Assembly: GCA_037131065.1 (NCBI GenBank)
Contig: JBAXRT010000001.1
Location: 391 to 64,390 of the forward strand
Length of the DNA stretch: 64,000 nucleotides
Source of the DNA: a bacterium
GTDB lineage: Bacteria; Bacteroidota; Bacteroidia; Bacteroidales; FEN-979
Direction: 5' to 3'
Shown here: in pieces, positions 1 through 64,000 of the stretch
Position numbering within the stretch: position 1 is the first letter of the stretch
How the letters are laid out: every line of letters starts with the position of its first letter
The notes under the pieces: model-generated
The model's input: the letters and a program-made list of their open reading frames with translations, nothing else
Told to the model about the DNA's origin: nothing
Databases searched by the model: none
Position numbers and translations under genes: made by a program

Positions 1-49
1 ACCTCGCTGCCAGGATCAGCAAAGAGTAAGGGACGGTTACTCTTATCAT
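1..49 (-). CDS. Possible 5' end of a leftward gene running off the window (only 16 codons visible)
   Basis: Reverse-strand ATG at 49..47 followed by MIRVTVPYSLLILAAR, a hydrophobic signal/TM-like N-terminus. It is open to the window edge but too short to verify. Confidence 0.25.
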   Translation of the reverse strand, partial: MIRVTVPYSLLILAAR

Positions 50-171
50 AATATGAATGGTTGATTTAAAGTATGTTCAAAGGATAAAGTAAAGAAAAAA
101 ATATGGTATGAGCAAGAAATAATATTTTTTTCTGAACGACCCCCGAAATGTTATTTTTTGTTAAAACGAAC

Positions 172-185
172 ATGAAATATTTCAT
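172..185. promoter_or_regulatory. Perfect 14-bp palindrome ATGAAATATTTCAT in the AT-rich region upstream of the respiratory cluster (candidate operator)
   Basis: Exact inverted repeat read directly from the sequence, about 145 bp upstream of the ATG at 329. No regulator family assigned. Confidence 0.25.
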
Positions 186-328
186 ATTTACAAATATAGA
201 TTAGTGCTTTATTTAATTTTACCGCCAGAATTTTTCAGCCAGAACCTACCTCGCGGCGCCTTGTTCAAATTTCTTTCTGATTTGATTTGTTTTTTCCCAT
301 TTGTATACATATACAGATTGAAATATTT

Positions 329-1279
329 ATGAACAGAAAAAAAACTGAAGGCCAGTCCAGGCGCAGATTTTTGAAAATGGGGATTGCAGCCGGTTCCGGG
401 GTCGTGCTCGGAGGAAGTGTCCTTGCAGCCATCTCGAAAGGTGCCGATCCAGGATCGGGTGAAAAGATCAAGGCGCTGACCCCCGACGGCAAACTCGTGG
501 AGGTGGATAAGTCGCATTGCAAAGAGTGTCCCGCCACCGGTAAAGATGCCCGGCAGGGGCTCCCAAACAGGAAGATGGTGATGGTGATCGACCTGGCCCG
601 TTGCCGCAATGCCCGCAAATGTCTCGAAGGATGCCAGAAGATGCACAACCTTCCTCCCAACATCGAGTGGATCAAATTTTTCCTGCTCCGCGACAGCCCC
701 GATACCTCTCCCTACTGGTTTCCCAAACCCTGCTTCCAGTGCAACAACCCTCCCTGTGTAAAGGTGTGCCCGGTAGGAGCTACCTTCAAACGGTCCGACG
801 GCATCGTGCTGATCGACAACGACCGCTGCATCGGCTGCAAATTCTGTATGGCCGCCTGTCCCTATTCTTCGCGTGTATTCAACTGGACTGACCCGAATGA
901 GCTCCGACCGGCCCGCAACCAACCCTACTCGCCCGAAACAAGCGCTCCCGGAAAGGTCGGGACGGTGGGAAAATGCGATTTCTGCCCCGACATGGTCAGG
1001 ATCGGAAAACTGCCCTCCTGCGTCTCTTCCTGCCCTAATGGCGTGTTCTTCTATGGCGACAAGAACGAGGATGTCGTCACCAACGGAACCGAGACCGTGC
1101 GATTCAGTGAAATAATCCAGCAACGGTCGGCCTACCGCTTTATGGAGGAGCTTGGCACCGAGCCGGGAGTCTATTACCTCCCGCCGGTCAACCGTCTCTT
1201 CGACTACAAGGTCGGTTTCGAGGATCTCAGCCAGGAAGAGGTTGATCTTTACAAGAAAGAAGCACACATCAAAGATTAG
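329..1279 (+). CDS. Tat-exported four-cluster ferredoxin-type subunit (NrfC/PsrB/HybA/DmsB-like)
   Basis: Start trimmed to Met15 of the track ORF (ATG 329), which is followed by the twin-arginine motif SRRRFLKMG. Cys motifs present: CRNARKCLEGC, CFQCNNPPCVKVCP, CIGCKFCMAACP, CDFCP...CVSSCP. The stop lies 6 nt before the next gene. Confidence 0.85.
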   Translation: MNRKKTEGQSRRRFLKMGIAAGSGVVLGGSVLAAISKGADPGSGEKIKALTPDGKLVEVDKSHCKECPATGKDARQGLPNRKMVMVIDLARCRNARKCLEGCQKMHNLPPNIEWIKFFLLRDSPDTSPYWFPKPCFQCNNPPCVKVCPVGATFKRSDGIVLIDNDRCIGCKFCMAACPYSSRVFNWTDPNELRPARNQPYSPETSAPGKVGTVGKCDFCPDMVRIGKLPSCVSSCPNGVFFYGDKNEDVVTNGTETVRFSEIIQQRSAYRFMEELGTEPGVYYLPPVNRLFDYKVGFEDLSQEEVDLYKKEAHIKD

Positions 1280-1285
1280 GGAGGG

Positions 1286-3541
1286 ATGATGGATACCGAT
1301 AACAAAACACTCAGGAATTTCGAGGTCTTCAGGCCGCAGATCGAATCGGTGAGCACCCGCGGAAAGATCACCATCGCCGGGCTCGTGCTCGTCATCCTTT
1401 TCGGGTTGTATGCCCTTTACGTTCAGATGACAAAAGGACATGTCGTGACGGGTATGCGCGATTACGTCATCTGGGGATTGTACATTGTCAACTTCATCTT
1501 TTTCATCGGGATCAGTTATGCCGGCGCCCTTATTTCCGGGATCCTGCACCTGCTGAGGGTTCCCTGGCGCGCACCCATCATCCGGATGGCCGAAACCATC
1601 ACCGTGATCTCTACCATCATCGGTCCCTGCTATATCCTGCTCTGCATCGGCCGTCTCGACCGGCTTCACCATCTCCTGCTCTTCGGAAGGATACAGTCGC
1701 CGATTGCCTGGGATGTCATCGCGATCACGACCTATCTTACCGGAAGTATCATATTCCTTTACCTGGCCAGCATCCGCGACCTGGCATACCTGCGCGACCA
1801 TCCCGTGAGGGTTGCCCGCTGGCGCAACAAGGTTTACAAGTTCATGGCCGCCGGGTTCCGCGATACCCCGAAGCAGCGCACCCTGCTGAACCAGGTCACC
1901 GACCTGCTCTCCATCGTGATCATCCCCCTGGCTATCCTTGTTCACTCCGTTCTTGCCTGGATCTTCGGAATGACCCTTCGTCCCGGATGGCACAGCACCA
2001 TCTTCGCACCCTACTTTGTTGTTGCGGCCGTCTATTCCGGCACCGGCGTCCTCATCCTGGTGATGTGGGTCTTCCGGAAGATATACCACCTGGAGGCCTA
2101 TGTTACCAAGATCCACTTCACCTACCTCGGAATCCTGCTTATGATCCTGGGAGCGCTTTACGGTTATTTCACCTTCAGCGAATACCTGACAAGCTGGTAC
2201 GGATCAGTAAAATGGGATATGGAGGTCCTTTACCGCCTCTTCAACCCTTCCGATTACTGGTGGTGGTTCTTCTTTGCGGCATTTATCGGTGTATTGCTGC
2301 CAATCATCATTGTTGCCACACCAAGGTTCAGGAATATCAATTCCATTGCCTTCGCGGCATTTGTGGCTGTCATGGCCCTCTGGGTAAAACGCTACCTTAT
2401 CATCATTCCGACGCTGGAGGCACCGCTTTTACCGCTTCATGACCTCCGGCCCGAATTCGTGCACTACTCCCCAACCTGGGTAGAATGGGCGCTTACCTTC
2501 TCGGGGGTTGCTACCTTTCTGCTGCTGTTCTACCTCTTTTCAAAGTTCATCCCGATCATCCCTGTGGTGAGGGTAGGAGAGGAACGTGACTATTCAAAGC
2601 TTCGTATGATGGCGAAAGAGCGTTTCCTGCGACGTATGATGAAGCAGCTGAAAAGGGAAAAAAAGGCGATCGTTTCCGTGATCATCCTGGTTTGCTGCGC
2701 GGCATCCTTCAGCGTAAAGGCGCAGGATCCGGTAAAATCAAGATTAAAACTTGAGTATGCAAACAAATCCGGAATGAAAAGCCTTTTGGCCAGGATTACT
2801 GCCAGGATTGACGACAAAACGACCCCGCTGCCTGAGCTGAAAATTCGGTTTTATGCTGTTGCCGACACTTCAAAGGAGTTACTGGGCGAGATCGTGACAA
2901 GTGACGAGGGACGAGCCTTCGTTGAAATCCCATGCGGTAAGACATTTTTAAAAGACAAAGAGGGAAAATCGCACTACCTGGCCACTTTCGGAGGGACAAA
3001 GGAATTTATGCCGGCAGGGTCGGAGGTTTTCATCCGGGATGTTGTGATGCAGATGACCTTTTTTCAGAAAGATTCGACCAAACTGATCAGGATCCAGGCC
3101 ATGGAGATCGGCCCCAAAGGTGATACGCTCCCTGTGGAGGGTCCTAAGATCACCTTCTATGTCCCAAGAACCTTTTCCAACCTGAAGATAGGAGAGGGAC
3201 CTGTTAAGAACGGCCAGGCTGAGCTGGATTTCCCGGTGACCCTGCCGGGTGATTCGGCAGGAACACTGCCCATCCTCGCCAGGTTCGATGACAACGAGGA
3301 TTATGGAAATGCCGAGGTGAGCGGCGCCATCAACTGGGGCAAACAACTGCCTCCCATGTCGGTAACCCATCGCGGACTGGGCGACGTGGATGCCCCGCTC
3401 TGGATGGTATATACCCTGATCATCCTGCTGTCGCTGGTATGGTTCCATTATCTCTATGCAGTCATTACCGTCTTCCGCATCCGTTACCTGGGAAAAAAGG
3501 CGGAGACCGAGACCACACTTTCAAATCCAATCAATCAATAA
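1286..3541 (+). CDS. NrfD/PsrC-like polytopic quinone-interacting membrane subunit fused to a ~310-aa C-terminal extension
   Basis: The N-terminal ~440 aa is polytopic with NrfD-family character (…GHVVTGMRDYVIWGLYIVNFIFFIGISYAG…). A basic linker follows, then the signal-peptide-like segment KKAIVSVIILVCCAASFSVKAQ, a ~250-aa soluble-looking region and a final TM (PLWMVYTLIILLSLVWFHYLYAVITVF). GGAGG at 1280..1284. Confidence 0.8.
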   Translation: MMDTDNKTLRNFEVFRPQIESVSTRGKITIAGLVLVILFGLYALYVQMTKGHVVTGMRDYVIWGLYIVNFIFFIGISYAGALISGILHLLRVPWRAPIIRMAETITVISTIIGPCYILLCIGRLDRLHHLLLFGRIQSPIAWDVIAITTYLTGSIIFLYLASIRDLAYLRDHPVRVARWRNKVYKFMAAGFRDTPKQRTLLNQVTDLLSIVIIPLAILVHSVLAWIFGMTLRPGWHSTIFAPYFVVAAVYSGTGVLILVMWVFRKIYHLEAYVTKIHFTYLGILLMILGALYGYFTFSEYLTSWYGSVKWDMEVLYRLFNPSDYWWWFFFAAFIGVLLPIIIVATPRFRNINSIAFAAFVAVMALWVKRYLIIIPTLEAPLLPLHDLRPEFVHYSPTWVEWALTFSGVATFLLLFYLFSKFIPIIPVVRVGEERDYSKLRMMAKERFLRRMMKQLKREKKAIVSVIILVCCAASFSVKAQDPVKSRLKLEYANKSGMKSLLARITARIDDKTTPLPELKIRFYAVADTSKELLGEIVTSDEGRAFVEIPCGKTFLKDKEGKSHYLATFGGTKEFMPAGSEVFIRDVVMQMTFFQKDSTKLIRIQAMEIGPKGDTLPVEGPKITFYVPRTFSNLKIGEGPVKNGQAELDFPVTLPGDSAGTLPILARFDDNEDYGNAEVSGAINWGKQLPPMSVTHRGLGDVDAPLWMVYTLIILLSLVWFHYLYAVITVFRIRYLGKKAETETTLSNPINQ

Positions 3542-3579
3542 TCATACATTTATAAACTAAATCAAAAAAAGGAGGTTTT

Positions 3580-3987
3580 ATGAACATTACAAAAATGATC
3601 CGTCTCTTCGCCCTGTTGCTGCTGTGCAACGGCATGGTATTCATGGCAGTGGCACAGAAAGCCCAGAAATGGGTGGCACCGGCACAGTACAAGACGATGA
3701 AGAACCCGTCGGCCGGCAATGCCGAAAGCGTGAATACCGGCAAGGATCTCTACGCCAAGCATTGCAAATCCTGTCATGGCAAGGATGGCCTCGGCGACGG
3801 ACCGAAAGCCAGCTCTCTGGATGTATCCTGCAACGATTTCAGTACTGCAGCGTTCCAGGCCCAGACCGACGGAGAGATCTTTTACAAGATCACCCAGGGT
3901 AAAGACAAGATGCCGGCTTATGCCAAGACCTTGCCTGAAGATGCTGACCGCTGGGCACTGGTCAACTACATAAGGAAAATGAAGTAA
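3580..3987 (+). CDS. Periplasmic monohaem class I cytochrome c
   Basis: N-terminal signal peptide (MIRLFALLLLCNGMVFMAVAQ), a single CKSCH haem motif and a distal KMPAY Met ligand region. GGAGG at 3571..3575. Confidence 0.85.
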   Translation: MNITKMIRLFALLLLCNGMVFMAVAQKAQKWVAPAQYKTMKNPSAGNAESVNTGKDLYAKHCKSCHGKDGLGDGPKASSLDVSCNDFSTAAFQAQTDGEIFYKITQGKDKMPAYAKTLPEDADRWALVNYIRKMK

Positions 3988-4015
3988 CCGGCATGGTTTG
4001 GTCCGGATCGTATTC

Positions 4016-4049
4016 TTTTGGGTGGGGCTCTTCACAGCCCCACCCAAAA
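4016..4049. terminator. GC-rich stem-loop between the cytochrome c gene and the next gene (possible terminator, attenuator or RNA-stability element)
   Basis: 14-bp perfect stem TTTTGGGTGGGGCT / AGCCCCACCCAAAA with a 6-nt loop, extendable to about 19 bp with one bulge. No U-tract follows the stem in either orientation, so it is not a canonical intrinsic terminator. Confidence 0.4.
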
Positions 4050-4097
4050 AGAATATTGACTCATAATACATTCACTTTAACTTAAAGGAGAAACGCC

Positions 4098-5765
4098 ATG
4101 AATGAGTCTTATAATATTGGAAACCCGACCATTGATACAATCCTTGAAAAGATCAGGAACCTTGAAACACGAATTACTCAGCTTGAATCATCAAAAATTA
4201 CAAACCCTTCGATTCTGAATGGAGCAACCCATTCAACCGTACCCATACAATCCACTGAACCTCCCCACGGAGGAACCCTTGCCGAAGTCGATGAGGTGGT
4301 CATCGAATCCAAGGTTGTCGAATACGGACTAGCCTGGATCGGAAGTATAGTCCTGCTTTTCGGGATCATCTTTCTCCAGTCATTCACTCAGAACCACCTG
4401 AACGGCGTCATTGCCAGTATTACAGCCTTTACGGCAGTAGCCGGGGTATTCTTCCTCTCCTGGTACCTCCGGAATATGTTCCCGCACCTTTCGTTCATGC
4501 TTAAGATCAGCGGGCATCTGCTTGTTTACTATATCATCCTCAGGTTCTATTTTTTTACAGCCAACCCGATCATACCCTGGAAAGCCCCGGTGATCCTTCT
4601 GCTGATGATTGCCATCGGAGTTCAGATCTACTTTGCCATTCGTAAAAAGAATGAGCTCCTGGCAGCGATCGGAATGTTCCTTGTCATACTCACCGCCATG
4701 TTCAGCGACCAGACCCACCTCACCCTACCCCTGGTTACCCTCAGTGCGGCACTCTCTTTCCTGCTGTTCGTCCGTTACGGCTGGTGGCATACCCTTATCA
4801 TGACCATGATCCTCGTTTATCTTTCCCACATATTCTGGCTGCTGAACAACCCGCTGATGGGGCACCCGCTCGGGGCGGTGCACGCGCACCAGTTTAACCT
4901 GTTATACCTTTTTGCCTATGGCACCATCTTTTCACTGGTTCCCATGGTAAAAAAGCAGGACCATTTTCCAAACGGGATCTATGCCTCTGTCATCGTCATG
5001 AATGGTCTCTCCTTTTCACTTGTCCTTATGATGGTCGTCGCCTCCTTCTATGCGAACAATTATGTATGGATCTTCAGCATCATTGCAGTGATCTGCCTGT
5101 GCTACTCCATCTATCTTAAGTTCAGGACCACACGTATTTTCGACCCTTCATTCTTTGCCTGCTTCAGCTTTATGGCGATGAGCGTGGCCATCTACGGTTA
5201 TTCAAAACTTCCCGGCGCCTACCTGCTTCTCTCCCTGCAGAGTCTGTTGGTCGTTTCCTGGGCCCTCTGGTTCCGGTCGAAGATCATCGTGGTAATGAAC
5301 ACCATCCTTTTCATCGGGATGATGCTGGTGTACCTTGCTGCTGCCGAACCGCTGAACAAAGTCAATTTTGCCTTTGCACTTACCGCTTTCATCAGTGCCC
5401 GTGTCCTGAACTGGAAAAAGGAGCGGCTCACACTTCAGACCGATATGTTGCGGAACAGCTATCTCATCTCCCTCTTTTTTATCGTCCTTTTCGCACTCTA
5501 CCACGCCGTTCCCCCGCAATATGTTACGCCGTCGTGGACGGCTGCGGCCCTGTTCTACTTCATCATGAGCCTTATCCTTAAGAATGTAAAATACCGCTGG
5601 ATGGCAATTGCCACACTGATCGTAACGGCGGTTTACCTGTTTGTGGTAGACCTGGCGCATATGGAGGTCGGATACAGGGTGATTGCCTTCCTTTTCCTGG
5701 CATTTATTACCCTGGGAGCGTCCCTTTATTTCACCTTGAGGTTCAGGAAGAAACCAAAATCCTGA
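4098..5765 (+). CDS. Large polytopic membrane protein of unknown function (resembles DUF2339-type proteins)
   Basis: N-terminal coiled segment (ILEKIRNLETRITQLESS) followed by roughly 14 hydrophobic helices. AAGGAG at 4085..4090. The family assignment is from memory only. Confidence 0.55.
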   Translation: MNESYNIGNPTIDTILEKIRNLETRITQLESSKITNPSILNGATHSTVPIQSTEPPHGGTLAEVDEVVIESKVVEYGLAWIGSIVLLFGIIFLQSFTQNHLNGVIASITAFTAVAGVFFLSWYLRNMFPHLSFMLKISGHLLVYYIILRFYFFTANPIIPWKAPVILLLMIAIGVQIYFAIRKKNELLAAIGMFLVILTAMFSDQTHLTLPLVTLSAALSFLLFVRYGWWHTLIMTMILVYLSHIFWLLNNPLMGHPLGAVHAHQFNLLYLFAYGTIFSLVPMVKKQDHFPNGIYASVIVMNGLSFSLVLMMVVASFYANNYVWIFSIIAVICLCYSIYLKFRTTRIFDPSFFACFSFMAMSVAIYGYSKLPGAYLLLSLQSLLVVSWALWFRSKIIVVMNTILFIGMMLVYLAAAEPLNKVNFAFALTAFISARVLNWKKERLTLQTDMLRNSYLISLFFIVLFALYHAVPPQYVTPSWTAAALFYFIMSLILKNVKYRWMAIATLIVTAVYLFVVDLAHMEVGYRVIAFLFLAFITLGASLYFTLRFRKKPKS

Positions 5766-5964
5766 ACAGGGACAACACATTTTCATAATAACTTTCTTTG
5801 CTGCTTTTTTGGTGGTTTGTAATTAATTTTTAATTTTACTCCAACGGAGCAATATCCCGACATATGTTGTTATGTCCTGCAACCGGCTTGCGCACAAAAA
5901 TGTAACAGGCTATGCTTCAGAATTTTATGAATTTGCTGAAAAACAGATAATAAAAGTTACATAT

Positions 5965-5980
5965 TAATTCCCGGGAATTA
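5965..5980. promoter_or_regulatory. Perfect 16-bp palindrome TAATTCCCGGGAATTA abutting the start codon of the multihaem cytochrome gene
   Basis: Exact inverted repeat. Its last base is the A of the ATG at 5980. Confidence 0.3.
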
Positions 5981-7470
5981 TGAAAATGCCAAAATCGATC
6001 TCCAACTGGATCAGTATCATGGGTGCCCTCCTTGCCATCAACTCCTTCATCCTGATCGTCATCCTCTTTGTCCAGGCTCTGTTTTCTCAGCATCAGAACC
6101 CGTACAACGGGATGTTTACCTTTATCATTCTGCCCACGATCCTTGTCATCGGGCTGATCATGATCCCGGTGGGGATGCTCATAAAACGACTCCGCACGCG
6201 CGAAGACGACCAGCGCTGGCCCATTCTTGACATGAACAATTCAAGGCAGCGGCAGAAGTTGATCGTGGTATCCATCTTCATCTTTCTTTTTCTTATCGTA
6301 TCCGCTGTGGGAAGTTATGAGGCGTTTAACTATACCGAATCGGTGGAATTCTGCGGGAAGCTTTGTCATAAGGTGATGGAGCCGGAACATACAACTTACC
6401 TCCATTCCCCTCATGCACGCGTGGCCTGCGTCGAGTGTCATGTGGGAGAGGGTGCCAACTGGTATGTCAAATCCAAGCTTTCGGGGCTCTACCAGGTCTA
6501 CTCTGTCATCTTCAATAAATATTCTAGACCCATTGAAACACCACTCAAGAACCTGCGCCCGGCGCGTGAAACCTGCGAGCGTTGCCACTGGCCCCAGAAA
6601 TTCTATGCCCGCAAGCTTCGCAGCCAGCGGACCTACCTTACCGACTCACTTAACACCGAATGGAATTTCTCACTCATGATGAAGATCGGTCCCAGCCTGA
6701 GTCCGATGGGCCTCAAAGAGGGGATCCACTGGCATATCAACCCTGATGTACGGATTGAATATGTTGCCTCGACCAGGGACCGGGAAACAATCCCCTGGGT
6801 AAAGATGACCAATATCAAAACGGGCGATGTTCAGATATTCCAGGATACGGAAAACGTGGTGGATAAGAAATCGCTCGATACCCTCGAACACAGGATCATG
6901 GACTGCATGGATTGCCACAATCGTCCTTCCCACTCCTATAAATCCGCCATGGTTTATACCGACAACGCCATGATCTCCGGGGCCGTCCCCAAGGATCTGC
7001 CCTTTATCAAAAAGGTTGCGATGAACGTTCTGAAAGGACCCTTTACCAACAAGGACTCAGCCCTCAGGTACATAAGCGACAGCATTACCAACTTCTATAG
7101 AATGGGATATCCTTCGATCTACGCGGAAAAGAAGGCATCGGTAGAAAAGGCCATCAAGGGGATCCAGGATGAATTCGTGTTGAATGTTTTCCCTTATATG
7201 CGGGTCTCTGCTTCGAGCTACCTGAACCACATCGGCCATCTTGAGTCCGACGGCTGTTTCCGTTGCCACTCAGGAAAGCACAAGAGCGACAAGGGGAAGA
7301 TCATCTCCAAGGATTGCAACATGTGCCATACGATTGTTGCCCAGGGTTCGTCCTCCAACATGCAATATACCACGATGGACAAGGAGATGGAGTTCGTCCA
7401 CCCGATCGACGTGAAAGACAACTGGAAAACCTATTTCTGTACCGAGTGTCACAGGATTCTTTATCCTTAG
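5980..7470 (+). CDS. Membrane-anchored multihaem cytochrome c, NapC/NirT-related, ImcH-like architecture
   Basis: Three N-terminal TM helices followed by seven haem-type motifs: CGKLCH (CX3CH), CVECH, CERCH, CMDCH, CFRCH, CNMCH, CTECH. The first motif lies in the NapC/NirT-like context ESVEFC…CH. Confidence 0.8.
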   Translation: MKMPKSISNWISIMGALLAINSFILIVILFVQALFSQHQNPYNGMFTFIILPTILVIGLIMIPVGMLIKRLRTREDDQRWPILDMNNSRQRQKLIVVSIFIFLFLIVSAVGSYEAFNYTESVEFCGKLCHKVMEPEHTTYLHSPHARVACVECHVGEGANWYVKSKLSGLYQVYSVIFNKYSRPIETPLKNLRPARETCERCHWPQKFYARKLRSQRTYLTDSLNTEWNFSLMMKIGPSLSPMGLKEGIHWHINPDVRIEYVASTRDRETIPWVKMTNIKTGDVQIFQDTENVVDKKSLDTLEHRIMDCMDCHNRPSHSYKSAMVYTDNAMISGAVPKDLPFIKKVAMNVLKGPFTNKDSALRYISDSITNFYRMGYPSIYAEKKASVEKAIKGIQDEFVLNVFPYMRVSASSYLNHIGHLESDGCFRCHSGKHKSDKGKIISKDCNMCHTIVAQGSSSNMQYTTMDKEMEFVHPIDVKDNWKTYFCTECHRILYP

Positions 7471-7505
7471 CACTCGTCACTCTTAAATCGTCACTCGTCA
7501 CTCAA
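7471..7505. repeat. Heptamer tandem array, 5 units: CACTCGT CACTCTT AAATCGT CACTCGT CACTCAA
   Basis: Read directly. It fills the gap between convergent genes. The stop codon of the minus-strand gene (7498..7500) lies inside the array. Confidence 0.85.
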
Positions 7506-9585
7506 TTATAAGTTTTCCGCTTCTGACGATTTTCGAATTCCTCAACTTAATCAGATAGATCCCTGCCGGCAGATCCTCTGTATTCAGTTGTATTTTCGTG
7601 CCGGTGACTTTCCGTTGCAGGATCTCCTGCCCGAAAAGGTTGACCAGGGAGAGATCCCATACTGTGCCATGTACACGGGTTTCGATGGTTATAGCATCCC
7701 TGGCAGGATTCGGGTAAATTGTAATTCTTGAATTTTCCGTATCGCTGTCCGGCAGGGAAACATGGATATCACCGAGAGCCCGTTTCCAGATCCCGCTTCC
7801 AAAAGTGCCGGCGAAGATCGTGTCATTAAGAAGAGCAAGCGAACCGGTATTAAGATTTTTAAGTCCGTCGTTGCATGGATGCCAGTTTTGCCCGAAATCT
7901 TTTGTACCGAAGATACCATATTGAGTAGAGATATAAAGGGTGTTTCCTGAGGAGACAAACCCCCGGATCCGGCTATCAGAAGTCAAGCCATTTCCGGCAA
8001 AGGTCCAGTACTCACCCTCGTTTAAAGTCACGTACATCCCCACGAACTCAATGAAAACAAACAGGGCACTGTCGCAGAAGGCGTAGGCTTGGGGGGACCT
8101 GTAGTCTGGAAGACCCTGGTTAACGAGTTGCCAGTTCAGGTCATCGCCGAGCTTTAAAGTCTGGGCGAAACCACAGGCCGCAGCATAGGGTACCGATTTA
8201 AAAACAGTCAGATTATACATGGAGTTGCAATATTGGGGGGGGATGGTGATATCGGTCCAGCTTTGCCCCATATCACTGGTAAAAAAACACAACTCATCCT
8301 CGTATGCATATAGCTTGCCATTGTTTCCGTGAATGGAATAAGGATCGTCCCTGGCAAAGGGGACCTCTCCGGCAAGGTGTTGCCAGGTTGACCCTTCGTT
8401 GGTGGAGTAAAGGATAAAGGGAATATCGTAGGGCCAGTAAGTGGTGTCGTTTTCGACCGAGAGGAAGAGGGTGTCGCCCATGGTCATAACAGATCCGAAC
8501 AGTTCATATTCCACGAGAGGTGAGATATTATCCCATATTCCGGCCAGGTTGAGCCGGTATACTTTTTCTTCATTACAGGCGAAAAGAGTCTGATCTGTGG
8601 CTGCCGCCGCCCGGATATAGGAGCAAATAAGCCCGTGGTTGTTTGCCACCCACTGCGTATCCTGGAGGAAAAAAAATCCATCGCGGCTTGTTCCGCACAC
8701 AAGGGTGGAATCATATATTGCAAGTGTTGTGACCGAAAGATCAGTAAGCCCTGAAATGACTGTGGCCCAGGTCATCCCATTATCAGCCGAGCGATAAATG
8801 CCGGAGCCTGCAGTGGCGAGAAAGAGATCAGTCAAACTCCTTAAAAAACTCGTGATCCTGAAAGAACCCGTAAAGATCAGGTTCCAGTGCTCTCCGAAGT
8901 CGGTACTACGGAAGAGATTGGAGTTTATTGCAGTGTAAAGTGTGTCGTCGATGGCCTCTATCATGGTAACGGGTAAGGAGGGGAGGCCATCATTCATTTC
9001 AATCCAGTTGCCGGAATTCCCGTTACGCCTGAAGATCCCATGGTCGGTGCCGCAGAAGATAAACCCGCCTGTAACATTGAGAGCCGTAACATTTGTAATG
9101 TAGTAAAACCCTCCCCCCCAGGGGTCATAAACTGTATCGGTGGGCAACCCGTTGTTTTGCTCTTCCCAGGATGATCCGAAATCATCTGAAACCATAAATC
9201 CCAGGGCCTCGGTGCCGGCCAGCAGGGCTGTATCGGTATGGGCAAGCGCCTGTACCTGCAGATCATTAACCTCGGCAGCCGGAATATCTGGTGAAGATAG
9301 ATCGAACTGTTTTATTCCTCCATAAAATGTTCCTGCAAAAAGCGTGTCCCCTTTTAGGGTATAACAGGTCAGGTGATAAGGTGAATTCACTACCCACCGG
9401 TCTGCCATGTCGTTCCTTGTAAAAGTACCGCAATCCGCGCCGGTCATTATTAAACCGTTTTGCACAATGATGGCGGTGACTTCAGTATTTCCGTAAGGTC
9501 CGTCAGTCTGCACCCACTGGGCCCTGCATTCAATAACCAATGGCAACAAACAGGACAGAAGAAGGAAGATGGTATTTGGTTTCAT
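7498..9585 (-). CDS. Secreted Asp-box (BNR/sortilin-like) beta-propeller protein with a T9SS C-terminal sorting domain
   Basis: Signal peptide present. Seven SxDxGxxW-type boxes (SDDFGSSW, STDFGEHW, SADNGMTW, STNEGSTW, TSDMGQSW, TLNEGEYW, TKDFGQNW). C-terminus ITIYPNPARDAITIE…GIYLIKL…GKLIIE is typical of TIGR04183. Confidence 0.8.
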   Translation of the reverse strand: MKPNTIFLLLSCLLPLVIECRAQWVQTDGPYGNTEVTAIIVQNGLIMTGADCGTFTRNDMADRWVVNSPYHLTCYTLKGDTLFAGTFYGGIKQFDLSSPDIPAAEVNDLQVQALAHTDTALLAGTEALGFMVSDDFGSSWEEQNNGLPTDTVYDPWGGGFYYITNVTALNVTGGFIFCGTDHGIFRRNGNSGNWIEMNDGLPSLPVTMIEAIDDTLYTAINSNLFRSTDFGEHWNLIFTGSFRITSFLRSLTDLFLATAGSGIYRSADNGMTWATVISGLTDLSVTTLAIYDSTLVCGTSRDGFFFLQDTQWVANNHGLICSYIRAAAATDQTLFACNEEKVYRLNLAGIWDNISPLVEYELFGSVMTMGDTLFLSVENDTTYWPYDIPFILYSTNEGSTWQHLAGEVPFARDDPYSIHGNNGKLYAYEDELCFFTSDMGQSWTDITIPPQYCNSMYNLTVFKSVPYAAACGFAQTLKLGDDLNWQLVNQGLPDYRSPQAYAFCDSALFVFIEFVGMYVTLNEGEYWTFAGNGLTSDSRIRGFVSSGNTLYISTQYGIFGTKDFGQNWHPCNDGLKNLNTGSLALLNDTIFAGTFGSGIWKRALGDIHVSLPDSDTENSRITIYPNPARDAITIETRVHGTVWDLSLVNLFGQEILQRKVTGTKIQLNTEDLPAGIYLIKLRNSKIVRSGKLIIE

Positions 9586-9652
9586 AAGGTCATTGGAAAT
9601 TGGTATTAGGGTGAACAGGAAATGTTTTATAATAACAAAAATACTAAGAATT

Positions 9653-9751
9653 AATGCAGGAATGCAGTTTTTAGTCCGCAGTCCGCAGTCTTCAGTCTTC
9701 AGTCTGCAAATTCATCAACATCACTTCATCACTGCGTCACAATTTCATCAC
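9653..9751. repeat. Composite short-tandem-repeat tract: AATGCAGG x2, then AGTCCGC x2, AGTCTTC x2, AGTCTGC x1, then degenerate TTCATCA-containing units
   Basis: Read directly. It lies in the divergent intergenic region between the T9SS propeller gene and guaB. Confidence 0.85.
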
Positions 9752-9880
9752 AGTATTATTACACAAATCACCAATTTTCATTGACTTGTCCGTATTGTAA
9801 CCAAATGACTAATTTTTTCTCCCCAAACCATAATAATTCCGCCACTTTTCAGTTATAATTAAACCGATTCTATTTTTTTA

Positions 9881-9888
9881 TAAATTTG
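9881..9888 (+). promoter_or_regulatory. Bacteroidota-type -7 promoter box TAAATTTG (TAnnTTTG) for guaB
   Basis: Matches the TAnnTTTG consensus, 18 nt upstream of the ATG at 9907. Confidence 0.5.
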
Positions 9889-9906
9889 CACCCTAATTTT
9901 GGGCTT

Positions 9907-11373
9907 ATGTTCCTTAATTCAGATAAATTCATGGGGGAGGGGTTGACTTATGACGATGTGCTGCTTGTACCAGCCTATTCGAAGGTTTTACCCCGCGAGG
10001 TGAATGTGGACACCAGACTTACCAGAAATATTAAACTGAATATTCCCATCGTTTCTGCTGCCATGGATACCGTCACCGAATCGGGTATGGCTATCGCCAT
10101 GGCCCAGGAGGGAGGGATCGGCGTGCTTCACAAGAACATGTCGATTGAGGCACAGGCGATACATGTGCGCAAGGTCAAAAGGGCCGAGAACGGCACCATC
10201 CTTGACCCTGTCACCCTGCATGAGGATGCCTTGGTGAACGAGGCCCTTGCGATGATGAAGGAGCACTCAATCGGCGGCATCCCCGTTATCAACGAAAATC
10301 ATGAACTGGTCGGGATCGTTACCAACCGCGACCTGAGGTTTGAACGCGACCTGATGCGGCCTGTCTCCGAAGTGATGACACGCAAGGTGATCACCATCAG
10401 TGAATTTACGGGTTTTGAAAAGGCAGAAGCCATACTCCAGCAGCACAAGATCGAAAAGCTGCCGGTGGTTGATAAGAAGAACAAGCTCGTTGGGTTGATC
10501 ACTTATAAGGATATTATCAAGATCAAGGCCAGGCCAAACGCCTGTAAGGATAACCTCGGACGACTGCGTGTTGCAGCTGCCGTTGGTGTTGCGGGCGATA
10601 CACTCGACAGGGTGGCTGCCCTTGTAAGGGAGGGGGTTGACGCTATTGTCATCGACACGGCGCATGGTCACTCCTTCTACGTGATCGAAATGGCAAAAAA
10701 AGTTAAAACAGCTTTTCCCAATGTCGACCTGATCGTAGGGAATATCGGTACGGCAGAAGCTGCGAAAGATCTTGCCGCAGTCGGTGTCGACGCCGTCAAG
10801 GTCGGGATCGGGCCCGGTTCCATCTGTACAACGCGCATCATTGCCGGGATCGGTATCCCGCAACTCTCGGCGATCTACAATGTGTCTGAAGCGCTCAGGG
10901 GAACAGGTATTCCTGCCATTGCCGACGGGGGCATCCGTTATACGGGCGATATCGTGAAGGCGCTTGCAGCCGGAGCCCACTCAATCATGGCTGGCTCGCT
11001 CTTTGCCGGTGTGGACGAATCACCCGGTCAGACGATCATATTCGAAGGGAGAAAATTCAAGACCTACCGCGGCATGGGATCGATCGAGGCCATGCAGATG
11101 GGTTCGAAAGACCGTTACTTCCAGGATGTTGAGGAAGATATTAAGAAACTTGTCCCGGAAGGGATTGTCGGAAGGGTACCTTACAAGGGAAGTCTATCCG
11201 AGGTTATTTACCAGATGGTAGGAGGTTTGAGATCAGGGATGGGCTACACAGGTTCCGCCACGATCGATGAACTCCAGAAAGCCAAATTCATGAAGATCAC
11301 TTCGGCAGGCGTTACCGAAAGTCATCCGCACGATGTAACGATCATCAGTGAAGCGCCCAATTACAGCAGGTAA
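9907..11373 (+). CDS. guaB: IMP dehydrogenase
   Basis: [14 protein letters not shown]-terminus, a tandem CBS insert, the catalytic loop [11 protein letters not shown], and [17 protein letters not shown]. Start trimmed from the TTG at 9886 to the ATG at 9907. Confidence 0.95.
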
Positions 11374-11413
11374 TCAAAATTATCAGACGATAAATCAAAA
11401 TAAAACAGAGACT

Positions 11414-13423
11414 ATGAATCGCTTGAAATCACAACTTTTAGTGTTATTAGTTATTGCTTTTGCAGTACCGGTCATTGCCCAGGTAAATAATAATGAAACC
11501 CTTATGACCATTGCGGGGAAAAAGGTGACCGTTGGGGAATTCCTTACCATCTACCAGAAGAATAACGGGAACAAGGATAAGACAGAGGGGAAAAGCAATT
11601 TCATCGACAGGAAATCCCTCGATGAGTACCTTGATCTTTTCATCAATTTTAAACTGAAGGTTAAGGAAGCGGAGGAGCTTGGACTCGACACCCTCACCTC
11701 CTTCCGTAATGAACTGAACGGCTACCGCGACCAGCTTGCCAAACCTTACTTTACAGATGAGGCAACACTCGACAACCTCCTGACCGAGGCCTGGGAGCGT
11801 TCGAAATATGATATCAGGGCCAGCCACATTTTTTTCCGCCTGAAACAAGATGCCCTTCCTGCCGACACCCTTGCCGCTTACAACAAGGCCATCAAGATAA
11901 GTGAACGTGCTACGAACGGAGAGATGTTTGAGAAACTTGCTGTTACCTACTCAGAAGATCCTTCGGCAAAAGACCGGGAAGCCAACCAGCAGCATCCCCT
12001 TATTAAGGGTAACATGGGCGACCTGGGATTCTTTACCGTTTTTGATATGGTTTACGCTTTTGAAAATGCCGCTTACACTACTCCTGTCGGCAAGGTTTCC
12101 GGCATTGTCCGTACCGATTACGGTTACCATATCATCAAGGTAACTGAAAAGAGACCAGCCTTCGGAAAGGTGGTTGTGGCCCATATTTTCCTGGCCCTTC
12201 CCAAGGCAGCAAAGACCGAGGATTCCCTGCGCGTGAAACTGCGGATTGATTCGATCTACCAGAAACTGAAGAATGGAGCAAAGTTCGAAGATCTCGTAAA
12301 ACAATATTCAGAGGATAAGGGTTCTGCCGCAAAGGGGGGAGTGCTTCCCAAATTCGGCGTGAATCGGATGGTTCCTGAGTTCATCGATGCGATCTACACT
12401 CTCTCCAACGTAGGAGATTACTCCAAGCCCACACTTACCCCTTATGGCTGGCACATCATCAAGCTGGTCGAAAGGAAAACCCCGGGAGCCCTGGCTGAGG
12501 AGAAGACCGAACTGAAACAGAAGGTAGTCAAGGATTCGCGCGGGAACCTTCCCAAAGAGGTGGTCATGAAAAAAATCCGTAAGGAATATAGCCTTACCGA
12601 ATATCCTGAGGCCAAAGCAGAGTTCTATAAGATCGTGACCGACACCATCTTCTTTGGGAAATGGGATGCCGCCGTTGCCAGGGATATGGTCAAACCATTG
12701 TTCAAGATCGGGACCCTGACTGTCAGACAGAAGGAGTTTGCCGATTACCTGGCCTCCAAACAACGGAAACGCGACAAGGAACCCATCGAACTGTTTGTAA
12801 ACAAAATGTATAGTGAATTTCTGGATGATAACCTGATCAAGTGGGAAAACAGCCATCTCGAGCAGAAGTATCCTGAATTCAAAGCACTGATGGGTGAGTA
12901 CCGCGACGGTATCCTTCTCTTTGACCTTACCGATAAAAAAGTCTGGTCAAAGGCGGTGAAGGACACAACGGGCCTCAAGGAATTCTATGAAAAGAACAAG
13001 TCAAATTACATGTGGGATACCCGTGTTGACGCTTCTATTTATACCCTGAAGAAAGAGGGAAACCCTGATAAGGTGAAGAACTTCATCACATCGGGACTTT
13101 CCGATACCGACCTGCTGAAGGAGATCAATACTGATTCGCTTAAGCTCCTTTCGATAGAAAACGGGAAATTCTCCAAGCACGACAACAAACTCATCGACGG
13201 TGTAGCATGGCAGCCGGGATTCTCAAAAGATATGACTTCCGATTCCGCCACTGTTTTCATCTATATCCGGAGTGTCCTGAAACCGGAACCCAAAGCGCTC
13301 AGTGAAGCCCGCGGACTTATTACCGCCGACTATCAGAATTTCCTTGAGAAAGAGTGGATCAGGTCGCTGAGGGAAAAATACAAAGTGGTCGTCAATCGGG
13401 AAGTTCTGGCCAAAATCAAGTAG
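11414..13423 (+). CDS. Periplasmic PpiC/parvulin-type peptidyl-prolyl isomerase (PpiD/SurA-like chaperone)
   Basis: Start trimmed to MNRLKSQLLVLLVIAFAVPVIAQ (signal peptide). Parvulin-like segments are present (…GDLGFFTVFDMVYAFENAAY…GYHIIKV and …GWHIIKL). Confidence 0.85.
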   Translation: MNRLKSQLLVLLVIAFAVPVIAQVNNNETLMTIAGKKVTVGEFLTIYQKNNGNKDKTEGKSNFIDRKSLDEYLDLFINFKLKVKEAEELGLDTLTSFRNELNGYRDQLAKPYFTDEATLDNLLTEAWERSKYDIRASHIFFRLKQDALPADTLAAYNKAIKISERATNGEMFEKLAVTYSEDPSAKDREANQQHPLIKGNMGDLGFFTVFDMVYAFENAAYTTPVGKVSGIVRTDYGYHIIKVTEKRPAFGKVVVAHIFLALPKAAKTEDSLRVKLRIDSIYQKLKNGAKFEDLVKQYSEDKGSAAKGGVLPKFGVNRMVPEFIDAIYTLSNVGDYSKPTLTPYGWHIIKLVERKTPGALAEEKTELKQKVVKDSRGNLPKEVVMKKIRKEYSLTEYPEAKAEFYKIVTDTIFFGKWDAAVARDMVKPLFKIGTLTVRQKEFADYLASKQRKRDKEPIELFVNKMYSEFLDDNLIKWENSHLEQKYPEFKALMGEYRDGILLFDLTDKKVWSKAVKDTTGLKEFYEKNKSNYMWDTRVDASIYTLKKEGNPDKVKNFITSGLSDTDLLKEINTDSLKLLSIENGKFSKHDNKLIDGVAWQPGFSKDMTSDSATVFIYIRSVLKPEPKALSEARGLITADYQNFLEKEWIRSLREKYKVVVNREVLAKIK

Positions 13424-13434
13424 AGGATTGTACG

Positions 13435-14271
13435 TTGAAAAAACTCCTGATCTTTTTGCTGGTTATCCTGGCCTCATGCTCATACTTCAAAAAAAAAACG
13501 GAGCGGGTGGTAGCGAGGATTCTGGATGAATACCTGTATGAGTCCGACCTCAGGGGTGTGATACCCCCGGGGACCAGCGCCAAAGACAGCGTTACCCTTA
13601 CCAAAAATTATATTGACAACTGGATCAGGCAGAACCTGGTGATCCGGCAGGCGGAGAACAACCTGACCAGCGAAGAGATGGATTTTTCCAGGCAGCTTGA
13701 GAATTACAAGGAGGCCCTGATCATCTTCGAATATGAGAATGCACTGGTGAAACAGAAACTCGATACGCTCATCACCGAAGAGGAGATTGAGACCTACTAC
13801 GACGCGAACCAGAACAACTTCCTGCTGAAAGACAACATCGTTCAGATCCAGTATGTGAAACTCCCGCTGAAATCGGCTTACACCAGGCAGATCAAGAAAC
13901 TCCTGGTATCTGACAGGCCGGAGGATAAAGTGAAATTGCCCGATCTGTGTGAGAAATATGCAACCGATTACTTCCTCGATGACCAGAACTGGCTCTTTTT
14001 TGGCGATCTCCTCAAACAGATCCCCATCAAAACATATAACCGGGAGGAGTTTCTGAAAAATCGCAGGGAACTGGAATACCAGGATTCCCTTTTCGTTTAC
14101 CTGGTGAGATTCAAGGATTTTAAGATCAAGGAGAGCGTCTCCCCGCTTAGTCTTGAGAAGCCCCGTATCCGCGATATTATCCTTAACAAGCGGAAGATGG
14201 AGCTGATCAGCCGGATGCAGGAGGATATTTATCAGAAAGCGCTGAAGAAAAACGAATTTGAGATTTATTAA
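13435..14271 (+). CDS. Hypothetical lipoprotein in the PPIase cluster
   Basis: In-frame TTG at 13435 gives LKKLLIFLLVILASCSYF (lipobox-like LASC). No catalytic motif recognised. The start is uncertain. Confidence 0.5.
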   Translation: MKKLLIFLLVILASCSYFKKKTERVVARILDEYLYESDLRGVIPPGTSAKDSVTLTKNYIDNWIRQNLVIRQAENNLTSEEMDFSRQLENYKEALIIFEYENALVKQKLDTLITEEEIETYYDANQNNFLLKDNIVQIQYVKLPLKSAYTRQIKKLLVSDRPEDKVKLPDLCEKYATDYFLDDQNWLFFGDLLKQIPIKTYNREEFLKNRRELEYQDSLFVYLVRFKDFKIKESVSPLSLEKPRIRDIILNKRKMELISRMQEDIYQKALKKNEFEIY

Positions 14272-14298
14272 CCGGGAGTGATCCCGAATGCTGAATTT

Positions 14299-15660
14299 AT
14301 GAAGTTCCTGAGAAACATTGTTTACCTGATCATTTTGGTCCTGGTTGTTCCTGCGAGCGCCTGGGCCCAGCCAGCAAGGGATTCGGTCATTGACGGGCTG
14401 GTGGCTGTGGTCGGGGGTAACATCATCCTGAAATCAGATATCGAAGGCCAGTATTTCCAGATCCGAAGCCAGGGGAATATACAGGGAACATCCTCAGGTC
14501 TGAAGTGCCAGCTACTTGAAGATCTTCTAGTCCAGAAACTGATCCTTCACCAGGCCCAGGTCGACAGCGTAAAAGTTACCGACGAAATGGTGGAGGGAGA
14601 GATGGACCGGAGGATGCGCTACTTTATCTCCCAGGCCGGTTCACCTGAAAGGCTGGAGGAGCATTTCCAGAAAACGCTCGTGGAGATCAAGGCGGAATTA
14701 CGTGATGTGGTGCGGGAACAACTGCTGGTGAAAAGCGAGAATGAGAGGATCATGAAGGACATTACAATAACTCCTTCCGAAGTGAAGGCCTTTTTCAAGA
14801 GGCTTCCCAAGGACAGCATTCCCGAGATGAGTTCTGAGATGGAGGTCGGAATGATCGTGAAGATCCCATCGATCGGTGATGAGGAAAAGCAGGTTGTCAA
14901 AACAAAACTGAAAAGTTTTAAGGACAGGATCACAAAGGGCGATGATTTCAGCACCCTCGCAGTGATGTATTCCGAAGATCCCGGTTCCTCCAAACAGGGC
15001 GGTGAACTCGGAATGTTCAAACGGGGAGATATGCGGCCTGAATTTGAGGCGGCTGCCTTTAAACTGAAACCGGGAGAAGTGTCGGATATCGTTGAAACGG
15101 AGGATGGGTTCCACCTGATACAGATGATCGAACGCCGGGGTGAATATATCAATGTCCGGCATATACTGCTTCAGCCGCAGGTTTCTTTATATAACCTGAA
15201 CAAGGCAAAGCAGAGTCTGGATTCAGTAGCGACACTTATCGATACAAAGAAACTTACTTTTGAGCAGGCCGTACTGAAACATTCCGACGATCCGGGGAAG
15301 ATCAACGGCGGACTCATGGTCAACCAGATGATAGGAGGTACCCGGTTCGAGGCAAGTCAGCTCGACCCCAAGGTCGCCTTCATCGTCGACAAACTGAAGG
15401 TAGGCGAGATCTCCGCCCCGGTCCTGATGAAGACCGACCGCGGAAAGCAGGAATACAGGCTCTATTACCTGAAACTACGCACCAAGCCCCACAAGGCTAA
15501 CCTGAGTGATGATTATGCGAAGATCCAGCAGATGTCCCTGGAGAAAAAACAGCTGGAGGCCATGAACGACTGGATCACGCGGAAAGTGGAGAGTTCCTAT
15601 GTCAACATCATCGGAGATTACAGGAATTGTACTTTTAAAAGAAAATGGGTTAGAAATTAA
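14299..15660 (+). CDS. SurA-like periplasmic chaperone/PPIase
   Basis: Start trimmed to MKFLRNIVYLIILVLVVPASAWAQ. A SurA-N-like region is followed by a parvulin domain (…GELGMFKRGDMRPEFEAAAF…GFHLIQM) and a second, degenerate one. Confidence 0.85.
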   Translation: MKFLRNIVYLIILVLVVPASAWAQPARDSVIDGLVAVVGGNIILKSDIEGQYFQIRSQGNIQGTSSGLKCQLLEDLLVQKLILHQAQVDSVKVTDEMVEGEMDRRMRYFISQAGSPERLEEHFQKTLVEIKAELRDVVREQLLVKSENERIMKDITITPSEVKAFFKRLPKDSIPEMSSEMEVGMIVKIPSIGDEEKQVVKTKLKSFKDRITKGDDFSTLAVMYSEDPGSSKQGGELGMFKRGDMRPEFEAAAFKLKPGEVSDIVETEDGFHLIQMIERRGEYINVRHILLQPQVSLYNLNKAKQSLDSVATLIDTKKLTFEQAVLKHSDDPGKINGGLMVNQMIGGTRFEASQLDPKVAFIVDKLKVGEISAPVLMKTDRGKQEYRLYYLKLRTKPHKANLSDDYAKIQQMSLEKKQLEAMNDWITRKVESSYVNIIGDYRNCTFKRKWVRN

Positions 15661-15673
15661 ACCGCGAGGATAT

Positions 15674-16639
15674 ATGCACTATTCCAGTGATGTTGAAGCT
15701 GTTGATGCCCTTGTCAGAAAATATTCTCTTCTGAAGTCCGAGATCGCAAAGGTGATTGTTGGTCAGGATGAAGTCATCAAAAACCTGCTGATCTCCATAT
15801 TCTGCAAGGGTCATTGTTTACTTGTTGGCGTCCCCGGACTGGCCAAGACGTTGATGGTTAATACCATCTCAAAAGCATTGGGACTCAGTTACAGCAGGAT
15901 CCAGTTCACACCCGACCTGATGCCTTCCGACATCATTGGAACAGAGATTCTTGATGAGGCGCGCAAATTCAGGTTTATTAAGGGACCGGTTTTTGCCAAC
16001 ATCATTCTTGCCGATGAGATTAACCGGACACCACCAAAGACCCAGTCAGCCCTTCTGGAGGCCATGCAGGAGAAGGCGGTAACCGTTGCTGGGACCACCT
16101 ACCACCTCGAGGAACCGTTCTTTGTGCTGGCCACCCAGAACCCGATCGAACACGAAGGAACTTATCCACTGCCGGAGGCACAACTCGACCGCTTTATGTT
16201 CAACCTCTGGCTCGATTATCCTTCGGGCGATGAGGAGATTCAGATCGTAAAGGCGACCACGACCGAAAAATCCATCACGCCGGAGATAGTAGTATCGGCA
16301 GAAGAGATCCTCTTCTTTCAGAACCTCATCAGAAAGATCCCTGTCCCAGATAATGTTTACCATTATGCAGTCAGCCTGGTCGGACACACCAGGCCGCAGG
16401 CGGATGGACCCGATAGCTGGGCTAAAAGGTACCTCACATGGGGTGCCGGACCACGGGCCTCCCAGTACCTTATCCTTGGCGCCAAATGCAACGCCGTCAT
16501 TAATGGAAAATATTCCCCCGATAAGGAAGATGTGAGGGCAGTTGCAAAACCCGTGCTCCGCCACAGAATTGTGAGGAACTATAAGGCCGAAGCTGAGGGG
16601 ATCCAGCCTGATCATATCATTGAACACTTTTTATCCTGA
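15674..16639 (+). CDS. MoxR-family AAA+ ATPase
   Basis: Walker A GVPGLAKT and Walker B ILADEINR, plus a MoxR-type C-terminal region. Start trimmed to MHYSSDVEAV. Confidence 0.9.
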   Translation: MHYSSDVEAVDALVRKYSLLKSEIAKVIVGQDEVIKNLLISIFCKGHCLLVGVPGLAKTLMVNTISKALGLSYSRIQFTPDLMPSDIIGTEILDEARKFRFIKGPVFANIILADEINRTPPKTQSALLEAMQEKAVTVAGTTYHLEEPFFVLATQNPIEHEGTYPLPEAQLDRFMFNLWLDYPSGDEEIQIVKATTTEKSITPEIVVSAEEILFFQNLIRKIPVPDNVYHYAVSLVGHTRPQADGPDSWAKRYLTWGAGPRASQYLILGAKCNAVINGKYSPDKEDVRAVAKPVLRHRIVRNYKAEAEGIQPDHIIEHFLS

Positions 16640-16646
16640 AGTTTAA

Positions 16647-16654
16647 TAGTTTTG
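16647..16654 (+). promoter_or_regulatory. Candidate -7 box TAGTTTTG upstream of pstS
   Basis: TAnnTTTG match, 77 nt upstream of the ATG at 16732. Confidence 0.35.
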
Positions 16655-16731
16655 TGCCACTTTTTTTGTTCGGGACAACCTGCGGAATTGTTATTGAATT
16701 ATTTTCGTACATCTCTTAAATCAGACGTGTG

Positions 16732-17718
16732 ATGAATTCAAGAACAGAGAGGATCTTATCCTTTTTCGCACTGCTGTTATTTGGCTTGTCTTTTTTTCCG
16801 GGCTGTGGACATCGCAACGATACCCCGGGATCCGCTAAGGATACCCTCCGTGGCAAGATCACCATTTCAGGTGCTTTTGCTTTATATCCCATTACTGTGA
16901 AATGGGCGGAGGAGTACCAGAACCTTCACCCGAGGGTAACCATCAATGTCTCAGCCGGCGGCGCAGGAAAAGGGATGGCAGATGCCCTTACCAGGATGGT
17001 CGACCTGGGCATGTTCTCCAAAGCCGTCAGTCCCGAGGAACAGGCCAAGGGCGCCTGGTGGGTTGGGGTATGCAAGGATGCTGTTTTGCCCACTGTCAAT
17101 GCTGACAACCCGGTATTACCAATCCTGAAAACAAAGGGGATGACCCGCCAGCAGTTCTACGATATTTTCATCACGGGTTCTATAAAGACCTGGGGAGAGG
17201 CTGCAGGAACCAGCGACAGGACAGAGGTCCAGGCCTTTACCCGATCTGATGCCTGCGGCGCTGCCGATATGTGGGCAAAATACCTCAAAAACAATAAACA
17301 GGAGGATCTCCTTGGTCTCGGACTCAACGGTGACCCTGGAGTTGCCGATGCCGTCAGAAAAAACAGGGAGGGGATTGGTTTCAATAACCTGAATTTTGTT
17401 TATGATATGCAGAACCGTAAGAAATACCAGGGCCTTGAAGTGATACCGATCGACCTGAATGAGAATGGGAAGATCGATCCTGAGGAGAACTTTTACGGCA
17501 CCCTCGATGAGGTGATGAAAGCCATCAACGGCGGGAAATATCCCTCCCCGCCAGCCAGGGAACTTTTCATGGTATCGAAGGGAAAACCCTCTAGTAAACT
17601 TGTGCTTAATTTCCTCAACTGGATCCTTACCGATGGTCAGAAATATATTATGGAAGCTGGCTACGTTCAGATTCCTGATACAAGGATCCAGGCCGAACTG
17701 AAAAAAGTTGCCTTTTAA
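16732..17718 (+). CDS. pstS: Phosphate ABC transporter substrate-binding lipoprotein
   Basis: Signal plus lipobox (FFPGCGH) and PBP-type phosphate-binding features (SGAFALYPI…, SAGGAGKG). Followed by pstCAB. Confidence 0.85.
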   Translation: MNSRTERILSFFALLLFGLSFFPGCGHRNDTPGSAKDTLRGKITISGAFALYPITVKWAEEYQNLHPRVTINVSAGGAGKGMADALTRMVDLGMFSKAVSPEEQAKGAWWVGVCKDAVLPTVNADNPVLPILKTKGMTRQQFYDIFITGSIKTWGEAAGTSDRTEVQAFTRSDACGAADMWAKYLKNNKQEDLLGLGLNGDPGVADAVRKNREGIGFNNLNFVYDMQNRKKYQGLEVIPIDLNENGKIDPEENFYGTLDEVMKAINGGKYPSPPARELFMVSKGKPSSKLVLNFLNWILTDGQKYIMEAGYVQIPDTRIQAELKKVAF

Positions 17719-17741
17719 TCCAGTTTTATTACCTTTGGATT

Positions 17742-18632
17742 ATGTACCTCCTGAACCGGCAGCAGCGGCATGGTGTCAATAATACATGGATGATCGTCAG
17801 TCTCCTGATCATCGCTTTCCTGCCCTTTCTTTTATTTACCGGATTGTACATGAAGTCTTTCATGCTGCTGCGTGATTACCCTATCACTGACCTCCTCTTT
17901 TCGAAGGAATGGCGCCCTTCAAGCGGTAAGTTCGGGTTCTATCCCTTCATCATCGGATCGATATGGGTAACGCTGCTGGCTATGATTATCTCCGGCCCCA
18001 TCTGTCTTCTTACCGCCATCTATGTGACACAATACACGAAAAAGTATTTCCTGCGCATCATGCACCCGGCCATCGATATACTTGCAGGGATCCCATCGGT
18101 TGTTTATGGAGTATGGGGACTGCTCGTTATCGTACCCTTCATCTCCCGTTATCTTGGTCCCTGGTTCGGGGTTGAAACCATGGGATACAGCATACTGGCT
18201 GGAGCCTTCGTCCTGGCGATCATGATCATACCGTTCATTTTGAATATCCTGATCGAAGTATTCAGGTCAGTCCCGGCCGAGCTCAAGGAGGCCTCCCTCT
18301 CGCTTGGAGCAACGGAATGGCAAACGGTGAAACATGTACTGCTAAAGAAATCCCTTCCTGGCATTATTGCCGCCTTCGGGTTCGGGCTTGCCCGGGCTTT
18401 CGGGGAGACGATGGCTGTTCTGATGGTGGTGGGGAATGTGGTGAAATTGCCGAAAAGCGTTTTTGATCCGGGTTACACCTTACCTGCCCTGATCGCTAAC
18501 AACTACGGGGAGATGCTCTCGATCCCGAGATATGACTCAGCCCTTATGTTCGCTGCACTTATCCTTTTGGCCGTCTCTCTCTTTTTTAACCTCGTCATGC
18601 ACTTTTTTATTGTAAAGTATAACAAATACTGA
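17742..18632 (+). CDS. pstC: Phosphate ABC transporter permease
   Basis: Six-TM permease with the EAA-type loop ELKEASLSLGATEWQT. Confidence 0.9.
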   Translation: MYLLNRQQRHGVNNTWMIVSLLIIAFLPFLLFTGLYMKSFMLLRDYPITDLLFSKEWRPSSGKFGFYPFIIGSIWVTLLAMIISGPICLLTAIYVTQYTKKYFLRIMHPAIDILAGIPSVVYGVWGLLVIVPFISRYLGPWFGVETMGYSILAGAFVLAIMIIPFILNILIEVFRSVPAELKEASLSLGATEWQTVKHVLLKKSLPGIIAAFGFGLARAFGETMAVLMVVGNVVKLPKSVFDPGYTLPALIANNYGEMLSIPRYDSALMFAALILLAVSLFFNLVMHFFIVKYNKY

Positions 18633-18635
18633 CCT

Positions 18636-19493
18636 TTGCGACGGATCCATAAAATAGAAGAGCGTTTTTTCAAGATCCTGATGATCCTGTCCACTTACTT
18701 CATCCTTGCAATTCTTGCCATCATCATCTATTCCGTTTTTGAAAAAGGTCTGAAAGCCATTTCATGGGAGGTGCTCACAACCATACCGAAAGGAGGATAT
18801 TACTACGGGAGGGGAGGCGGGATACTGAACGCCATTCTCGGGTCGCTCACCCTTGCCTTTGCCTCGACCATCCTTGCTTTCCTGATTGCCCTGCCGGTTG
18901 CCCTCTATATCAATGTGTTCCTGGTTAGGAAAAAGAAACTGGTGAATCTTCTACGTTTTATCCTCGACCTGATCTGGGGGATCCCATCCATTGTCTACGG
19001 AGCCTTCGGATTTTCCATGATGATTTTCCTTGGATTGCAGACCTCCCTTCTCGCAGGGATCCTGACAGTGACCCTCTTCATTCTGCCCATCATGATCCGT
19101 TCCATGGATGAGATATTGAGAATGGTTCCCATCGGGCTGGCAGAGGCTACCTATTCTCTGGGATCCAACAAGTCGGAAACAGCCTTCAAGGTTTTTACAC
19201 GTCAATCGGTTTCGGGGATCATCACGGCCATTCTCCTCTCCTTCGGAAGGGCGATCGGCGATGCAGCCTCCGTACTCTTTACTGCGGGGTACACCGATAA
19301 CCTTCCGAACTCACTCATGGAACCAGTGGCAACCCTGCCTTTGTCGATCTTCTTCCAGCTCGCTTCCCCTGTGCCGGAAGTTCAGAACCGGGCCTATGCC
19401 TCCGCACTAGTCCTTACGCTGATCATCCTGGTAGTCAGCCTCTTTTCTCGGGGACTTGGGAAAAGATATCATAAAACGAAGATTAATTTTTAA
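18636..19493 (+). CDS. pstA: Phosphate ABC transporter permease
   Basis: Permease with the EAA-type loop GLAEATYSLGSNKSET. The track start is a TTG; an ATG at 18681 is an alternative. Confidence 0.9.
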   Translation: MRRIHKIEERFFKILMILSTYFILAILAIIIYSVFEKGLKAISWEVLTTIPKGGYYYGRGGGILNAILGSLTLAFASTILAFLIALPVALYINVFLVRKKKLVNLLRFILDLIWGIPSIVYGAFGFSMMIFLGLQTSLLAGILTVTLFILPIMIRSMDEILRMVPIGLAEATYSLGSNKSETAFKVFTRQSVSGIITAILLSFGRAIGDAASVLFTAGYTDNLPNSLMEPVATLPLSIFFQLASPVPEVQNRAYASALVLTLIILVVSLFSRGLGKRYHKTKINF

Positions 19494-19503
19494 CTAATTC
19501 CGG

Positions 19504-20265
19504 ATGGACAGCAATACCAAAATACTGATCAGCAATCTCAATGTAAATGCCGGAAAGACTGCCATTCTGAAAAACATCAACATAGAGATTCCGAAGAACA
19601 AGATAACCGTGATCCTCGGTCCTTCGGGGTGCGGCAAGACCACCCTCCTTAAATGCATGAACCGCCTTACCGACCTATATCCGGAACTGAAGGTGACCGG
19701 TGAGATTTACATTGATGACCAGAATATCCTGGATCAAAAGGCTGACATTTATCAGCTCAGGCAACACATGGGCCTCCTTTCGCAACGGCCATACCCGTTG
19801 CCGATGACTATTTATAATAACATTGCCTATGCCTTGAAACTCCGTGGAGTCCATAAAAGAAGGGACCTTCATAAGCTGGTCATCGATTACCTTAAGAAAG
19901 CAAGTCTGTATGAGGAGGTCCGCAACAGACTCCGTGAACCGGCTTCAAGGCTTTCTATCGGCCAGCAACAGCGTTTGTGCCTCGCACGCGGACTGGCCGT
20001 CGATCCGGAGATTATCCTTGCCGATGAACCAACCTCGGCCCTTGATCCCATTTCCAGCCAGTTCATCGAGAAAACCTTCCTGAAGCTAAAGGAGGACTAC
20101 ACGATTGTTCTGGTAACCCATGTTCTCAGGCAGGCCAGGCGCATTGCCGATAACGTGGTCTTTATATACATGGGTGAGATCATCGAGCAGGGTGATGCTC
20201 GCCAGGTTCTTGAAAATCCGAAACAGGAAAAGACAATCCAGTACCTTGGAGGTTCTTTCAACTAG
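19504..20265 (+). CDS. pstB: Phosphate ABC transporter ATP-binding protein
   Basis: Walker A GPSGCGKTT, signature LSIGQQQRLCLAR, Walker B ILADEPTSALD. Confidence 0.95.
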   Translation: MDSNTKILISNLNVNAGKTAILKNINIEIPKNKITVILGPSGCGKTTLLKCMNRLTDLYPELKVTGEIYIDDQNILDQKADIYQLRQHMGLLSQRPYPLPMTIYNNIAYALKLRGVHKRRDLHKLVIDYLKKASLYEEVRNRLREPASRLSIGQQQRLCLARGLAVDPEIILADEPTSALDPISSQFIEKTFLKLKEDYTIVLVTHVLRQARRIADNVVFIYMGEIIEQGDARQVLENPKQEKTIQYLGGSFN

Positions 20266-21208
20266 ACAGCCTTCCCTGCCAGGTTTGCTGCCTCTCCAGC
20301 TCCTTTTCTATCAGCCTTAACACTGCGTCGTAGCGGATCAGTCCCCATGCGCTCTCATGAAGCAGCCGGGGAGGAACCTCCCCCGAAAATCGTTCAATAA
20401 CCACCGCCGGGTTAAGATGCTCAATAAAGGAGATGATAAACCGGATATAATCTTCCAGAGTGAAGAGATGAAAATCAGCGGGGTTCTCCAGAAACTCTTT
20501 CTCCAATTTGGTTCTTTTAACGATCTGAAGCTGGTGAAATTTGATGGTATCGACCGGCAGGGTTGATATGGTTGCTGCTTCGTCGCTCATTTCATCAAGA
20601 CTTTCACCCGGCAACCCGAATATGAAGTGAGCCCCTGTCCTGATTCCCAGCCGGTGGCTCTTTTCAATCACCTCGCGGCTCAGGGCAAAATCATGACCCC
20701 GGTTGATCCTGTGGAGGGTCCGGTCGTAACACGACTCCACACCATATTCAACCTGGATGAAATATCGTTGTGAGAGTTCTGCAAGGTATTCCAGCTTTTC
20801 ATCATCCACACAATCGGGCCGGGTCCCGATCACCAGTCCGACAACGCCGGGAAAGGAGAGCGCCTCAGTATAGAGCCTCCTCAGGTCGGAAAGTGGAGCA
20901 TAGGTATTGGAGTAAGGCTGGAAATAGACCAGGAATTTCCTGGCCCTGCGGTAACGAACTGCATGAAACTCAATCCCCTTCGCAATCTGTTCGTGAAGGG
21001 GCTCCTTCGGGTTGCAATAGGAGGGGTTGAAGGCATCGTTGTCGCAGTAGGTGCATCCACCGGTGCTCTTTGAACCATCGCGGTTCGGACATGTAAAACC
21101 GGCGTCAACGACAACTTTCTGAATTCTTCCGCCGAAAGTTTTCCTTACATATTCCGTGTAGGAATTGAACCTGCGATTATGTCCCCAAACAAACGGTTCT
21201 TCCTTCAA
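20258..21208 (-). CDS. Radical SAM protein, TIGR01212 family
   Basis: FGGRIQKVVVDAGFTCPNRDGSKSTGGCTYCDN is characteristic of this family. The track ORF start (21370) would overlap the upstream POT gene. Start trimmed to an in-frame TTG (residue L55), which is uncertain. Confidence 0.75.
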   Translation of the reverse strand: MKEEPFVWGHNRRFNSYTEYVRKTFGGRIQKVVVDAGFTCPNRDGSKSTGGCTYCDNDAFNPSYCNPKEPLHEQIAKGIEFHAVRYRRARKFLVYFQPYSNTYAPLSDLRRLYTEALSFPGVVGLVIGTRPDCVDDEKLEYLAELSQRYFIQVEYGVESCYDRTLHRINRGHDFALSREVIEKSHRLGIRTGAHFIFGLPGESLDEMSDEAATISTLPVDTIKFHQLQIVKRTKLEKEFLENPADFHLFTLEDYIRFIISFIEHLNPAVVIERFSGEVPPRLLHESAWGLIRYDAVLRLIEKELERQQTWQGRLSS

Positions 21209-21285
21209 AATTCGTTGTTCAATATTAAAAAAAATCCGGCGAAGGATTGCTTCGCCGGACAAAGATAACAAGGATCGGTGATCTT

Positions 21286-23109
21286 TTATTTGGTTGCGGC
21301 CTCCAGGCGTTTCATGATTGAGAAAATGAATACTGCAGAAAGGATGCAGCAAACGATGAAAATCGACCACAATTGCCAGAGATCAAGTACTCCCCAGAAT
21401 TTACTTCCAACAAAGAGGAACTTGTTCCCGACTGCGGTTGCCAGCAGCCAGCCTCCCTGCATCAATCCCTGGAATCTAGGGGGGGCCACTTTTGAAACAA
21501 AGGATAAACCCATAGGGCTCAGGAACAGTTCGGCGATGGTCAGTACAAGATAGCCGCTGATAAGCCAGTAGGGCACAACCCGCGAAGAATCTGGCACCGG
21601 GTTGTATTTTGTTGCCCCTGTAGCATCAACATATTGCAGTTCATGGGGAGAGACAAGGCCGATGGAAGCCACAAGGACGATCATGAAACCGATGGCTGCA
21701 ATGATCATCCCGATCCCGATCTTCTTGGGTGCCGATGGTTCAAGGTTCTTCTTGTTGAGCCATGCAAAAACTCCCATGACCGGGAAGGTCAGCGATACGA
21801 TAAAGAGTGGGTTGAACGACTGGAATACTTCAGGTGCGATAGGATTGCTTGAATTGGCCTGTGTAATAAAATAATAACACAAAGCACCAAGTCCGAGGAA
21901 CATTGCTGCACCGACCAGTCTCTGAGTCATGTTTTTCCTGAAAATCATTACGAAACCTGCAACAGCACCGATAAATACCAGGATCGATTCAAGATTGAAG
22001 AAAATGTTGGTAAAGGCACCGACCTCCTTCACGGTATAATCACGGGCAAAGAAGGTAAGGGTCAGCCCGTTCTGGTGAAACGACATCCAGAAGAAAATAA
22101 CAACCACGAAAACCATGATGAGGGAGGTCACCCTCGGCCGCTCCTCCTTCGTGGAGACCTGTAACATGATGGCGATAAAGCCGATAAAGAGCCCCACTGC
22201 GGCTCCCAGGGCTGCGGCATCTTTCACAGTATTCCTGAGCAGGAAATAAAAAATCACTGAGGTGGTGATCATCAATCCGCCACCCAGAAGGAAACTGGCG
22301 ATATTGGTGTTAGCTTTTGGTTTATCTGAAGCTGCATTTTTTATCTTCTCAACACTGGGAAGCAATTTATTAAATATGATGTATACAAGCAAGGAAACCA
22401 CCATGGCACCGGCGGCGATCCCGAAGGCGTAGTTGTATCCTCTTGAGAAGGCATCGAGATAGTGCTGGGCGAAACCGGTCAGATCTGCAACGCTGGTTCC
22501 ACTTACTTTATCTGCCAGTTCCTGGAACTTGGAAACGTCCTGCAACGTTCCCTTCTGATATGCATGACACATGGCAGGAAGACTTCCGTCGTGAAGGAAT
22601 CCCTGGGTCTTCAGGAACCAGTTCCTGATCCCGGTGGCAACGAACGGAGCAAAAAAGGCGCCGATGTTGATCCCCATGTAAAAGATCATGAAGGCTGAGT
22701 CGCGGACTTTTGAATATTTCGGATCATCATAAAGCTGTCCGACGACCGCCTGCAAATTGCCTTTGAACAGCCCGTTCCCGAAAGCAATGGTGAATAAGCC
22801 GATCAGGGTGATCGCCAGTGGGTTGCCCGGGAGGGCCATGATCACGTACCCGGCAAACATAACGATGATGCCTGCAAGAATAACGGTCTTGTACTTTCGT
22901 GAAGTATCAGCCAAAAGCCCGCCAACCAGGGCAAGGGCATAGATGCCAAAATAGAACCAGCTGTAGTAATTGCCTGCGTCTTCTTCTGAGAGACCATACC
23001 TGGCCTGGAGAAAAAGGACCAGGATTGCCATCATGGTGTAGAATCCGAAGCGTTCACCCATATTCGAGAAAAACGCCACGAAAAGTCCTTTGGGATGTCC
23101 TTTGAACAT
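21286..23109 (-). CDS. Proton-dependent oligopeptide transporter (POT/PTR2 family)
   Basis: HPKGLFVAFFSNMGERFGFYTMMAILVLFL and FYFGIYALALVGGLLAD PTR2-type motifs, with 12 or more TM helices. Confidence 0.9.
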   Translation of the reverse strand: MFKGHPKGLFVAFFSNMGERFGFYTMMAILVLFLQARYGLSEEDAGNYYSWFYFGIYALALVGGLLADTSRKYKTVILAGIIVMFAGYVIMALPGNPLAITLIGLFTIAFGNGLFKGNLQAVVGQLYDDPKYSKVRDSAFMIFYMGINIGAFFAPFVATGIRNWFLKTQGFLHDGSLPAMCHAYQKGTLQDVSKFQELADKVSGTSVADLTGFAQHYLDAFSRGYNYAFGIAAGAMVVSLLVYIIFNKLLPSVEKIKNAASDKPKANTNIASFLLGGGLMITTSVIFYFLLRNTVKDAAALGAAVGLFIGFIAIMLQVSTKEERPRVTSLIMVFVVVIFFWMSFHQNGLTLTFFARDYTVKEVGAFTNIFFNLESILVFIGAVAGFVMIFRKNMTQRLVGAAMFLGLGALCYYFITQANSSNPIAPEVFQSFNPLFIVSLTFPVMGVFAWLNKKNLEPSAPKKIGIGMIIAAIGFMIVLVASIGLVSPHELQYVDATGATKYNPVPDSSRVVPYWLISGYLVLTIAELFLSPMGLSFVSKVAPPRFQGLMQGGWLLATAVGNKFLFVGSKFWGVLDLWQLWSIFIVCCILSAVFIFSIMKRLEAATK

Positions 23110-23159
23110 AATTGTCTTGATTTAGTGAATACTCATTATTCTGAGAGGGAAGTAAATTG

Positions 23160-23167
23160 CAAAAATA
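23160..23167 (-). promoter_or_regulatory. Candidate -7 box TATTTTTG (reverse strand) for the POT transporter gene
   Basis: TAnnTTTG match, 50 nt upstream of the ATG at 23109. Confidence 0.4.
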
Positions 23168-23196
23168 ATCAAATTTGCATATGATCAAAATCCCGA

Positions 23197-23220
23197 GATC
23201 GTAAATCGTCTAATTCGTAA
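23197..23220. repeat. Short degenerate tandem tract of (A)ATCGT-type units (GATCGTA AATCGTC TAATTCGT AA)
   Basis: Read directly. It lies in the divergent region between the POT gene and the ECF sigma gene and shares the AAATCGT unit with the arrays at 7485 and 23998. Confidence 0.5.
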
Positions 23221-23269
23221 ATGAATAGACGATGTAATAAATATAGAATTTGAACGTCTAACTCTCCGT

Positions 23270-23785
23270 ATGAACCTCCAGGATTTTCAGAAAACGGTCT
23301 ACCCTTTGAAAGATAAACTCTTCCGCTTTTCGAAACGATTGCTTGAGCGGACCGAAGAGGCGGAAGATATTGTCCAGGAGGTCTTCATCAGGTTATGGAA
23401 CCGGCGTGAAAAACTGGATGAATACAGGAGCGTGGAGGCACTTGCGATGATAACAGCAAAAAACCTCTGCCTCGATAAACTGAGGACTCGGCGGTTTGCT
23501 TTAGAGAGCCTGGATGATAAGAAGAGTTATATCGACCGGATACCGGGGGAGACCAGGGCTGACCATTCAGACCTCATCCATGGGATACACCAGGCCATCC
23601 GCCAGCTTCCCGAACTGCAGCAGATGGTCATCCACCTTCGCGATATCGAGGAGTATGAGTTTGATCAGATCGCCGAGATGCTGGAGATGAATGAAAATGC
23701 AGTGAGGGTAAACTTGTCGAGGGCCAGGAAAAGGGTCCGTGAAATATTGACTAACGCCAAAGTATATGAATACCAGAGAAATTGA
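23270..23785 (+). CDS. ECF-type RNA polymerase sigma-70 factor
   Basis: Region 2 (AEDIVQEVFIRLW) and region 4 (MVIHLRDIEEYEFDQIAEMLEMNENAVRVNLSRARKR). Confidence 0.9.
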   Translation: MNLQDFQKTVYPLKDKLFRFSKRLLERTEEAEDIVQEVFIRLWNRREKLDEYRSVEALAMITAKNLCLDKLRTRRFALESLDDKKSYIDRIPGETRADHSDLIHGIHQAIRQLPELQQMVIHLRDIEEYEFDQIAEMLEMNENAVRVNLSRARKRVREILTNAKVYEYQRN

Positions 23786-24362
23786 GAAACTGCTTGAAAG
23801 GTACGAGGAAGGACTGACCTCCATCCCCGAGGAAAAGCTGCTGAAGGAGTTCTTCAGTGGAAGCGATGTGCCTGAGCACCTCCGTCCCTACGCCTCCTTA
23901 TTCAACTATTTCGACCAGTCAAAATCCGAAACGATTACCAATCCTGATTTCGATGTTAAAACGGACCATCTTCTTTCACACCCAAATCTAAAATCTGAAA
24001 TCGTAAATCGTAAATCCATCCGTCACTCGTCACTCGTCATTCGTCATTCGTCACTCGTCACTCGTCACTATGCCTTGGGTATTGCCGCCTCTGTTCTTCT
24101 AATTGTCGGACTCTTCTTTACTTTCCGCCAGGACATTTTCAGAAAGAAAAACACGGTGACCTATACCGAACAGCAGGAACAGGCTTATGCCGAGGTCCAA
24201 AAGGCGCTTTATACGGTTTCTGCCAACTTAAACATTGGACTTGACCAGTTCCGGCGCCTCGAGCCGATCGGGAAAGCCGTTGACCAGGTACAAAAAATTT
24301 CAAAGTTCTATCAATACCAGCCCATCATTATTAACCCGGACACCCCCACAGTACGTCCATAA
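23766..24362 (+). CDS. Probable single-pass anti-sigma-like partner of the ECF sigma (hypothetical)
   Basis: Overlaps the sigma gene stop by 20 nt. It has a soluble N-terminus followed by one TM (YALGIAASVLLIVGLFF). An 84-bp heptamer array is embedded in-frame just before the TM. Confidence 0.55.
   Translation: MNTREIEKLLERYEEGLTSIPEEKLLKEFFSGSDVPEHLRPYASLFNYFDQSKSETITNPDFDVKTDHLLSHPNLKSEIVNRKSIRHSSLVIRHSSLVTRHYALGIAASVLLIVGLFFTFRQDIFRKKNTVTYTEQQEQAYAEVQKALYTVSANLNIGLDQFRRLEPIGKAVDQVQKISKFYQYQPIIINPDTPTVRP
23984..24067. repeat. Heptamer tandem array, 12 phase-coherent units inside a CDS: AAATCTA AAATCTG AAATCGT x2 AAATCCA TCCGTCA CTCGTCA x2 TTCGTCA x2 CTCGTCA x2
   Basis: Read directly and anchored to the ORF frame. 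It is 84 bp (4 x 21), so the reading frame is preserved. It encodes NLKSEIVNRKSIRHSSLVIRHSSLVTRH. Confidence 0.9.
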
Positions 24363-24375
24363 AATCCAACCAATC

Positions 24376-24933
24376 ATGAAAAAGTCAGTTTTAAATTTTG
24401 CTATTATCGCATTCCTCTTCATCTCTTCTTTGGCGAATGCTCAAAGCCCGATCGATAAGGTTTTTGATAAATATGTCGGTCAGGATGGTTTTACTACGGT
24501 AAATATCTCCAAAGAGATGTTCCAGATGCTTCAACAAATGGCTGCAGGTTCAGCAAACGATTCCAGTGCAAGGGAGCTTAAGGCTATCGCTGACCAGCTC
24601 ACCGGTCTGAAGGTCCTCAGTTTCAGCTTCGATTCAGCCAACGTTGTTAAAGCCGTTGCAGTATATAATGAATTTGCGGGCGTTTTCCCTGCCGGCACAT
24701 ACAAGGATCTGATGACGATCAACGAGGGCAGGGAGTATGTCAAGTTTATGACCAAACAGGAACCTTCAGGTAAAGTAACAGAAATGGTTATGCTTGCAAA
24801 AGATAAGCACGAAGTGACTGTTCTTAGCCTGACCGGCAACATCGACCTTGCCAATCTTTCGAAACTCTCCAAAGGAATGAATATTCATGGGATGGAGAAC
24901 TTCCAGAAGATGAAACAGTCACATAAAAAATAG
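24376..24933 (+). CDS. Secreted DUF4252-like protein (typical third gene of Bacteroidota ECF sigma modules)
   Basis: Start trimmed to MKKSVLNFAIIAFLFISSLANAQ. SPIDKVFDKYVGQDGFTTVNISKEMF resembles DUF4252 N-termini (recognised from memory). Confidence 0.65.
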   Translation: MKKSVLNFAIIAFLFISSLANAQSPIDKVFDKYVGQDGFTTVNISKEMFQMLQQMAAGSANDSSARELKAIADQLTGLKVLSFSFDSANVVKAVAVYNEFAGVFPAGTYKDLMTINEGREYVKFMTKQEPSGKVTEMVMLAKDKHEVTVLSLTGNIDLANLSKLSKGMNIHGMENFQKMKQSHKK

Positions 24934-24954
24934 ATTTTACGTTTTTGGTTAATC

Positions 24955-24986
24955 GGAGGGTACGATCAATTGTATCCTCCTTTTTT
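24955..24986 (+). terminator. Rho-independent terminator after the DUF4252-like gene
   Basis: Stem GGAGGGTAC / GTATCCTCC (one G-U pair), an 8-nt loop, then TTTTTT. Confidence 0.6.
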
Positions 24987-27039
24987 ATAATCCGAGAAGG
25001 AGCTGTACCGACAGCTCATATTTTTTGTTTCCGGTAATCTCATCCAGTCCCGAACCCATCACATCCCGGTCGTGGTACTCTGTCATGGCACCCCTGATCC
25101 ACCAGCTTAGATTCCGCGTGACCTTTCCGCTCACCAGAAGGCATATCCTGTAACCGTTCCCGAAAAAGGAGGGTACTGAATAACCAAGCAATACTTCGGG
25201 TTCATAGGTATAGATCCGTTGTGAATATCCAGGGATATTGAAAAAGGCATATCTCAGTACGAAACTTGCGGGGAACCTCTCCGGCTTGAGGCTGATATCC
25301 TGGTAAAAAAGATAACCTGAATGCCATCCTTCCGGACCACCCCTGGTCATATTTACCTCAAAACGGCTTCTCAGCAGGATGGCCGGAACAGGGTTCCAGG
25401 TTGCCATGAAACGAAGATTCTGCCTTCTGAATTCGCCCGTCTCAGGGATTACGGGAACATCACCAGGGGTGGAGATAGGTGATATGATATAAAAGAAACG
25501 AACCGAAAGAAGGAAGACCCGCGTGACCGGGCTCGTGGCCTGGATCCCGCATTCAAAACCATACGATGGACTGTTGATGCCATATTTCAGCCATGGGAAG
25601 CGATAGATATCAGCATAAGTGGCAAGGGATAATTTTGAGTGCAGCCCTGCGCTGATATTAAAATATAGTCCCTGCTCATTGACATTCATGCTTTGCTGGC
25701 CGAACGAGTTAGAAAAAAGGTTCTGATAGCCGGGTTGGTAATTCCTTACAAGACAGGTGATCTTTACCCTTGGATCGGGATCGGTCACAAGACCCGCCAG
25801 CCAGGCGATCCCGCCGTTGGCACTCCGGCTGATCTCTCCGAAAAGATATACCTTCCTCAGTTTTATCTGGTAGTCCATGCCAAAATTCGCATTCTCCTTA
25901 CCATAAAGGGAGAAGAGTTTATACGGTTCATCCTGACGGGCAAGCAACCCGGACCATCGCAGATAATATCCCGTCAGCCCAATCCTGAAGAAATTTCCTG
26001 TAAAATTCACATTTCCCCCGGCGATCAGCTCGGATATGCTGTTCCTGTCCTCCAGTTCAGCCTCTGTCCGGTGCAGCCCGCTTGACTGCATGGAGCTCAC
26101 TTCGACAGCTTCGCCGGTAACAGTGTCTGTAACTGTAATGTTGCCGTCGCGTCGGTGCCATGAGAAAAATCCCGTCACAGAGAAACGTTTGAACTGGGCC
26201 GTGGCAGCGATCCCCCGCAGGTAGTTGCCTTCCGACATGCTCAGCGTCCCCTTTACGCTGCCAGCCGTAATGCTTCCAGGCGTAAAACCCGGCATGGTTC
26301 CTCCCGAAAGCCCTGTTCCGAAAGTAAGCCCTTGTCCGAATCCGGCCCTGAAGTTGCCGATCACCAGGTTCTTCAGCCAACCGGTGTTGGTCAGGGAAAT
26401 AAATCCCGAGTAAAAGTCCATCCCCATCGATTGAGCACCTCTAAAGAACTGCTCCCCCGGATCCTTTTCCCCGGCAAAACCAATCCGGAGCCGGTCGAAA
26501 TAGGTGGCTGTATAACGGAAGTAGTATCGCTGAGGATAACCCGGGTAACCAACTGCCGGCTCCGAAGTCGCAGTGTCATGGATCACATACCCTTTACTCT
26601 TGGGAAAGATCTGCCCGTAGCGGAGCAACAGGTCATGCCGTGTAAGTTTCACGAGGTTCTTCGGTGTGATGGGAGGCGTTTTTGGTAAAGGTTTAATTAT
26701 GATGTAAGGACCAATTGACCGGAGGAAGGTCGAATCAAATCCTGGGATGGCGGCCAGTTCATTCACCGACAGAATCTCGCCGTAATTTTTCCTGTAATCA
26801 AGGAAAAACCGCACTTTACGTTCGTCAAATCCCGGGATCTTTTTTAACTCCTCCGGATCTGCCAGGTTCAGGTTCACAGGGTTTGTTTCCCCCAGTCCGG
26901 CATCTTCCAGGATTTCGGAAACGTCAGTGATCTGTTCATCTCTCTCCAGCATCTTTTCGATCACATCTTCCACCTGCGATTGTGCGAAGAGGGGCAGGAG
27001 ATGAATTAACAATCCGGTCAGAAATAAAATCCACCTCAT
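24985..27039 (-). CDS. Secreted protein with N-terminal tandem helix-hairpin-helix (ComEA-like) motifs and a large beta-barrel-like C-terminal body
   Basis: Signal peptide MRWILFLTGLLIHLLPLFAQ. HhH-like segments LKKIPGFDERKVRFFLDYRKNYG and LAAIPGFDSTFLRSIGPYI. These are followed by ~560 aa rich in alternating aromatic/Gly beta-strand patterns. Confidence 0.6.
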   Translation of the reverse strand: MRWILFLTGLLIHLLPLFAQSQVEDVIEKMLERDEQITDVSEILEDAGLGETNPVNLNLADPEELKKIPGFDERKVRFFLDYRKNYGEILSVNELAAIPGFDSTFLRSIGPYIIIKPLPKTPPITPKNLVKLTRHDLLLRYGQIFPKSKGYVIHDTATSEPAVGYPGYPQRYYFRYTATYFDRLRIGFAGEKDPGEQFFRGAQSMGMDFYSGFISLTNTGWLKNLVIGNFRAGFGQGLTFGTGLSGGTMPGFTPGSITAGSVKGTLSMSEGNYLRGIAATAQFKRFSVTGFFSWHRRDGNITVTDTVTGEAVEVSSMQSSGLHRTEAELEDRNSISELIAGGNVNFTGNFFRIGLTGYYLRWSGLLARQDEPYKLFSLYGKENANFGMDYQIKLRKVYLFGEISRSANGGIAWLAGLVTDPDPRVKITCLVRNYQPGYQNLFSNSFGQQSMNVNEQGLYFNISAGLHSKLSLATYADIYRFPWLKYGINSPSYGFECGIQATSPVTRVFLLSVRFFYIISPISTPGDVPVIPETGEFRRQNLRFMATWNPVPAILLRSRFEVNMTRGGPEGWHSGYLFYQDISLKPERFPASFVLRYAFFNIPGYSQRIYTYEPEVLLGYSVPSFFGNGYRICLLVSGKVTRNLSWWIRGAMTEYHDRDVMGSGLDEITGNKKYELSVQLLLGL

Positions 27040-27866
27040 TTCCGGCTGGTTTTGCCAAAATAGTAAGCGAGCGAGAGGGCGGGAGTGAAGCCCAGGACGG
27101 GCTGGTAACCACTGGAGAGATCAAGTTCCAGTCGTCCGAAGATCAGGCCGAATCCGAAAGTAAAGGTGGTGGGATTGGTGGCGATGCCGATCCTCGCTGC
27201 AACGGGGGTGCAGAACCTGTATTCGGCTCCGGCTTTGAACACCGGTCTGTTGACCAGGTCTTTCTCCAGTTCGATGAGCGCGAGAAAAGTAGTGGAGAAG
27301 GTATAGGAAAGTCCGAACCGGATTAGTGTGGGCAGGTACTCCCTGGGATTTGTCGTTAACAAGATCGGAACGGGATTGATCACCTGTAACCCAACGCTAA
27401 GACTGCGGGTTGCTTTGTAAAAAAGACCCACTTCAAACGAGACCAGGTTTTTGGTTCCATACCCTTCACCCACCTGGATCCTCAGGTAGTCAAGCTGAAC
27501 GGCCGCTGCAAACGATTTTCCGAACTTCCTTGAAAAACTGATCCCGGCTTTGATCTCGCTGAAGCTGCCTGAGCCGAAATGGCTGGCGATAATTCCGATG
27601 TTCCCCGGTCTGAGCGGGATCGTTACTCCAATGATTTTGTACGAGAGTTCTTTGATCAGGTAGCGGTTCTCCACGCTGATCCCGGATCCGAAGTTTGTGG
27701 CAAAGCCATTGGCCGCCTGGTTGTTGTAAACCGACCAGAAATCAGTGATGCCGACGCAGGCCCTCCCCATGGACAACGATCTGCCCCCGGCAGGGAAGAA
27801 CTCCCCGGCCGGTTTTGCCATCAAAGGAAGAACCAGGGGAATCAACAATAAAAAACATCTTCGCAT
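27036..27866 (-). CDS. Outer-membrane beta-barrel-like protein (PorQ/PorV/FadL-like N-terminal motif)
   Basis: Signal peptide, then FFPAGGRSLSMGRACVG…NNQAANG, resembling the xARxxxMGGA…NPA motif of PorQ/PorV-type barrels. Its stop overlaps the downstream start in an ATGA. Confidence 0.45.
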   Translation of the reverse strand: MRRCFLLLIPLVLPLMAKPAGEFFPAGGRSLSMGRACVGITDFWSVYNNQAANGFATNFGSGISVENRYLIKELSYKIIGVTIPLRPGNIGIIASHFGSGSFSEIKAGISFSRKFGKSFAAAVQLDYLRIQVGEGYGTKNLVSFEVGLFYKATRSLSVGLQVINPVPILLTTNPREYLPTLIRFGLSYTFSTTFLALIELEKDLVNRPVFKAGAEYRFCTPVAARIGIATNPTTFTFGFGLIFGRLELDLSSGYQPVLGFTPALSLAYYFGKTSRK

Positions 27867-27938
27867 ATGCTTTTTATTGCTTAATCCGTTTTATGGGGAA
27901 AAGGTGATACTTGAATCTTAAGTAGTTTTTGTTTTTTG

Positions 27939-27946
27939 TATTTTTG
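27939..27946 (+). promoter_or_regulatory. -7 box TATTTTTG for the DUF2461 gene
   Basis: TAnnTTTG match, 16 nt upstream of the ATG at 27963. Confidence 0.5.
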
Positions 27947-27962
27947 ATAAAAACCAAATCAT

Positions 27963-28625
27963 ATGATCACAACTGTCCTGCCATTCCTTGACGACCTGGT
28001 GAAGAACAACAACAGGGAATGGTTTCAGAAAAATAAACCACGCTACGAACAGGCAAAAAAGGATTTCGAATCGTTCCTTGGACTTGTCATCCCGGCCGTG
28101 GCGAAGCTCGATCCCAGTGTAAAGTTCATTGAACCGAAAGATTGCCTCTTCAGGATCTACCGCGACGTCCGCTTTTCAAAGGATAAGTCTCCCTACAAGA
28201 CCAATTTCGGTGCTTTCATTGCCAAGGGCGGTCATAAAAGTCACGGACCGGGGTATTATATCCATCTGCAACCCGGCGGAGGATCTTTTCTTGCCGGCGG
28301 GATTTATATGCCTGAACCGGATATGATGAAAAAAATCAGGCAGGAGATCTATTACAATGTCGATGAACTAAAATCGATCCTGAAGGCAAAGGCGTTTAAA
28401 AAATATTTTGACGGGATCGATGACTGGGATAAACAGAAACTGCCTCCGCGGGAATTTCCGAAGGATTTTCCCGACATTGACCTTTTGAAGAACCGAAGCT
28501 TCACGGTCTCATCACCAATGACCGACAAGATGATCATGAGCGCCAAACTGTTCGACAATGTCCTGTCTGCCTTCAAAGCCATACAGCAATACAACTCATT
28601 CCTGAAAAGGGCAGTGGAAGGGTAG
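27963..28625 (+). CDS. DUF2461/TIGR02453-family protein
   Basis: FLDDLVKNNNREWFQKNKPRYEQAKKDFE is a characteristic N-terminus for this family. Confidence 0.8.
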   Translation: MITTVLPFLDDLVKNNNREWFQKNKPRYEQAKKDFESFLGLVIPAVAKLDPSVKFIEPKDCLFRIYRDVRFSKDKSPYKTNFGAFIAKGGHKSHGPGYYIHLQPGGGSFLAGGIYMPEPDMMKKIRQEIYYNVDELKSILKAKAFKKYFDGIDDWDKQKLPPREFPKDFPDIDLLKNRSFTVSSPMTDKMIMSAKLFDNVLSAFKAIQQYNSFLKRAVEG

Positions 28626-28632
28626 ATTTAAT

Positions 28633-28704
28633 TTCGTGATGGTCGAGATGTCCGTGATGGTCGATACGAACATTTCGAACATCTCGATCGTGACGATCAT
28701 TACG
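28633..28704. repeat. Nonamer-period tandem tract (about 8 units: TTCGTGATG GTCGAGATG TCCGTGATG GTCGATACG AACATTTCG AACATCTCG ATCGTGACG ATCATTACG)
   Basis: Read directly. CGTGATGGTCGA occurs twice, 18 bp apart. The reverse strand contains CGTCAC. The tract fills the convergent gap between the DUF2461 gene and psd. Confidence 0.75.
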
Positions 28705-28707
28705 CCT

Positions 28708-29364
28708 TCAGAATCTCCCGATCACGGTCTGTTTCCCTATGACCTTCTGGTTCAGGGTGACTTCGAGTTTGGTGCCGACTGGTAGAAGGAGGTCAACGCG
28801 GGAACCGAATTTGATGAAACCGAGCTCTTCGCCCTGGGTGACGGGTTCCCCGACTTTCGGATAACATTTAATGCGGCGGGCAACTGCGCCGGCAATCTGG
28901 CGGATCAGCACCGTTTGCTTGTTTGGCGTCTGGATCACCGTAGTGGCCCTCTCGTTTTCAAGTGATGCTTTCGGGTTGAATGCCACCATGTGCTTCCCGG
29001 GATGATAGTAGTAGTACTTGATCTCGCCATGGACCGGGAACCAGTTCACATGAACGTTCGTGGCTGACATAAAGATCGAGACCTGGATGCGTTCATCCTT
29101 GAAGTATTCCGGTTCGATCGTTTTTTCAATCACCACGATCTTGCCGTCGGCCGGACACAGGATGACATTCTCCCCGCCGTTCGTCTCGCGGTGGGGCGAC
29201 CGGAAAAACCGGATGATCATGATGAAAAACCAGATCGCCAGGGTATAAAGGGTGTAATGGATCCAGGAATGTTCAGGAAAGATATGGTTGAAGCCAAGGA
29301 GTAAGGCTGCTTCGAAGAGGAAAACGATGATAATGGTCTTAAATCCTTCCCGGTGTATGGTCAT
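28708..29364 (-). CDS. psd: Phosphatidylserine decarboxylase proenzyme
   Basis: Two N-terminal TM helices and the C-terminal GEELGFIKFGSRVDLLLP self-cleavage-type region. Adjacent to cdsA. Confidence 0.9.
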   Translation of the reverse strand: MTIHREGFKTIIIVFLFEAALLLGFNHIFPEHSWIHYTLYTLAIWFFIMIIRFFRSPHRETNGGENVILCPADGKIVVIEKTIEPEYFKDERIQVSIFMSATNVHVNWFPVHGEIKYYYYHPGKHMVAFNPKASLENERATTVIQTPNKQTVLIRQIAGAVARRIKCYPKVGEPVTQGEELGFIKFGSRVDLLLPVGTKLEVTLNQKVIGKQTVIGRF

Positions 29365-29370
29365 CCTGTT

Positions 29371-30216
29371 TCAGATTGCGTTGCGCAAAAATAAATATAA
29401 AAATACAAACGGTGCAGAAATTAAAATGGTGTCGAACCGGTCGAGGATCCCCCCGTGTCCGGGCAGAATCGTGCCGGAATCCTTGATGTTGAGGCTTCTC
29501 TTGAACAACGATTCGACAAGGTCGCCCAGCGTCCCGAAAACCAGCACCAGGATTGTAATGGCGAACCAGTCGGCCATTTGTACCTCCGGGACCAGGAAGG
29601 AGAAGCCCAGGGCGGTAAGCAGCGCTACGACGGCGCCGGCAATGGTCCCTTCCCAAGTCTTTTTCGGGGATATCCGTTCAAAGAGCTTATGCTTCCCGTA
29701 TTGCTTTCCGTAAAGGTAAGCTCCGGTATCGTAAAACCAGGTCAGAATGAAATAACCGGTGAGGATAGCCGGAAAACCAAGGAAATGAACCTTATCCGGC
29801 CCGTTCATCAGGTTCAGCAGCGAAAAAGGCAGTGCGATATAAAGGATTCCCAGGTTGGTCATCGCAACATTTACCAGCGGGGTGCTTTTTTTTCGGTAGA
29901 TTTCAAAAATAAAAGTGAGGAAAAACAGGGGCAACGGAAAGATGAATGGAAGCAGGTTGATCCAGCCACGTGAAAAAGTGAAACTGACAAAATGAATCCA
30001 GACAATGCAAAGGTACAGGAGCGCTCCGGCGATGGTCCCGTAATACCGCTGGGGAGAGCAGCTTTCGGAAGAGATAAGCTGGTAGAATTCCCATAATCCG
30101 GCTACCGTGATCACAAAAAATATTCCTGCAACAAGCCCGTCATTCAGGTACAATGCAGCAAAGAGAATAAATACCATGGATAGACCGGTAATGGTCCTTG
30201 CCCAGAAATTATTCAT
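29371..30216 (-). CDS. cdsA: Phosphatidate cytidylyltransferase
   Basis: Signature SLFKRSLNIKDSGTILPGHGGILDRFDT; polytopic. Confidence 0.9.
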   Translation of the reverse strand: MNNFWARTITGLSMVFILFAALYLNDGLVAGIFFVITVAGLWEFYQLISSESCSPQRYYGTIAGALLYLCIVWIHFVSFTFSRGWINLLPFIFPLPLFFLTFIFEIYRKKSTPLVNVAMTNLGILYIALPFSLLNLMNGPDKVHFLGFPAILTGYFILTWFYDTGAYLYGKQYGKHKLFERISPKKTWEGTIAGAVVALLTALGFSFLVPEVQMADWFAITILVLVFGTLGDLVESLFKRSLNIKDSGTILPGHGGILDRFDTILISAPFVFLYLFLRNAI

Positions 30217-30448
30217 TGGATTGAAATCGGTTGACGATTATTTTTGCCTTTAGGATATCATCCCTTTTTACATGAACTTCAATATCGCCGAAACTCAGGT
30301 ATGAGGAGTCCTGCTTATTGATAACGATTGCCGGGATTTCTTCTGCTTCAAGCAGATCTTTCAGCATCTCTGCCTGGTACAACTGGGAGGTGCTGAATGC
30401 AGATTCCCAGTGTTCTTTATCGGGGTCACTTATCGAACGTAGCATCAT
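30209..30448 (-). CDS. Small DUF2007-like protein (putative signal-transducing fold)
   Basis: 79 aa with the pattern …LYQAEMLKDLLEAEEIPAIVINKQDSS…, as in DUF2007 (recognised from memory). Confidence 0.55.
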   Translation of the reverse strand: MMLRSISDPDKEHWESAFSTSQLYQAEMLKDLLEAEEIPAIVINKQDSSYLSFGDIEVHVKRDDILKAKIIVNRFQSNE

Positions 30449-31079
30449 CGATCAGGAATACATAAAATTCCTTTGGTCCATGGGCGCCCATAACGATCGT
30501 CTTTTCAATATCGGCGGTTCTGCTCGGGCCGGTGATCAAAGATATCATAGAGGGGAATTGATCCTGGTACTTTTTTCTGACATTCTGAAGCGCCTGCTTC
30601 AGGTCAGGGACAAGCTGAGAGATAAAACCAACAACCAGGTGGATTTCGGGATAAACCACGATCTTGCGGCCGGGGTTCATCTTTGTGGAGACCATCACGG
30701 ATCCGGTCCTTGCGATAAGATACTCGCAGCCGGTAATCCCGATCCGGGCATCCAGGATATTGGCATGATCCGATTCAAATGGAATGCCTGCCAAACGGAG
30801 CAGTTGTTGGATTGCAGGGTCTCCGCAGAAAAGCAACGGCCAGTCCTTTTCGAGAATAAATGATTTTAGTATGCCAAGGAATTCATCATTGCTTTCACAG
30901 TAGACAAATTTTCCTGAGATTTTGATCAGCTCCTGTGCAAAGGCGACATCCAGTGGCTCGGTCATCCCGGTATAGATCGGCGATTCCTGGTCGAGAACAG
31001 GATATGGAGGACCCGTCTTTTCAATCAGGGCATCCCTTACCTTTTTCAGGACCTTTTCTCGCGAAGTGCTCTCTTCCAT
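30426..31079 (-). CDS. LUD-domain protein (LutC/YkgG-like)
   Basis: Size and motifs of the LutC-like family (…ITGCEYLIARTGSVMVS…IVVYPEIHLVV…GPSRTADIE). Confidence 0.7.
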   Translation of the reverse strand: MEESTSREKVLKKVRDALIEKTGPPYPVLDQESPIYTGMTEPLDVAFAQELIKISGKFVYCESNDEFLGILKSFILEKDWPLLFCGDPAIQQLLRLAGIPFESDHANILDARIGITGCEYLIARTGSVMVSTKMNPGRKIVVYPEIHLVVGFISQLVPDLKQALQNVRKKYQDQFPSMISLITGPSRTADIEKTIVMGAHGPKEFYVFLIDDATFDK

Positions 31080-31089
31080 GAGGGGAGGA

Positions 31090-33210
31090 TCAGTTAGATT
31101 CTTTTCCGGGAGATAGCTCCGGTTGTTCTTTTACTTGTTCTTCAATGGGAGTTGCAGGAGGTTGGGTTGACTCAGGGCGGTGGGCAGTTCCCGAGAGGTA
31201 TTTTTTATCCTCTTCCTTATCCCATGGCCGTTTTCCGAAGATGGTCTCCAGGTCTTCCCTGAAGATGACTTCGCGCTCCAGGAGGAGGTTTGCCAGTTTT
31301 TCCAGCTTCTCTTTGTTTTCCAGGATGATCTTCTTAGCCCGGAGGTATGCCGATTCTATGATCTCCCTCACCTCGTGGTCGATCACCTCAGCGGTTTTTT
31401 CACTGTATGGCTTCTGGAATGCAAACTCATTCTGGCCGGAGGAATCGTAATAGCTTATATTCCCGATCTCCTTGTTGAGGCCGAAGTAAACCACCATGGC
31501 AAAGGCTTGTTTGGTCACCTTTTCCAGGTCGTTCAGTGCGCCGGTTGAAACTTTATCGAAATAGACCTCCTCAGATGCTCTTCCTGCAACGGCAGCGGTA
31601 ATTTCATCATACATTTGTTCATAGGTCGTTATCTGACGTTCTTCCGGCAGGTACCAGGCAGCACCCAGGGCTTTGCCGCGAGGAACGATCGTGACTTTCA
31701 CCAGCGGATGGGCATGTTCAAGCAGCCAGCTAACGGCGGCATGGCCTGATTCATGGTAAGCGATCACCTTCTTTTCGTGGGCTGAAATGATCTTGTTCCT
31801 TTTTTCCAGTCCGCCGATGATCCGGTCGATGGCATCCAGGAAATCCTGTTTCCCGATGATAATTTTGTTCTTCCGGGCAGCGATGAGGGCAGATTCATTG
31901 CAAACATTGGCAATGTCAGCGCCTGAAAAGCCGGGGGTCTGACGTGCCAGGAAATCGACATCCACCTGGTCATCCAGTTTTAAAGGTTTGATATGTACCT
32001 TAAAGATCGCCTTGCGCTCCTCAAGGTCCGGAAGTTCAATATAGATCTGGCGGTCGAACCGTCCTGCCCGCATAAGGGCCCGGTCGAGGATATCTGCACG
32101 GTTGGTTGCCGCCAGGATGATCACTCCGGCGTTGGTGCCGAATCCGTCCATCTCGGTGAGGAGCTGGTTCAGCGTGTTCTCACGTTCGTCGTTGGCGCCT
32201 GTGATGGCATTTCTGCCACGTGCGCGGCCAATGGCATCGATCTCATCGATGAAGATGATACACGGAGCCTTCTCCTTTGCCTGGCGGAAGAGGTCCCTCA
32301 CACGGGATGCACCTACGCCGACAAACATCTCAACGAAATCGGAACCCGATATTGAAAAGAAGGGAACTTTTGCTTCACCGGCAACTGCCTTGGCAAGCAA
32401 AGTCTTACCGGTCCCCGGGGGACCTACCAGGAGGGCTCCTTTCGGTATCTTCCCTCCAAGGTTGGTGTATTTCGAAGGATTCTTAAGGAAGTCGACTATC
32501 TCCATCACCTCAACTTTCGCCTCCTCCAGTCCCGCCACATCATTGAAGTTGATGCTGACGCTGGTATCCTTGTCAAACAAAGTGGCCTTCGATTTTCCAA
32601 TGTTGAAGATCTGGGATCCTCCGCCGCCACCGCCCCGGCTCATGAAACGCATGATCAGGAACCATACGCCGACCAGGATGATGATTGGCAGAAGGTAACT
32701 GAAAATATCTCCGAAAATATCTTTTCTTGTATCTGTCGACGGGGGGTAGGGGTACTGTTTTTTAAATTCTGTGATCTGTAACGCCGGAACGCTGTCGCGT
32801 TTCATCCTTGCCAGCACGCTGTCACGTGCATCCTTAAGCAAGCCGTGAAAGATCTCTTCAGAACCGATCTGGTAAAAAAACTGCGGACTGCTTCCGGAGG
32901 ATGAACCGAAATTTTTCTTCCTGAAATCCTTGAAAGCGGTATCCGACTGTATTTTGTCTTTCTTGATGTAAATTTCCGCCTTCTCCTTGTTGATGATCAC
33001 GATCTTTTCAACATCCTGGTTCGAAAGCATCTCCTCCAGGCGCGGCCAGTTGGTCTCTTTTACAGGGTTGGAATAGTTGAAATACTGGATCGCAATGAAC
33101 ACGATGGCAAGTATTGCATAGATCCAGTAAAAACTGAATTTCGGCCGCTTGCCCTTCGGTGAAATGAAGTTAGGAGAAAAGTTACTCTTTTTCTTATCTT
33201 TTTCTGCCAT
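31090..33210 (-). CDS. ftsH: ATP-dependent zinc metalloprotease FtsH
   Basis: Two TM helices, Walker A GPPGTGKT, Walker [12 protein letters not shown] region, zinc motif HESGHA. Confidence 0.97.
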
Positions 33211-33242
33211 TCTGTCTGGTTACAAATTGTTAGCGGGTCTGA

Positions 33243-33620
33243 TTAATCCTGAAGGTTCATCTTCGTGATCTCTGCATCTGCCCATAATTGCTCAAGATTA
33301 TAGAATTTCCTGCGCTCTTCCTGGAAGATGTGTACCACGACGTCGCTGTAGTCGATCAAAATCCATTCCGCATTTTCAAAACCCTCCTTGTGCCAGGGAT
33401 TCAACCCTGTATTTTTCTTCACTTCACCAATCACATGGTCGGCCAGGGCCTCAACCTGTGTCCTGGAAGTGCCATGACAGATCACGAAGGCATCAGAGAT
33501 CGTCCCGGGGAGTTTGGTAAAATCAAGAATGACCCCTTGCTTTCCTTTTTTATCAGCCATGGCATGGCTGACAGTTTCGATCAGGATTTCGCGCGGCCCT
33601 TTTTTTGGTTTCCTTGGCAT
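33243..33620 (-). CDS. rsfS: Ribosome silencing factor
   Basis: Iojap/RsfS-like: …DFVICHGTSRTQVEALADHV…WILIDYSDVVVHIF…. Confidence 0.85.
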   Translation of the reverse strand: MPRKPKKGPREILIETVSHAMADKKGKQGVILDFTKLPGTISDAFVICHGTSRTQVEALADHVIGEVKKNTGLNPWHKEGFENAEWILIDYSDVVVHIFQEERRKFYNLEQLWADAEITKMNLQD

Positions 33621-33667
33621 CTGGTAATTCAGGATTAACTGACAAAATTAGTAAAATAACCGACTGC

Positions 33668-34378
33668 TCAGAAATTAGGTTTGAGGGCATAATCCTTGTA
33701 GAATTCCGAGATGTGCTTTACCGCCTCTTCAGCAGTATCCACCGTTGTAAAAATCTCAAGATCTTCCCTGATGATGTTCTTCTCTTCCAGAAGCGTCGTA
33801 TTGATCCATTCAATGAGTCCTTTCCAGTAATCTTTTACAACCAGGACAATGGGAAACCTTACAAGCTTATGGGTCTGGATCAGGGTGATGGCCTCGGTGA
33901 GTTCATCCAGTGTTCCGAACCCTCCCGGTAAGGCGATGAAACCCATGGAATAGCGCATGAACATCGTCTTCCTGACATAGAAATAATCGAAGTTGATCAG
34001 TTTGTTCCTGTCGATGAAGGGATTTGGATTTTGTTCAAAGGGTAGGTTGATGTTCAGACCCACTGACTTGCCTCCTGCAAAATGGGCTCCCTTGTTGGCT
34101 GCCTCCATGATGCCGGGTCCGCCGCCCGTGATGATCCCGAACCCGGCCTTCGTGAGCAGGTACGCAACCTCTTCCGTAAGTTTGTAATATTTGTGACCCT
34201 CTCTCGTCCTGGCCGATCCGAAGATGGAGACACAGGGTCCGATCTTGCTCAGCTTCTCGAAACCTTCAACCATCTCCGACATCACCTTGAAGATTTCCCA
34301 GGTATCATAACTGATGGTTTCCGACCATGTTTTTGGCTGGAATGACTCTTTCAGCTTTTCTATTTCTTTAGTATCCAT
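33668..34378 (-). CDS. LOG-family (TIGR00730) nucleotide phosphoribohydrolase-like protein
   Basis: GGGPGIMEA and PGGFGTLDEL motifs. Confidence 0.85.
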   Translation of the reverse strand: MDTKEIEKLKESFQPKTWSETISYDTWEIFKVMSEMVEGFEKLSKIGPCVSIFGSARTREGHKYYKLTEEVAYLLTKAGFGIITGGGPGIMEAANKGAHFAGGKSVGLNINLPFEQNPNPFIDRNKLINFDYFYVRKTMFMRYSMGFIALPGGFGTLDELTEAITLIQTHKLVRFPIVLVVKDYWKGLIEWINTTLLEEKNIIREDLEIFTTVDTAEEAVKHISEFYKDYALKPNF

Positions 34379-34417
34379 AGTTGAATTACTGTGAAATCAA
34401 AGGTAAAAAATCTTCTG

Positions 34418-37258
34418 TTAAACTGACCGGAGAACATTTTTGAGGTATTGGGCTGTGAAACTTGTCTCGCAATGGCGGGTTATCTCCTCAGGCGTTCCCT
34501 GGCAGATGATCATTCCACCCTTTTCGCCCCCTTCAGGCCCCAAATCAATGATGTGATCGGCCATTTTGATTACCTCCATGTTGTGCTCAATCACGAGCAC
34601 CGTATTCCCTTTGGCTACCAGGATATTCAGGACACAGAGGAGTACCTTGACATCCTCGAAATGAAGCCCGGTCGTCGGTTCATCCAGGATGTAAAGGGTA
34701 TTGCCGGTATCCGTTTTCGATAGTTCGGATGCCAGTTTTACTCGTTGCGCCTCACCACCTGAAAGTGTATTGGATTGCTGACCCAATGTGATGTACCCCA
34801 GGCCAACATCGTTGAGGGTCCTGATCTTGTGAACGATCATCGGGATGTTCTCAAAGAACTCAACTGCCTGTTCGATTGTGAGATTAAGAACATCGTTGAT
34901 CGACTTGCCCTTGTACCTTACCTCCAGTGTCTCCCGGTTATACCGGTGGCCATGGCAGCTTTCACAAAGGACATAGACATCCGGCAGAAAATTCATCTCG
35001 ATCACCCTGAGCCCGGCACCCTTGCAGGTTTCACAGCGGCCTCCCTTAACATTGAAGGAGAAGCGGCCGGGCTGGTAGCCACGGATCTTTGATTCGGGCA
35101 GCGAAGCAAAGAGTTTCCTGATCTCATCAAACACCTTGGTATAGGTTGCAGGATTCGAGCGGGGAGTCCGGCCGATGGGCGATTGGTCGATCTCGATTAC
35201 TTTGTCGAGGTTCCTGATTCCTTCAAAGGAGCCATAAGGAAGGGGTTTTACCTCCGATTTGTAGAAATGATTGCTGAGGATAGGGTAGAGGGTTTCGTTG
35301 ATCAGTGAAGATTTTCCGCTTCCTGAAAGTCCTGTGATACAGATCAGTTTCCCAAGGGGTAGGACCAGGTCCACATTTTTCAGGTTGTTACCTGTAGCCC
35401 CTTTCAGCACAACCTGTTTCCCATTCCCCTCCCTTCGGACTTTCGGAACGGCGATCTTTCTTTTTCCGCTGAGGTATTGACCTGTCAGCTGGTCCGACTG
35501 CATGATCTTTTCGGGTGGTCCCTGGGCAACGATCCTCCCGCCATGTATCCCGGCGCCGGGACCTATGTCGATTACATAATCGGAGGCCAGTATCGTCTCC
35601 TGGTCATGCTCCACGACGATCACGGAGTTCCCAGCATCCCGCAGGCTCTTCAGGGCCCTTATCAACCTGAGTTTGTCATGCTGATGAAGCCCGATGCTCG
35701 GCTCGTCGAGGATATAGAGCACACCCACAAGCTGGGAACCGATCTGGGTTGCGAGACGTATCCGCTGACTTTCACCCCCCGACAAACTTCTGGCTGTGCG
35801 GTTCAGGGTAAGATAGCCGATCCCGACATCAAGCAGGAACTGGATCCGGTTCCTGATCTCCCTGATGATCTCGAAGGCGATGGTTTTTTGTCTCTGGTCC
35901 AGGCGTTCAGGCAGCTTCTCAAACCAGGCAGAAAGTTTGACCAGGTCCATGTTTGCCAGTTCTGCAATGTTTTTTTCGTCGATCCGGAAAAAGAGCGACT
36001 CTTTTTTAAGCCGGTTCCCTAAGCAGTCGGGGCACACCAGCTTGTTCATGAAGCTGCCCACCCATTTCATGATTCCGGCCGGTGCTGCTTCGGCATGCTG
36101 AGAATTGATGAAGCTTACGATCCCTTCAAAATTAAGTGCATAGGTGGAGGTGATCCCCAGGTAATCATTCTTCACCCGGAACACCTCGTCGGATCCGTAA
36201 AGGATCACATTGATCGCCTGGTCGGGAATCTCCCCGATGGGGGTGTTCAGGTCGAAATGGTATTTCTCACCGATGGCCTCCATCTGTTTGAAGATCCAGC
36301 TGTTTTTATACTCCCCAAGGGGAACGATCCCGCCTTTCCTGATACTTTTCGACCTGTCGGGGATGATCTTATTGATATCGATCTCCGAGATCGTGCCCAG
36401 CCCGTTGCATTTAGGGCATGCGCCGTAAGGTGAATTGAAGGAAAAACTGTTTGGTTCGGGTTCTTCATAAGATAAACCGGAAGAAGGACACATCAGGAGC
36501 CTGCTGTAATGGCGGGGTTTATCCTCCTCCTCCCCAAGTACCATCAGCGTCCCTTTCCCATGCCGCATGGCAAGGTTGATCGACTGGGTAAGGCGATTGC
36601 GTGATTCGGTTTTTACGGCTACCTGGTCAACCACAATCTCAATATCATGGACTTTATAGCGGTCGAGTTGCAGACCGTGGCTTATCTCACGGATCTCGCC
36701 GTCGATCCGCACATTCAGGAAGCCCTGCTTGCGGACCTGTTCGAACAGTTCCCTGTAATGACCCTTTCTGCCTTTCACTACCGGGGCGAGGATAAAGAGA
36801 ACAATCCCGGGAAACTGGCTGAAGACAAGGTCGGTGATCTGTTGTTCGGTGTAACGAACCATCTTCTCACCGGTTTCGTATGAAAATGCCTCGGCGACCC
36901 TTGCATACAGGAGTCGCATAAAGTCGTAAACCTCGGTGATGGTTCCTACCGTTGAGCGCGGATTCCTGCCCGTAGATTTCTGTTCGATGGAGATCACGGG
37001 ACTCAGTCCGCTGATCTTGTCAACATCCGGGCGTTCCAGATTCCCGATGAACTGGCGGGCATAAGCGGAGAAGGTCTCCATGTAACGCCGCTGTCCCTCC
37101 GCATAGATCGTGTCGAAGGCAAGGGAAGATTTACCGCTGCCGCTGAGCCCGGTAAAAACGACCAGCTTGTTGCGGGGAATGGTGAGTTCGAAATTTTTCA
37201 GATTGTGAACCCTGGCACCATAAACTTCAAGATTCTCTTCCACAGCAGGTAAGGGCAT
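34418..37258 (-). CDS. uvrA: Excinuclease ABC subunit A
   Basis: Two ABC modules (GLSGSGKSS twice; LSGGESQR / LSGGEAQR) and zinc-finger Cys pairs (CPKCNG, CETCKG). Confidence 0.97.
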   Translation of the reverse strand: MPLPAVEENLEVYGARVHNLKNFELTIPRNKLVVFTGLSGSGKSSLAFDTIYAEGQRRYMETFSAYARQFIGNLERPDVDKISGLSPVISIEQKSTGRNPRSTVGTITEVYDFMRLLYARVAEAFSYETGEKMVRYTEQQITDLVFSQFPGIVLFILAPVVKGRKGHYRELFEQVRKQGFLNVRIDGEIREISHGLQLDRYKVHDIEIVVDQVAVKTESRNRLTQSINLAMRHGKGTLMVLGEEEDKPRHYSRLLMCPSSGLSYEEPEPNSFSFNSPYGACPKCNGLGTISEIDINKIIPDRSKSIRKGGIVPLGEYKNSWIFKQMEAIGEKYHFDLNTPIGEIPDQAINVILYGSDEVFRVKNDYLGITSTYALNFEGIVSFINSQHAEAAPAGIMKWVGSFMNKLVCPDCLGNRLKKESLFFRIDEKNIAELANMDLVKLSAWFEKLPERLDQRQKTIAFEIIREIRNRIQFLLDVGIGYLTLNRTARSLSGGESQRIRLATQIGSQLVGVLYILDEPSIGLHQHDKLRLIRALKSLRDAGNSVIVVEHDQETILASDYVIDIGPGAGIHGGRIVAQGPPEKIMQSDQLTGQYLSGKRKIAVPKVRREGNGKQVVLKGATGNNLKNVDLVLPLGKLICITGLSGSGKSSLINETLYPILSNHFYKSEVKPLPYGSFEGIRNLDKVIEIDQSPIGRTPRSNPATYTKVFDEIRKLFASLPESKIRGYQPGRFSFNVKGGRCETCKGAGLRVIEMNFLPDVYVLCESCHGHRYNRETLEVRYKGKSINDVLNLTIEQAVEFFENIPMIVHKIRTLNDVGLGYITLGQQSNTLSGGEAQRVKLASELSKTDTGNTLYILDEPTTGLHFEDVKVLLCVLNILVAKGNTVLVIEHNMEVIKMADHIIDLGPEGGEKGGMIICQGTPEEITRHCETSFTAQYLKNVLRSV

Positions 37259-37267
37259 TGGCAGTAG

Positions 37268-38275
37268 TTAATTCATCGAATTGATCTTCAGAGTGTCATG
37301 GAAAAAGGTTTCCCGCTGAGGCACCTTTTTCATCAGGTTCTCGTAAAGGAGTGCACCCGGATCCCTGGGGATTTTCAGGGTGTAGATCTTACCGGATTTA
37401 TTCGGCAACATATAGCTCTGGATCCAGGGGTTGAGCTCCCGAAGCACACGGTAATTGGTCTTCAGCGTAAGGGCGAGGGCTGGAAGATCCTTTACGGTAC
37501 TGTCGATGGTCACCAGTTTTGTCGATACCTGGGGATAGAAGTCCTGTTCAATAGTATAAAATCCATACCTGACGGGGTTATTATAGACCTGCTTGATGGC
37601 AATGATCCTGAACAGGTAACGTGAGGTCTCCTCATTAAGATAGAGATCGTAATAGTTTGATACTTTTTGCTTCTGAAGCGCTTTGGCGATGCCATCCGGA
37701 CCCCGGTTGTAGGCGGCGGCGACCAGCGTCCAGTTTTTATATTGCTTCCAGCCATCCTTGAAATATTCACAGGCTGCCTGTGTTGCCTTTTCCATGTTAT
37801 ATCTTTCGTCAACATCCGGGTTGATCTCCAGTCCGTAATTCTGGCCAGTGGCCTTGAGAAATTGCCAGGGCCCCTCGGCGCCTGCAGGTGAAGTAACATT
37901 CCCCAGATTGCTCTCGGCTACGGCAAGGAATTTGAAATCATCTGGAATACCGTTTTTCTTCAGGATCGGTTCGATAACAGGAAACCAGCGGTAGGCGCGC
38001 TTGAACATTTGAAGAGTGGAAGAGTGCATGAAGGTGCCTGCCATGATCTCACGCTCCATCGCCTCCCTGACATAATACAGGTTCATCGGAACCTCTTCCC
38101 CGGCAAAAGTTATCTTCACGGGAACCTCCGGTACAAATACCTTCGTGTATTTGCGGAAAAGTTTGTGGTATGCCTCATCAATCGTATTGTTATCCGGGAT
38201 CATGGCAAAAACGAAGATCACCAGTACAATGCCCATCACCACTCCGGTGGCCAGGTACCCGATTCTGTTTTTCAT
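37268..38275 (-). CDS. Membrane-anchored lytic transglycosylase (SLT domain, MltD-like)
   Basis: Start trimmed to MKNRIGYLATGVVMGIVLVIFVF. SLT catalytic region LAVAESNLGNVTSPAGAEGPWQF…YNRGP. Confidence 0.75.
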   Translation of the reverse strand: MKNRIGYLATGVVMGIVLVIFVFAMIPDNNTIDEAYHKLFRKYTKVFVPEVPVKITFAGEEVPMNLYYVREAMEREIMAGTFMHSSTLQMFKRAYRWFPVIEPILKKNGIPDDFKFLAVAESNLGNVTSPAGAEGPWQFLKATGQNYGLEINPDVDERYNMEKATQAACEYFKDGWKQYKNWTLVAAAYNRGPDGIAKALQKQKVSNYYDLYLNEETSRYLFRIIAIKQVYNNPVRYGFYTIEQDFYPQVSTKLVTIDSTVKDLPALALTLKTNYRVLRELNPWIQSYMLPNKSGKIYTLKIPRDPGALLYENLMKKVPQRETFFHDTLKINSMN

Positions 38276-38310
38276 AAGTAGTTCCTTAGTCTGATTCCAT
38301 TTCCTTAAGA

Positions 38311-38408
38311 AGTCCGCAGTCTGCAGTCTGCAGTCTGCAGCCAGCAATACCAAATCTAAAATCTAAAATCTTAAATCAATTCGTCACTCGTCAATAGTCA
38401 TTCGTCAC
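38311..38408. repeat. Heptamer tandem array, 14 phase-coherent units in three modules: AGTCCGC AGTCTGC x3 AGCCAGC | AATACCA AATCTAA x2 AATCTTA AATCAAT | TCGTCAC TCGTCAA TAGTCAT TCGTCAC
   Basis: Read directly and anchored to flanking ORF ends. It fills most of the gap between the rfbC stop (38412) and the transglycosylase start (38275). Confidence 0.95.
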
Positions 38409-38411
38409 TGG

Positions 38412-38954
38412 TTAAAACGGCGAAACAAAATCCCTGAACAGCGGCGACACTTTGTCTTTTTCCGAGATCACAGGTTCTGCAATTCCCCAGTCTATTCCGA
38501 GATCCGGATCAGACCAGAGAATACTCCCTTCCGAAGGCTTGTTATATACATTTGTGCATTTGTAGAAAAAGATCGTGTCATCCTCCAGGGTAACAAATCC
38601 GTGGGCAAATCCCGACGGGATCCAGTACATCCATTTGTTTTGTCCCGATAAAACGATCGATTCCCATTTTCCGTATGTGGAAGAGTTTTTCCTGATATCG
38701 ACTGCCACATCGAGGACGGACCCGCGCATCACGCGGACCAGCTTACCCTGATCATAGGGCGGGGCCTGGAAATGAAGTCCCCTCAACACACCCTGTTTTG
38801 ATTTAGATTCATTGTCCTGGACAAATCTCAGATCCAGGCCATGCTTCAGCAACCGGGCATGGTTGTAGGATTCAAAGAAATATCCCCGTTCATCCTCAAA
38901 CACATCAGGCTTGATGATCAGCAAGCCCTCCAGTGGCGTCTTTATTATCTCCAT
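38412..38954 (-). CDS. rfbC: dTDP-4-dehydrorhamnose 3,5-epimerase
   Basis: FEDERGYFFESY, LRGLHFQ and SGFAHGF motifs. No rfbA, rfbB or rfbD gene is nearby. Confidence 0.92.
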   Translation of the reverse strand: MEIIKTPLEGLLIIKPDVFEDERGYFFESYNHARLLKHGLDLRFVQDNESKSKQGVLRGLHFQAPPYDQGKLVRVMRGSVLDVAVDIRKNSSTYGKWESIVLSGQNKWMYWIPSGFAHGFVTLEDDTIFFYKCTNVYNKPSEGSILWSDPDLGIDWGIAEPVISEKDKVSPLFRDFVSPF

Positions 38955-38962
38955 TGTTCGAT

Positions 38963-39026
38963 AATTTGAAAATTTGAAAATTTGATGATGTGAAGATGAA
39001 TTTTCAAATCTTCAAATCTTCAAATT
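38963..39026. repeat. Octamer tandem array arranged as an inverted repeat: AATTTGAA x2 AATTTGAT GATGTGAA GATGAATT TTCAAATC x2 TTCAAATT
   Basis: Read directly. The left and right halves are near reverse complements and could form a ~20-bp imperfect hairpin. It lies between the lpd stop and the rfbC start. Confidence 0.85.
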
Positions 39027-39037
39027 CATTGAATAGT

Positions 39038-40426
39038 CTATAGGTGTATACATTCACCATACGCCTGCGCCACCGCCTCCATGATGGCTTCCGAGATGGT
39101 TGGGTGAGGATGGACAGCCTCGATGATCTCCCTTCCGGTTGTCTCCAGTTTCCTTGCGACCACCACTTCAGCAATCATTTCGGTCACATTTTCACCGATC
39201 ATATGGGCGCCAAGCCATTCGCCGTACTTTGCATCGAAGATCACTTTGATGAATCCCTCCCTGTTTCCGGCGGCAGTCGCTTTGCCCGATGCCGTAAACG
39301 GGAATTTCCCGATAAGGATCTCATGTCCGGCCTCTTTTGCAGCTTTTTCCGTCATCCCTACGGATGCGATCTCCGGATGAGTGTAAGTACATCCGGGAAT
39401 ATTTCCGTAATCAAGCGGCTCGACCTCCTTTCCTGCAATATGTTCTACACATATGATCCCTTCATGGGAAGCAACATGGGCAAGTGCCGGTCCCCTCACA
39501 ATATCACCGATTGCATAATACCCCCCTACATTCGTCCTGTAGAAATCATCGACTGCGACTTTCCCTTTTTCAACCTTGATGCCAGTCTCTTCAAGACCAA
39601 GGCCCTCAGTGTTCGGGGAGATCCCGACCGCGGAGAGAACAACATCGGCTTCAATGGTCTCCTCCCCCTTCTTGGTTTTGACCAGCACCTTGCATCCGTT
39701 TCCGGTTGTATCCACCGATTCAACAGAAACTCCTGTCATAACCTTCATTCCGGCTTTCTTGAAGGAGCGTTCGAGGGCCTTGGAGACCTCCTCATCCTCA
39801 ACCGGTACTATGTTTGGCAATACCTCGATTAGTGTAACTTTCGTTCCGATTGAATGATAGAAATAGGCAAACTCACTGCCGATGGCTCCTGATCCAACAA
39901 CCACCATGGATGCGGGTTGTTTCTCAAGGGTCATTGCTTCGCGGTATCCGATGATCTTCTTACCATCCTGCTTTATGTTGGGAAGTACCCTGGAACGGGC
40001 GCCCGATGCGAGGATGATATGGCTGGCTGTGTAACTGGTTGTCACCCCCTTTTCATCGGTCACATCGACCGCTTTGCCAGGTTTGATCGTTGCAATACCT
40101 TTGATCAGTTCGATCTTGTTTTTCTTGAACAAGAAGGTGACCCCCTTGCTCATATTATCGGCTACCTCTCGGCTTCTCCTGACCATGGCAGGAAAATCGG
40201 CTTTTGCCTCTCCTGCTGAGATGCCATATTCGGAGGCATGTTGGATATATTGAAATACCTGGGAACTTTTCAGTAAGGCTTTGGTTGGGATACAGCCCCA
40301 GTTAAGGCATATCCCCCCGATCTCCGCGCGCTCGATAACAGCGGTTTTGAAACCAAGCTGTGCGGCACGGATAGCAGCAACGTATCCCCCGGGACCGCTG
40401 CCGATAACGAGAATATCAAAATTCAT
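39038..40426 (-). CDS. lpd: Dihydrolipoyl dehydrogenase
   Basis: FAD motif GSGPGGYVAAIRAAQLG, redox disulfide CLNWGCIPTK, C-terminal HPHPTISEA. Confidence 0.95.
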   Translation of the reverse strand: MNFDILVIGSGPGGYVAAIRAAQLGFKTAVIERAEIGGICLNWGCIPTKALLKSSQVFQYIQHASEYGISAGEAKADFPAMVRRSREVADNMSKGVTFLFKKNKIELIKGIATIKPGKAVDVTDEKGVTTSYTASHIILASGARSRVLPNIKQDGKKIIGYREAMTLEKQPASMVVVGSGAIGSEFAYFYHSIGTKVTLIEVLPNIVPVEDEEVSKALERSFKKAGMKVMTGVSVESVDTTGNGCKVLVKTKKGEETIEADVVLSAVGISPNTEGLGLEETGIKVEKGKVAVDDFYRTNVGGYYAIGDIVRGPALAHVASHEGIICVEHIAGKEVEPLDYGNIPGCTYTHPEIASVGMTEKAAKEAGHEILIGKFPFTASGKATAAGNREGFIKVIFDAKYGEWLGAHMIGENVTEMIAEVVVARKLETTGREIIEAVHPHPTISEAIMEAVAQAYGECIHL

Positions 40427-40551
40427 ACGTTCGGATTTAAATAATCCGCGAAGATAGAAAAAACCTCCCTTTTGTTCAAGAAACCCGGCAATTATATTGA
40501 CGGATAAATAAACATCCTCTCCTGAAATTAGTTTTTTTGAAAGGGATGATT

Positions 40552-40559
40552 TATTTTTG
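40552..40559 (+). promoter_or_regulatory. Candidate -7 box TATTTTTG upstream of the PLP-enzyme/thrC pair
   Basis: TAnnTTTG match, 58 nt upstream of the ATG at 40618. Confidence 0.4.
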
Positions 40560-40617
40560 TTTGACCTTCATGAAACGAAAATAGTCCAGAAAAATATCAT
40601 TTAAACCCAACGATTTT

Positions 40618-41802
40618 ATGTCAGCACTTGAATTCAACACCAAAGCCATCCATGCCGGTGATGCTCATTTTTCACCTGCCGCAATGTCAGTACCGATTTA
40701 CCAGTCCTGCGCCTATCCTTATTTTGATGCAAAGGAGGCAGCGGAAATATTCAGGGGTGAAAAGCCCGGATTTACCTATGGAAGATGGGATAACCCAACG
40801 GTGGATATGTTTGAGAAACGGATGGCAGCGCTTGAAAATACCGAAGGCGCCATTGCAGCCGCTTCTGGCATGTCAGCCATTTTTTTATTAACACACCATT
40901 TTTTGCAGCCTGGCGACGAAGTCGTCTCTTCAAACCGAGTCTATGGCGGAACATTTGGCTTGTTTGAGGTCGGATTAAAAAAAATGGGAACCAAAGTCAA
41001 CTGGGTTACAAAACCTGAAATAATCTCAGAATGGGAAGCAGCAATCACTCCCCGGACAAAATTTTTATTTGTTGAAACGCCCAGTAACCCGTCGCTTTTC
41101 ATTGCCGATATCCCTGCACTGGCAGCCCTTGCAAAATCAAAGAACCTTCCCCTGGTGGTCGACAATACCATTACCACACCAGCCCTTCAACAGCCAATCC
41201 TGCTGGGCGCTGATCTCGTGGTACACTCCACCACCAAATACATCTGCGGAAATGCCACAAGCCTTGGAGGGATCATCTGCGGCCCGAAATCGATCGTTGA
41301 AGGGATCCGTCAGAACGGGATCCGATACCTCGGACCGGCCATGGCGCCCTTCAATGCATGGCTCAACCTTAATGGACTTGAGACACTGGCTTTACGCATG
41401 GACCGCCATTGCCATAACGCCATGGTCGTTGCAAAATTCCTGGAAAAACACCCGAAGGTGAACTATGTAAACTATCCGGGACTGGAATCGAATCCCTACC
41501 ACAAGCTGATCAAGCCACAAATGAAGGGCGTCAGCTCTCTGATGTCCTTCGAATTGAAAGGAAGTTATGAAGATGCCACAAAGTTCATCGACTCCCTGGA
41601 GATCATCATTCATGCCACTCATCTAGGAACATGCAAATCGATTGTGACACACCCGGCCTCCACTACCCACTCCGCCATGGGCGAAGCGGAAATGCGCAAA
41701 GCCGGGATATCACCATCCCTAATCCGTTTTTCGATCGGTATTGAAGATGAAAAAGACCTGCTCAGCGACTTGGCACAGGCTTTTGACAAGACAGGCAAAT
41801 AA
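40618..41802 (+). CDS. Cys/Met-metabolism PLP-dependent enzyme (O-acylhomoserine sulfhydrylase / gamma-lyase family)
   Basis: Family-typical N-terminus FNTKAIHAG, PLP-lysine context DLVVHSTTKYICGN, C-terminal LIRFSIGIED. Confidence 0.8.
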   Translation: MSALEFNTKAIHAGDAHFSPAAMSVPIYQSCAYPYFDAKEAAEIFRGEKPGFTYGRWDNPTVDMFEKRMAALENTEGAIAAASGMSAIFLLTHHFLQPGDEVVSSNRVYGGTFGLFEVGLKKMGTKVNWVTKPEIISEWEAAITPRTKFLFVETPSNPSLFIADIPALAALAKSKNLPLVVDNTITTPALQQPILLGADLVVHSTTKYICGNATSLGGIICGPKSIVEGIRQNGIRYLGPAMAPFNAWLNLNGLETLALRMDRHCHNAMVVAKFLEKHPKVNYVNYPGLESNPYHKLIKPQMKGVSSLMSFELKGSYEDATKFIDSLEIIIHATHLGTCKSIVTHPASTTHSAMGEAEMRKAGISPSLIRFSIGIEDEKDLLSDLAQAFDKTGK

Positions 41803-41804
41803 AT

Positions 41805-43172
41805 ATGAAGTATCCTCTTTTATTCTACTCCACCAATGGCACCGGTGCACCTGTAACATTCCGTGAGGCCCTCCTGAAAGGTCAGGCACCCGACAAGGGA
41901 CTCTATATGCCGGAACACATACCGTTACTGGCTCCTCAGGAGATCACAGGCTTTGCGACGAAATCATATGCCGGGATCGCCTTTGAGGTAACGAGGAAAT
42001 TCCTTGAAGGCGAGATCCCTGACCCGGAACTGTTACGCATCGTTACCGAAGCTTACGATTACGATGTTCCCCTCGAGAAGGTGACCGGCCGCAAATATGT
42101 TATGCGTCTTGACCAGGGGCCTACAGCTTCGTTCAAGGATTTTGCCGCCCGATTCATGGGGCGTCTGATGCAATATTTCCTGAAAGATCAGAAGAGGAAA
42201 TTGCTTATTCTCACGGCAACATCCGGAGATACGGGGAGTGCTGTCGCCAACGCCTTCTATGGTCTGGGGAATATTGAGGTGGTCGTTCTCTTTCCTCAAT
42301 CGGAGGTGACCGACCGCCAGAGGAAGCAGATGACCACCCTTGGAAAGAATGTTCACATCCTCTCCCTCGAAGCGAAGTTCGACGACTGCCAGGCACTGGT
42401 AAAAAAGGCTTTCGCCGATCCTGATCTGGCTGGTCTGGACCTCTCCTCCGCCAACTCGATCAACATCGGGCGGCTGATCCCGCAGGCTGTTTACTATTTC
42501 TATGCCTTCGCAAAGCTTGCAGATCATGGTGAAAAGGCGATCTTTTCTGTCCCGTCAGGGAACTTTGGTGATATGATGGGTGGCGTCATTGCGATGAAGA
42601 TGGGTCTCCCGGTAAAGAGGTTCGTGATCGCCACCAACGAAAACGATGAATTTCCAGAATATGTCAGGACCGGGAACTACCGCAAGATCGAGCCCTCCCG
42701 GAATTGCATCTCCAGCGCAATGAACGTGGGGCATCCAAGTAACCTGGCCAGGCTGGTCAACCTCTACGGCGGAAGGATGGATGAAACAGGACACATTTCG
42801 TTGCAGGCAGACCTTGAGAAGATGAGAAGGGATCTCTTTCCGGTCAGTATCAGTGATGAAATAACGAAGCGAACGATCAAAGAGGCTTATGAAAATTTCG
42901 GACTTTTACTTGAACCCCACGGTGCAGTAGGATGGGCCGGGCTGGCAGCATATCTTGCGGTTCATCCTGAACAGAATGCGCCTGAGCAGGTTTGTGTTTC
43001 ACTGGAGACCGCACATCCGGCTAAGTTTCCACAGGAGATCGAGTCCATTTTATCCGTTGATCCCGACCTTCCACCAAGCTTAAGAGGAATCGAACAAAAA
43101 CCGGAAGACTATCTGAAGATCGATCCTGATTACACAACATTCAAAAATTATCTGTTATCCACCTTCAAATAA
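41805..43172 (+). CDS. thrC: Threonine synthase
   Basis: N-terminus YSTNG…VTFREALLKGQAPDKGLYMPE. PLP lysine in GPTASFKDFAARF. Starts 3 nt after the upstream gene. Confidence 0.9.
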   Translation: MKYPLLFYSTNGTGAPVTFREALLKGQAPDKGLYMPEHIPLLAPQEITGFATKSYAGIAFEVTRKFLEGEIPDPELLRIVTEAYDYDVPLEKVTGRKYVMRLDQGPTASFKDFAARFMGRLMQYFLKDQKRKLLILTATSGDTGSAVANAFYGLGNIEVVVLFPQSEVTDRQRKQMTTLGKNVHILSLEAKFDDCQALVKKAFADPDLAGLDLSSANSINIGRLIPQAVYYFYAFAKLADHGEKAIFSVPSGNFGDMMGGVIAMKMGLPVKRFVIATNENDEFPEYVRTGNYRKIEPSRNCISSAMNVGHPSNLARLVNLYGGRMDETGHISLQADLEKMRRDLFPVSISDEITKRTIKEAYENFGLLLEPHGAVGWAGLAAYLAVHPEQNAPEQVCVSLETAHPAKFPQEIESILSVDPDLPPSLRGIEQKPEDYLKIDPDYTTFKNYLLSTFK

Positions 43173-43227
43173 TCCTCATATAGTCATTATATGATCAATA
43201 ACTTAACCTCTTTTCCCTTTGACCTTT

Positions 43228-43261
43228 TTCCAATTTCCAATTACTTAATGACCTAATGACA
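43228..43261. repeat. Short tandem duplications TTCCAAT x2 and TAATGACC/TAATGACA directly upstream of thrH
   Basis: Read directly. It is similar in style to the other arrays but uses different units. Confidence 0.5.
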
Positions 43262-43266
43262 AACGT

Positions 43267-43869
43267 ATGTACATAATCTGCTCCGACCTTGAAGGTGTTT
43301 TCGTACCGGAAGTGTGGATCAATGTGGCCGAAAAGACCGGTATCCCTGAACTGCGCAGGACTACCCGCGATGAACCCGATTATAACCTGCTGATGCGCCA
43401 GCGCATTAAAATCCTGGATCAGCACGGACTGAAGTTGCATGATATTCAACACGTCATTGCTCAGATAAAACCCCTGCCGGGCGCTTTGGAGTTTATTGGT
43501 TGGGTCAAGGAACTTACTCAACTGATCGTTGTCTCCGATACCTTCATCCAGTTCGCCGATCCCCTCATGAAACAGCTTGGCAGGCCTACATTGTTCTGTC
43601 ACTCCCTGATTATGGATGAGACCAACCGGATCATCGATTATAAACTCCGGCAGCCGGACCCGAAACGAAAAACGGTGGAGGCATTACAGGGATTGAAATA
43701 TGAGGTCATTGCCATGGGCGATTCATACAACGACATCAGCATGCTTAAACAGGCTGAAACAGGGATCCTTTTCCGCCCCCCTGAAAATGTTATTAAAGAC
43801 TATCCGCAGTTTCCTGTCTGCACCAATTATGAAGAACTCAGAGCATTACTGACACCAATTATCGGCTGA
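43267..43869 (+). CDS. thrH: ThrH-type HAD phosphatase (phosphoserine phosphatase / homoserine phosphotransferase)
   Basis: MYIICSDLEGVFVPEVWINVAEKTGIPELRRTTRDEPDYNLLMRQRIKILDQHGLKL closely parallels the Pseudomonas ThrH N-terminus as I recall it. GDSYND HAD motif present. Confidence 0.8.
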   Translation: MYIICSDLEGVFVPEVWINVAEKTGIPELRRTTRDEPDYNLLMRQRIKILDQHGLKLHDIQHVIAQIKPLPGALEFIGWVKELTQLIVVSDTFIQFADPLMKQLGRPTLFCHSLIMDETNRIIDYKLRQPDPKRKTVEALQGLKYEVIAMGDSYNDISMLKQAETGILFRPPENVIKDYPQFPVCTNYEELRALLTPIIG

Positions 43870-44633
43870 TGGAGATCCGTTTTGATAATAAGGTCGTTCT
43901 CGTGACCGGAGCCTCCAGGGGGATCGGTAAAGCCACCGCCATGTCGTTCGCAGTCTCAGGAGCTGCGGTCATGGTCCATTATAAATCGAACACAGAAGCC
44001 GCCGACCTTCTTTTAAAGTCACTCCGGGGTAAGGATCACCGGAAAATAGCCGCAGACCTTGCCGTACCAGTAGATGTCGAGCGACTGGTTGCTGAAACCA
44101 TTCGTGTATTCGGAAGGATCGATATCCTGGTCAACAATGCCGGGATCTTTCGTGAGATTGAAATGGCCGGGCTTGATTTTTCTTCCTTTCAGAAGTACTG
44201 GACCGAAACGTTGGATGTCAATCTCCGTGGGCCGGCATACCTCTCCTTCCTGGCCGCTAAAGAGATGATCAGGACCGGCGGTGGAAAGATCATCAACATT
44301 TCATCACGTGGCGCCTTCCGCGGCGAACCCGATGCCTGGGCCTATGGAGCAAGTAAGGCCGGATTAAACGCCCTCGGGCAGAGTATGGCAAAAGCGCTGG
44401 CCCCACAAAAGATCTATGTCTACACCCTTGCACCCGGTTATGTAAACACCGACATGGCTGCCTTTAACCTGACAGGCGAAAAGGCGCAGCAGACCGCAGC
44501 GCAGAGCCCGATGAACCGTGTGGCTCAGCCTGAAGAGATCGCCCGTGCAGTCCTGATGCTCGCAGCCGACGGTACTGAATACATGACCGGCTGCATCCTC
44601 GATATGAATGGTGCCTCTTACCTCCGAACATAG
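43869..44633 (+). CDS. Short-chain dehydrogenase/reductase (FabG-like)
   Basis: TGASRGIGKA, NNAG and YGASKAGL (YxxxK). Its start overlaps the thrH stop (TGATG). Confidence 0.85.
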   Translation: MEIRFDNKVVLVTGASRGIGKATAMSFAVSGAAVMVHYKSNTEAADLLLKSLRGKDHRKIAADLAVPVDVERLVAETIRVFGRIDILVNNAGIFREIEMAGLDFSSFQKYWTETLDVNLRGPAYLSFLAAKEMIRTGGGKIINISSRGAFRGEPDAWAYGASKAGLNALGQSMAKALAPQKIYVYTLAPGYVNTDMAAFNLTGEKAQQTAAQSPMNRVAQPEEIARAVLMLAADGTEYMTGCILDMNGASYLRT

Positions 44634-44682
44634 TTTCTGTCACTCGTCACACGTCATTCGTACTTTGTTGAGTGTCATGTTT
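44634..44682. repeat. Degenerate heptamer array, 7 units: TTTCTGT CACTCGT CACACGT CATTCGT ACTTTGT TGAGTGT CATGTTT
   Basis: Read directly. It begins immediately after the SDR stop codon. Confidence 0.7.
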
Positions 44683-44733
44683 TGGATATCATAAGCCATT
44701 TAATGATCTTTGTTCCCTCAAATCAGGTACAAT

Positions 44734-45939
44734 ATGGAAAAGAAATTCGATCCCGCAGGCAGGATATTCGATCTGCTTCAGTTCGGGGAATTTGGAGATG
44801 TGAACCCCTCGATCACCGACTCTGCTACCTACACATTCATGCAGGCAACCACCATGTCGGAGACCTTCGCCGGGCTCCAGGAGGGTTGCTATCTATACTC
44901 ACGCCACTGGAACCCCAGCAACAAATACCTGGCCGATGCCCTTGCTGCCCTCGAAGGCACCGAATCTGCCTGGGTTACCTCTTCGGGGATGGCTGCCATC
45001 ACCAGCACCATATTTCAGCTGGTGAATTCAGGCGATCATATTGTCTGCAGCCTCACTACATACGGCGGCACCTTTGCCTTCCTCTACAATTACATAAAAA
45101 AGTTCAACATCGGGGTGACTTTTACCGATATAACAAAACTTGACGAGGTTAAGAAAGCCATCCTCCCGAATACGAAGATCATTTACACGGAGACCATGAC
45201 CAACCCTCTCCTCCAGATCTCCGACATCCCGGCACTTGCCAGGATCGCTGATGAACATGGCATCAAACTGGTTGTGGATAATACCTTTACACCCATGATC
45301 GTGGCTCCTGCCCTTCACGGTGCACACATTGTCGTACACAGCATGACCAAGTTCATCAACGGGAAGAACGATTGCGTTGCAGGCGCCATCTGCGGTTCCC
45401 ACGATTTTATCAATGCCCTGTGCGACGTGAACAACGGCACTGCCATGCTCCTTGGCCCCGCACTGGAACCTTTCCGGTCTTCCAGTATCCTGAAAAACAT
45501 TCATACCCTGCATATCCGGATGAAACAGCACAGCAAAAATGCCATGTTCCTTGCCGGAAAGTTCAAAGAAACCGGTTTGAAGATTATTTACCCGGGACTG
45601 GCGGATCACCCCGGCCATGAGACCCTGAAAAAAATAATGAACCATGAATTCGGCTTCGGCGGAATGATCGCGATTGATCTTGGTACTTCAGAACGGGCCT
45701 CACGATTCATGGAGAAGATGGAGATGGAAGGGGTTGGCTACCTGGCCGTCAGCCTGGGATATTTCAAAACCCTCTTCAGTAATTCCGGCAAAAGCACCTC
45801 CTCCGAAGTCCCCGAAGAGATCCAGCGTGAAATGGGCCTCTCTGAAGGACTCATCCGTTTTTCCGTCGGTCTCGATAACAACATCGAGAGAAGCTGGGAA
45901 AAAATCAGGATCTCCCTGGATGCCATAAATAAAGCATAA
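44734..45939 (+). CDS. Second Cys/Met-metabolism PLP-dependent enzyme (gamma-lyase / gamma-synthase-like)
   Basis: Start trimmed to MEKKFDPAGRIF. PLP-lysine context HIVVHSMTKFINGKND, C-terminal LIRFSVGLDN. Confidence 0.75.
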   Translation: MEKKFDPAGRIFDLLQFGEFGDVNPSITDSATYTFMQATTMSETFAGLQEGCYLYSRHWNPSNKYLADALAALEGTESAWVTSSGMAAITSTIFQLVNSGDHIVCSLTTYGGTFAFLYNYIKKFNIGVTFTDITKLDEVKKAILPNTKIIYTETMTNPLLQISDIPALARIADEHGIKLVVDNTFTPMIVAPALHGAHIVVHSMTKFINGKNDCVAGAICGSHDFINALCDVNNGTAMLLGPALEPFRSSSILKNIHTLHIRMKQHSKNAMFLAGKFKETGLKIIYPGLADHPGHETLKKIMNHEFGFGGMIAIDLGTSERASRFMEKMEMEGVGYLAVSLGYFKTLFSNSGKSTSSEVPEEIQREMGLSEGLIRFSVGLDNNIERSWEKIRISLDAINKA

Positions 45940-45942
45940 ACA

Positions 45943-46887
45943 ATGTCACCCATTGATCCCCAGGCAAAAGCCTTGCTGACAGCCATGCTTGCAGCGGCCA
46001 ATCCACCGCTCAGTGAGATGATCGTAGGCCAAGCAAGAACCCTGATAGAGGGAGCAGCCGAGCAGCTGGATCCCCCGGTGCAAAAAGTCGGATCCATAAA
46101 TGATTTGGTCATTCCTGGGCCAGGCGGGGAATTACCGTTGCGTATTTACACCCCACCCGGACAAGGACCTTTCCCTGTTATCCTCTTTATACATGGAGGC
46201 GGTTGGGTACTATACAGGCCGAAACATTATGATTCGCAGTGTACTTATTTGTGTGCAGGGACCTCCTCTGTCGTGATCTCTGTTGATTACCGGCGCAGCC
46301 CTGAAACAAAATTTCCCGGACCACTGGACGACTGCCTTGCGGCATTGAACTGGACTCATGAACATGGAGCTGAGATCGGCGGGGATCCTTCTAAAATAAT
46401 TATCTGCGGCGATAGTGCAGGGGGTAATCTTGCTGCCGGCCTGGCCCTGAAAAATAGAGATGATAAAGGACCTGTGCCCCTGGCCCAGGTCCTGATCTAT
46501 CCGGTTGTGGCCTGGTATGAACCTCCTACGGGTTCATTCTCTGAATTTGCAGATGGTTATTCACTCACCAGGGACGCTTTGGTGTGGTTCTGGGATCAAT
46601 ACCTGGTTAGCAAGGACCAGGCATTCAATCCTTATGTCATACCCATGAATGCTGAGAGGCTGGAGGCCCTGCCTGAGGCACTCATCATCGTTGCAGGCTA
46701 TGATCCTCTGCGTGACGAAGCGATCGCTTATGGTGAAAAACTGCGCAATGCAGGTGTTCCTGTGACCCTCACCAATTATGAAGGGATGATTCACGGATTT
46801 CTCTCCTTTCCCGGGATCCTTGATGATGGAAAAAAAGCCATTGAACAGATCTGTCAATGGCTTAATAGGAAATTGGAAAAGGCGTAA
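45943..46887 (+). CDS. Alpha/beta hydrolase, hormone-sensitive-lipase-type esterase
   Basis: Oxyanion HGGGW, nucleophile elbow GDSAGGN, C-terminal DPLRDE…IHGF. Confidence 0.8.
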   Translation: MSPIDPQAKALLTAMLAAANPPLSEMIVGQARTLIEGAAEQLDPPVQKVGSINDLVIPGPGGELPLRIYTPPGQGPFPVILFIHGGGWVLYRPKHYDSQCTYLCAGTSSVVISVDYRRSPETKFPGPLDDCLAALNWTHEHGAEIGGDPSKIIICGDSAGGNLAAGLALKNRDDKGPVPLAQVLIYPVVAWYEPPTGSFSEFADGYSLTRDALVWFWDQYLVSKDQAFNPYVIPMNAERLEALPEALIIVAGYDPLRDEAIAYGEKLRNAGVPVTLTNYEGMIHGFLSFPGILDDGKKAIEQICQWLNRKLEKA

Positions 46888-46898
46888 GCCTGTCCCCT

Positions 46899-49787
46899 TT
46901 ATTTTCCTTTCTCATACGCCTCAACCGGCGCACAGGTACACATCAGGTTCCGGTCGCCAAAGGCATCATCGATACGGGTCACCGTGGGCCAGTATTTGTC
47001 ATCATAAAGTGACTTGACGGGGAATGCTGCCCGCTCCCTGGAGTAGGGGAGTGTCCAGTTATCCGACGAAACCATCTGGGCTGTATGAGGCGCCTTCATG
47101 ATCAGGTTGACGGCTTTGTCGGCTTTGCCGGTCGCAATCTCATCAATCTCTCCTTTTATCGAAACCATCGCTTCAATGAAACGGTTGAGCTCGAAGAAAG
47201 GCTCACTCTCTGTCGGTTCTACCATCAACGTTCCGTGAACGGGGAACGCTACAGTCGGGGCATGGAAACCATAATCCATCAGCCTTTTTGCAATATCGAT
47301 GGCCCCGATACCAGTCTGCTTGCTGATCCCGTTGCAGTCGACGATCATCTCATGGGCACAGCGGCCGTTCTTTCCGCTGTATAGGATCGGGTAATAGGGT
47401 TCAAGACAGGATTTCAGGTAGTTTGCATTCAGGATGGCCATCTTCGTGGCTTCCGTCAGCCCTTTTCCTCCCATCAGTTTGATATAGGCATAGGAGATGG
47501 TCAGGATGAGGGCACTTCCGTAAGGACCAGAGGCAACTGCCGTAGTTGCGTTGGTTCCCCTGTTCTCTTCAAAGATATGTTTCGGAAGAAAAGGAGTCAG
47601 GTGTTTTGCAACTGCGATCGGACCCTCTCCGGGACCACCGCCGCCGTGAGGAATGGCAAAGGTCTTGTGCAGATTCAGGTGGCATACATCGGCTCCGATG
47701 ATTCCGGGATTGGTCAGGCCGACCTGGGCATTCATATTGGCGCCGTCCATGTAAACCTGTCCGCCGTTGTCGTGAATGATCTTTACGATCTCAAGGATAT
47801 CTTCTTCGAAAACGCCGTGTGTTGACGGATAGGTGACCATCAGTGCCGACAGGTTCTCTTTGTGCTGGATTGCTCTGTCCTTTAGATCCTGTACATCGAT
47901 GTTGCCCCGGTCGTCGCATTTTACCACCACCACATCAAGCCCGGCCATGACTGCACTGGCAGGATTGGTTCCATGGGCAGAGGAGGGGATCAGGCAGATG
48001 TTGCGGTGTCCCTGGCCCTTCGACATCTGGTATTTGCGGATCACGATCAGTCCGGCGTACTCTCCGGCAGCGCCCGAATTGGGCATGAACGAAACCGCAT
48101 CAAACCCGGTGATCCCGGCAAGATCTTTCGCGAGGTTTTCGATAAGGATCTGGTACCCTTCTGCCTGGTCCTTCGGGACAAAGGGATGGATCGCTCCGAA
48201 TTCAGGATAACTGAGGGCGAAAAGCTCCGATGCAGCGTTCAGTTTCATTGTGCATGACCCGAGCGGGATCATGGAACGGTTCAGTGAGAGGTCCTTGTTC
48301 TCCAGTTTTTTGATATACCGCATCATCTCTGTCTCCGAATGATAACTGTTGAAGACAGGATGCTTCAGGAATTCTGATTTCCTCTGGAGGGCTTCGGGAA
48401 TCGTAGTGATCTTTTCGCATTCTTTCGGATCACATACAAATTCGGTGAACGGCTTTCCGGCTGCCTTCGAAAATATGGAAAGGATAATATTGATGTCATT
48501 AAGTTCAGTGGTCTCATCAATGCTGATCCCGATCTGCCCCGGTTCGAAGTAGCGCAGGTTCATCCTGCTCTCGAGTGCTGCTGCACGGATGGCATTCGGG
48601 CTGACCTCGTTGGGTAACAGAATATATAATGTGTCGAAGAAATATTTGTTTGACTGTATATAGCCAAGTTTCTGGATTTCATGCGACAACACTCCCGTAA
48701 GAATGTTGATGTGACGGGCGATCTGTTTGATCCCTTTCGGCCCGTGATAAACAGCATACATCCCTGCCATTACTGCCAGGAGTACTTGGGAGGTACAGAT
48801 GTTTGATGTTGCCTTTTCACGCTTGATATGCTGCTCACGGGTCTGGAGGGCCATCCGGAGCGCACGGTTCCCGTTGGCATCCACGGAGATACCGATGATC
48901 CTTCCGGGGATCTGCCGTTTGAACTCCTCTTTCGTTGCAAAAAAAGCAGCATGCGGTCCGCCGTAGCCCATGGGTATTCCAAACCTTTGCGAGGATCCGC
49001 ATACAACATCTGCTCCCCACTCACCCGGAGGGGCAAGCATCACGAGGCTCATGATATCTGCCACTACTGCTACGGGAACGCCATGCTGGTGCGAGGTTGT
49101 GACAAATGACCGATAATCGTTTATACTTCCGAACTGGTCGGGATACTGTATCAATGCTCCGAAAAGTTTATCGGAGAATTGAATGGTTTCCGGTTTTCCA
49201 AAGATAAGTTCAATGCCAAGAAAATAAGCCCTGGTCTTCACAACATCTATGGTCTGGGGAAAGAGGTTCTCCGCCACGAAGAACTGGTTGGCTCCGCGTT
49301 TTACTGCATCCCGCGAACGGGCATTGTGCAGGAGTATCATGGCCTCAGCCGCTGCCGTACCCTCATCAAGGAGGGAGGCATTGGCAATGGGTAAACCGGT
49401 AAGGTCGGAAATGAGGGTCTGGAAATTCAGCAGGGCTTCAAGCCGTCCCTGAGAGATCTCTGCCTGGTAAGGTGTATATGCCGTGTACCATCCTGGATTT
49501 TCGAGAATATTCCTAAGGATAACCCCTGGTGTGATTGTATTGTAATAGCCGAGGCCGATAAAGCTCTTATACAGTTTGTTCCTGCATGCCAGCGATTTGA
49601 TGTGCTGGAGATACTGGTACTCATTCATTCCGGCAGGCAGGTTCAGCTCGCCTTTCATCCGGATAGAAGGAGGGACGGTCTGATCGATCAGCTGATCCAG
49701 TGTTTTAACGCCGGTCTTTTCAAGCATCTTGTCAATCTCATCGCCAAACGGTCCGTTGTGTCGCCTGGCAAAATTGTTGGTAATCAT
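46899..49787 (-). CDS. gcvP: Glycine dehydrogenase (decarboxylating), single-chain P protein
   Basis: Start trimmed to MITNNFARRHNGP. PLP-lysine region NLHKTFAIPHGGGGPG. Confidence 0.95.
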   Translation of the reverse strand: MITNNFARRHNGPFGDEIDKMLEKTGVKTLDQLIDQTVPPSIRMKGELNLPAGMNEYQYLQHIKSLACRNKLYKSFIGLGYYNTITPGVILRNILENPGWYTAYTPYQAEISQGRLEALLNFQTLISDLTGLPIANASLLDEGTAAAEAMILLHNARSRDAVKRGANQFFVAENLFPQTIDVVKTRAYFLGIELIFGKPETIQFSDKLFGALIQYPDQFGSINDYRSFVTTSHQHGVPVAVVADIMSLVMLAPPGEWGADVVCGSSQRFGIPMGYGGPHAAFFATKEEFKRQIPGRIIGISVDANGNRALRMALQTREQHIKREKATSNICTSQVLLAVMAGMYAVYHGPKGIKQIARHINILTGVLSHEIQKLGYIQSNKYFFDTLYILLPNEVSPNAIRAAALESRMNLRYFEPGQIGISIDETTELNDINIILSIFSKAAGKPFTEFVCDPKECEKITTIPEALQRKSEFLKHPVFNSYHSETEMMRYIKKLENKDLSLNRSMIPLGSCTMKLNAASELFALSYPEFGAIHPFVPKDQAEGYQILIENLAKDLAGITGFDAVSFMPNSGAAGEYAGLIVIRKYQMSKGQGHRNICLIPSSAHGTNPASAVMAGLDVVVVKCDDRGNIDVQDLKDRAIQHKENLSALMVTYPSTHGVFEEDILEIVKIIHDNGGQVYMDGANMNAQVGLTNPGIIGADVCHLNLHKTFAIPHGGGGPGEGPIAVAKHLTPFLPKHIFEENRGTNATTAVASGPYGSALILTISYAYIKLMGGKGLTEATKMAILNANYLKSCLEPYYPILYSGKNGRCAHEMIVDCNGISKQTGIGAIDIAKRLMDYGFHAPTVAFPVHGTLMVEPTESEPFFELNRFIEAMVSIKGEIDEIATGKADKAVNLIMKAPHTAQMVSSDNWTLPYSRERAAFPVKSLYDDKYWPTVTRIDDAFGDRNLMCTCAPVEAYEKGK

Positions 49788-49826
49788 AGGAGTTTTGGTT
49801 TTGGTGAGGAAAGGTTTATAGCGGTG

Positions 49827-49834
49827 CAAAAGTA
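49827..49834 (-). promoter_or_regulatory. -7 box TACTTTTG (reverse strand) for gcvP
   Basis: TAnnTTTG match, 39 nt upstream of the ATG at 49787. It lies inside the N-terminal extension of the track ORF, which supports the trimmed start. Confidence 0.5.
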
Positions 49835-49855
49835 CCAAGTTTGACCAAATTAAAC

Positions 49856-49889
49856 AAAAAAAGCTGCCTTCGTTTGAAGACAGCTTTTT
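49856..49889 (-). terminator. Rho-independent terminator after the PKD/T9SS gene
   Basis: On the reverse strand, stem AGCTGTCTTC / GAAGGCAGCT (one G-U pair), a 4-nt loop, then seven U residues. Confidence 0.65.
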
Positions 49890-49912
49890 CAGGGTTCAGT
49901 AAACAGGAATTA

Positions 49913-52210
49913 TCACAGTTTAATAAGCTTTTGAGTTATTTTCAGCCCCTCCGATGAGCGGATCACGAGGGTGTAAATACCTGAGGGTAGCTGGCTCACG
50001 GGAATCCCGATAAGGTTGTTGCCTGATTCCAGATCCCTGTTAAAAGCAAGTACCCTTCTTCCCATCAGGTCATAAACCTCCACGGAGATAGTGCCTGCCT
50101 TCTCTGCCTTTACCGAAACTGAAGTATGATCGGTCACAGGGTTTGGATAGAGTGAGCTTGCCGTTATTACCGGTTTTTCTTCGTTAATTCCAAGAAGTTT
50201 GTTGCCTGCAAAGGTCATGATGACTTCTGCAACAGGGTTCTCGCTTGAGATGACTACCTGAACGACATCGCTGGTAACCCCGGGAATCTCTGCCCTCAGC
50301 AGGTATATCCCGTAGCCAAGGGATGGGAATACAAATTCACCTTCCGATGATACCTTGTAATAGGCAATCGGCGACCCTTCAGCATCCATCAGGATCATGG
50401 TGATCTTATCGAGGAGGTCCGCTTTAACACTTCCCATGCTGATCTGGCCGGTGATGGCTCCGTTGCCGTTTGCTGAAGAATCGGCAGCAATCAGGTGGAT
50501 GTCGTATGGATTGGATTCCTGTCCGAGTATGATCAGCGTGGCATTCTGCCATTCAAGTACGTCGCCATAGTAGGTTGGAAGATAACCAGATGGATTAAAG
50601 GGAAGTACATAAACATAGTAGTTTCCGTCGGGTACCATCGAAAAATAGTAGAGTCCCATGGAATCGATCGGGCAGGTGGCAATATAGGGTGAATAGTTCT
50701 GGTTTGAGTCAAGGGAAAAGATCATCGCAATACCCGTCTGAAGCGGGAATGTTCCTGTATATACCTGGCCGTAAACCTGGTGGAATTGTGCACTGTCACC
50801 TACCTGGATGGTCTGGCTGCTTGTGTAGGTGCAATTCATTGAATCGGCGGTAACGGTTGTCAGGGTTACGTAGTAGATCCCCTGGTTCTGGTAAGTATGA
50901 GTGACGGATGATCCGCTTGCACTATTTCCGTCACCGAAATTCCAGGTATAATCGGCTGGCTGCTGGCTCACCAGATATCCGTTAAAAGATACCTGGAGGT
51001 CGTACTGCTGATAGGTAAAGTAATTGGTACACCCGGGCGTGTTACCTACAACGACCGTCTGGCACCATGTACTCTGAATTCCCTGGCACTGGATCGTCAG
51101 GCAAACATAATAATTTCCGGGTCCCGGGAAGGCATGTACCGGGTTCTGTTCATAGGAGTAGGTACTGTCGCTGAAATACCACTGCCAGCTTACCGGGTTT
51201 CCGAGTGAAAGGTCCATAAACTGAACTAGATAATCAGCAGCCGGCACGGAATCCTGGTAATAGGTGAACTGGGCCTGGCATCCTGACCCGCCACCGACAA
51301 ACAACGTATCACAGAAGGTATCATAACAGATGGAATCGGCTCCCTGGATAGTCAGACAGGCCACATAGATCCCGGCCTGGGCGTAGGTATGAACAATGTT
51401 CGGATTGTTTGGGAATGAGATCACCACTGGAGCGGAGCCATCACCGAAATTCCAGGTCCAGGTGGTCGGGTTACCCTGGGATTGGTCGACAAACTGGTAA
51501 GTTAAATTGGATGAACTGTCGGCATAGGGATAAAAATAGGCCTGGCACTCGGTAGATCCCTGAGCTACAAAGACACTGTCGCTCCCATATGCTGCTCCAA
51601 CGGAATTGGTACCGACTATCCTGTAATGATAGAGCGCGCCAGGTTGAAGATTGCTAATGGTTCCGGTTACAGGATAAATACTGTCTCCGTTGAAATACCC
51701 GCAGGAGAGATAGGTGCCATAAGAGGTAGTGGTTCCATACTCAAAGGTCACATAGGTTTGCGAACCATTGGGATCGACAAAACCGTGCAGTACTGCTGTG
51801 GTAATTGTAATGTCACTGGCCGTGCCGGTGGTCACCGTTGGAAGGTTTGGATTCTGGTTGACACAGATATAAAAATTATGATAGATGACGGTCATTCCGC
51901 TCACAAACAAAGTGTCGAAACTGTGGAGATTATAGTTGCAGTCATAAGTTGAAAGAATCAGTTGCCATTGATTAATGCCTGCGGGTATTAAAATTGTATC
52001 GGCGTAGTTGCCATTGACATCGGAATAAACCGTTTTGAAATAGGGAAAATTATTCCCGTTCACTGAATCAGACTGGATATAGACCGCATGGTTTGTAACC
52101 GGATTGGAGGTCCCGGCCTCATAAACAACTCCTGAGATGTACAGTGGGCTCTGGCTGAAGGCAGGAAGGAAGAGGGCCCAGAAAAATAAAAATGTCATCG
52201 TTTTTTTCAT
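49913..52210 (-). CDS. Secreted multi-domain protein with PKD repeats and a T9SS C-terminal sorting domain
   Basis: Signal peptide. PKD-type WxFGDG segments (WTWNFGDGSAP, WQWYFSDSTYS, YTWNFGDGNSA). C-terminus LYPNPVTDHTSVSV…GIYTLVI…KLIKL. Confidence 0.8.
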   Translation of the reverse strand: MKKTMTFLFFWALFLPAFSQSPLYISGVVYEAGTSNPVTNHAVYIQSDSVNGNNFPYFKTVYSDVNGNYADTILIPAGINQWQLILSTYDCNYNLHSFDTLFVSGMTVIYHNFYICVNQNPNLPTVTTGTASDITITTAVLHGFVDPNGSQTYVTFEYGTTTSYGTYLSCGYFNGDSIYPVTGTISNLQPGALYHYRIVGTNSVGAAYGSDSVFVAQGSTECQAYFYPYADSSSNLTYQFVDQSQGNPTTWTWNFGDGSAPVVISFPNNPNIVHTYAQAGIYVACLTIQGADSICYDTFCDTLFVGGGSGCQAQFTYYQDSVPAADYLVQFMDLSLGNPVSWQWYFSDSTYSYEQNPVHAFPGPGNYYVCLTIQCQGIQSTWCQTVVVGNTPGCTNYFTYQQYDLQVSFNGYLVSQQPADYTWNFGDGNSASGSSVTHTYQNQGIYYVTLTTVTADSMNCTYTSSQTIQVGDSAQFHQVYGQVYTGTFPLQTGIAMIFSLDSNQNYSPYIATCPIDSMGLYYFSMVPDGNYYVYVLPFNPSGYLPTYYGDVLEWQNATLIILGQESNPYDIHLIAADSSANGNGAITGQISMGSVKADLLDKITMILMDAEGSPIAYYKVSSEGEFVFPSLGYGIYLLRAEIPGVTSDVVQVVISSENPVAEVIMTFAGNKLLGINEEKPVITASSLYPNPVTDHTSVSVKAEKAGTISVEVYDLMGRRVLAFNRDLESGNNLIGIPVSQLPSGIYTLVIRSSEGLKITQKLIKL

Positions 52211-52315
52211 AAATCAAAAGTATTTGGAAAAAGTGAGCTTATTGATGTTGTCTTGTATTTGCAATGAACGTTCTATCTGGTAAACACAAAAAACCCGATG
52301 GGTTGCCTGGCTATT

Positions 52316-53677
52316 TTATTTTTCGAATGAAATAAAAAATGCAGCCCTTAATCCGACCGACCAGGGTTTCCCTGTGCCGGAAGTGGTTTCATGCACTGAA
52401 TTAAAGTAATATTTGGCAAATGGTTCTACCTCTATCCCAACTCTTCTCGAAAACCGGAATGTGGCATTCAGGCCGACCATGATCTGCCAGTTAAGGCTCA
52501 CCTGTTCCGGTGTGATTTCATTTATGCTTATGATCTTCTTTTTACCCGGATCATAAGGATCGGATAAGGTTTTTTCTTTGAGGAGGATCGACATGATCGG
52601 TCCTGCTCGAAGTCCGAACGACATCTTTTCCTTAATGATAAAATCATACCCGAAGACAATCGGGATCTGTAAATAGGTATATCGCTTAACGATCTTCGAG
52701 TCATCCAGTTTCATAAGACTGTCATACACATCTTTATTCGTCAGGTAATAAGTGGGTACAATATAGTAGTGACTTTCATCCCAGGCGAAGGTCATCGAAT
52801 CCAGTTTCATGTAGCTGCCGAGATAATCATTGTATTCCACTGTCAGCTGGTTTGTGCCCTTCGATAATGATATTCCTGCCCCTGTCCTGAGCGAGTACCT
52901 CCCGAACCGGAACGTGCCTTCAACGCCGAAATTATTAACAAAGGTTGGCTCCTCAATGGTCCCGAACATCCATTCAGGAGAAAAACTGACGCCGGCGCCC
53001 AGGCGCCATTCGCTGTTCCCGGTCTGCTTTGGAGAGATTGGTAATGGAAGCTGTGAAGTGTCGGGCAATGCAGCGTTTTGTGATGGACTGATGATGGTGT
53101 CAGCTGTCTGGACGTCTTTCCCTGAAGATGCCGGATCAACCGGAGGACCGGACCGGGTCTCTTCCCCGATGATTGAAGAGACAGGGCTGGCAACAGGGAT
53201 GACCTGATTCAACTCCGGATTCTCTTCCTTCATGATGGGACCTCTTTCAGTTGAGACCGTGTTATCGTTGACAATCTCGGACTTTATTATGTGTTCCCTG
53301 GAATCCCTGCGAGCATTATGTATTGGTGCTGACTGCTCCGTTTCACTCAGGCTATAGGTTTCAGGGGCATTCTTTTCTCTGGTCTCTGTTGTCTGTTTTG
53401 TGTTGCTACTGATCTGGTTATTTTCATTGGGAGAAGAAATGGGTTTGCCGGTTTTCCCGGGTTCATGAATCCGGCTGAATAAAAGAAAGGCACCGGCCGA
53501 CATAAGAAGGACAACCAGCGATAAGGCCATGAGCCACCACCATCTGGATGGTGATCTCTTCAGAAATCCTTGCGTATCTTTCAAGAAGGACTCTTTTGCC
53601 CCCTTTGAGGGAGAGATCTGATAACCATTCAGCTCCTCCCTGAAAAATTCATCGATAGGGTGCCGTTCTTTTTTCAT
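52316..53677 (-). CDS. ECF-sigma-coupled membrane protein: short cytoplasmic N-terminus, one TM, long low-complexity linker, C-terminal porin-like beta-strand region
   Basis: Start trimmed to MKKERHPIDEFF; this ATG overlaps the sigma stop in an ATGA. TM WWWLMALSLVVLLMSAGAFLLF. S/T/P/N/E-rich linker. C-terminal alternating pattern ending GLRAAFFISFEK. Confidence 0.55.
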   Translation of the reverse strand: MKKERHPIDEFFREELNGYQISPSKGAKESFLKDTQGFLKRSPSRWWWLMALSLVVLLMSAGAFLLFSRIHEPGKTGKPISSPNENNQISSNTKQTTETREKNAPETYSLSETEQSAPIHNARRDSREHIIKSEIVNDNTVSTERGPIMKEENPELNQVIPVASPVSSIIGEETRSGPPVDPASSGKDVQTADTIISPSQNAALPDTSQLPLPISPKQTGNSEWRLGAGVSFSPEWMFGTIEEPTFVNNFGVEGTFRFGRYSLRTGAGISLSKGTNQLTVEYNDYLGSYMKLDSMTFAWDESHYYIVPTYYLTNKDVYDSLMKLDDSKIVKRYTYLQIPIVFGYDFIIKEKMSFGLRAGPIMSILLKEKTLSDPYDPGKKKIISINEITPEQVSLNWQIMVGLNATFRFSRRVGIEVEPFAKYYFNSVHETTSGTGKPWSVGLRAAFFISFEK

Positions 53678-54258
53678 CTCTGTTCGGTTATTTGAACCAC
53701 GATGTGGTTCAGTTGTTTTCTTAACATCGACCTGGCTTTCGACAACTGCGATTTGGAGGTGTTCTCGGTACAACCAAGGGTCTCTGATATCTCTTTGTGA
53801 CTGTATGACTCGAATACATAAAGGTTAAAAACGGTGCGGTATCCATGAGGCAGGTTACAGATCATCGACATCAGCTCCTCCTTGCTCACCTTCCCGCTGA
53901 TCTCGGTAAAAAACTGAGGATCTTCACCGGCATCATCTGGAAAGGCATCATTGCCTTGAGTGACGAAGCTGAAGAGGTTCTTCTCTTTGCTTTTATTCCT
54001 GAGATGGTTGAGCGCTGTATTCACCATGATGCGCTTCATCCATCCTTCAAACGAGCCGTTCTCACGAGGGGTGAAATTGCCGAGGTTTTGAAGTGCTTTG
54101 ATAAACCCGTCATGTAGCACATCCTCAGCATCTTCCAGGTTCCCGCAATACCTTTTACATAAACCAAGCAGGGTAGGGGCATACCGGTCGTACAACATTC
54201 CCGGCGACGAAATCCCGGCCATCTCGTTTTTATATCCTGGTTTTCTGAAAAGTGACAT
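53674..54258 (-). CDS. ECF-type RNA polymerase sigma-70 factor
   Basis: Region 2 (AEDVLHDGFIKAL) and region 4 (GYRTVFNLYVFESYSHKEISETLGCTENTSKSQLSKARSML). Confidence 0.85.
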   Translation of the reverse strand: MSLFRKPGYKNEMAGISSPGMLYDRYAPTLLGLCKRYCGNLEDAEDVLHDGFIKALQNLGNFTPRENGSFEGWMKRIMVNTALNHLRNKSKEKNLFSFVTQGNDAFPDDAGEDPQFFTEISGKVSKEELMSMICNLPHGYRTVFNLYVFESYSHKEISETLGCTENTSKSQLSKARSMLRKQLNHIVVQITEQR

Positions 54259-54324
54259 ACACGCTTCCTGTTATAATAAACACGGGAAAACCAAAAGGTT
54301 GCCCGGGTAAGAGAGGGTTTAAAG

Positions 54325-54359
54325 AAAAAAAAAGAGGCTGTGCGAAGAATACAGCCTCT
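54325..54359 (-). terminator. Rho-independent terminator after hppA
   Basis: On the reverse strand, a 9-bp perfect stem AGAGGCTGT / ACAGCCTCT, a 9-nt loop, then a run of eight U residues. Confidence 0.7.
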
Positions 54360-54382
54360 CTGTTGTGATGCCCCTGCGGGGA

Positions 54383-56797
54383 TCAGCTTTTCTTTATCCG
54401 CATGTTGTAAAATGAGCGGTACACAAAGTATAAGGCAATGGCAAAAAATACGAATCCGATATATGGAGCGACTGAGAAGAAGTTTTCAGAAATAGCAATT
54501 TCCATCGCGAGAAGACCAAACAGGGTCGTGAATTTTATGATCGGGTTCAGGGCAACCGATGAGGTATCCTTGAAAGGATCACCCACAGTATCCCCAACAA
54601 CAGCAGCATCATGCAAAGGAGTTCCCTTCTCTTTCAGGTCAACTTCAACGACCTTCTTTGCATTGTCCCATGCGCCCCCGGCATTGGCCATGAAAATGGC
54701 CTGGAATAACCCGAAGAAAGCAATAGAAACGAGGTAACTGACAAAGAAGGAGGCAGCCGGATAACGCAGGGGATTTCCAGCCATGAAATTGGAATCCTGG
54801 TAACCCGAAAGGAAGGCAATGGCCAGCGCGAATGAAAAGATCGCAATGAAAATATTGAACATGCCATTCTGCGCATACTGGGTACAGATCTTGACCACCT
54901 CCTTGGAAGTTTCCACAGAGGCTTTTTTATCGGCATTCTCATCAAGACGGATGTTCTTTTTGATATACTCAACGGCACGGTAAGCTCCTGTGGTTACTGC
55001 CTGGATGGAAGCTCCCGTAAACCAGTAAATCACCGCCCCTCCCATCAGAAATCCAAGGATTGTATATGGATTGAGAACGTTAAGAATATACTCCGGTTCG
55101 ATACCGAATTTGTTTTTAATAACGAGGATCAGGGAGAATATCATGGTTGTGGCGCCCACAACAGCAGTTCCGATCAGTACAGGCTTGGCGGTTGCCTTAA
55201 AAGTATTACCTGCCCCATCGTTAGCCTCAAGGTAGTGCTTGGCATTCTCGAAATCGGGTTTGAATCCAAAATCTTTCTGAATTTCGGCAGTAGCCTGCTG
55301 CTTGTTCTCTTCAATCAGTGAAAGTTCATAGACCGACTGTGCATTATCGGTAACCGGTCCGTAACTGTCAACAGCGATCGTGACAGGTCCCATGCCAAGA
55401 AATCCGAAGGCAACAAGGCCAAAGGCAAATATTGCCGGGTATATCATGAAGGCATCCAATCCATTCTTGCTCGTGATGTACGCGACGAACATCAGGACAA
55501 GGAAGACCATGCCCTGCCAGAATGCGCTGAAGTTCCCTGCAACAAGACCTGAGAGAATGTTGAGTGATGCCCCGCCTTCACGTGAAGCAGTTACAACTTC
55601 GTTGACGTGCCGTGATTTGGGACTTGTAAAGATCTTGGTGAATTCTGGGATCAGGGCAGCGCCGAGTGTTCCGCAACTGATGATGATCGACAGGGTCAGC
55701 CAGAGATCATTCCTGAGATCTCCGATCATGAGGTAGCTTACAATAAAAGTGACGATGATTGAAAGAATGGAGGTTATCCAGACAAGGTTGGTAAGCGGAC
55801 GTTCAAAATCAATATCGTCTTTATGACCATACTTGGCCTGAGAGAAAGCCTTGTTGATATAAAATGCAGTTATGGAGGTGATAACCATCAATACACGCAT
55901 GACGAAGATCCAGGTAAGCAGCTGTTTCTGGTTTTCAATATCTCCCACAGCAAGGACAATGAAAGAGATCAATGCAACCCCGGTTACCCCGTAGGTTTCA
56001 AAGCCGTCGGCGGTCGGGCCGACACTGTCGCCGGCATTGTCGCCCGTACAATCGGCAATAACTCCGGGATTTCTTGGATCATCCTCTTTGATTTTAAATA
56101 CAACCTTCATCAGGTCGGAACCAATATCAGCGATCTTGGTAAAAATTCCACCTGCAATACGCAAGGCGGAAGCCCCAAGTGACTCTCCGATGGCAAAGCC
56201 AATAAAGCTGGCTCCGGCATATTCCCTCGGTACGAACAGAAGGATGATAAGCATCATGATCAACTCAACACAGATCAGCATAACGCCGATGCTCATCCCT
56301 GCATCAAGCGGAATATTCAATAACTTGATCGGCTTCTTTTCAAGGGAAGCGAAGGCCATGCGGCTGTTGGCCAGGGTGTTCATCCTGATTCCGAACCATG
56401 CTACGCTGTAAGACCCGAGAATACCAATCACCGCCCATCCGAGGATCAGAATCACGCCGCCAAACGGCATCGACTGAAGAAAACCGTAATAAAATGCAAT
56501 GCAAAGCCCAATGATCACAAAAAGGATCACCAGGAACTTACCCTGCTGAATCAGGTAGGTCTTGCAAGTCTCAAAAATAATCTTAGCAACATCCAGCATG
56601 GATTGATGTGCCTTGAGTTTCCTGACTTTCTGGAATTGATAATAACCAAAAAGCATCCCGAGAAAACAGATAAGGAATCCGAACAGGAGAAGGTTGTTCT
56701 GTTGCCCGGTTAATTCAGGGATTTTTAGATCGGCTTCACTTGCCAATGAAAATAAGGGCAGCAATATCGCCGCCAGCAGGGTAATCCGTTTTTTCAT
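54383..56797 (-). CDS. hppA: Membrane-bound ion-translocating pyrophosphatase
   Basis: GDTVGDPFKDTSSVALNPIIKF, DCTGDNAGDSVGP and DNVGD-type motifs. About 16 TM helices. Confidence 0.95.
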   Translation of the reverse strand: MKKRITLLAAILLPLFSLASEADLKIPELTGQQNNLLLFGFLICFLGMLFGYYQFQKVRKLKAHQSMLDVAKIIFETCKTYLIQQGKFLVILFVIIGLCIAFYYGFLQSMPFGGVILILGWAVIGILGSYSVAWFGIRMNTLANSRMAFASLEKKPIKLLNIPLDAGMSIGVMLICVELIMMLIILLFVPREYAGASFIGFAIGESLGASALRIAGGIFTKIADIGSDLMKVVFKIKEDDPRNPGVIADCTGDNAGDSVGPTADGFETYGVTGVALISFIVLAVGDIENQKQLLTWIFVMRVLMVITSITAFYINKAFSQAKYGHKDDIDFERPLTNLVWITSILSIIVTFIVSYLMIGDLRNDLWLTLSIIISCGTLGAALIPEFTKIFTSPKSRHVNEVVTASREGGASLNILSGLVAGNFSAFWQGMVFLVLMFVAYITSKNGLDAFMIYPAIFAFGLVAFGFLGMGPVTIAVDSYGPVTDNAQSVYELSLIEENKQQATAEIQKDFGFKPDFENAKHYLEANDGAGNTFKATAKPVLIGTAVVGATTMIFSLILVIKNKFGIEPEYILNVLNPYTILGFLMGGAVIYWFTGASIQAVTTGAYRAVEYIKKNIRLDENADKKASVETSKEVVKICTQYAQNGMFNIFIAIFSFALAIAFLSGYQDSNFMAGNPLRYPAASFFVSYLVSIAFFGLFQAIFMANAGGAWDNAKKVVEVDLKEKGTPLHDAAVVGDTVGDPFKDTSSVALNPIIKFTTLFGLLAMEIAISENFFSVAPYIGFVFFAIALYFVYRSFYNMRIKKS

Positions 56798-56827
56798 ATG
56801 AATGTATTTAGTTATTTAGACTGGTTA

Positions 56828-56835
56828 CAAAAATA
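56828..56835 (-). promoter_or_regulatory. -7 box TATTTTTG (reverse strand) for hppA
   Basis: TAnnTTTG match, 30 nt upstream of the ATG at 56797. Confidence 0.5.
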
Positions 56836-56901
56836 AGAGGATTTTTTTAAACTGCAACTAGTTTTTTTGCCCATGGTTTTGCCCCATGTCAAAAAATGCC
56901 G

Positions 56902-56909
56902 TAGGTTTG
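56902..56909 (+). promoter_or_regulatory. -7 box TAGGTTTG for the bifunctional-nuclease gene
   Basis: TAnnTTTG match, 24 nt upstream of the ATG at 56934. It lies inside the track ORF extension, which supports the trimmed start. Confidence 0.5.
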
Positions 56910-56933
56910 TACATAGGAAAAGCGGATCGGAAA

Positions 56934-57518
56934 ATGGAAAAAATCAGGCTTGATATCGTTGGCATGTCTTACAGCCAGTCACAGTCCGGTGCCTATGCCC
57001 TGATTCTCGGGGAACGAGATGGGAAGAGAAGACTGCCTATCATCATCGGTGGCTTTGAAGCCCAGGCCATTGCCATTGAACTTGAGAAAATAAAGACCCC
57101 GCGCCCGCTCACGCACGACCTTTTCAGAACCTTTGCAGAGGTCTATGGGATCCGGATCACGGAAGTGGTAATTAATAAATTCAGTGAGGGAGTATTTTAT
57201 GCAAAGCTGGTATGCTCTGACGGAAAAAACGAGCAGGACGTGGATTCCCGGACCTCCGATGCAATCGCACTCTCCCTTCGGTTCAATTGCCCCATCTACA
57301 CCTACGAAAGTATAATGGTTGCCGCAGGGATTCTGGTAGATGAGGAGTCGGAGAAGGCTGCCACCGAGGATTCAAAAAAGGAAGATCAGCCGCCGGCGCA
57401 ATCAGATTACAGCGAACTTTCCATGGCCGAACTCGGGGAAATGCTCCAGGTTGCAATTGAAAAAGAGGAGTATGAAAAAGCTTCAAAAATCAGGGACGAA
57501 ATAAACAAAAGAAAATAA
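56934..57518 (+). CDS. Bifunctional nuclease (BFN/DUF151) domain protein with a C-terminal UVR motif
   Basis: MEKIRLDIVGMSYSQSQSGAYALILGE…RLPIIIGGFEAQAIA…RPLTHDL is typical of BFN. C-terminal LQVAIEKEEYEKASKIRDEI is a UvrB/C-type motif. Confidence 0.8.
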   Translation: MEKIRLDIVGMSYSQSQSGAYALILGERDGKRRLPIIIGGFEAQAIAIELEKIKTPRPLTHDLFRTFAEVYGIRITEVVINKFSEGVFYAKLVCSDGKNEQDVDSRTSDAIALSLRFNCPIYTYESIMVAAGILVDEESEKAATEDSKKEDQPPAQSDYSELSMAELGEMLQVAIEKEEYEKASKIRDEINKRK

Positions 57519-57534
57519 AATAAAACCAATACTT

Positions 57535-58785
57535 ATGGGACTTAAGCTTCGCCTTATCATAATGAATTTTCTGCAGTTTTTTATCTGGGGCTCCTGGCTT
57601 CTGACCATAGGTAATTATTGCGACAATACCATGCACTGGTCCTATGCCGAATTCGGTGCCATCTTTGCCACGATGGGCATAGCTTCCCTTTTCATGCCTG
57701 CCCTCACCGGGATCATCGCCGACCGCTGGATCAATGCTGAACGGCTCTACGGCACCCTTCACATCCTGGCTGCCCTGATTCTTTTTTCGGTGCCGTTGAT
57801 CAAGGATTCCACCATTATGTTCTGGATCATGCTCCTGAATATGTGCTGCTACATGCCTACCATCTCTCTTTCAATCACTGTAGCCTATACCTCCCTTGAA
57901 AATCGTAACCTTAACATCATCAGGGAATATCCACCCATCAGGGTTTGGGGAACCATTGGTTTTATAGCTGCACTCTGGAATATCAGTTTGCTTAACCTTG
58001 AAACTTCTGCCTCACAGTTTTATATTGCATCGTTCGTCTCCCTGCTTCTCGGGCTTTACGCTTTTACCCTTCCCAAATGCCCACCCCTCGGGAAAGCGGT
58101 CAGCACCTCACTAGCCAATTCCCTTGGCCTGAATGCCTTCTTGTTGTTTAAAAATTCCAAAATGGCGATTTTCTTTCTTTTCGCCATGTTTCTGGGGGCC
58201 TCGTTGCAACTTACGAATGCATACGGGGCGAACTTCCTCGACGACTTTGCCCGGATCCCTGAATACAAGGACCTGGCAGCAGTTAAGTTTCCAGCCATCA
58301 TCATGTCCATCTCGCAGATATCCGAAACGCTCTTCATTCTCACCATACCATTCTTTATGAAGCGGTTCGGGATCAAAAAGGTGATGCTCTTCAGTATGAT
58401 TGCCTGGGTACTGAGGTTCGGACTCTTCTCGTTTGGCGACCCGGCAGGCGGTCTCTGGATGATCATCCTCTCATGCATTATCTACGGGATGGCATTCGAT
58501 TTCTTTAATATTTCGGGTTCTCTCTTTGTTGAGACCCAGAGCAAACCAGAGATCAAGGCCAGCGCCCAGGGACTCTTCATGATGATGACCAACGGTTTCG
58601 GGGCAATCCTCGGCAGTGCGTTAAGTGGTATCATAATCGAACAATTCTTCAGGAAGGACGGGGTTGCCGACTGGCCTGGAATCTGGATGACTTTTGCCAT
58701 TTACTCGCTTATTATTACAATCCTGTTTGCTGTCCTGTTCCGGCATAAACACGACCCGAAAACCTTTTCTGAAATTCACCACTGA
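57535..58785 (+). CDS. Nucleoside:H+ symporter family MFS permease (NupG/XapB-like)
   Basis: N-terminus [24 protein letters not shown] parallels NupG. 12 TM helices. Confidence 0.85.
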
Positions 58786-58828
58786 TTTACTAAATGAATT
58801 TCGCTGTTTCACCATTTCGCTATTTAAT

Positions 58829-59623
58829 ATGAAACAATACCTCGCCCTCCTTGATCACGTGATGAAAAACGGAGCTGAAAAGAGCGACCGGACAGGGACA
58901 GGCACGATCAGCGTTTTCGGATACCAGATGCGGTTTGACCTCAGGGAAGGATTCCCGGTCATGACAACCAAAAAGCTGCACCTTCGCTCGATTATCCATG
59001 AACTGCTTTGGTTCCTGAAAGGGGAGACCAACGTCAGCTATTTGCGTGAAAACAAGGTGACCATCTGGGATGAATGGGCGGATAAAAACGGAGAGCTCGG
59101 CCCGGTCTATGGTTACCAGTGGCGCTCCTGGCCAAAACCCGACGGGAACTCCGTCGATCAGATCACACAGGTAATTGGTTCAATCAGATCAAATCCGGAC
59201 TCACGCCGCCATATCGTGAGTGCATGGAATGTCGGGTCTCTCGAAAAAATGGCCCTTCCCCCTTGCCACCTTCTCTTCCAGTTCTATGTTGCAAACGGTA
59301 CCCTCTCGTGTCAGATGTACCAGCGCAGCTGCGATATATTTCTCGGCGTCCCCTTTAACATCGCATCCTATGCCCTCCTCACCATGATGGTGGCGCAGGT
59401 AACAGGATTAAAGCCTTGGGAATTTGTTCATACGCTTGGCGATGCCCATATCTACCATAACCACCTCGAACAGGTCAGGCTCCAGCTGACAAGGGAACCA
59501 TACCCGCTTCCGCGGATGATTATCAATCCCCAAGTGAGGGATATTTTTGATTTTAAATTTGAAGATTTCACGCTCGAGGGATATCAGGCTCATCCCCATA
59601 TCAAAGGCCAAATTGCAGTCTAA
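58829..59623 (+). CDS. thyA: Thymidylate synthase
   Basis: Start trimmed to [22 protein letters not shown] and the active site [12 protein letters not shown]. Confidence 0.97.
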
Positions 59624-59632
59624 AAAAGTCGT

Positions 59633-60133
59633 ATGATCTCTATCATTGTTGCTGTAGCGGATAACCTGGCCATCGGAAAAAATAACGACCTCCTCTGGCA
59701 TATCCCCGAGGATCTTAAAAGATTTAAACAGATCACTTCAGGTCATACCGTCATCATGGGAAAACGCACCTATGAATCCCTTCCGCGGAGACCCCTACCG
59801 AACAGGCGTAACCTTGTGATTACCGACGTGCCTGGCGAGACCATCAAAGGATGCGAAATGGCCTACTCCATCGATGATGCCGTCCGCCTCAGTGATCCCG
59901 GGAAGGAGAATTTTATCATCGGCGGTGCTTCTGTTTACAGGCAATTCCTGCCCCTTGCCGATCGTCTTTACTTGACACATGTCTACAATAATTTTGAGGG
60001 TGATGTTTTCTTTCCCGTGATCGAGTTGTCGGAATGGGAACAGATCTCCAGGGAAGATCATCCGCCCGATGAAAAGAATGATTTTGCTTATAGTTTCCTG
60101 GTCTATAACCGTAGAAAAATCAGTGCTCGATGA
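59633..60133 (+). CDS. folA: Dihydrofolate reductase
   Basis: MISIIVAVADNLAIGKNNDLLW, TVIMGKRTYESL and FIIGGASVY. Confidence 0.93.
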   Translation: MISIIVAVADNLAIGKNNDLLWHIPEDLKRFKQITSGHTVIMGKRTYESLPRRPLPNRRNLVITDVPGETIKGCEMAYSIDDAVRLSDPGKENFIIGGASVYRQFLPLADRLYLTHVYNNFEGDVFFPVIELSEWEQISREDHPPDEKNDFAYSFLVYNRRKISAR

Positions 60134-60957
60134 AGTGCCTTCTTCTTTACTCTTTATCTATCTCATTACTGTTTACCGCGGTCTCCTGCTCCAAAAACAA
60201 AGAGACTGATCTGAAACCAATCCTGAATGCGGCCAATGACATCATCCTTGTCCAGCGCCCCTTCATCTTTGCCTTTAACCTGCTGGTCAAGGCATCGCTT
60301 GATTCCGCACTTCAGGCGAATTATCATGCAAACATCGACAGCTCCGCCGTCGTCCTCAACCCGGGGAAGAAAAAATATACCTTTTCTTTTACCGGGAAAC
60401 TCTGTCCCGACAGTGTAATCAGGTTCGGATATATCCAGGCCATCCTGGATACGAATCTTTTTATCCCCGGATCAAAAGTGAAGATCGTTTTCAACTACTA
60501 TTCAGAGGACAGTCATGGAATCACGGCTGACGACAGCCTATTGAACGAAGGGCCACTGCCGGGGGGAGAACTTATTTTTAAGAATATGCTATCCGGAGTG
60601 TCCATTTCAAAGGATATCACCAGGAATATCAAATGGGAGGGGAGCTTCAATTTTCATGTTCAATCCGATATAATCTACCATGGCACAAAAAAGGCTGTCA
60701 TCACAGTGGATGGTTCCGGACAGGGGACCTCATCCATGGGATATTTGTTCTACTCCTCCATTGCCTCTTCACTCAGGGACAGTCTTGATTGTCCCTGGCC
60801 TAAAGACGGGATCATCAATTTCTATATGCCCGAGGTGGAACCAAAAAACGGCTCCATTGAGTTTATGGCAAAAAAATCCTGTAATAACCATATTAACTAC
60901 AATTTCGATGGGGTCCTTTACGAAGGATGGATCAGTGATAAGTACCTGATCAAATAA
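60130..60957 (+). CDS. Hypothetical lipoprotein translationally coupled to folA
   Basis: ATGA overlap with the folA stop. Signal plus lipobox (LLFTAVSCSKNKE). No recognisable domain. Confidence 0.5.
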   Translation: MKCLLLYSLSISLLFTAVSCSKNKETDLKPILNAANDIILVQRPFIFAFNLLVKASLDSALQANYHANIDSSAVVLNPGKKKYTFSFTGKLCPDSVIRFGYIQAILDTNLFIPGSKVKIVFNYYSEDSHGITADDSLLNEGPLPGGELIFKNMLSGVSISKDITRNIKWEGSFNFHVQSDIIYHGTKKAVITVDGSGQGTSSMGYLFYSSIASSLRDSLDCPWPKDGIINFYMPEVEPKNGSIEFMAKKSCNNHINYNFDGVLYEGWISDKYLIK

Positions 60958-60973
60958 CAATACCAGAAAAATT

Positions 60974-62275
60974 TCAGGTCTTTCTCTTCTCTTTCTTGGC
61001 GGCAGGGAAAAGAACATTATTGAGGATAAGCCTGTAGCCTGGTGAGTTGGGATGCAGGTTCAGGTCTGTGGGCGGATCACCTACCAGGTGCTGGTAATCT
61101 TCCGGGTCATGTCCGCCAAGGAAAGTCCAGGTTCCCTTACCGAAATCCCCGTGAATATAACGTGCTTCCCCAAGGGCTTTACTCTCACCCAGGATAACCA
61201 CGTTCGACTTGAGGTATTTCTTGTTGAAGGCTGTCGTCTGTCCCATGAACCCATGGATCAGCGACTCGTGATCCTGGCATAGCATGCTGGGTATCGGATC
61301 CCATTTTGCCGAGAATTCGAACAGGGAAAAGAAATCATTCGCCCAGGTCAGGTTCTTGGGCCTGCTCTCGGTCACATCAATGGATGAGATCTCGTACTCA
61401 TAGGGATTGTTGCTTATATGGAAATTATCAAAGGCAAAACACTTGCTGTAATCCAGCTTCGATTGTGCCTCCTGATCCTGAGGATCACTGTCGAACATCA
61501 CGTCGCAGATATCGACGCCTTCAGCGGCAAGGGCGACATCATAGCTGTCGGGGGCTGAGCACATCGAAAAAAGATAACCCCCGCCAACAACGAAGTCCCT
61601 TATCTTCCCGGCAACGGCAAGTTTCATCTGCGAAACCTTTTGATACCCGAGTTTGGAGGCCATCGACTCATTGATCTTTACATCCTCCTGGTACCATGCA
61701 GCATTCCGGTATGCCGCCCAGAACTTTCCGTACTGCCCTGTGAAATCTTCATGATGCAGGTGCAGCCAGTCATACAAAGGCAAAACCCCGGAAATGATCT
61801 CTTCATCATAAAGGATGTCATAGGGTATCTCTGCATAGGTCAACACCAGCGTAACCGCATCATCCCAGGGTAGCTTGTTTTTAGGGGAATATACAGCAAT
61901 CTTAGGCGCCTTGTGCAGTTTCACATTTTCCATGTTCACCTGCGGTTCGGAGATCTCAAGTAGAATGGCTGAATACTGGGCATCGGCGATCACCTGGTAA
62001 CTGACTCCCCGGATATTACACTCCTCCTCCAGCAATTTAGAATAACCGAACATAAAACTACCCCCGCGGTAATTGAGCAGCCAGTCGACCTCGACATCCC
62101 GGGTGAGCACCCAGTATGCAATCCCATATGATTTCAGATGATTTTTCTGCGTTTCATCCATGGGAATAAGAATGTAAGCGCCGCGGGAAACCAGGGTGGC
62201 GAAAAGCAGTAAAATCAGGAAGGTTAACCGGATATACCCTTGATTAGAACGGCGTCTCATGGTCGCTTTCATCAT
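60974..62275 (-). CDS. Conserved hypothetical signal-anchored protein, possibly a class I glutamine-amidotransferase-like fold
   Basis: N-terminal anchor IRLTFLILLLFATLV. Nucleophile-elbow-like GGGYLFSMCSAPD. Its start region overlaps the dnaB stop (62244). The fold guess is weak. Confidence 0.45.
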   Translation of the reverse strand: MMKATMRRRSNQGYIRLTFLILLLFATLVSRGAYILIPMDETQKNHLKSYGIAYWVLTRDVEVDWLLNYRGGSFMFGYSKLLEEECNIRGVSYQVIADAQYSAILLEISEPQVNMENVKLHKAPKIAVYSPKNKLPWDDAVTLVLTYAEIPYDILYDEEIISGVLPLYDWLHLHHEDFTGQYGKFWAAYRNAAWYQEDVKINESMASKLGYQKVSQMKLAVAGKIRDFVVGGGYLFSMCSAPDSYDVALAAEGVDICDVMFDSDPQDQEAQSKLDYSKCFAFDNFHISNNPYEYEISSIDVTESRPKNLTWANDFFSLFEFSAKWDPIPSMLCQDHESLIHGFMGQTTAFNKKYLKSNVVILGESKALGEARYIHGDFGKGTWTFLGGHDPEDYQHLVGDPPTDLNLHPNSPGYRLILNNVLFPAAKKEKRKT

Positions 62276-63809
62276 CCATCTTCGACATTATCGTACGCGT
62301 GCGTACCGAACCATCAAACGAGGAATTGGATGGAATAGTATCTGCCGGAGTGTATTCCATCTCCAGGTCAATGAACTTGGCAAACTTTGAAACAAATTTC
62401 ATTTTGATATCCTTCAGGGGGCCGTTACGGTTCTTGGAAATGCTTACTTCAGCTGCCCCTGATGTGGATTCACCCGCTTCATCAACATCAATTTTATAAT
62501 ATTCGGGCCTGTAGATGAAAAGGACCATATCAGCATCCTGTTCAATGGATCCCGATTCACGTAAATCGGAAAGGATCGGCTTTGCAGCTGCAGATCTTTT
62601 CTCCGGGGCCCGGCTGAGCTGCGACAACGCGATGACGGGGACGTTAAGCTCCTTTGCCAGGCTTTTCAGGGCTCTTGATATGCTGCTGATCTCCTGCTCG
62701 CGATTCCCCTTGTGCTCCTGGCTTCCCTGCATCAGCTGAAGATAATCCACGACGATCAGCTGGATGTCGTGACGGGCCTTGAGCCTTCGGCATTTTGCAC
62801 GCAGGTCGAAGATGGATAATGCAGCAGTATCGTCGATGAACAGAGGAGCCTCAAGAAGTTTGGAGATCTTGGCATTTAGCTGCTCCCACTCAAAATCGGC
62901 CATGACCCCACGACGCAGTTTCTCCTGGGGAATTTCAGTCTCACTGGAGATCAGCCTTGTTACCAGCTGGATGGCCGACATTTCAAGTGAAAAGAAAGCA
63001 ACCGGCTTCTTGAAATCGATTGCGGCATTCCTTGCCATCGTAAGGGCGAAAGCCGTTTTACCCATACCGGGACGGGAAGCAACGATGATGAGATCTGACT
63101 TCTGCCAGCCCGAGGTGATCCTGTCCATCTCACTGAAACCGGATCCGACGCCACGCAGCTGGCCTTCATGCTTCCTCCCTGCCGTTATCTCCTTGATCGC
63201 CTCCCTGACGATCGACTGCATATCCATGGTTGCCTTCCCGATGCTGCTTTCGCTGATGGCAAAAATTTCGTTCTCCGCTTTGTCGAGAAGATCAAAAACG
63301 TCTGTCGTATCTTCGTATGCCTCCCTGATGATTCCTGAACTTACCCTGATCAGTTCACGCTGGATGTGTTTCTGAAGAATGATCCTGGAATGAAACTCAA
63401 TATTTGCAGCCGAAGCCACACGGTTGGTGAGCATCGTGATGTAGTAAGGACCACCCACTAATTCAAGGGCCCCGCGCTGCCTGAGCTCCTCCGTTACCGT
63501 GAGTATGTCGACAGGCTGGTTATTGGCGAATAGCTGCTGTATGGCTGCGAAGATCTGCTGATGAGACTCTTTGTAGAATGCTTCAGGTTTCAGGACCTCG
63601 ATAACCTCTGCAAGACGGTCATTCTCCAGCATCATGGCGCCCAGGACGGCCTCCTCCAGGTCCATTGCCTGGGGTGGCACCTTTCCCTGTTCATGGAAAA
63701 CCTCTGTAAAGGCACTGTTACTCCCCCTCCTTTTATTCCTCTGGTCAGCCTGCGCCGGCGCTCCCCTCAAACCACCCGGTCCGCTGTTGTATTTCTCTTT
63801 CTCTTCCAT
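62244..63809 (-). CDS. dnaB: Replicative DNA helicase
   Basis: N-terminal PPQAMDLEEAVLGAMML, Walker A ASRPGMGKTAF, Walker B LIVVDYLQLM, and RecA-like C-terminal motifs. Confidence 0.95.
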   Translation of the reverse strand: MEEKEKYNSGPGGLRGAPAQADQRNKRRGSNSAFTEVFHEQGKVPPQAMDLEEAVLGAMMLENDRLAEVIEVLKPEAFYKESHQQIFAAIQQLFANNQPVDILTVTEELRQRGALELVGGPYYITMLTNRVASAANIEFHSRIILQKHIQRELIRVSSGIIREAYEDTTDVFDLLDKAENEIFAISESSIGKATMDMQSIVREAIKEITAGRKHEGQLRGVGSGFSEMDRITSGWQKSDLIIVASRPGMGKTAFALTMARNAAIDFKKPVAFFSLEMSAIQLVTRLISSETEIPQEKLRRGVMADFEWEQLNAKISKLLEAPLFIDDTAALSIFDLRAKCRRLKARHDIQLIVVDYLQLMQGSQEHKGNREQEISSISRALKSLAKELNVPVIALSQLSRAPEKRSAAAKPILSDLRESGSIEQDADMVLFIYRPEYYKIDVDEAGESTSGAAEVSISKNRNGPLKDIKMKFVSKFAKFIDLEMEYTPADTIPSNSSFDGSVRTRTIMSKMDDESDHETPF

Positions 63810-63872
63810 CTGTCAAAAATAGAATATATACCCCTGTTTTTCTTCTCATTCCTGAGAATTATTTATCAACAA

Positions 63873-64000
63873 TCAGAAACAAAAGGTAAGGCCGATGTGG
63901 CCCCACTTGTGCCATAATCCCTCACTGAACTCGGGACTCAGCAGAAACTGTTCCGCCTCAATCTGGAATCCGCCATAACTAATGACCAGCCCGACTGATG
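63873..64000 (-). CDS. 3' end of a gene entering from the right edge (possible outer-membrane beta-barrel C-terminus)
   Basis: The reverse frame is open from the window edge: …SVGLVISYGGFQIEAEQFLLSPEFSEGLWHKWGHIGLTFCF, with the stop at 63873..63875. The terminal Phe and strand-like ending are typical of OMPs. Only 41 codons are visible. Confidence 0.4.
   Translation of the reverse strand, partial: SVGLVISYGGFQIEAEQFLLSPEFSEGLWHKWGHIGLTFCF

Follow-up and report, generated by a model that had tools for sequence, protein, structure and literature searches.

The short tandem arrays scattered through the 64,000-nt stretch of an uncultured Bacteroidota genome analysed here (the window, through which alone this genome is sampled) are probably long simple-sequence repeats (LSSRs) of the heptanucleotide class that evolve in place like microsatellites. 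They belong to an already described class and are not a new kind of element. The original prediction, which knew of no described element with these units, was right about the exact unit set, which has not been described in the literature, but not about the kind, which has been, including in Bacteroidetes (PMC4679880; PMC4692102). Comparison with relatives shows arrays at fixed spacers in which whole units are gained and lost, point variants are spread along an array, and one unit gives way to another at the same spacer over time. The arrays are almost confined to sites where the gain or loss of a 7- or 8-nt unit leaves every reading frame intact, and they fill spacers up to the stop and start codons.

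Nine loci with tandem arrays had been predicted, and all nine were detected by Tandem Repeats Finder in a search of the whole window; their sequences read as originally noted, with head-to-tail units of 7, 8 or 9 bp at every locus. An exact-run scan, which required at least p+5 matched bases at period p, returned seven period-7 runs and two period-8 runs, all of them outside ordinary coding sequence, and no runs at periods 4-6 or 9-12 in the window. The proposed comparison with dinucleotide-preserving shuffles gave a mean of 0.0 period-7/8 runs over 20 shuffles, and the arrays are, as had been asserted, not ordinary low complexity but a non-random, essentially intergenic family with common units. 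The description of the loci as direct arrays holds for seven of them, whereas 28633-28704 and 38963-39026 are inverted array pairs; in addition, two weaker arrays (58798-58825 and 27926-27946) had been overlooked. The features are as follows.

7471..7505, + strand: period-7 array of CACTCGT / AAATCGT, 5 units, in a convergent spacer.
9653..9751, + strand: composite array of AATGCAGG x2, AGTCYGC/AGTCTTC x5, followed by TTCATCAC-like units of period 8; it occupies the divergent spacer that separates a T9SS protein gene from the IMPDH gene, upstream of both likely promoters.
23197..23220, + strand: degenerate AAATCGT array in a divergent spacer upstream of an ECF sigma gene.
23984..24069, + strand: composite array of AAATCTA, AAATCTG, AAATCGT x2 and AAATCCA, then seven [C/T]TCGTCA units.
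27926..27946, + strand: weak period-7 array, TTTTTGT x2.8, upstream of the DUF2461 gene.
28633..28704, no strand assigned: period-9 inverted array pair, CGTGATGGT / CGAGATGTC ... CGAACATCT, filling the spacer between the convergent DUF2461 and psd genes.
38311..38408, + strand: 14-unit composite array of period 7 (AGTCYGC x4, two degenerate, AATCTAA x3, AATCAAT, TCGTCAC-type x4) between rfbC and an SLT transglycosylase gene, both on the - strand; its end at 38408 is 3 nt from the rfbC stop.
38963..39026, no strand assigned: inverted pair of period-8 arrays, (AATTTGAA)3 ... (TTCAAATC)3, in the lpd-rfbC spacer, with a stem of ~21 bp.
43228..43261, + strand: short arrays, TTCCAAT x2 and CTTAATGAC/CTAATGAC x2, stopping 5 nt short of the ATG of the HAD hydrolase gene.
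44634..44682, + strand: degenerate TCGTCAC-type array (CACTCGT CACACGT CATTCGT ...), directly following the TAG of a short-chain dehydrogenase gene and ~50 nt upstream of the next gene.
58798..58825, + strand: weak period-8 array, ATTTCGCT x3.5, directly upstream of a gene with its start at 58829.

The arrays are not a product of assembly, since all nine are identical, without a single indel, in a second public assembly (GCA_964645145.1) that matches the window at 1198-19432, 22942-34362 and 31805-53172 with 8 substitutions and no gap across the matched segments. Repeats are known to break short-read assemblies, and the contig of one relative does terminate within an array; however, the second assembly differs by SNPs and still carries the arrays unchanged, and orthologous arrays are present in independent metagenomes. 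An assembly or sequencing artefact, which the original prediction had considered, therefore has next to no probability.

Placement was assessed with a curated gene map in which the ORF at 23766-24362 was counted as a gene, leaving 5.5% of the window non-coding. As predicted, eight of the nine loci fall mainly within this non-coding part (binomial P = 7e-10 given its size), and arrays do adjoin stop codons, as had been claimed for several of them, at 7471, at 44634 and at the 38408 edge. The 7471 array begins one base past the TAG of the + strand cytochrome gene (5980-7470), and its last unit contains the TGA (7498-7500, - strand) of the convergent gene for a T9SS BNR protein. Of the spacers in the window, 2 of the 4 convergent ones hold an array, as do 2 of the 6 divergent and 4 of the 19 tandem ones, and there is no placement rule by spacer type or gene orientation. 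The ninth locus (23984..24069) is a real array but not the borderline case it had been taken for, as it lies in frame within a conserved gene (23766-24362) that encodes a membrane protein beside the ECF sigma gene, where it encodes a linker (..IRHSSLVIRHSSLVTRH..) just before the transmembrane helix. In the orthologous array of one relative (L206), the five AAATC-type units are kept save one substitution, and there are one or two TCGTCA units as compared to seven here; the net length difference is 42 nt, or 14 codons, and the reading frame is kept. Another relative (L207) carries (ACGCGTC)n at this site, a unit variant with one substitution that has become homogenised. The linker that hosts the in-gene array is juxtamembrane and tolerant, and the difference in array length from the ortholog is a multiple of 3 nt.

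The proposed check of orthologous spacers in relatives revealed differences in presence, in unit identity and in copy number. Among 85 lpd-anchored relative loci, period 7 is the commonest period; period-7 and period-8 arrays are 77-81% intergenic, whereas arrays of periods 6, 9 and 12 are mostly coding, which is the frame rule expected of slippage products. The lpd 3' spacer contains an array in 15 of 82 relatives, several of these arrays begin on the stop codon, and their unit sequences differ between distinct genomes. Five relatives with 87-94% Lpd identity (L001-L005) were compared at lpd, where gene order is conserved as far as each contig extends. The lpd-rfbC spacer holds the (AATTTGAA)n hairpin here as compared to (GATGAACGT)n in L002-4, is 19 bp long and free of arrays in L005, and in L001 lpd is followed by (AAACCTG)8, the contig ending inside this array. 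Similarly, the thrC-HAD spacer of L005 contains (GGGGATT)5 and (ATCTGTC)3.7 instead of the units found in the window, and L206 has three clean AAATCGT copies at the position of the degenerate 23197 array.

The original prediction also held that units are common to distant loci, and this is borne out by 11-mers, any given one of which is expected ~0.015 times per 64 kb: TCGTCACTCGT occurs at 7488, 24027-24055 and 38381, AAATCTAAAAT at 23984 and 38352, and AGTCCGCAGTC at 9673 and 38311, always on the + strand and never on the - strand of the window. The same units thereby recur at loci up to ~31 kb apart, and their order is partly kept, with AGTCYGC preceding TCGTCAC/TCATCAC-type units at 9673 and 38311 and AAATCTA preceding TCGTCAC at 23984 and 38311. 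The further claim that a 7-bp phase is kept exactly within an array holds where neighbouring units are alike (AGTCTGC and AATCTAA have A-TCT in common in register, and five consecutive units are of the form AAATCnn), but not for unrelated neighbours: where AAATCCA stands beside TCCGTCA, phase is meaningless because any such junction can be written in phase.

In many genomes heptanucleotides outnumber all other classes of LSSR, and a proposed origin for them is polymerase slippage (PMC4679880; PMC4692102). The arrays described here may likewise have grown by slipped-strand mispairing or unequal exchange during replication, and their 7-nt step, ascribed in the literature to polymerase-template geometry, may have the same basis. 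Most of the arrays would then be tolerated by-products and not sequence-specific signals, because they occupy convergent, divergent and tandem spacers, take either orientation with respect to the genes beside them and mostly lack secondary structure. For the presence of the same few units on one strand, the best account would be that arrays exchange units or seed one another, with an added bias that tracks local strand composition; this is the least secure part of this explanation. Slippage acting separately at each site is insufficient on its own to account for units common to distant loci, for the partly kept unit order or for the constant + strand, and the strong polarity of the hairpin arrays is not predicted by plain slippage. 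Moreover, arrays at the same spacer in many lineages could mean selection at that place, and neutrality cannot be assumed, since heptamer repeats had an effect on reporter expression in Nostoc (bioRxiv 10.1101/2022.06.06.494920).

Several functional readings compete with in-place repeat evolution. The arrays could be phased binding platforms for a sequence-specific protein, the common units acting as a regulon signal, by analogy with ToxT/H-NS on the ctxAB TTTTGAT heptads or SARP heptameric direct repeats on DNA, or with a cold-shock or S1-type OB-fold protein bound at every 7 nt of RNA. The recurrence of units at distant loci on one strand is consistent with such a role, as are AAATCGT units both upstream of the ECF sigma gene and within the next gene, here and in L206, and the pyrimidine-rich character, in the sense of the downstream + gene, of seven of the nine non-hairpin arrays (the two weak ones counted). 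Csp or S1 binding has also been proposed for TAACTGA repeats (PMC4679880), and heptamers affect recO and recF reporters (bioRxiv 10.1101/2022.06.06.494920). We nevertheless consider protein binding unlikely, as units in orthologous spacers are completely different between close relatives, arrays also occupy convergent spacers, and the 38311 array is antisense. No clear orientation rule emerges from 108 TCGTCAY arrays (32 sense versus 23 antisense at starts, 29 versus 40 at stops), and on viral contigs TCGTCAY array loci (63) are similar in frequency to those of permuted control heptamers (51, 18 and 7). The original prediction had instead suggested slipped-strand contingency loci whose copy number switches or tunes neighbouring genes, for which the 7-bp repeats upstream of Haemophilus hmw1A and the neuO heptanucleotides would be models. 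This type of repeat is in principle prone to slippage, copy number differs between species, and one flanked gene encodes a T9SS-secreted surface protein. However, contingency switching is very unlikely: the arrays are of constant length between genome versions 8 SNPs apart, and they are the same in three strains that share 99.9% identity (15-23 SNPs per 20 kb) and in which the only indel is in an A8/A9 run. The arrays are stable at 0.02-0.1% sequence divergence and so give no sign of switching. The flanking genes are mostly housekeeping genes (IMPDH, lpd, rfbC, thrC, psd), arrays in the window are not placed at promoter spacers or ORF 5' ends as a rule, and the array within a gene varies only in steps that keep the frame. 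Scars of cassette insertion, another of the earlier suggestions, or the remains or ends of a MITE-like or attC-like mobile element would fit the composite arrays at three loci that have partly ordered unit types in common. Gene order is conserved, though, at the four sites that could be compared (lpd-rfbC, rfbC-SLT, thrC-HAD and sigma/anti-sigma), where relatives have other arrays or none, so the arrays are not cassette scars; no common flanks, terminal inverted repeats or target duplications were seen around them, and orthologous arrays change by whole units in place. An insertional origin is accordingly extremely improbable.

The arrays could also be stem-loops or terminators of the REP/BIME kind at RNA 3' ends, which would stabilise the upstream mRNA or end transcription. 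Two loci fold far beyond shuffled sequence, namely 28626-28707, a long hairpin (z = -4.5 on the + strand, -2.9 on the - strand), and 38955-39037 (z = -5.2 on the sense (-) strand, -4.5 on the + strand). In relatives, the lpd 3' spacer contains repeat-built hairpins (L131, z = -6.6; L169, -7.9; L199, -6.5), and more distant relatives have canonical terminators there. In contrast, the other seven loci are direct arrays without structure (z from -2.3 to +1.7), including 38311 on either strand and 44634 (z = +0.6). The hairpins lack a T-run, no terminator-like site between 7 and 47 kb of the window overlaps any array, and two arrays lie between divergent genes, which together count against the terminator element that had been proposed. 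The arrays have no Rfam matches, and neither a conserved REP-like sequence nor a gene for a RAYT transposase was seen in the window. As a general account this reading is thus rather improbable, and the suggestion of a genome-specific REP-like element applies at most to the two hairpin loci. Within the preferred explanation, heptanucleotide repeats evolving in place, these two inverted pairs would form stable stem-loops at gene 3' ends and may act like REP-type RNA 3' hairpins.

The same two loci resemble enterobacterial REP/BIME elements in having strong stem-loops in short 3'-end spacers without a T-run, but the window has no conserved palindrome family, the hairpin arms are built of tandem units, and the other seven loci are not palindromic. 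The hmw1A, ctxAB and neuO repeats are also tandem 7-bp units near genes; each of these is an individual locus that has a defined regulator or a phase-variable output, and its copy number varies between strains, whereas the window has many loci, housekeeping neighbours and no variation between near-identical genomes. Repeats of the same kind as those of the window are the cyanobacterial STRRs, for which Mazel et al. in 1990 reportedly described the units CCCCAGT, TTGGTCA and CAACAGT in Calothrix/Nostoc. There, too, several heptamers per genome occupy many intergenic sites, with different units often adjacent, although the phylum and the units differ. TCGTCAT differs from a rotation of TTGGTCA by a single substitution, and both are mixed in one cyanobacterial locus (L110); that Calothrix has three heptanucleotides is cited in PMC4692102. 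The Xanthomonas GGGAATC and Nostoc GGGGAYT repeats (Rehm et al. 2015; PMC4692102) are likewise intergenic, the same genes in sister species flank arrays of other length and sequence, and some inverted pairs are able to form stem-loops; those units are G-rich and quadruplex-forming, which the units of the window are not. The (GGGGATT)5 array of L005 may be compared with the Nostoc unit. TAACTGA and its accompanying heptamers occur in Beggiatoaceae, Cyanobacteria and five Bacteroidetes (MacGregor 2015; PMC4679880). In Bacteroidetes (Gramella, Aequorivita, Elizabethkingia), TAACTGA forms intergenic arrays mixed with other heptamers, close relatives have shorter, repeat-free spacers, and occasional ORF copies are in frame, in the strand without a stop codon (PMC4679880). 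TAACTGA itself is absent from the window, and Beggiatoa copies lie mostly just upstream of starts in one orientation, a rule that the window does not follow. Described Bacteroidetes with heptanucleotide arrays include Gramella, Aequorivita, Flexibacter and Elizabethkingia (PMC4679880; PMC4692102). Finally, the LSSR survey of Mrazek et al. (2007), as far as later papers summarise it (PMC4679880, PMC4692102), covers units of 5-11 nt with heptanucleotides dominant and does not place Bacteroidota among the top genomes. In the features so summarised, namely head-to-tail units most often of 7 nt, lengths beyond what chance allows, units that are not multiples of three restricted to intergenic sites, sporadic occurrence over lineages and slippage as the proposed origin, the arrays of the window do not differ in kind, and their unit sequences are specific to their own genome.

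The window consists of ordinary chromosomal DNA from an uncultured Bacteroidota genome and encodes alternative complex III, two T9SS-sorted proteins, IMPDH, UvrA, FtsH, Lpd, RfbC, ThrC and GcvP, and the nearest homologs of its Lpd belong to named Bacteroidetes or Bacteroidales MAGs. The original prediction described nine loci of short tandem arrays in this stretch, and Tandem Repeats Finder reported matching rows at all nine, with the sequences as they had been written. All nine had been described as head-to-tail arrays; this holds for seven, whereas two are inverted pairs. The loci, together with two weak arrays absent from the original prediction, are as follows.

Array loci in the window (+ strand coordinates)
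7471-7505, head-to-tail array, intergenic
9653-9751, head-to-tail composite array, intergenic
23197-23220, head-to-tail array, intergenic
23984-24069, head-to-tail composite array, inside ORF 23766-24362
28633-28704, inverted array pair, intergenic
38311-38408, head-to-tail composite array, intergenic
38963-39026, inverted array pair, intergenic
43228-43261, head-to-tail array, intergenic
44634-44682, head-to-tail array, intergenic
27926, weak array
58798, weak array

An exact-run scan (maximal period-p runs with at least p+5 matched bases, periods 4 to 12) revealed seven period-7 and two period-8 runs in the window and zero at the other periods, as compared to a mean of 0.0 runs in 20 dinucleotide-preserving shuffles of the same DNA. 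Over all of the loci that were fetched, 7 is the most frequent of the periods, and the window carries 15.6 period-7 arrays per 100 kb versus 3.9 in 80 Bacteroidota loci picked regardless of repeats. The predicted intergenic placement was confirmed for eight of the nine loci, which fall in non-coding DNA, a fraction that makes up 5.5% of the window according to a curated gene map (P = 7e-10). In relatives, 77-81% of period-7 and period-8 arrays are intergenic, whereas arrays with periods of 6, 9 and 12 are mostly coding. Among window spacers of at least 20 bp, arrays are present in 2/4 convergent, 2/6 divergent and 4/19 tandem spacers, and the arrays follow no rule of placement or orientation.

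As had been proposed, units are shared between distant loci: TCGTCACTCGT occurs at three loci, and AAATCTAAAAT and AGTCCGCAGTC occur at two each, in all cases on the + strand, within a unit set that comprises TCGTCAC, AAATCGT, AAATCTA, AGTCYGC, AATTTGAA and others. Several unit types adjoin in the composite arrays at 9653, 23984 and 38311, and 11-mers are common to distant loci within the 64 kb. The related claim that the arrays keep a coherent phase when the unit changes stands where adjacent units are alike (AGTCTGC, AATCTAA) and carries no weight elsewhere, as any junction can be written in phase. The same-strand recurrence finds a partial lead in base composition: arrays of period 7 or 8 tend to have the same sign of G/C skew as the locus around them (odds ratio 1.9, P = 1e-4; all loci of at least 6 kb), consistent with the window, where the arrays are C-rich and the + strand is also C-rich.

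The array at 23984-24069 lies in frame inside ORF 23766-24362. This ORF is a genuine conserved gene. Its product is 100% identical to an NCBI MAG protein and has another 51 homologs, which are 140-266 residues long (184-202 residues for the nearest 35). The gene order in the region (window 23270-24933) is ECF sigma factor, 184-202 aa membrane protein and DUF4252 protein; the membrane protein beside the sigma factor gave no Pfam match. The array encodes a linker directly before the transmembrane helix. An orthologous array is present at one ortholog locus (L206), where five AAATC-type units are kept but for one substitution and there are one or two TCGTCA units versus seven in the window, a net difference of 42 nt (i.e. 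14 codons) that maintains the reading frame. At a second ortholog locus (L207), the same site carries (ACGCGTC)n, a version of the unit that differs by one substitution and has spread through the array. L206 also has an ortholog of the AAATCGT array that lies upstream of the sigma gene. Across the membrane protein homologs P0121-P0155, 7-residue peptide repeats that derive from heptamers have a hot spot in the juxtamembrane linker (SSLVIRH/SSLVTRH in the window, HASRVTR in P0123).

Stability at the strain level was assessed using a second assembly, GCA_964645145.1, which carries all nine arrays in identical form.

Coverage of the window by the second assembly (gaps: none)
1198-19432, 2 substitutions
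22942-34362, 1 substitution
31805-53172, 5 substitutions

Exact-protein look-ups found IMPDH, ThrC and P0121 and returned no record for the RfbC and Lpd of the window, and a metagenome scan with Lpd recovered relatives of at most 83% identity and no same-species strains, so the strain-level comparison rests on the second assembly and on three samples of a related species (L002, L003 and L004). The latter are 99.9% identical, with 15-23 SNPs per 20 kb, and their arrays are identical. Over 20 kb they show a single indel, which affects an A8/A9 homopolymer between genes (L002:8714 versus L004); the heptamer and nonamer arrays are unchanged.

Over longer distances, the order lpd-rfbC-SLT-uvrA is kept among relatives, but the spacers are not.

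Spacers of the lpd region
Window: lpd-rfbC 83 bp, (AATTTGAA)n hairpin; rfbC-SLT 136 bp, 14-unit composite array
L002-L004 (87% Lpd identity): lpd-rfbC 65 bp, (GATGAACGT)n; rfbC-SLT 24 bp
L005 (87% Lpd identity): lpd-rfbC 19 bp, array-free; rfbC-SLT 2 bp

In another relative (L001, 94% Lpd identity), the contig end falls within an (AAACCTG)8 array downstream of lpd. Arrays were found in the lpd 3' spacer at 15 of the 82 loci with downstream sequence (L001-L004, L125, L131, L136, L146, L163, L169, L170, L184, L187, L199 and window 38955-39037), with a unit that differs in each distinct genome, and several start on the stop codon itself. The repeat forms a hairpin in the window, L131, L169 and L199 and an unstructured direct array in L002 and L170, while in more distant relatives the spacer mostly holds a canonical terminator (a G+C hairpin plus T-run). 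The thrC-HAD spacer contains TTCCAAT-type units in the window and (GGGGATT)5 with (ATCTGTC)3.7 in L005 (L005:783-847); the former of these two L005 units is the G-quadruplex-forming heptamer described for Nostoc. The arrays thus behave as microsatellites, with fixed sites, whole-unit change that is in frame within the gene, homogenisation, frame-neutral confinement, strain-level stability and slow turnover. The combination of whole-unit change between orthologs, homogenisation of variants, a maintained frame and stability among strains indicates slow microsatellite dynamics and argues against phase variation.

The two inverted pairs fold into long hairpins (28633-28704, z = -4.5; 38963-39026, z = -5.2), and the direct arrays are unstructured (23975-24075, z = +1.7). 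Array-armed hairpins are polar, with the G-rich arm 5' and the C-rich arm 3' whichever strand is read, in fetched loci of many phyla (L006-L124 and L209-L321, e.g. L006:5775-5836, L033, L096 and L199:4485-4572, and both window pairs). Over all units, 63 hairpins have the G-rich arm 5' versus 11 with the C-rich arm 5', and counting each distinct unit once gives 50 versus 7, whereas ordinary hairpins in the same DNA are evenly divided (151 versus 152). Stop-codon content was considered as a cause of this polarity and rejected as a poor predictor (24 to 12, versus 50 to 7 for G/C skew). Among the matches listed for TCGTCAY (TCGTCAC or TCGTCAT), 36 inverted pairs have the order (RTGACGA)n...(TCGTCAY)n and 1 has the reverse order. 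No description of hairpin polarity was encountered in the literature, in searches not aimed at polarity.

Although the observation behind the original prediction was borne out, the specific roles that it proposed are mostly unsupported. The tract of a slipped-strand contingency locus is located within the ORF of a surface or virulence gene, in its 5' part, or else between the promoter elements of such a gene. The sole candidate gene of this type in the window encodes a T9SS protein (7498-9585), and its arrays lie at the stop codon and, upstream of the start, at a distance of more than 65 nt; together with zero array indels relative to the second assembly (8 SNPs) and zero among L002, L003 and L004, this speaks against contingency switching. 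The identity of all nine arrays in the second assembly is evidence against an assembly artefact. The proposal that the arrays are junction scars of cassette insertion conflicts with the finding that gene order is kept with and without arrays at four comparable array sites (in lpd-rfbC-SLT-uvrA, thrC-HAD and sigma/membrane protein/DUF4252).

A role as a terminator or as a REP-like element fits two loci at most. Intrinsic (Rho-independent) terminators consist of a G+C-rich stem-loop followed by a T-run, and zero terminator-like sites overlap the arrays, the direct ones being unstructured; scans of 7-47 kb for sigma-70 promoters and terminators gave counts at shuffle level and overlapped no array. 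REP/BIME elements are conserved imperfect palindromes that recur in numerous spacers and are accompanied by a cognate RAYT transposase, whereas only 2/9 window loci are palindromic and the sequences of the two share nothing. The view of the arrays as a binding platform for a protein is weakened by two findings: units change completely between orthologous spacers, and the arrays obey no orientation rule.

The abundance of one unit across phyla was examined by scanning one genome per species (GTDB) for (TCGTCAY)3, which revealed at least 119 loci as compared to ~2 expected in random sequence. Among the matches listed, Verrucomicrobiota appear most often; Planctomycetota, Chloroflexota, Acidobacteriota, Cyanobacteria, Bacteroidota and others are also represented, and in many contigs one and the same unit is found at several sites far apart. 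TCGTCAY was nevertheless rejected as a special cross-phylum element: viral contigs contain 63 loci for it versus 51, 18 and 7 for permuted heptamers, so its abundance reflects that of heptamer arrays in general, and units near TCGTCAY are at random level in the 80 unbiased Bacteroidota loci. An orientation rule relating TCGTCAY arrays to 5'-UTRs and 3'-UTRs was likewise set aside as weak (32 versus 23 and 29 versus 40), these counts being partly artefactual as gene ends were defined by ORFs. Units of the window set also appear in distant genomes: L184:1073-1116 has a mixture of AAATCAA, AAATCGT and AGTCTTC, (AAAATCT)n is present in L130:1490-1517 and L198:19234-19252, and AAATCGT adjoins TCGTCAC in a high-GC MAG (L032, GC 68%). 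For AT-rich units these occurrences may be due to chance.

Judging from these comparisons, the arrays would grow by slipped-strand mispairing or unequal exchange, and most are probably by-products that are tolerated within the bounds set by selection on adjacent genes; the two hairpins may serve as RNA 3' stem-loops. A different reading, which we regard as improbable, is that the arrays are an oriented dispersed family kept by a directional process that has yet to be described (a protein that binds specific units, or copying between spacers), and are not passive microsatellites. It draws on the recurrence of units on one strand, up to ~31 kb apart and partly in the same order, and on the inverted-pair polarity, in which the G-rich arm is 5' on both strands. 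If the shared units or the polarity do reflect a real mechanism, it could be tested in uncultured lineages by metagenomics alone. There are practical consequences too: arrays of this kind cause breaks in short-read contigs, make spacers longer and can pass for regulatory or mobile elements in annotation.

Among long simple-sequence repeats (LSSR), heptanucleotide arrays are the commonest type in many bacteria. As summarised in later papers, a 2007 survey of LSSR with 5-11 nt units found heptanucleotides to be most abundant and polymerase slippage was proposed (PMC4679880; PMC4692102). Heptamer arrays are known in Calothrix and Nostoc (STRR, GGGGAYT), and the GGGAATC arrays of Xanthomonas vary in length and sequence between constant flanking genes and include inverted pairs (PMC4692102). 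TAACTGA arrays occur in Beggiatoaceae and five Bacteroidetes; those of Gramella, Aequorivita and Elizabethkingia contain other heptamers as well, and close relatives are without them (PMC4679880). According to the 2015 literature, heptanucleotide arrays had not been studied in detail, and they have no established function; effects in Nostoc reporters are described in one preprint (bioRxiv 10.1101/2022.06.06.494920). The unit set had been thought to be undescribed, and a literature search for TCGTCAT/TCGTCAC arrays indeed returned nothing relevant, while a search by STRR unit sequences returned unrelated papers only. Rfam covariance models at the gathering score gave 0 matches over the whole window.

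The window arrays share the properties by which LSSR and the cyanobacterial STRR are recognized. They are tandem 5-11 nt units beyond chance; units whose length is no multiple of three are restricted to DNA outside genes, with a sole exception (23984-24069) that keeps frame; several unit types adjoin and recur at separate loci within 64 kb; and orthologous spacers differ in copy number or unit, or are array-free. As a Bacteroidota case the window is clean and offers useful detail for comparison. Compared with cyanobacterial STRR1-3, whose units are CCCCAGT, TTGGTCA and CAACAGT, the arrays are of the same kind but differ in unit sequence. As heptamer arrays have already been described in several phyla, the window arrays are a further member of a known, poorly understood class.

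Follow-up and report, generated by a model that had tools for sequence, protein, structure and literature searches.

A compound heptanucleotide repeat in an operon spacer of a Bacteroidales genome and its counterparts at other loci

What produced a tract of 14 consecutive heptamers, 98 nt long, in the spacer between two housekeeping genes of a Bacteroidales genome (positions 38311-38408), and does its build reflect any function? The tract lies in a 64,000-nt stretch of DNA, below called the window, and consists of three blocks with units of the types AGTCYGC, AATCTAA and TCGTCAC, named here A, B and C. Since similar blocks occur elsewhere in the window, the preliminary description proposed that the order and orientation of the modules are conserved, and that this points either to copying of a composite element or to selection for a defined architecture.

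The window belongs to a metagenome-assembled genome (MAG) of an uncultured Bacteroidales bacterium. It encodes a Pfam T9SS sorting tail and DUF4252 beside an ECF sigma factor, and homologues of its proteins are named Bacteroidales or Bacteroidota; for two of them NCBI has MAG proteins at 100% identity, one of which bears the locus tag WCO93_00100. The array fills most of one spacer in a conserved minus-strand run of genes, lpdA-rfbC-SLT-uvrA. The features of the locus are as follows.

37268..38275, minus strand: gene downstream of the array, a lytic transglycosylase (SLT domain, MltD-like; Pfam PF01464)
38276..38411, minus strand: rfbC-SLT spacer holding the array, 136 nt
38311..38345, plus strand: block A, units AGTCCGC, AGTCTGC (three times), AGCCAGC
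38346..38380, plus strand: block B, units AATACCA, AATCTAA (twice), AATCTTA, AATCAAT; the unit in Tandem Repeats Finder is AAATCTA, and the last unit is the junction
38381..38408, plus strand: block C, units TCGTCAC, TCGTCAA, TAGTCAT, TCGTCAC
38412..38954, minus strand: gene upstream of the array, rfbC (dTDP-4-dehydrorhamnose 3,5-epimerase; Pfam PF00908, E=1.7e-71); its product, P0171, is 100% identical to an NCBI MAG protein

The start of the transglycosylase gene at 38275 agrees with the N-termini of homologues; its start codon context is kept in the relative L281, and the leader AAGGAACTACTTATG beside it is kept in relatives. This start is 35 nt from the edge of the array. In the transcript the array reads GTGACGA..., TTAGATT..., GCAGACT..., with its first base 3 nt past the rfbC stop codon. 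The flanking genes (rfbC, SLT, uvrA) are housekeeping genes.

The 14 heptamers in three blocks are borne out both by the sequence and by Tandem Repeats Finder (TRF), which gives three adjoining period-7 arrays at this locus (38311-38340, 38352-38377 and 38381-38409, with scores 53, 45 and 37). At an autocorrelation threshold of 22 of 28 positions the window contains three regions of period 7, one of period 8 and none of periods 4-6 and 9-11, whereas 100 dinucleotide-preserving shuffles of the window contain no tracts at any period. The tract is real, and chance is excluded. The units abut with no spacers between them, which sets the array apart from CRISPR arrays.

The register, described as perfect, is indeed strict within each block. 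Between the blocks it depends on the rotation chosen for each unit, and for this reason the lack of a phase slip there says little. In the register where homologous letters are aligned (AGTCTGC / AATCTAA / AATCGTA / ACTCGTC), the unit at the B/C boundary is a 5-nt AATCA, that is, a slip of 2 nt. Blocks A and B are alike at 4 of 7 positions in the register of the preliminary description, which, by a binomial estimate of about 0.4 for freely rotated heptamers, is no better than chance. The remark that every third unit would present on the same face of the helix is arithmetic only: A-tracts spaced by 7 bp are 240 degrees out of phase, and their bends should cancel rather than add. Each unit junction of block A forms a CTGCAG palindrome, so that the block is self-complementary and can fold on itself.

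Units of these three families recur at three further loci of the window.

7471..7503, plus strand: third block-C array, TCGTCAC units with one in-phase B-type unit (TCTTAAA, AAATCGT-type), in a convergent spacer
9673..9740, plus strand: second block-A array, five AGTCYKC units (9673-9708) followed by decayed TCATCAC/GCGTCAC 7-8-mers, in a divergent spacer upstream of guaB
23984..24069, plus strand: paralogous B/B'-to-C heptamer array, in frame within a putative anti-sigma gene (23766-24362)

The units of the array at 23984 are AAATCTA, AAATCTG, AAATCGT, AAATCGT and AAATCCA, followed by eight xTCGTCA units. The succession from AAATCTA to TCGTCA on the same strand at this locus and the AGTCYGC block at the beginning of the 9673 tract agree with what had been reported; the 7471 locus is an addition to that list, and the stop codon TGA (7498-7500) of the gene with the T9SS tail lies inside one of its GTGACGA units. 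Three of the four arrays are intergenic, the one at 23984 being the coding one. All four are written on the plus strand. Their orientation is thus constant on the chromosome and not relative to transcription, as they occupy co-directional, convergent and divergent spacers as well as a coding region. The full order A-B-C is found at 38311 only, block A at 9673 being followed by decayed units. The window also contains weak short-period tracts detected by TRF, namely five TCTTTAC units at 67% match (60144-60176), 5.6 AAATA units (57499-57525) and 2.8 units of TTTTTGTA (27926-27946).

The B-to-C parts of two of these loci can be aligned. Positions 38349-38407 and 23981-24046 are identical at 54 of 58 positions (93%) with one unit-sized gap, and they share the 5' boundary CCAAATCTAAAATCT, a short junction unit (at 23984 it is a 5-nt AATCC) and a similar order of CAC and CAT variants. 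The alignment score is 73, compared to 43-62 against 12 AATCGTA-to-TCGTCAC composites from other genomes. In this the preliminary description is supported, and the recurrence is not a matter of independent chance: the same families stand at four loci on one strand, and two of them match at 54 of 58 positions. The simplest reading is that the B-to-C part is likely shared between 38311 and 23984 by copying or concerted evolution. Of the two explanations offered initially, copying is thus likely for B-to-C, and a selected design is not supported, since A-B-C stands at a single locus and the orders vary elsewhere.

One possibility is that the composite is a cassette, either A-B-C or B-C, that is copied or mobile and spreads by templated transfer between loci and perhaps between genomes, which would make it a repeated element and not a local microsatellite. 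Such a cassette would account for the 54/58 match with its common junction unit and for the co-orientation of the four window loci. Similar B-to-C junctions are also present in other Bacteroidales contigs (AAATTCAATTCGTCAC in L118/L276). In L273 two compound arrays 4.4 kb apart (1616-1730 and 6055-6195) are written on one strand, with AAATCGT units preceding TCGTCAY units; each of them is preceded by an inverted array containing GTGAC (GTGACGC 7-mers, GGTGACAA 8-mers). However, no similarity extends beyond the repeat units at any fetched locus, and the array at 38311 has no flanking inverted or direct repeats, that is, neither the terminal inverted repeats nor the target duplications of a MITE or REP-like element. 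The scores of 43-62 against unrelated genomes are close to the intragenomic score of 73, which makes convergence along a short mutational path a real alternative. The AATC-type and TCGTCAC units are mutational neighbours, and the window has examples of TCGTCAC, TCGTCAA, TCGTAAA, TCTTAAA and TCTAAAA. Together with the arrangement of the blocks in other genomes, these observations make the cassette unlikely.

TCGTCAC arrays occur in at least 119 genome tiles from many phyla. This reflects the general abundance of heptamer arrays and not a common element, because the count of the C unit in viral contigs is within the range of permuted units: exact three-unit (21-mer) runs form 25 stretches for the C unit, 6 for A and 53 for B, and random permutations of C form 5, 44 and 7. 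On these counts the idea that TCGTCAC is a special, horizontally spread unit was rejected. Among 157 TCGTCAC arrays collected without bias, a block of the AATC type lies upstream in six cases and downstream in one; one of the six is a second copy of this window, which leaves 5 vs 1, and the trend is not significant. An AGTCYGC block adjoins none of the 157 (0/157), so that blocks A and C are nowhere neighbours in that set, and a widespread A-B-C cassette was discarded as well. A scan of metagenomes for the junction pattern produced 10 contigs with TCGTAAA and TCGTCAC units in phase, several of which have sequences suggestive of a high-GC, non-Bacteroidales origin. Both orders and in-phase mixtures are seen in these contigs (L270, L271, L273, L118/L276), and the rule that B always precedes C was abandoned. 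Conservation of the module order, as initially claimed, is not supported by these mixed orders, nor by the absence of block A beside these C arrays. The orientation of C arrays is weakly associated with local GC skew (p = 0.016), an association confounded by gene direction.

If the architecture were selected, it might be expected in the orthologous spacers of close relatives. The synteny lpdA-rfbC-SLT-uvrA is kept in them, although the spacer content differs. In the nearest relative (L281/L282, RfbC 93% identical) the rfbC-SLT spacer is only 15 nt long, CGAAAGGAACCACTA, and contains a lone GTGACGA. The rfbC stop codon TGA lies inside this heptamer, at the site where block C starts in the window (about 2107-2113 in L281), and the leader AAGGAACYACTnATG is kept on the SLT side. 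In L283/L120 (RfbC 91% identical; SLT 89% identical in L120 and of the same length, 344 aa, in L283) the spacer is filled with 8-mers, AATGCAGG four times and AATTCAGG twice. Other relatives have a 58-nt spacer with no array (L121, SLT 76%) or GAGTTAG-type 7-mers (L124, SLT 70%). The octamer AATGCAGG also occurs twice directly 5' of block A at 9673 (window 9650-9664), and it fills both rfbC-flanking spacers of L283/L120 (L120 83-130; L283 428-462 and 1027-1074). A scan of metagenomes with a 28-mer from the rfbC flank gave no match.

The neighbouring lpdA-rfbC spacer behaves in the same manner: it contains inverted 8-mers in the window, 13 units of AAACCYG in L281, AATGCAGA-type 8-mers in L283 and GTGAGGA/GTTAGGA units in L124. 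In the (AAACCYG)n array at the rfbC start codon, C and T units follow one another differently in L281 (1473-1554, C C T T T C T T T C...) and L282 (1-66, C C T T C T T T T...), which are metagenome samples of a single species; this indicates gain and loss of single units. Variation in units between close strains or species is thus present at arrays other than 38311, both here and in the anti-sigma gene, where the window and L277 differ by 6 units.

As shown by these comparisons, the spacers of the clade are repeatedly filled with 7-8-nt arrays whose unit, period and number turn over quickly. The 98-nt composite itself is, by the same comparison of sequences, lineage-specific, the result either of expansion in this lineage alone or of collapse in the relatives. 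The operon does not need the array, since the spacer of the closest relative has 15 nt. Selection for a defined architecture is at odds with orthologous spacers that have no array, other units or even another period. A lineage-specific function of the array may be compatible with such absence of conservation.

The array at 23984 allows one to follow the same process within a gene. The linker that it encodes directly precedes the transmembrane helix of a putative anti-sigma factor, whose ORF is annotated as a gene in NCBI (P0121). The orthologue in L277 (871-903) keeps CACACCCAAATCTAAAATCTGAAATCGTAAATCTTAAATC and only about 1.5 C units, the gap being exactly 42 nt, or 6 units, or 14 codons. The orthologue in L278 (1979-2045) has (CACGCGT)n at the same site and no B block. 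An array at this juxtamembrane site is thus kept in three species, and its variation is, as far as the sequences tell, slippage filtered by the reading frame. The only differences seen, between the window and L277, are in frame, and no out-of-frame variant was found. The forward TCGTCAC repeat has no stop codon in any frame, and the reverse one contains TGA; within ORFs of the 119 genome tiles, according to crude ORF calls, 39 C arrays are in the sense and none in the antisense orientation. A change by one unit would shift the frame of the anti-sigma gene, and so the tract could be a candidate switch for the adjacent ECF sigma factor.

The same array bears on the possibility that the tract is an assembly artefact, a mis-assembled low-complexity junction. 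The sequence derives from a MAG, and short-read assemblies are prone to errors at repeats. However, the 98-nt array is below the typical read length, and the genes on either side of it are complete and stand in the same order as in relatives. An independent assembly, L125, has the sister array at 23984 without a single difference and departs from the window at 1 position in 11,421 nt, with no gaps. An artefact is hardly credible.

The self-complementary block A raises the question of an RNA element in the operon, namely a terminator, attenuator or processing site in block A, or else an internal promoter in block B. No matches to Rfam 15 were found in the whole window, and a scan for sigma-70 promoters and terminators gave no match in the array and no terminator within 38276-38411. 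In the predicted fold block A forms an interrupted 11-bp hairpin that, unlike an intrinsic terminator, is not followed by a U-tract, and the fold of the whole spacer is not unusual (z = -1.1). Pairing between blocks A and C was considered and rejected, as their complementarity is at most 3 of 7 and the pairing is absent from the fold; block C has no inverted partner here.

The consensus of the Bacteroidetes -7 promoter box is TAnnTTTG. The edge of block B creates a match to it on the minus strand, TAGATTTG (38351-38358). The window contains 46 such motifs, compared to 30.5 expected (1 of 100 shuffles reaches 46), and they often lie 20-70 nt ahead of a gene start, on the strand of that gene (9636-9643, 23160-23167, 40552-40559, 56828-56835), which is consistent with Bacteroidetes-type promoters. 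However, TAGATTTG looks like a by-product of the block edge, because it recurs at 23983-23990, from the same array edge, within the anti-sigma coding sequence; moreover, no -33 TTTG is found at the right spacing from it.

Stronger folding is seen next door. The lpdA-rfbC spacer at 38963-39028 contains two 8-mer arrays, AATTTGAA three times and AAATCTTC two to three times, each the inverted complement of the other. In the minus-strand RNA this region folds into a stem of about 22 bp with minimum free energy -23.8 kcal/mol (z = -3.7), and none of 200 shuffles is as stable.

Similar inverted pairs are found in other genomes, where an inverted partner lies no more than 300 nt away from about 40% of the TCGTCAC arrays. 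The purine-rich arm comes first in all 48 GTGACGA...TCGTCAC pairs (L001-L119, L127-L151) and in all 7 pairs of a control heptamer, GGTCAGA...TCTGACC (L216-L259), whereas generic inverted repeats of the genome tiles L001-L119 show a 2:1 bias only (143 vs 73). The pairs are often flanked by an A-tract and a T-tract (aaaaCA / TGtttt). Among 40 inverted pairs in tiles L001-L119, 14 lie in convergent and 17 in co-directional spacers, after gene ends, and none in divergent ones. Judging from their position and flanks, the inverted pairs look like terminators built from arrays. For solo arrays in genome tiles, a gene end lies beside the GTGACGA-sense side in 56 of 110 cases and beside the other side in 27 of 110.

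An RNA element at 38311 could therefore appeal to the palindromes and hairpin of block A, to the TAGATTTG match, to the terminator-like inverted arrays at gene 3' ends elsewhere and to the strongly folding adjacent spacer. The missing U-tract and terminator match, the ordinary fold of the spacer, the unpaired block C and the recurrence of the promoter-like motif in a coding sequence leave it only a slender chance.

Another possibility is a multivalent platform on which a sequence-specific protein would bind DNA or RNA, each heptamer taking up one protomer, and so tune the expression of transglycosylase and uvrA; by analogy, one might think of ToxR at TTTTGAT heptads or of proteins of the cold-shock or S1 type. 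Such a platform would be in keeping with a set of units that is peculiar to the genome and recurs at several loci. There are functional precedents for heptads: the promoters of hmw1A and hmw2A in Haemophilus influenzae have 7-, 8- or 9-nt simple sequence repeats at equivalent loci depending on the strain (PMC2651432), TTTTGAT heptads are located upstream of ctxAB in Vibrio cholerae (10.1101/2021.05.14.444153), and RNA-binding proteins have been proposed for the TAACTGA repeats (PMC4679880). The hmw and ctxAB arrays resemble the present one in the period of 7 nt upstream of a gene and in the variable number of units, and those of hmw also in the different unit lengths at equivalent loci, as at the rfbC spacers. 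They differ in having a single unit type in promoters of surface or virulence genes, with shown effects, whereas the array considered here is compound, is located within an operon and neighbours housekeeping genes. As regards phase-variable contingency loci, where unit changes in the promoter or ORF of a variable surface gene switch expression, the genes flanking the array are housekeeping and the closest relative has no array; the anti-sigma array could shift the frame if one unit were gained or lost, and the arrays of the window and L277 differ in frame only. Several observations speak against a binding platform: the closest relatives have the same operon with no array; the units occur in every context of the window, including coding, and their orientation relative to transcription is inconsistent; C arrays in co-directional spacers across phyla show no preference, 24 being sense and 18 antisense; and the units are degenerate within blocks. 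A binding platform is thus improbable.

The array is more readily compared with known classes of short repeats. STRR1-3 are heptamers of heterocystous cyanobacteria. The cyanobacterial STRR, which Mazel et al. in 1990 are said to have described, reportedly form several heptamer families per genome at dispersed non-coding loci and have no known function. The heptamer units, the several families per genome and the dispersal are common to STRR and the window, whereas the phylum is different and the STRR units CCCCAGT, TTGGTCA and CAACAGT are not those found here (AGTCTGC, AAATCTA, TCGTCAC), so that the array is not an STRR in the proper sense.

LSSRs, according to the summary of Mrazek et al. (2007) given in PMC4679880, are repeats of 5-11-nt units in prokaryotes, heptanucleotides being the commonest. 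Their units are arranged head to tail, for the most part between genes; copy number varies from strain to strain, and polymerase slippage is regarded as their source. The array matches this class in its 14 7-nt units beyond chance, in the non-coding location of three of four arrays with the coding one in frame, and in the variation of unit number at the other arrays. It differs in that several families are joined in a tract, recurring at four loci in 64 kb, one of them in frame within a gene.

The closest parallels are the mixed heptamer assemblages in spacers of Bacteroidetes, described in Gramella forsetii, Aequorivita sublithincola and Elizabethkingia anophelis alongside TAACTGA repeats (MacGregor 2015, PMC4679880). 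There too a spacer of a Bacteroidetes genome contains several heptamer direct repeats, and relatives with the same neighbourhood have shorter repeat-free spacers; in Elizabethkingia nearly identical repeat-bearing spacers are found at two loci (PMC4679880). The unit sequences are different, and TAACTGA is absent here. The repeats of Beggiatoaceae and Flexibacter are consistently in forward orientation just upstream of start codons, an arrangement that the array at 38311 does not have. The tract thus fits the known class of heptanucleotide repeats.

The tract is, in our judgement, probably a compound heptanucleotide simple-sequence repeat of the LSSR or STRR-like kind in the rfbC-SLT spacer, produced by slippage and copying between loci and neutral or nearly neutral. 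Replication slippage would amplify 7-nt units; point mutations would create variant units, which, when amplified in turn into blocks, would give the apparent modules; and ectopic conversion or template switching may now and then transfer sequence between arrays that have units in common at different loci. Such exchange would make the B-to-C part resemble the anti-sigma array 14 kb away on the same strand. We infer this ectopic copying step because purely local slippage leaves unexplained both the recurrence at four loci on one strand and the 93% match of the B-to-C parts. The array is probably non-essential and, as a spacer, likely neutral or close to it. If it influences expression at all, this would be a side effect, the candidates being the CTGCAG hairpin of block A and TAGATTTG at the edge of block B. 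The window evidence on order and strand covers 64 kb of this genome, and at the sequence level nothing suggests a conserved regulatory design in three parts.

A bolder reading is that the arrays of the clade are actively propagated between spacers and recruited as RNA elements, the polarity of the inverted pairs reflecting repeat-built terminators and the anti-sigma array serving as a frameshift switch. Active propagation would explain the genome-specific sets of units, the common junctions and the copies on the same strand. We regard this combination as quite unlikely.

Under the preferred reading of a slippage-born and partly copied repeat, the array illustrates the origin, decay and spread of compound microsatellites in the operon spacers of bacteria. 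It is also a caution that modules need not mean architecture. The finding would gain weight if copying of arrays between loci were systematic, if repeat-built hairpins with fixed polarity of the arms were a general route to terminators, or if the heptamer tract of the anti-sigma gene switched the regulon of the ECF sigma factor on and off.

Follow-up and report, generated by a model that had tools for sequence, protein, structure and literature searches.

Tandem repeats on both sides of an rfbC gene in a Bacteroidales genome are probably lineage-specific intergenic arrays and not the borders of a gene cassette

In the 64,000-nucleotide stretch of DNA analysed here (the window), an rfbC gene stands between short-period tandem repeats, and a preliminary description of this DNA had proposed that such repeats delimit independently acquired or shuffled cassettes of one or two genes, or that they insulate unrelated transcription units as terminator-plus-promoter spacers. 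The locus therefore raises the question of whether repeats that bracket a gene say anything about the mobility or the expression of that gene. The answer that fits best, with a probability of about 0.6, is that the tracts are lineage-specific intergenic tandem repeats of short period (7-9 nt, mostly 7), akin to the long simple sequence repeats (LSSR) and STRR of the literature, and that rfbC is a resident gene and no cassette. The features of the locus, with arrays delimited by TRF, are as follows.

37268 to 38275, minus strand: SLT/MltD-like lytic transglycosylase gene (SLT), downstream neighbour of rfbC
38311 to 38340: heptamer array AGTCYGC (AGTCCGC/AGTCTGC), 4.3 copies, 95% matches; GCAGACT on the gene-sense minus strand
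38352 to 38377: heptamer array AAATCTA, 3.7 copies
38381 to 38409: heptamer array of TCGTCAC type, 4.1 copies, degenerate, 77% matches
38412 to 38954, minus strand: rfbC (rmlC), dTDP-4-dehydrorhamnose 3,5-epimerase; TIGR01221, 238 bits against a cutoff of 155.75
38957 to 39025: inverted octamer array pair in the lpd-rfbC spacer, AU-rich hairpin of 22-25 bp
38963 to 38985: octamer array AATTTGAA, 2.9 copies
38999 to 39025: octamer array AATCTTCA, 3.4 copies
39038 to 40426, minus strand: lpd (dihydrolipoyl dehydrogenase), upstream neighbour of rfbC; TIGR01350, 560 bits

Judged by its profile score, rfbC encodes a true RmlC; an exact search for this protein in an assembly index gave no hit. Profile matches likewise identify lpd, the SLT/MltD-like transglycosylase and uvrA in its neighbourhood, and no rfbA, rfbB or rfbD was found among the window ORFs scanned against Pfam and NCBIfam (a few remaining window ORFs were named solely through Pfam matches of homologues in related loci). 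The coordinates and units of the bracketing arrays, and the lack of the usual rfb companions, are thus as the preliminary description had them. The three heptamer arrays form a single 99-nt block that comes within 2-3 nt of the stop codon of rfbC (38412), and the TCGTCAC-type array nearest the gene reads GTGACGA in the sense direction of rfbC, so that every reading frame there contains TGA. On the other side, the octamer pair spans 64 nt and begins 8 nt from the start codon (38954). The two octamer arrays are mutual reverse complements, a point on which the earlier account was silent, and the arms at 38957-38982 and 38999-39024 (pair I11) are 85% complementary.

Arrays of this kind are not expected by chance. 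The window holds seven strict arrays of period 7-8, as against none in each of 100 dinucleotide-preserving shuffles; five of the seven are intergenic and the other two form a single block in a tolerant ORF linker, while nearly all arrays of related loci are intergenic. The same unit types also recur within the 64 kb, TCGTCAC at five loci, AAATCTA/AAATCGT at three and AGTCYGC at two. Repeats can in principle mislead assemblers, and the arrays could on that account stem from misassembly or chimerism in a metagenome-assembled genome, an explanation that has no specific support and can be set aside as refuted: L156, an independent Logan assembly, matches the window at 100% identity from 5788 to 13932, two array blocks included, related arrays occupy corresponding spacers in many independent metagenomes, and no array reaches the length of a sequencing read. 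The other repeats of the window, and the genes they adjoin, are distributed as follows.

7471 to 7497: TCGTCAC/AAATCGT-type tract that fills the entire 27-nt spacer between convergent cytochrome and T9SS genes
7498 to 9585, minus strand: gene for a T9SS-sorted BNR/Asp-box propeller protein (Pfam)
9653 to 9751: composite block of AATGCAGG (2 copies), AGTCYKC (5) and CATCAC-type units (4-5) in the divergent T9SS-guaB spacer; sub-arrays 9653-9667, 9673-9707 and 9713-9751
23984 to 24069, plus strand: AAATCTA/AAATCGT arrays followed by seven CGTCACT units, in frame within the gene at 23766-24362
28635 to 28699: inverted repeat pair of 9-mer type between convergent DUF2461 and psd, hairpin of -35 kcal/mol
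43227 to 43260: weak arrays TTTCCAA (2.3 copies) and TTAATGAC (2 copies) upstream of thrH (pair I7)
43869 to 44633, plus strand: SDR oxidoreductase gene
44639 to 44663: degenerate TCGTCAC-type tract directly after the SDR stop codon

The bracketing that had been reported for the T9SS gene and for the thrH-SDR pair is therefore present, though the tracts around the latter are short and degenerate, with two to three copies. From 0 to 21 kb the only arrays of the window are the two that flank the T9SS gene, both with TCRTCAC-type units in like orientation, and all five TCGTCAC-type tracts of the window share one strand orientation, for which GC skew, with no clear replication-strand assignment, offers no account. 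The TTTCCAA and TTAATGAC unit types recur upstream of guaB in a related locus, L159. The array-bearing gene at 23766-24362 encodes an anti-sigma-like membrane protein in which the arrays specify the linker that precedes a transmembrane helix; relative to 11 homologues they amount to an 11-amino-acid insertion in a poorly conserved linker, which fits an origin of arrays wherever extra sequence is tolerated. Apparent pseudogene gaps in an ATG-only gene map (13424-13677, 15661-16045 and 20591-21285) proved to be intact genes with other start codons.

If the repeats were junction or recombination sequences that delimit acquired cassettes, with homologous or illegitimate recombination between like units inserting or deleting the gene between them, the bracketed genes should vary between relatives, and at rfbC they do not. 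Each junction is covered by 13 related loci, and in every one of them rfbC adjoins both lpd and SLT (SLT proteins 61-89% identical), and lpd, rfbC, SLT and uvrA are colinear in 13 of 13, with or without arrays; the syntenic set includes the array-free L002, L013, L015 and L016. Because rfbC holds the same position in every relative examined, the repeats around it are no mark of a mobile cassette. Its composition is equally ordinary (GC 0.477 and GC3 0.569, both less than 1 SD from the window means), as is that of the other bracketed genes by GC, GC3 and codon-usage distance, with SDR highest at about +1.9 SD in GC. In favour of the cassette explanation, both rfbC spacers are hot-spots for arrays and the lpd-rfbC-SLT adjacency is clade-specific, being absent in relatives in which SLT identity falls to 41-50%.

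Elsewhere the cassette explanation fares somewhat better. The T9SS gene, flanked by like-oriented TCRTCAC-type arrays, is lacking from L157 and L158, in which the same cytochrome and guaB genes flank the site and all other genes there are colinear, so that relative to these two loci the segment from about 7471 to 9821 is inserted. L159 carries an extra DUF1697 gene with TCGTCAC-type tracts on both sides, GTCACTCGTAAATCGTCAT and TTCGTCACTAGTCATTAGTAATTCGTCAC, and the single spacer that the window has at this site resembles both of them. The SDR gene, which is followed by a TCGTCAC-type tract, is absent in L002 and L010 and present in L015. Three gene indels are thus edged by like-oriented tracts of a single type. 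Across the window, however, the presence of arrays shows no association with synteny breakpoints (contingency table with rows 3, 4 and 8, 12; Fisher p = 1.0), nor does it when only spacers of at least 20 nt are considered (Fisher p = 0.59). Breakpoints without arrays occur at DUF2007, PLP1, a lipase gene and the lpd-PLP1 junction, and the same variable genes are present in L015, which has no array. Conversely, arrays are found at an invariant junction, that of DUF2461 and psd, and inside an ORF. Findings of this sort are what the preliminary description had itself named as grounds for giving up the cassette idea. The supposed cassettes have no common orientation, and some of their genes are housekeeping genes of normal composition; no recombinase, integrase or transposase domain was found among the window ORFs scanned, and no conserved recombination-site structure could be discerned, since units, lengths and symmetry vary from junction to junction. 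The proposal that arrays delimit cassettes accordingly fails for rfbC and as a general rule, and holds in part for the T9SS gene, the SDR gene and the DUF1697 gene of L159; as an explanation of the arrays it is improbable.

The repeats themselves vary between related genomes. Period 7 dominates in the window, as it does in 207 of 243 arrays found at 119 unrelated loci, and the units in orthologous spacers vary by species (AATGCAGG, CAATGCAGR, GYGGACAR, CGTGATGA, GTGAAGA and CCCTGTTA). AGTCYKC is present in five copies in the window and in three in L159, at 85% nucleotide identity, where the L159 block adds other arrays; arrays are unchanged between loci that are 99.6-100% identical (L010 and L012, L008 and L009, the window and L156). 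Six loci (L002, L013, L015, L016, L157 and L158) contain no strict arrays in the roughly 13-21 kb available from each and carry the same genes, and for that reason array richness must be regarded as a property of the genome and not of the locus. In the array-free relatives the spacers around rfbC measure merely 23-37 nt, and the DUF2461-psd junction, retained in all relatives, has an orthologous spacer of 11-28 nt in eight of them.

L002 is informative in that AATTTGAAGAT...GCAAATTC is present there in one copy at the site of the window's expanded arms, probably the single-copy precursor of the octamer pair; the locus also has a decayed tract resembling AATGCAGG. These comparisons suggest a life cycle for the arrays. 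They would arise and change copy number through slipped-strand mispairing or unequal exchange at any site that tolerates additional bases, and, as the alignment with L002 suggests, seeding may often fall to a short pre-existing motif or a small palindrome; where both arms of the latter expand, an inverted array pair capable of forming a long hairpin would result. Arrays are stable between near-identical strains, whereas from species to species their units and copy numbers change, and they decay into ordinary spacer. On this account rfbC would be a resident whose two spacers have borne repeats since early in the clade, and the arrays would be neither cassette-defining recombination sites nor a required terminator or insulator.

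Could the arrays nevertheless act in cis, as insulators, as REP-like hairpins that stabilise or process mRNA, as promoter spacers or as tandem protein-binding sites? The case for such a function begins with the inverted pairs, which fold far beyond shuffles. The octamer hairpin at 38957-39025 has a predicted folding energy of -23.8 to -26 kcal/mol (z of -3.7 to -3.85 on either strand), and inverted pairs of L010 (z = -6.45 and -4.67) and L023 (z = -4.5) behave similarly, as does that of the DUF2461-psd spacer. By a REP/BIME-like criterion, stable hairpin palindromes are present at 38957-39025, at 28635-28699 and in several arrays of relatives, while the 38311-38409 block and most direct arrays form no palindromic hairpin. 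Hairpins occur solely where arrays are inverted, and the structure is not conserved, orthologous array-free spacers giving z of about 0. The stem of the octamer hairpin is AU-rich and lacks a T-run. A strand asymmetry in this hairpin (G-U pairs on the sense strand, A-C on the other) had been considered as a sign of action at the RNA level and was discarded, energies and z-scores being alike on both strands.

Searches for conventional signals lend the insulator idea no support. Intrinsic terminators, defined by a G+C-rich stem and a T-run, number 22 in the window against 20.9 expected, none of them in array spacers; a sigma-70 promoter scan of the window returned nothing above chance and nothing at the arrays; and Rfam 15 gave no match in the whole window at the gathering score. 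A CRISPR array can also be discounted, as it requires repeats of 23-50 nt with unique spacers and the units here are contiguous and 7-9 nt long. One lead remains for the insulator or promoter idea: the last AAATCTA unit plus a G creates TAGATTTG at 38351-38358 on the minus strand, a perfect Bacteroidetes -7 box situated 76 nt upstream of SLT, and TAnnTTTG motifs are more frequent in the window than expected (46 against 30.5), their typical place being upstream of genes. A functional reading can further draw on the persistence of arrays, within subclades, at both rfbC spacers with the same unit family, and on cold-shock-type proteins known to bind heptamer repeats, which PMC4679880 discusses. 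Against it, the unit sequence at a given spacer differs among species, the array-free spacers of close relatives could not accommodate both a terminator and a promoter, the majority of arrays are direct repeats that form no hairpin, and array orientation with respect to flanking genes is inconsistent in the window. A cis-acting function is for these reasons unlikely, and any effects on transcripts of the hairpin, the fortuitous -7 box and the all-frame stops would be incidental.

A more specific functional proposal, that the arrays are contingency (phase-variation) loci at which changes in copy number switch or tune the expression of a neighbour, is very improbable. Some arrays are indeed promoter-proximal or in 5' regions, and in Haemophilus promoter heptamer repeats are reported to tune expression. 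The three pairs of loci at 99.6-100% identity, a small set taken from different samples and assemblies, nevertheless contain no unit-size indels, and the flanked genes are mostly housekeeping genes. Phase variation is thus weakly refuted.

Slippage alone does not account for everything, for copying of composite blocks between loci goes beyond it. A dispersed family (D1, 33 nt) has members at 7466, 24019, 24033, 24047, 38380 and 44636, the last of these being the tract after the SDR gene, and copies at three loci have the unit order CAC-CAC-CAT in common. Longer similarities link the 61-nt composite at 38352-38412 with 23991-24051 (D3, 84% identity) and a 37-nt AGTCYGC stretch starting at 38311 with 9673-9709 (D4, 86% identity). 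Such common higher-order variant patterns show that blocks of about 30-60 nt are copied between loci of one genome as well. The distribution of arrays is also uneven. In a conserved block of 11 genes they are found solely in the two spacers that flank rfbC (7 of 14 and 5 of 14 spacers, against 0 of 85 elsewhere), and array-free versions of these two spacers are no longer than the other spacers of the block; the permissiveness to which the preferred reading appeals is here simply asserted. The three indels edged by TCGTCAC-type tracts (T9SS, DUF1697 and SDR) tell against that reading as well, as does the common strand orientation of the five TCGTCAC-type tracts of the window.

On a bolder reading, the composite heptamer blocks would be a self-propagating, non-autonomous mosaic family, spread between intergenic sites by templated copying, with a preference for certain junctions, both sides of rfbC among them, and with dispersed like-oriented copies serving as substrates for the gain and loss of single genes such as T9SS, DUF1697 and SDR. 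We regard this as doubtful; if it is true, repeats would be one driver of gene-order plasticity in Bacteroidales.

Under the reading that we prefer, of lineage-specific repeats in rapid turnover, the closest parallels are with repeats described from other bacteria. Cyanobacterial STRR are heptamer repeats. Long simple sequence repeats with units of 5-11 nt were described by Mrazek et al. 2007, as that work is summarised in PMC4679880. LSSR/STRR and the window arrays are alike in their head-to-tail arrangement, the prevalence of 7-nt units, lengths beyond chance and mostly intergenic location, and further in their lineage-restricted abundance, the use of a few favoured units at many loci and variability between relatives. 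Unlike LSSR/STRR, the window concatenates different units into composite blocks and has many inverted pairs and long periodic hairpins; its host belongs to an uncultured freshwater Bacteroidales clade, and its arrays are known from 64 kb.

Direct repeats of TAACTGA occur at many loci in Beggiatoaceae, Cyanobacteria and five Bacteroidetes (MacGregor 2015, PMC4679880). They too are intergenic heptamer repeats, sometimes beside other heptamer arrays, with relatives in which the same neighbourhood is repeat-free and the spacers shorter, and they too involve a single unit across distant phyla, here (TCGTCAC)3. In Beggiatoaceae, however, TAACTGA has a single orientation and precedes start codons by a few nucleotides, whereas the window repeats have other units and no consistent position or orientation. 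Geobacter metallireducens has heptanucleotide elements of four GGACCGG units at 49 sites and of five MTYCTGA units (PMC2700814), which likewise make up a heptamer array family specific to one genome, at numerous sites between genes and also within them; their copy number is fixed (4 or 5) and they are read as regulatory sites, in contrast to the variable copy number and composition of the window arrays.

Two other systems bear a looser resemblance. The REP of enterobacteria is a single imperfect palindrome of about 35 nt that is mobilised by RAYT transposases. REP/BIME and the window repeats are both intergenic, hairpin-forming, mosaic and dispersed, often between co-directional or convergent genes, but the arms in the window consist of tandem 7-9 nt units, most arrays are non-palindromic and no RAYT is found in the window. 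Integron gene cassettes carry attC sites, which are bipartite palindromes, and have an associated integrase. The window shares with integrons single genes bracketed by repeat-containing sequence, some of them present or absent between relatives; no integrase turned up among its scanned ORFs, it has no attC-like bipartite palindrome, its genes are not co-oriented and include housekeeping genes, and rfbC is fixed. Heptamer repeats have been known chiefly from cyanobacteria, Beggiatoaceae and a small number of cultured genomes; with the present arrays they are documented in an uncultured clade of freshwater Bacteroidales as well. For annotators, tracts of this kind are best treated as fast-turnover repeats and neither as cassette boundaries nor as terminators, with the qualification that they can lengthen spacers and create hairpins, fortuitous promoter boxes, upstream ATGs, all-frame stops and extra residues.

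The TCGTCAC unit is widespread. Triple repeats, (TCGTCAC)3, occur at more than 119 loci in GTDB species-representative genomes of many phyla, and other arrays within these loci have diverse units. Among exact triple arrays in IMG/VR every heptamer tested was present, at 4-25 loci each, with 25 for TCGTCAC against 4, 7 and 12 for composition-matched control heptamers; an enrichment as modest as 2-6 fold gives no sign of a special mechanism, and the idea of a privileged cross-phylum unit was dropped. Also rejected was an apparent excess of TCGTCAC arrays after minus-strand gene ends at the 119 loci, which is artefactual at least in part, since GTGACGA has TGA in every frame and thereby ends any ORF that enters it. 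Should the mosaic blocks prove to be a self-propagating family, their relatives may include the (GTGACGA)n/(TCGTCAC)n hairpin elements that were seen in Acidobacteriota, Chloroflexota and other phyla.

The window (48.8% G+C, from an uncultured Bacteroidales-like genome), whose proteins have Bacteroidales MAG proteins as their closest named homologues, carries rfbC (rmlC) between lpd and a gene for an MltD-like transglycosylase (SLT), with tandem arrays of short units in both spacers:

37268-38275: SLT/MltD-like transglycosylase gene, adjoining rfbC on one side; uvrA next
38311-38409: heptamer arrays AGTCYGC x4.3, AAATCTA x3.7 and TCGTCAC-type x4.1
38412-38954, minus strand: rmlC/rfbC (TIGR01221, 238 bits)
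38963-39025: octamer arrays AATTTGAA x2.9 and AATCTTCA x3.4
39038-40426: lpd, adjoining rfbC on the other side

The heptamer block ends 2-3 nt from the rfbC stop, and the octamer block begins 8 nt from its start. Tandem Repeats Finder and direct reading recovered every array listed in the preliminary description, and the window ORFs scanned included no rfbA, rfbB or rfbD. Under a strict criterion the window holds seven arrays of period 7-8, against none in 100 dinucleotide-preserving shuffles. Assembly artefact is ruled out because L156, assembled independently, matches the window at 100% identity over 8.1 kb that include two array blocks.

The preliminary description proposed that such arrays delimit independently acquired or shuffled gene cassettes, a proposal that fails for rfbC and survives in part for other bracketed units. 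Among relatives gathered through the SLT protein and kept where SLT was at least 61% identical and the junctions were covered, every locus (13 per junction besides the window) has lpd on one flank of rfbC and SLT-uvrA on the other. Because this order is the same with arrays and without them (L002, L013, L015 and L016 are array-free), and because the composition of rfbC is ordinary (GC 0.477 against a window mean of 0.491 +/- 0.026; GC3 0.569 against 0.586 +/- 0.050), the gene does not behave as an array-delimited cassette, an outcome that the preliminary description had itself set as refuting its idea. Along the conserved block DUF2461-psd-cdsA-LUD-ftsH-rsfS-LOG-uvrA-SLT-rfbC-lpd, a lenient detector, which overlooked the degenerate inverted 9-mer pair in the DUF2461|psd spacer of the window, called arrays in 7 of 14 SLT|rfbC and 5 of 14 rfbC|lpd spacers and in 0 of 85 other spacer instances. 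This restriction may reflect few ancestral events, since unit families are common to subclade members; even then, both sets of arrays flank one gene, rfbC.

Gene content does vary at two other bracketed sites, the T9SS BNR-propeller gene and the thrH|PLP2 interval (PLP2 being the second of two PLP-enzyme genes), the latter a hot spot where an SDR oxidoreductase gene and an oppositely oriented Lrp/AsnC-like regulator gene occur singly, together or not at all:

7498-9585: T9SS gene, inserted singly, with a multihaem cytochrome gene on one side and guaB on the other
L157 11492-11610 and L158 11492-11702: empty-site spacers of that insertion
Window 43869-44733: thrH-PLP2 interval with SDR
L002 4091-4139: the same interval with neither gene
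L010 4364-5289: with the Lrp-like gene
L015 1367-2049: with SDR and the Lrp-like gene; no arrays

In L157 and L158 (cytochrome 85% and 80% identical) the T9SS gene is absent and guaB directly follows the cytochrome gene across 120 or 212 array-free nucleotides, the remaining genes being colinear with the window over ~20 kb. The inserted segment, ~7471-9821, has arrays near both of its ends. In L159, whose T9SS protein is 82% identical (the next-closest homologues reach 48% at most), an extra DUF1697 gene lies between the cytochrome and T9SS genes, flanked on both sides by TCGTCAC-type tracts, each of them similar to the one 27-nt spacer of the window. These cases, with the variable SDR, are what arrays acting as cassette junctions would predict; yet L015 has SDR there without arrays, and across the window arrays are unassociated with breakpoints ([[3,4],[8,12]], Fisher p = 1.0; p = 0.59 when spacers shorter than 20 nt are left out). 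Presence/absence differences occur without arrays at DUF2007, PLP1, a lipase gene and the lpd|PLP1 junction, an array with a -35 kcal/mol hairpin occupies the never-varying DUF2461|psd junction (28635-28699), and the window ORFs scanned include no recombinase or transposase. The cassette-junction explanation is thus improbable. The small DUF2007 gene (30209-30448), which overlaps both neighbours, escaped tblastn detection at the corresponding site of 8 among 9 relatives, and gene calls confirm that L005 has it and L002 lacks it; with arrays absent nearby, it looks like a repeat-free gene indel. The window, L157, L158 and L159 share a conserved guaB-promoter-proximal stretch of ~70 nt that contains TAAATTTG, and in L010 a 96-nt ACGTCCC/TCGTCCT array lies directly upstream of the PLP gene.

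The orthologous rfbC-flanking spacers carry units that differ by species, and in other relatives are array-free and short (23-75 nt):

L001, L006: AATGCAGG units
L005: CGTGATGA and GTGAAGA units
L008, L010, L023: CAATGCAGR units
L007, L010, L011, L035: GYGGACAR units
L035: CCCTGTTA units

Copy number differs between orthologous arrays at ~85% nucleotide identity, and arrays are unchanged at 99.6-100%. L002 has a single-copy AATTTGAAGAT...GCAAATTC at the position of the window's expanded arms, and a tract resembling a decayed AATGCAGG array. We favour, at a probability of roughly 60%, simple repeats that are prone to slippage and form a lineage-specific population: they would expand by slippage in tolerant DNA, some perhaps seeded by small palindromes, blocks would be copied from locus to locus, and the arrays would turn over about as fast as species diverge. 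Upstream of SLT, the AATGCAGG arrays (L001 83-134; L006 803-840) carry ATG in each unit, and gene callers place the start of the SLT protein within the array (P0001, 344 against 335 aa), so upstream or alternative starts can come from arrays. In L034 the lpd|rfbC spacer (880-1046) holds a G+C-rich palindromic element (GGGAGGG/CCCTCCC-rich, ~165 nt) and no short-unit arrays.

Copying of blocks between loci, besides growth in place, is read from units that recur with common higher-order patterns: a dispersed 33-nt family (D1; six copies in the window, common unit order CAC-CAC-CAT), a 61-nt composite (84% identity, 23991 against 38352) and a 37-nt block (86%, 9673 against 38311). One composite heptamer array is in frame within a gene:

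23270-23785: ECF sigma factor gene, adjoining the next
23766-24362: anti-sigma-like membrane protein gene
23984-24069: in-gene array, AAATCTA/AAATCGT, then CGTCACT x7

It encodes ...HPNLKSEIVNRKSIRHSSLVIRHSSLVTRH... just N-terminal of the transmembrane helix, replacing a poorly conserved linker, and makes this stretch 11 residues longer than in 11 homologues. Every TCGTCAC-type tract of the window has the same orientation, which GC skew does not explain.

The arrays might instead function as insulators, hairpins or binding sites. The AATTTGAA and AATCTTCA arrays are mutual reverse complements and fold at lpd|rfbC into a hairpin of 22-25 bp on both strands (-23.8 and -26 kcal/mol, z ~ -3.7 relative to shuffles), and the AAATCTA array terminates in TAGATTTG, which lies 76 nt upstream of SLT, matches the Bacteroidetes -7 box perfectly and offers a lead; the window has this motif in excess, usually placed upstream of genes. 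Inverted pairs, however, occupy only about a third of array-bearing spacers (window lpd|rfbC, L010 (three), L023, L029), significant folding among such spacers is limited to them, and array-free orthologous spacers have z near 0; the structure is therefore not conserved. Promoter and terminator consensus scans of the window found nothing at arrays, and no Rfam family matched. A functional role is accordingly unlikely, and effects on expression are probably incidental. Ordinary terminators seem to be used where needed, since canonical terminator-like hairpins with a stem and a T-run (e.g. AAAAAAAGCTGCCTTCGTTTGAAGACAGCTTTTT), at 49788-49912 and 54259-54382, follow the second T9SS (PKD) gene and the ECF sigma operon. 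In the nucleoside symporter|thyA spacer there is a weak 8-mer array at 58798-58825, ATTTCGCT x3.5 (70% matches).

The window arrays are the same kind of element as the heptamer-type intergenic simple repeats of the literature. Among long simple sequence repeats, seven-base units make up the most frequent class (Mrazek 2007, as cited in PMC4679880). Beggiatoaceae, Cyanobacteria and five Bacteroidetes carry TAACTGA repeats, which relatives sharing the same neighbourhood lack (PMC4679880), and in Geobacter metallireducens a 4x GGACCGG element is present in 49 copies, some between genes and some inside them (PMC2700814). The literature searched made no mention of a GTGACGA/TCGTCAC tandem sequence. 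Since every heptamer tried has exact x3 arrays in IMG/VR (TCGTCAC 25, AAATCGT 25, AGTCTGC 6; composition-matched controls 4, 7 and 12), such arrays are a general phenomenon, with TCGTCAC modestly favoured. GTDB species-representative genomes contain (TCGTCAC)3 in over 119 contig stretches; the matches listed include Chloroflexota, Acidobacteriota, Verrucomicrobiota, Planctomycetota, CPR bacteria and several Bacteroidales MAGs, often show GTGACGA...TCGTCAC inverted pairs, and have period 7 in 207 of 243 arrays, the other units being diverse. A hairpin element, CAGTGACGAGTGACGAGTGACAAG - loop - CTCGTCACTCGTCACTCGTCACTG, is conserved across many Pyrinomonadaceae/Acidobacteriota species (L041, L054, L069, L074, L114, L134, L142, L153 and others), often terminates ~10 nt before ATG, and looks like a REP-like family made of the TCGTCAC/GTGACGA heptamer. 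Window-like composite arrays also occur in the Bacteroidales MAGs AlinenLipids_bin-5057 (L154, L089) and MFD04716 (L071): in L154 a GTGACGA array is followed by AAATCGT x5 and then TCGTCAC x4, the array part being 84% identical to window 23984-24051, and L071 has TAATCGG x3, then AACTGCAA x3 and TCGTCAC x4.
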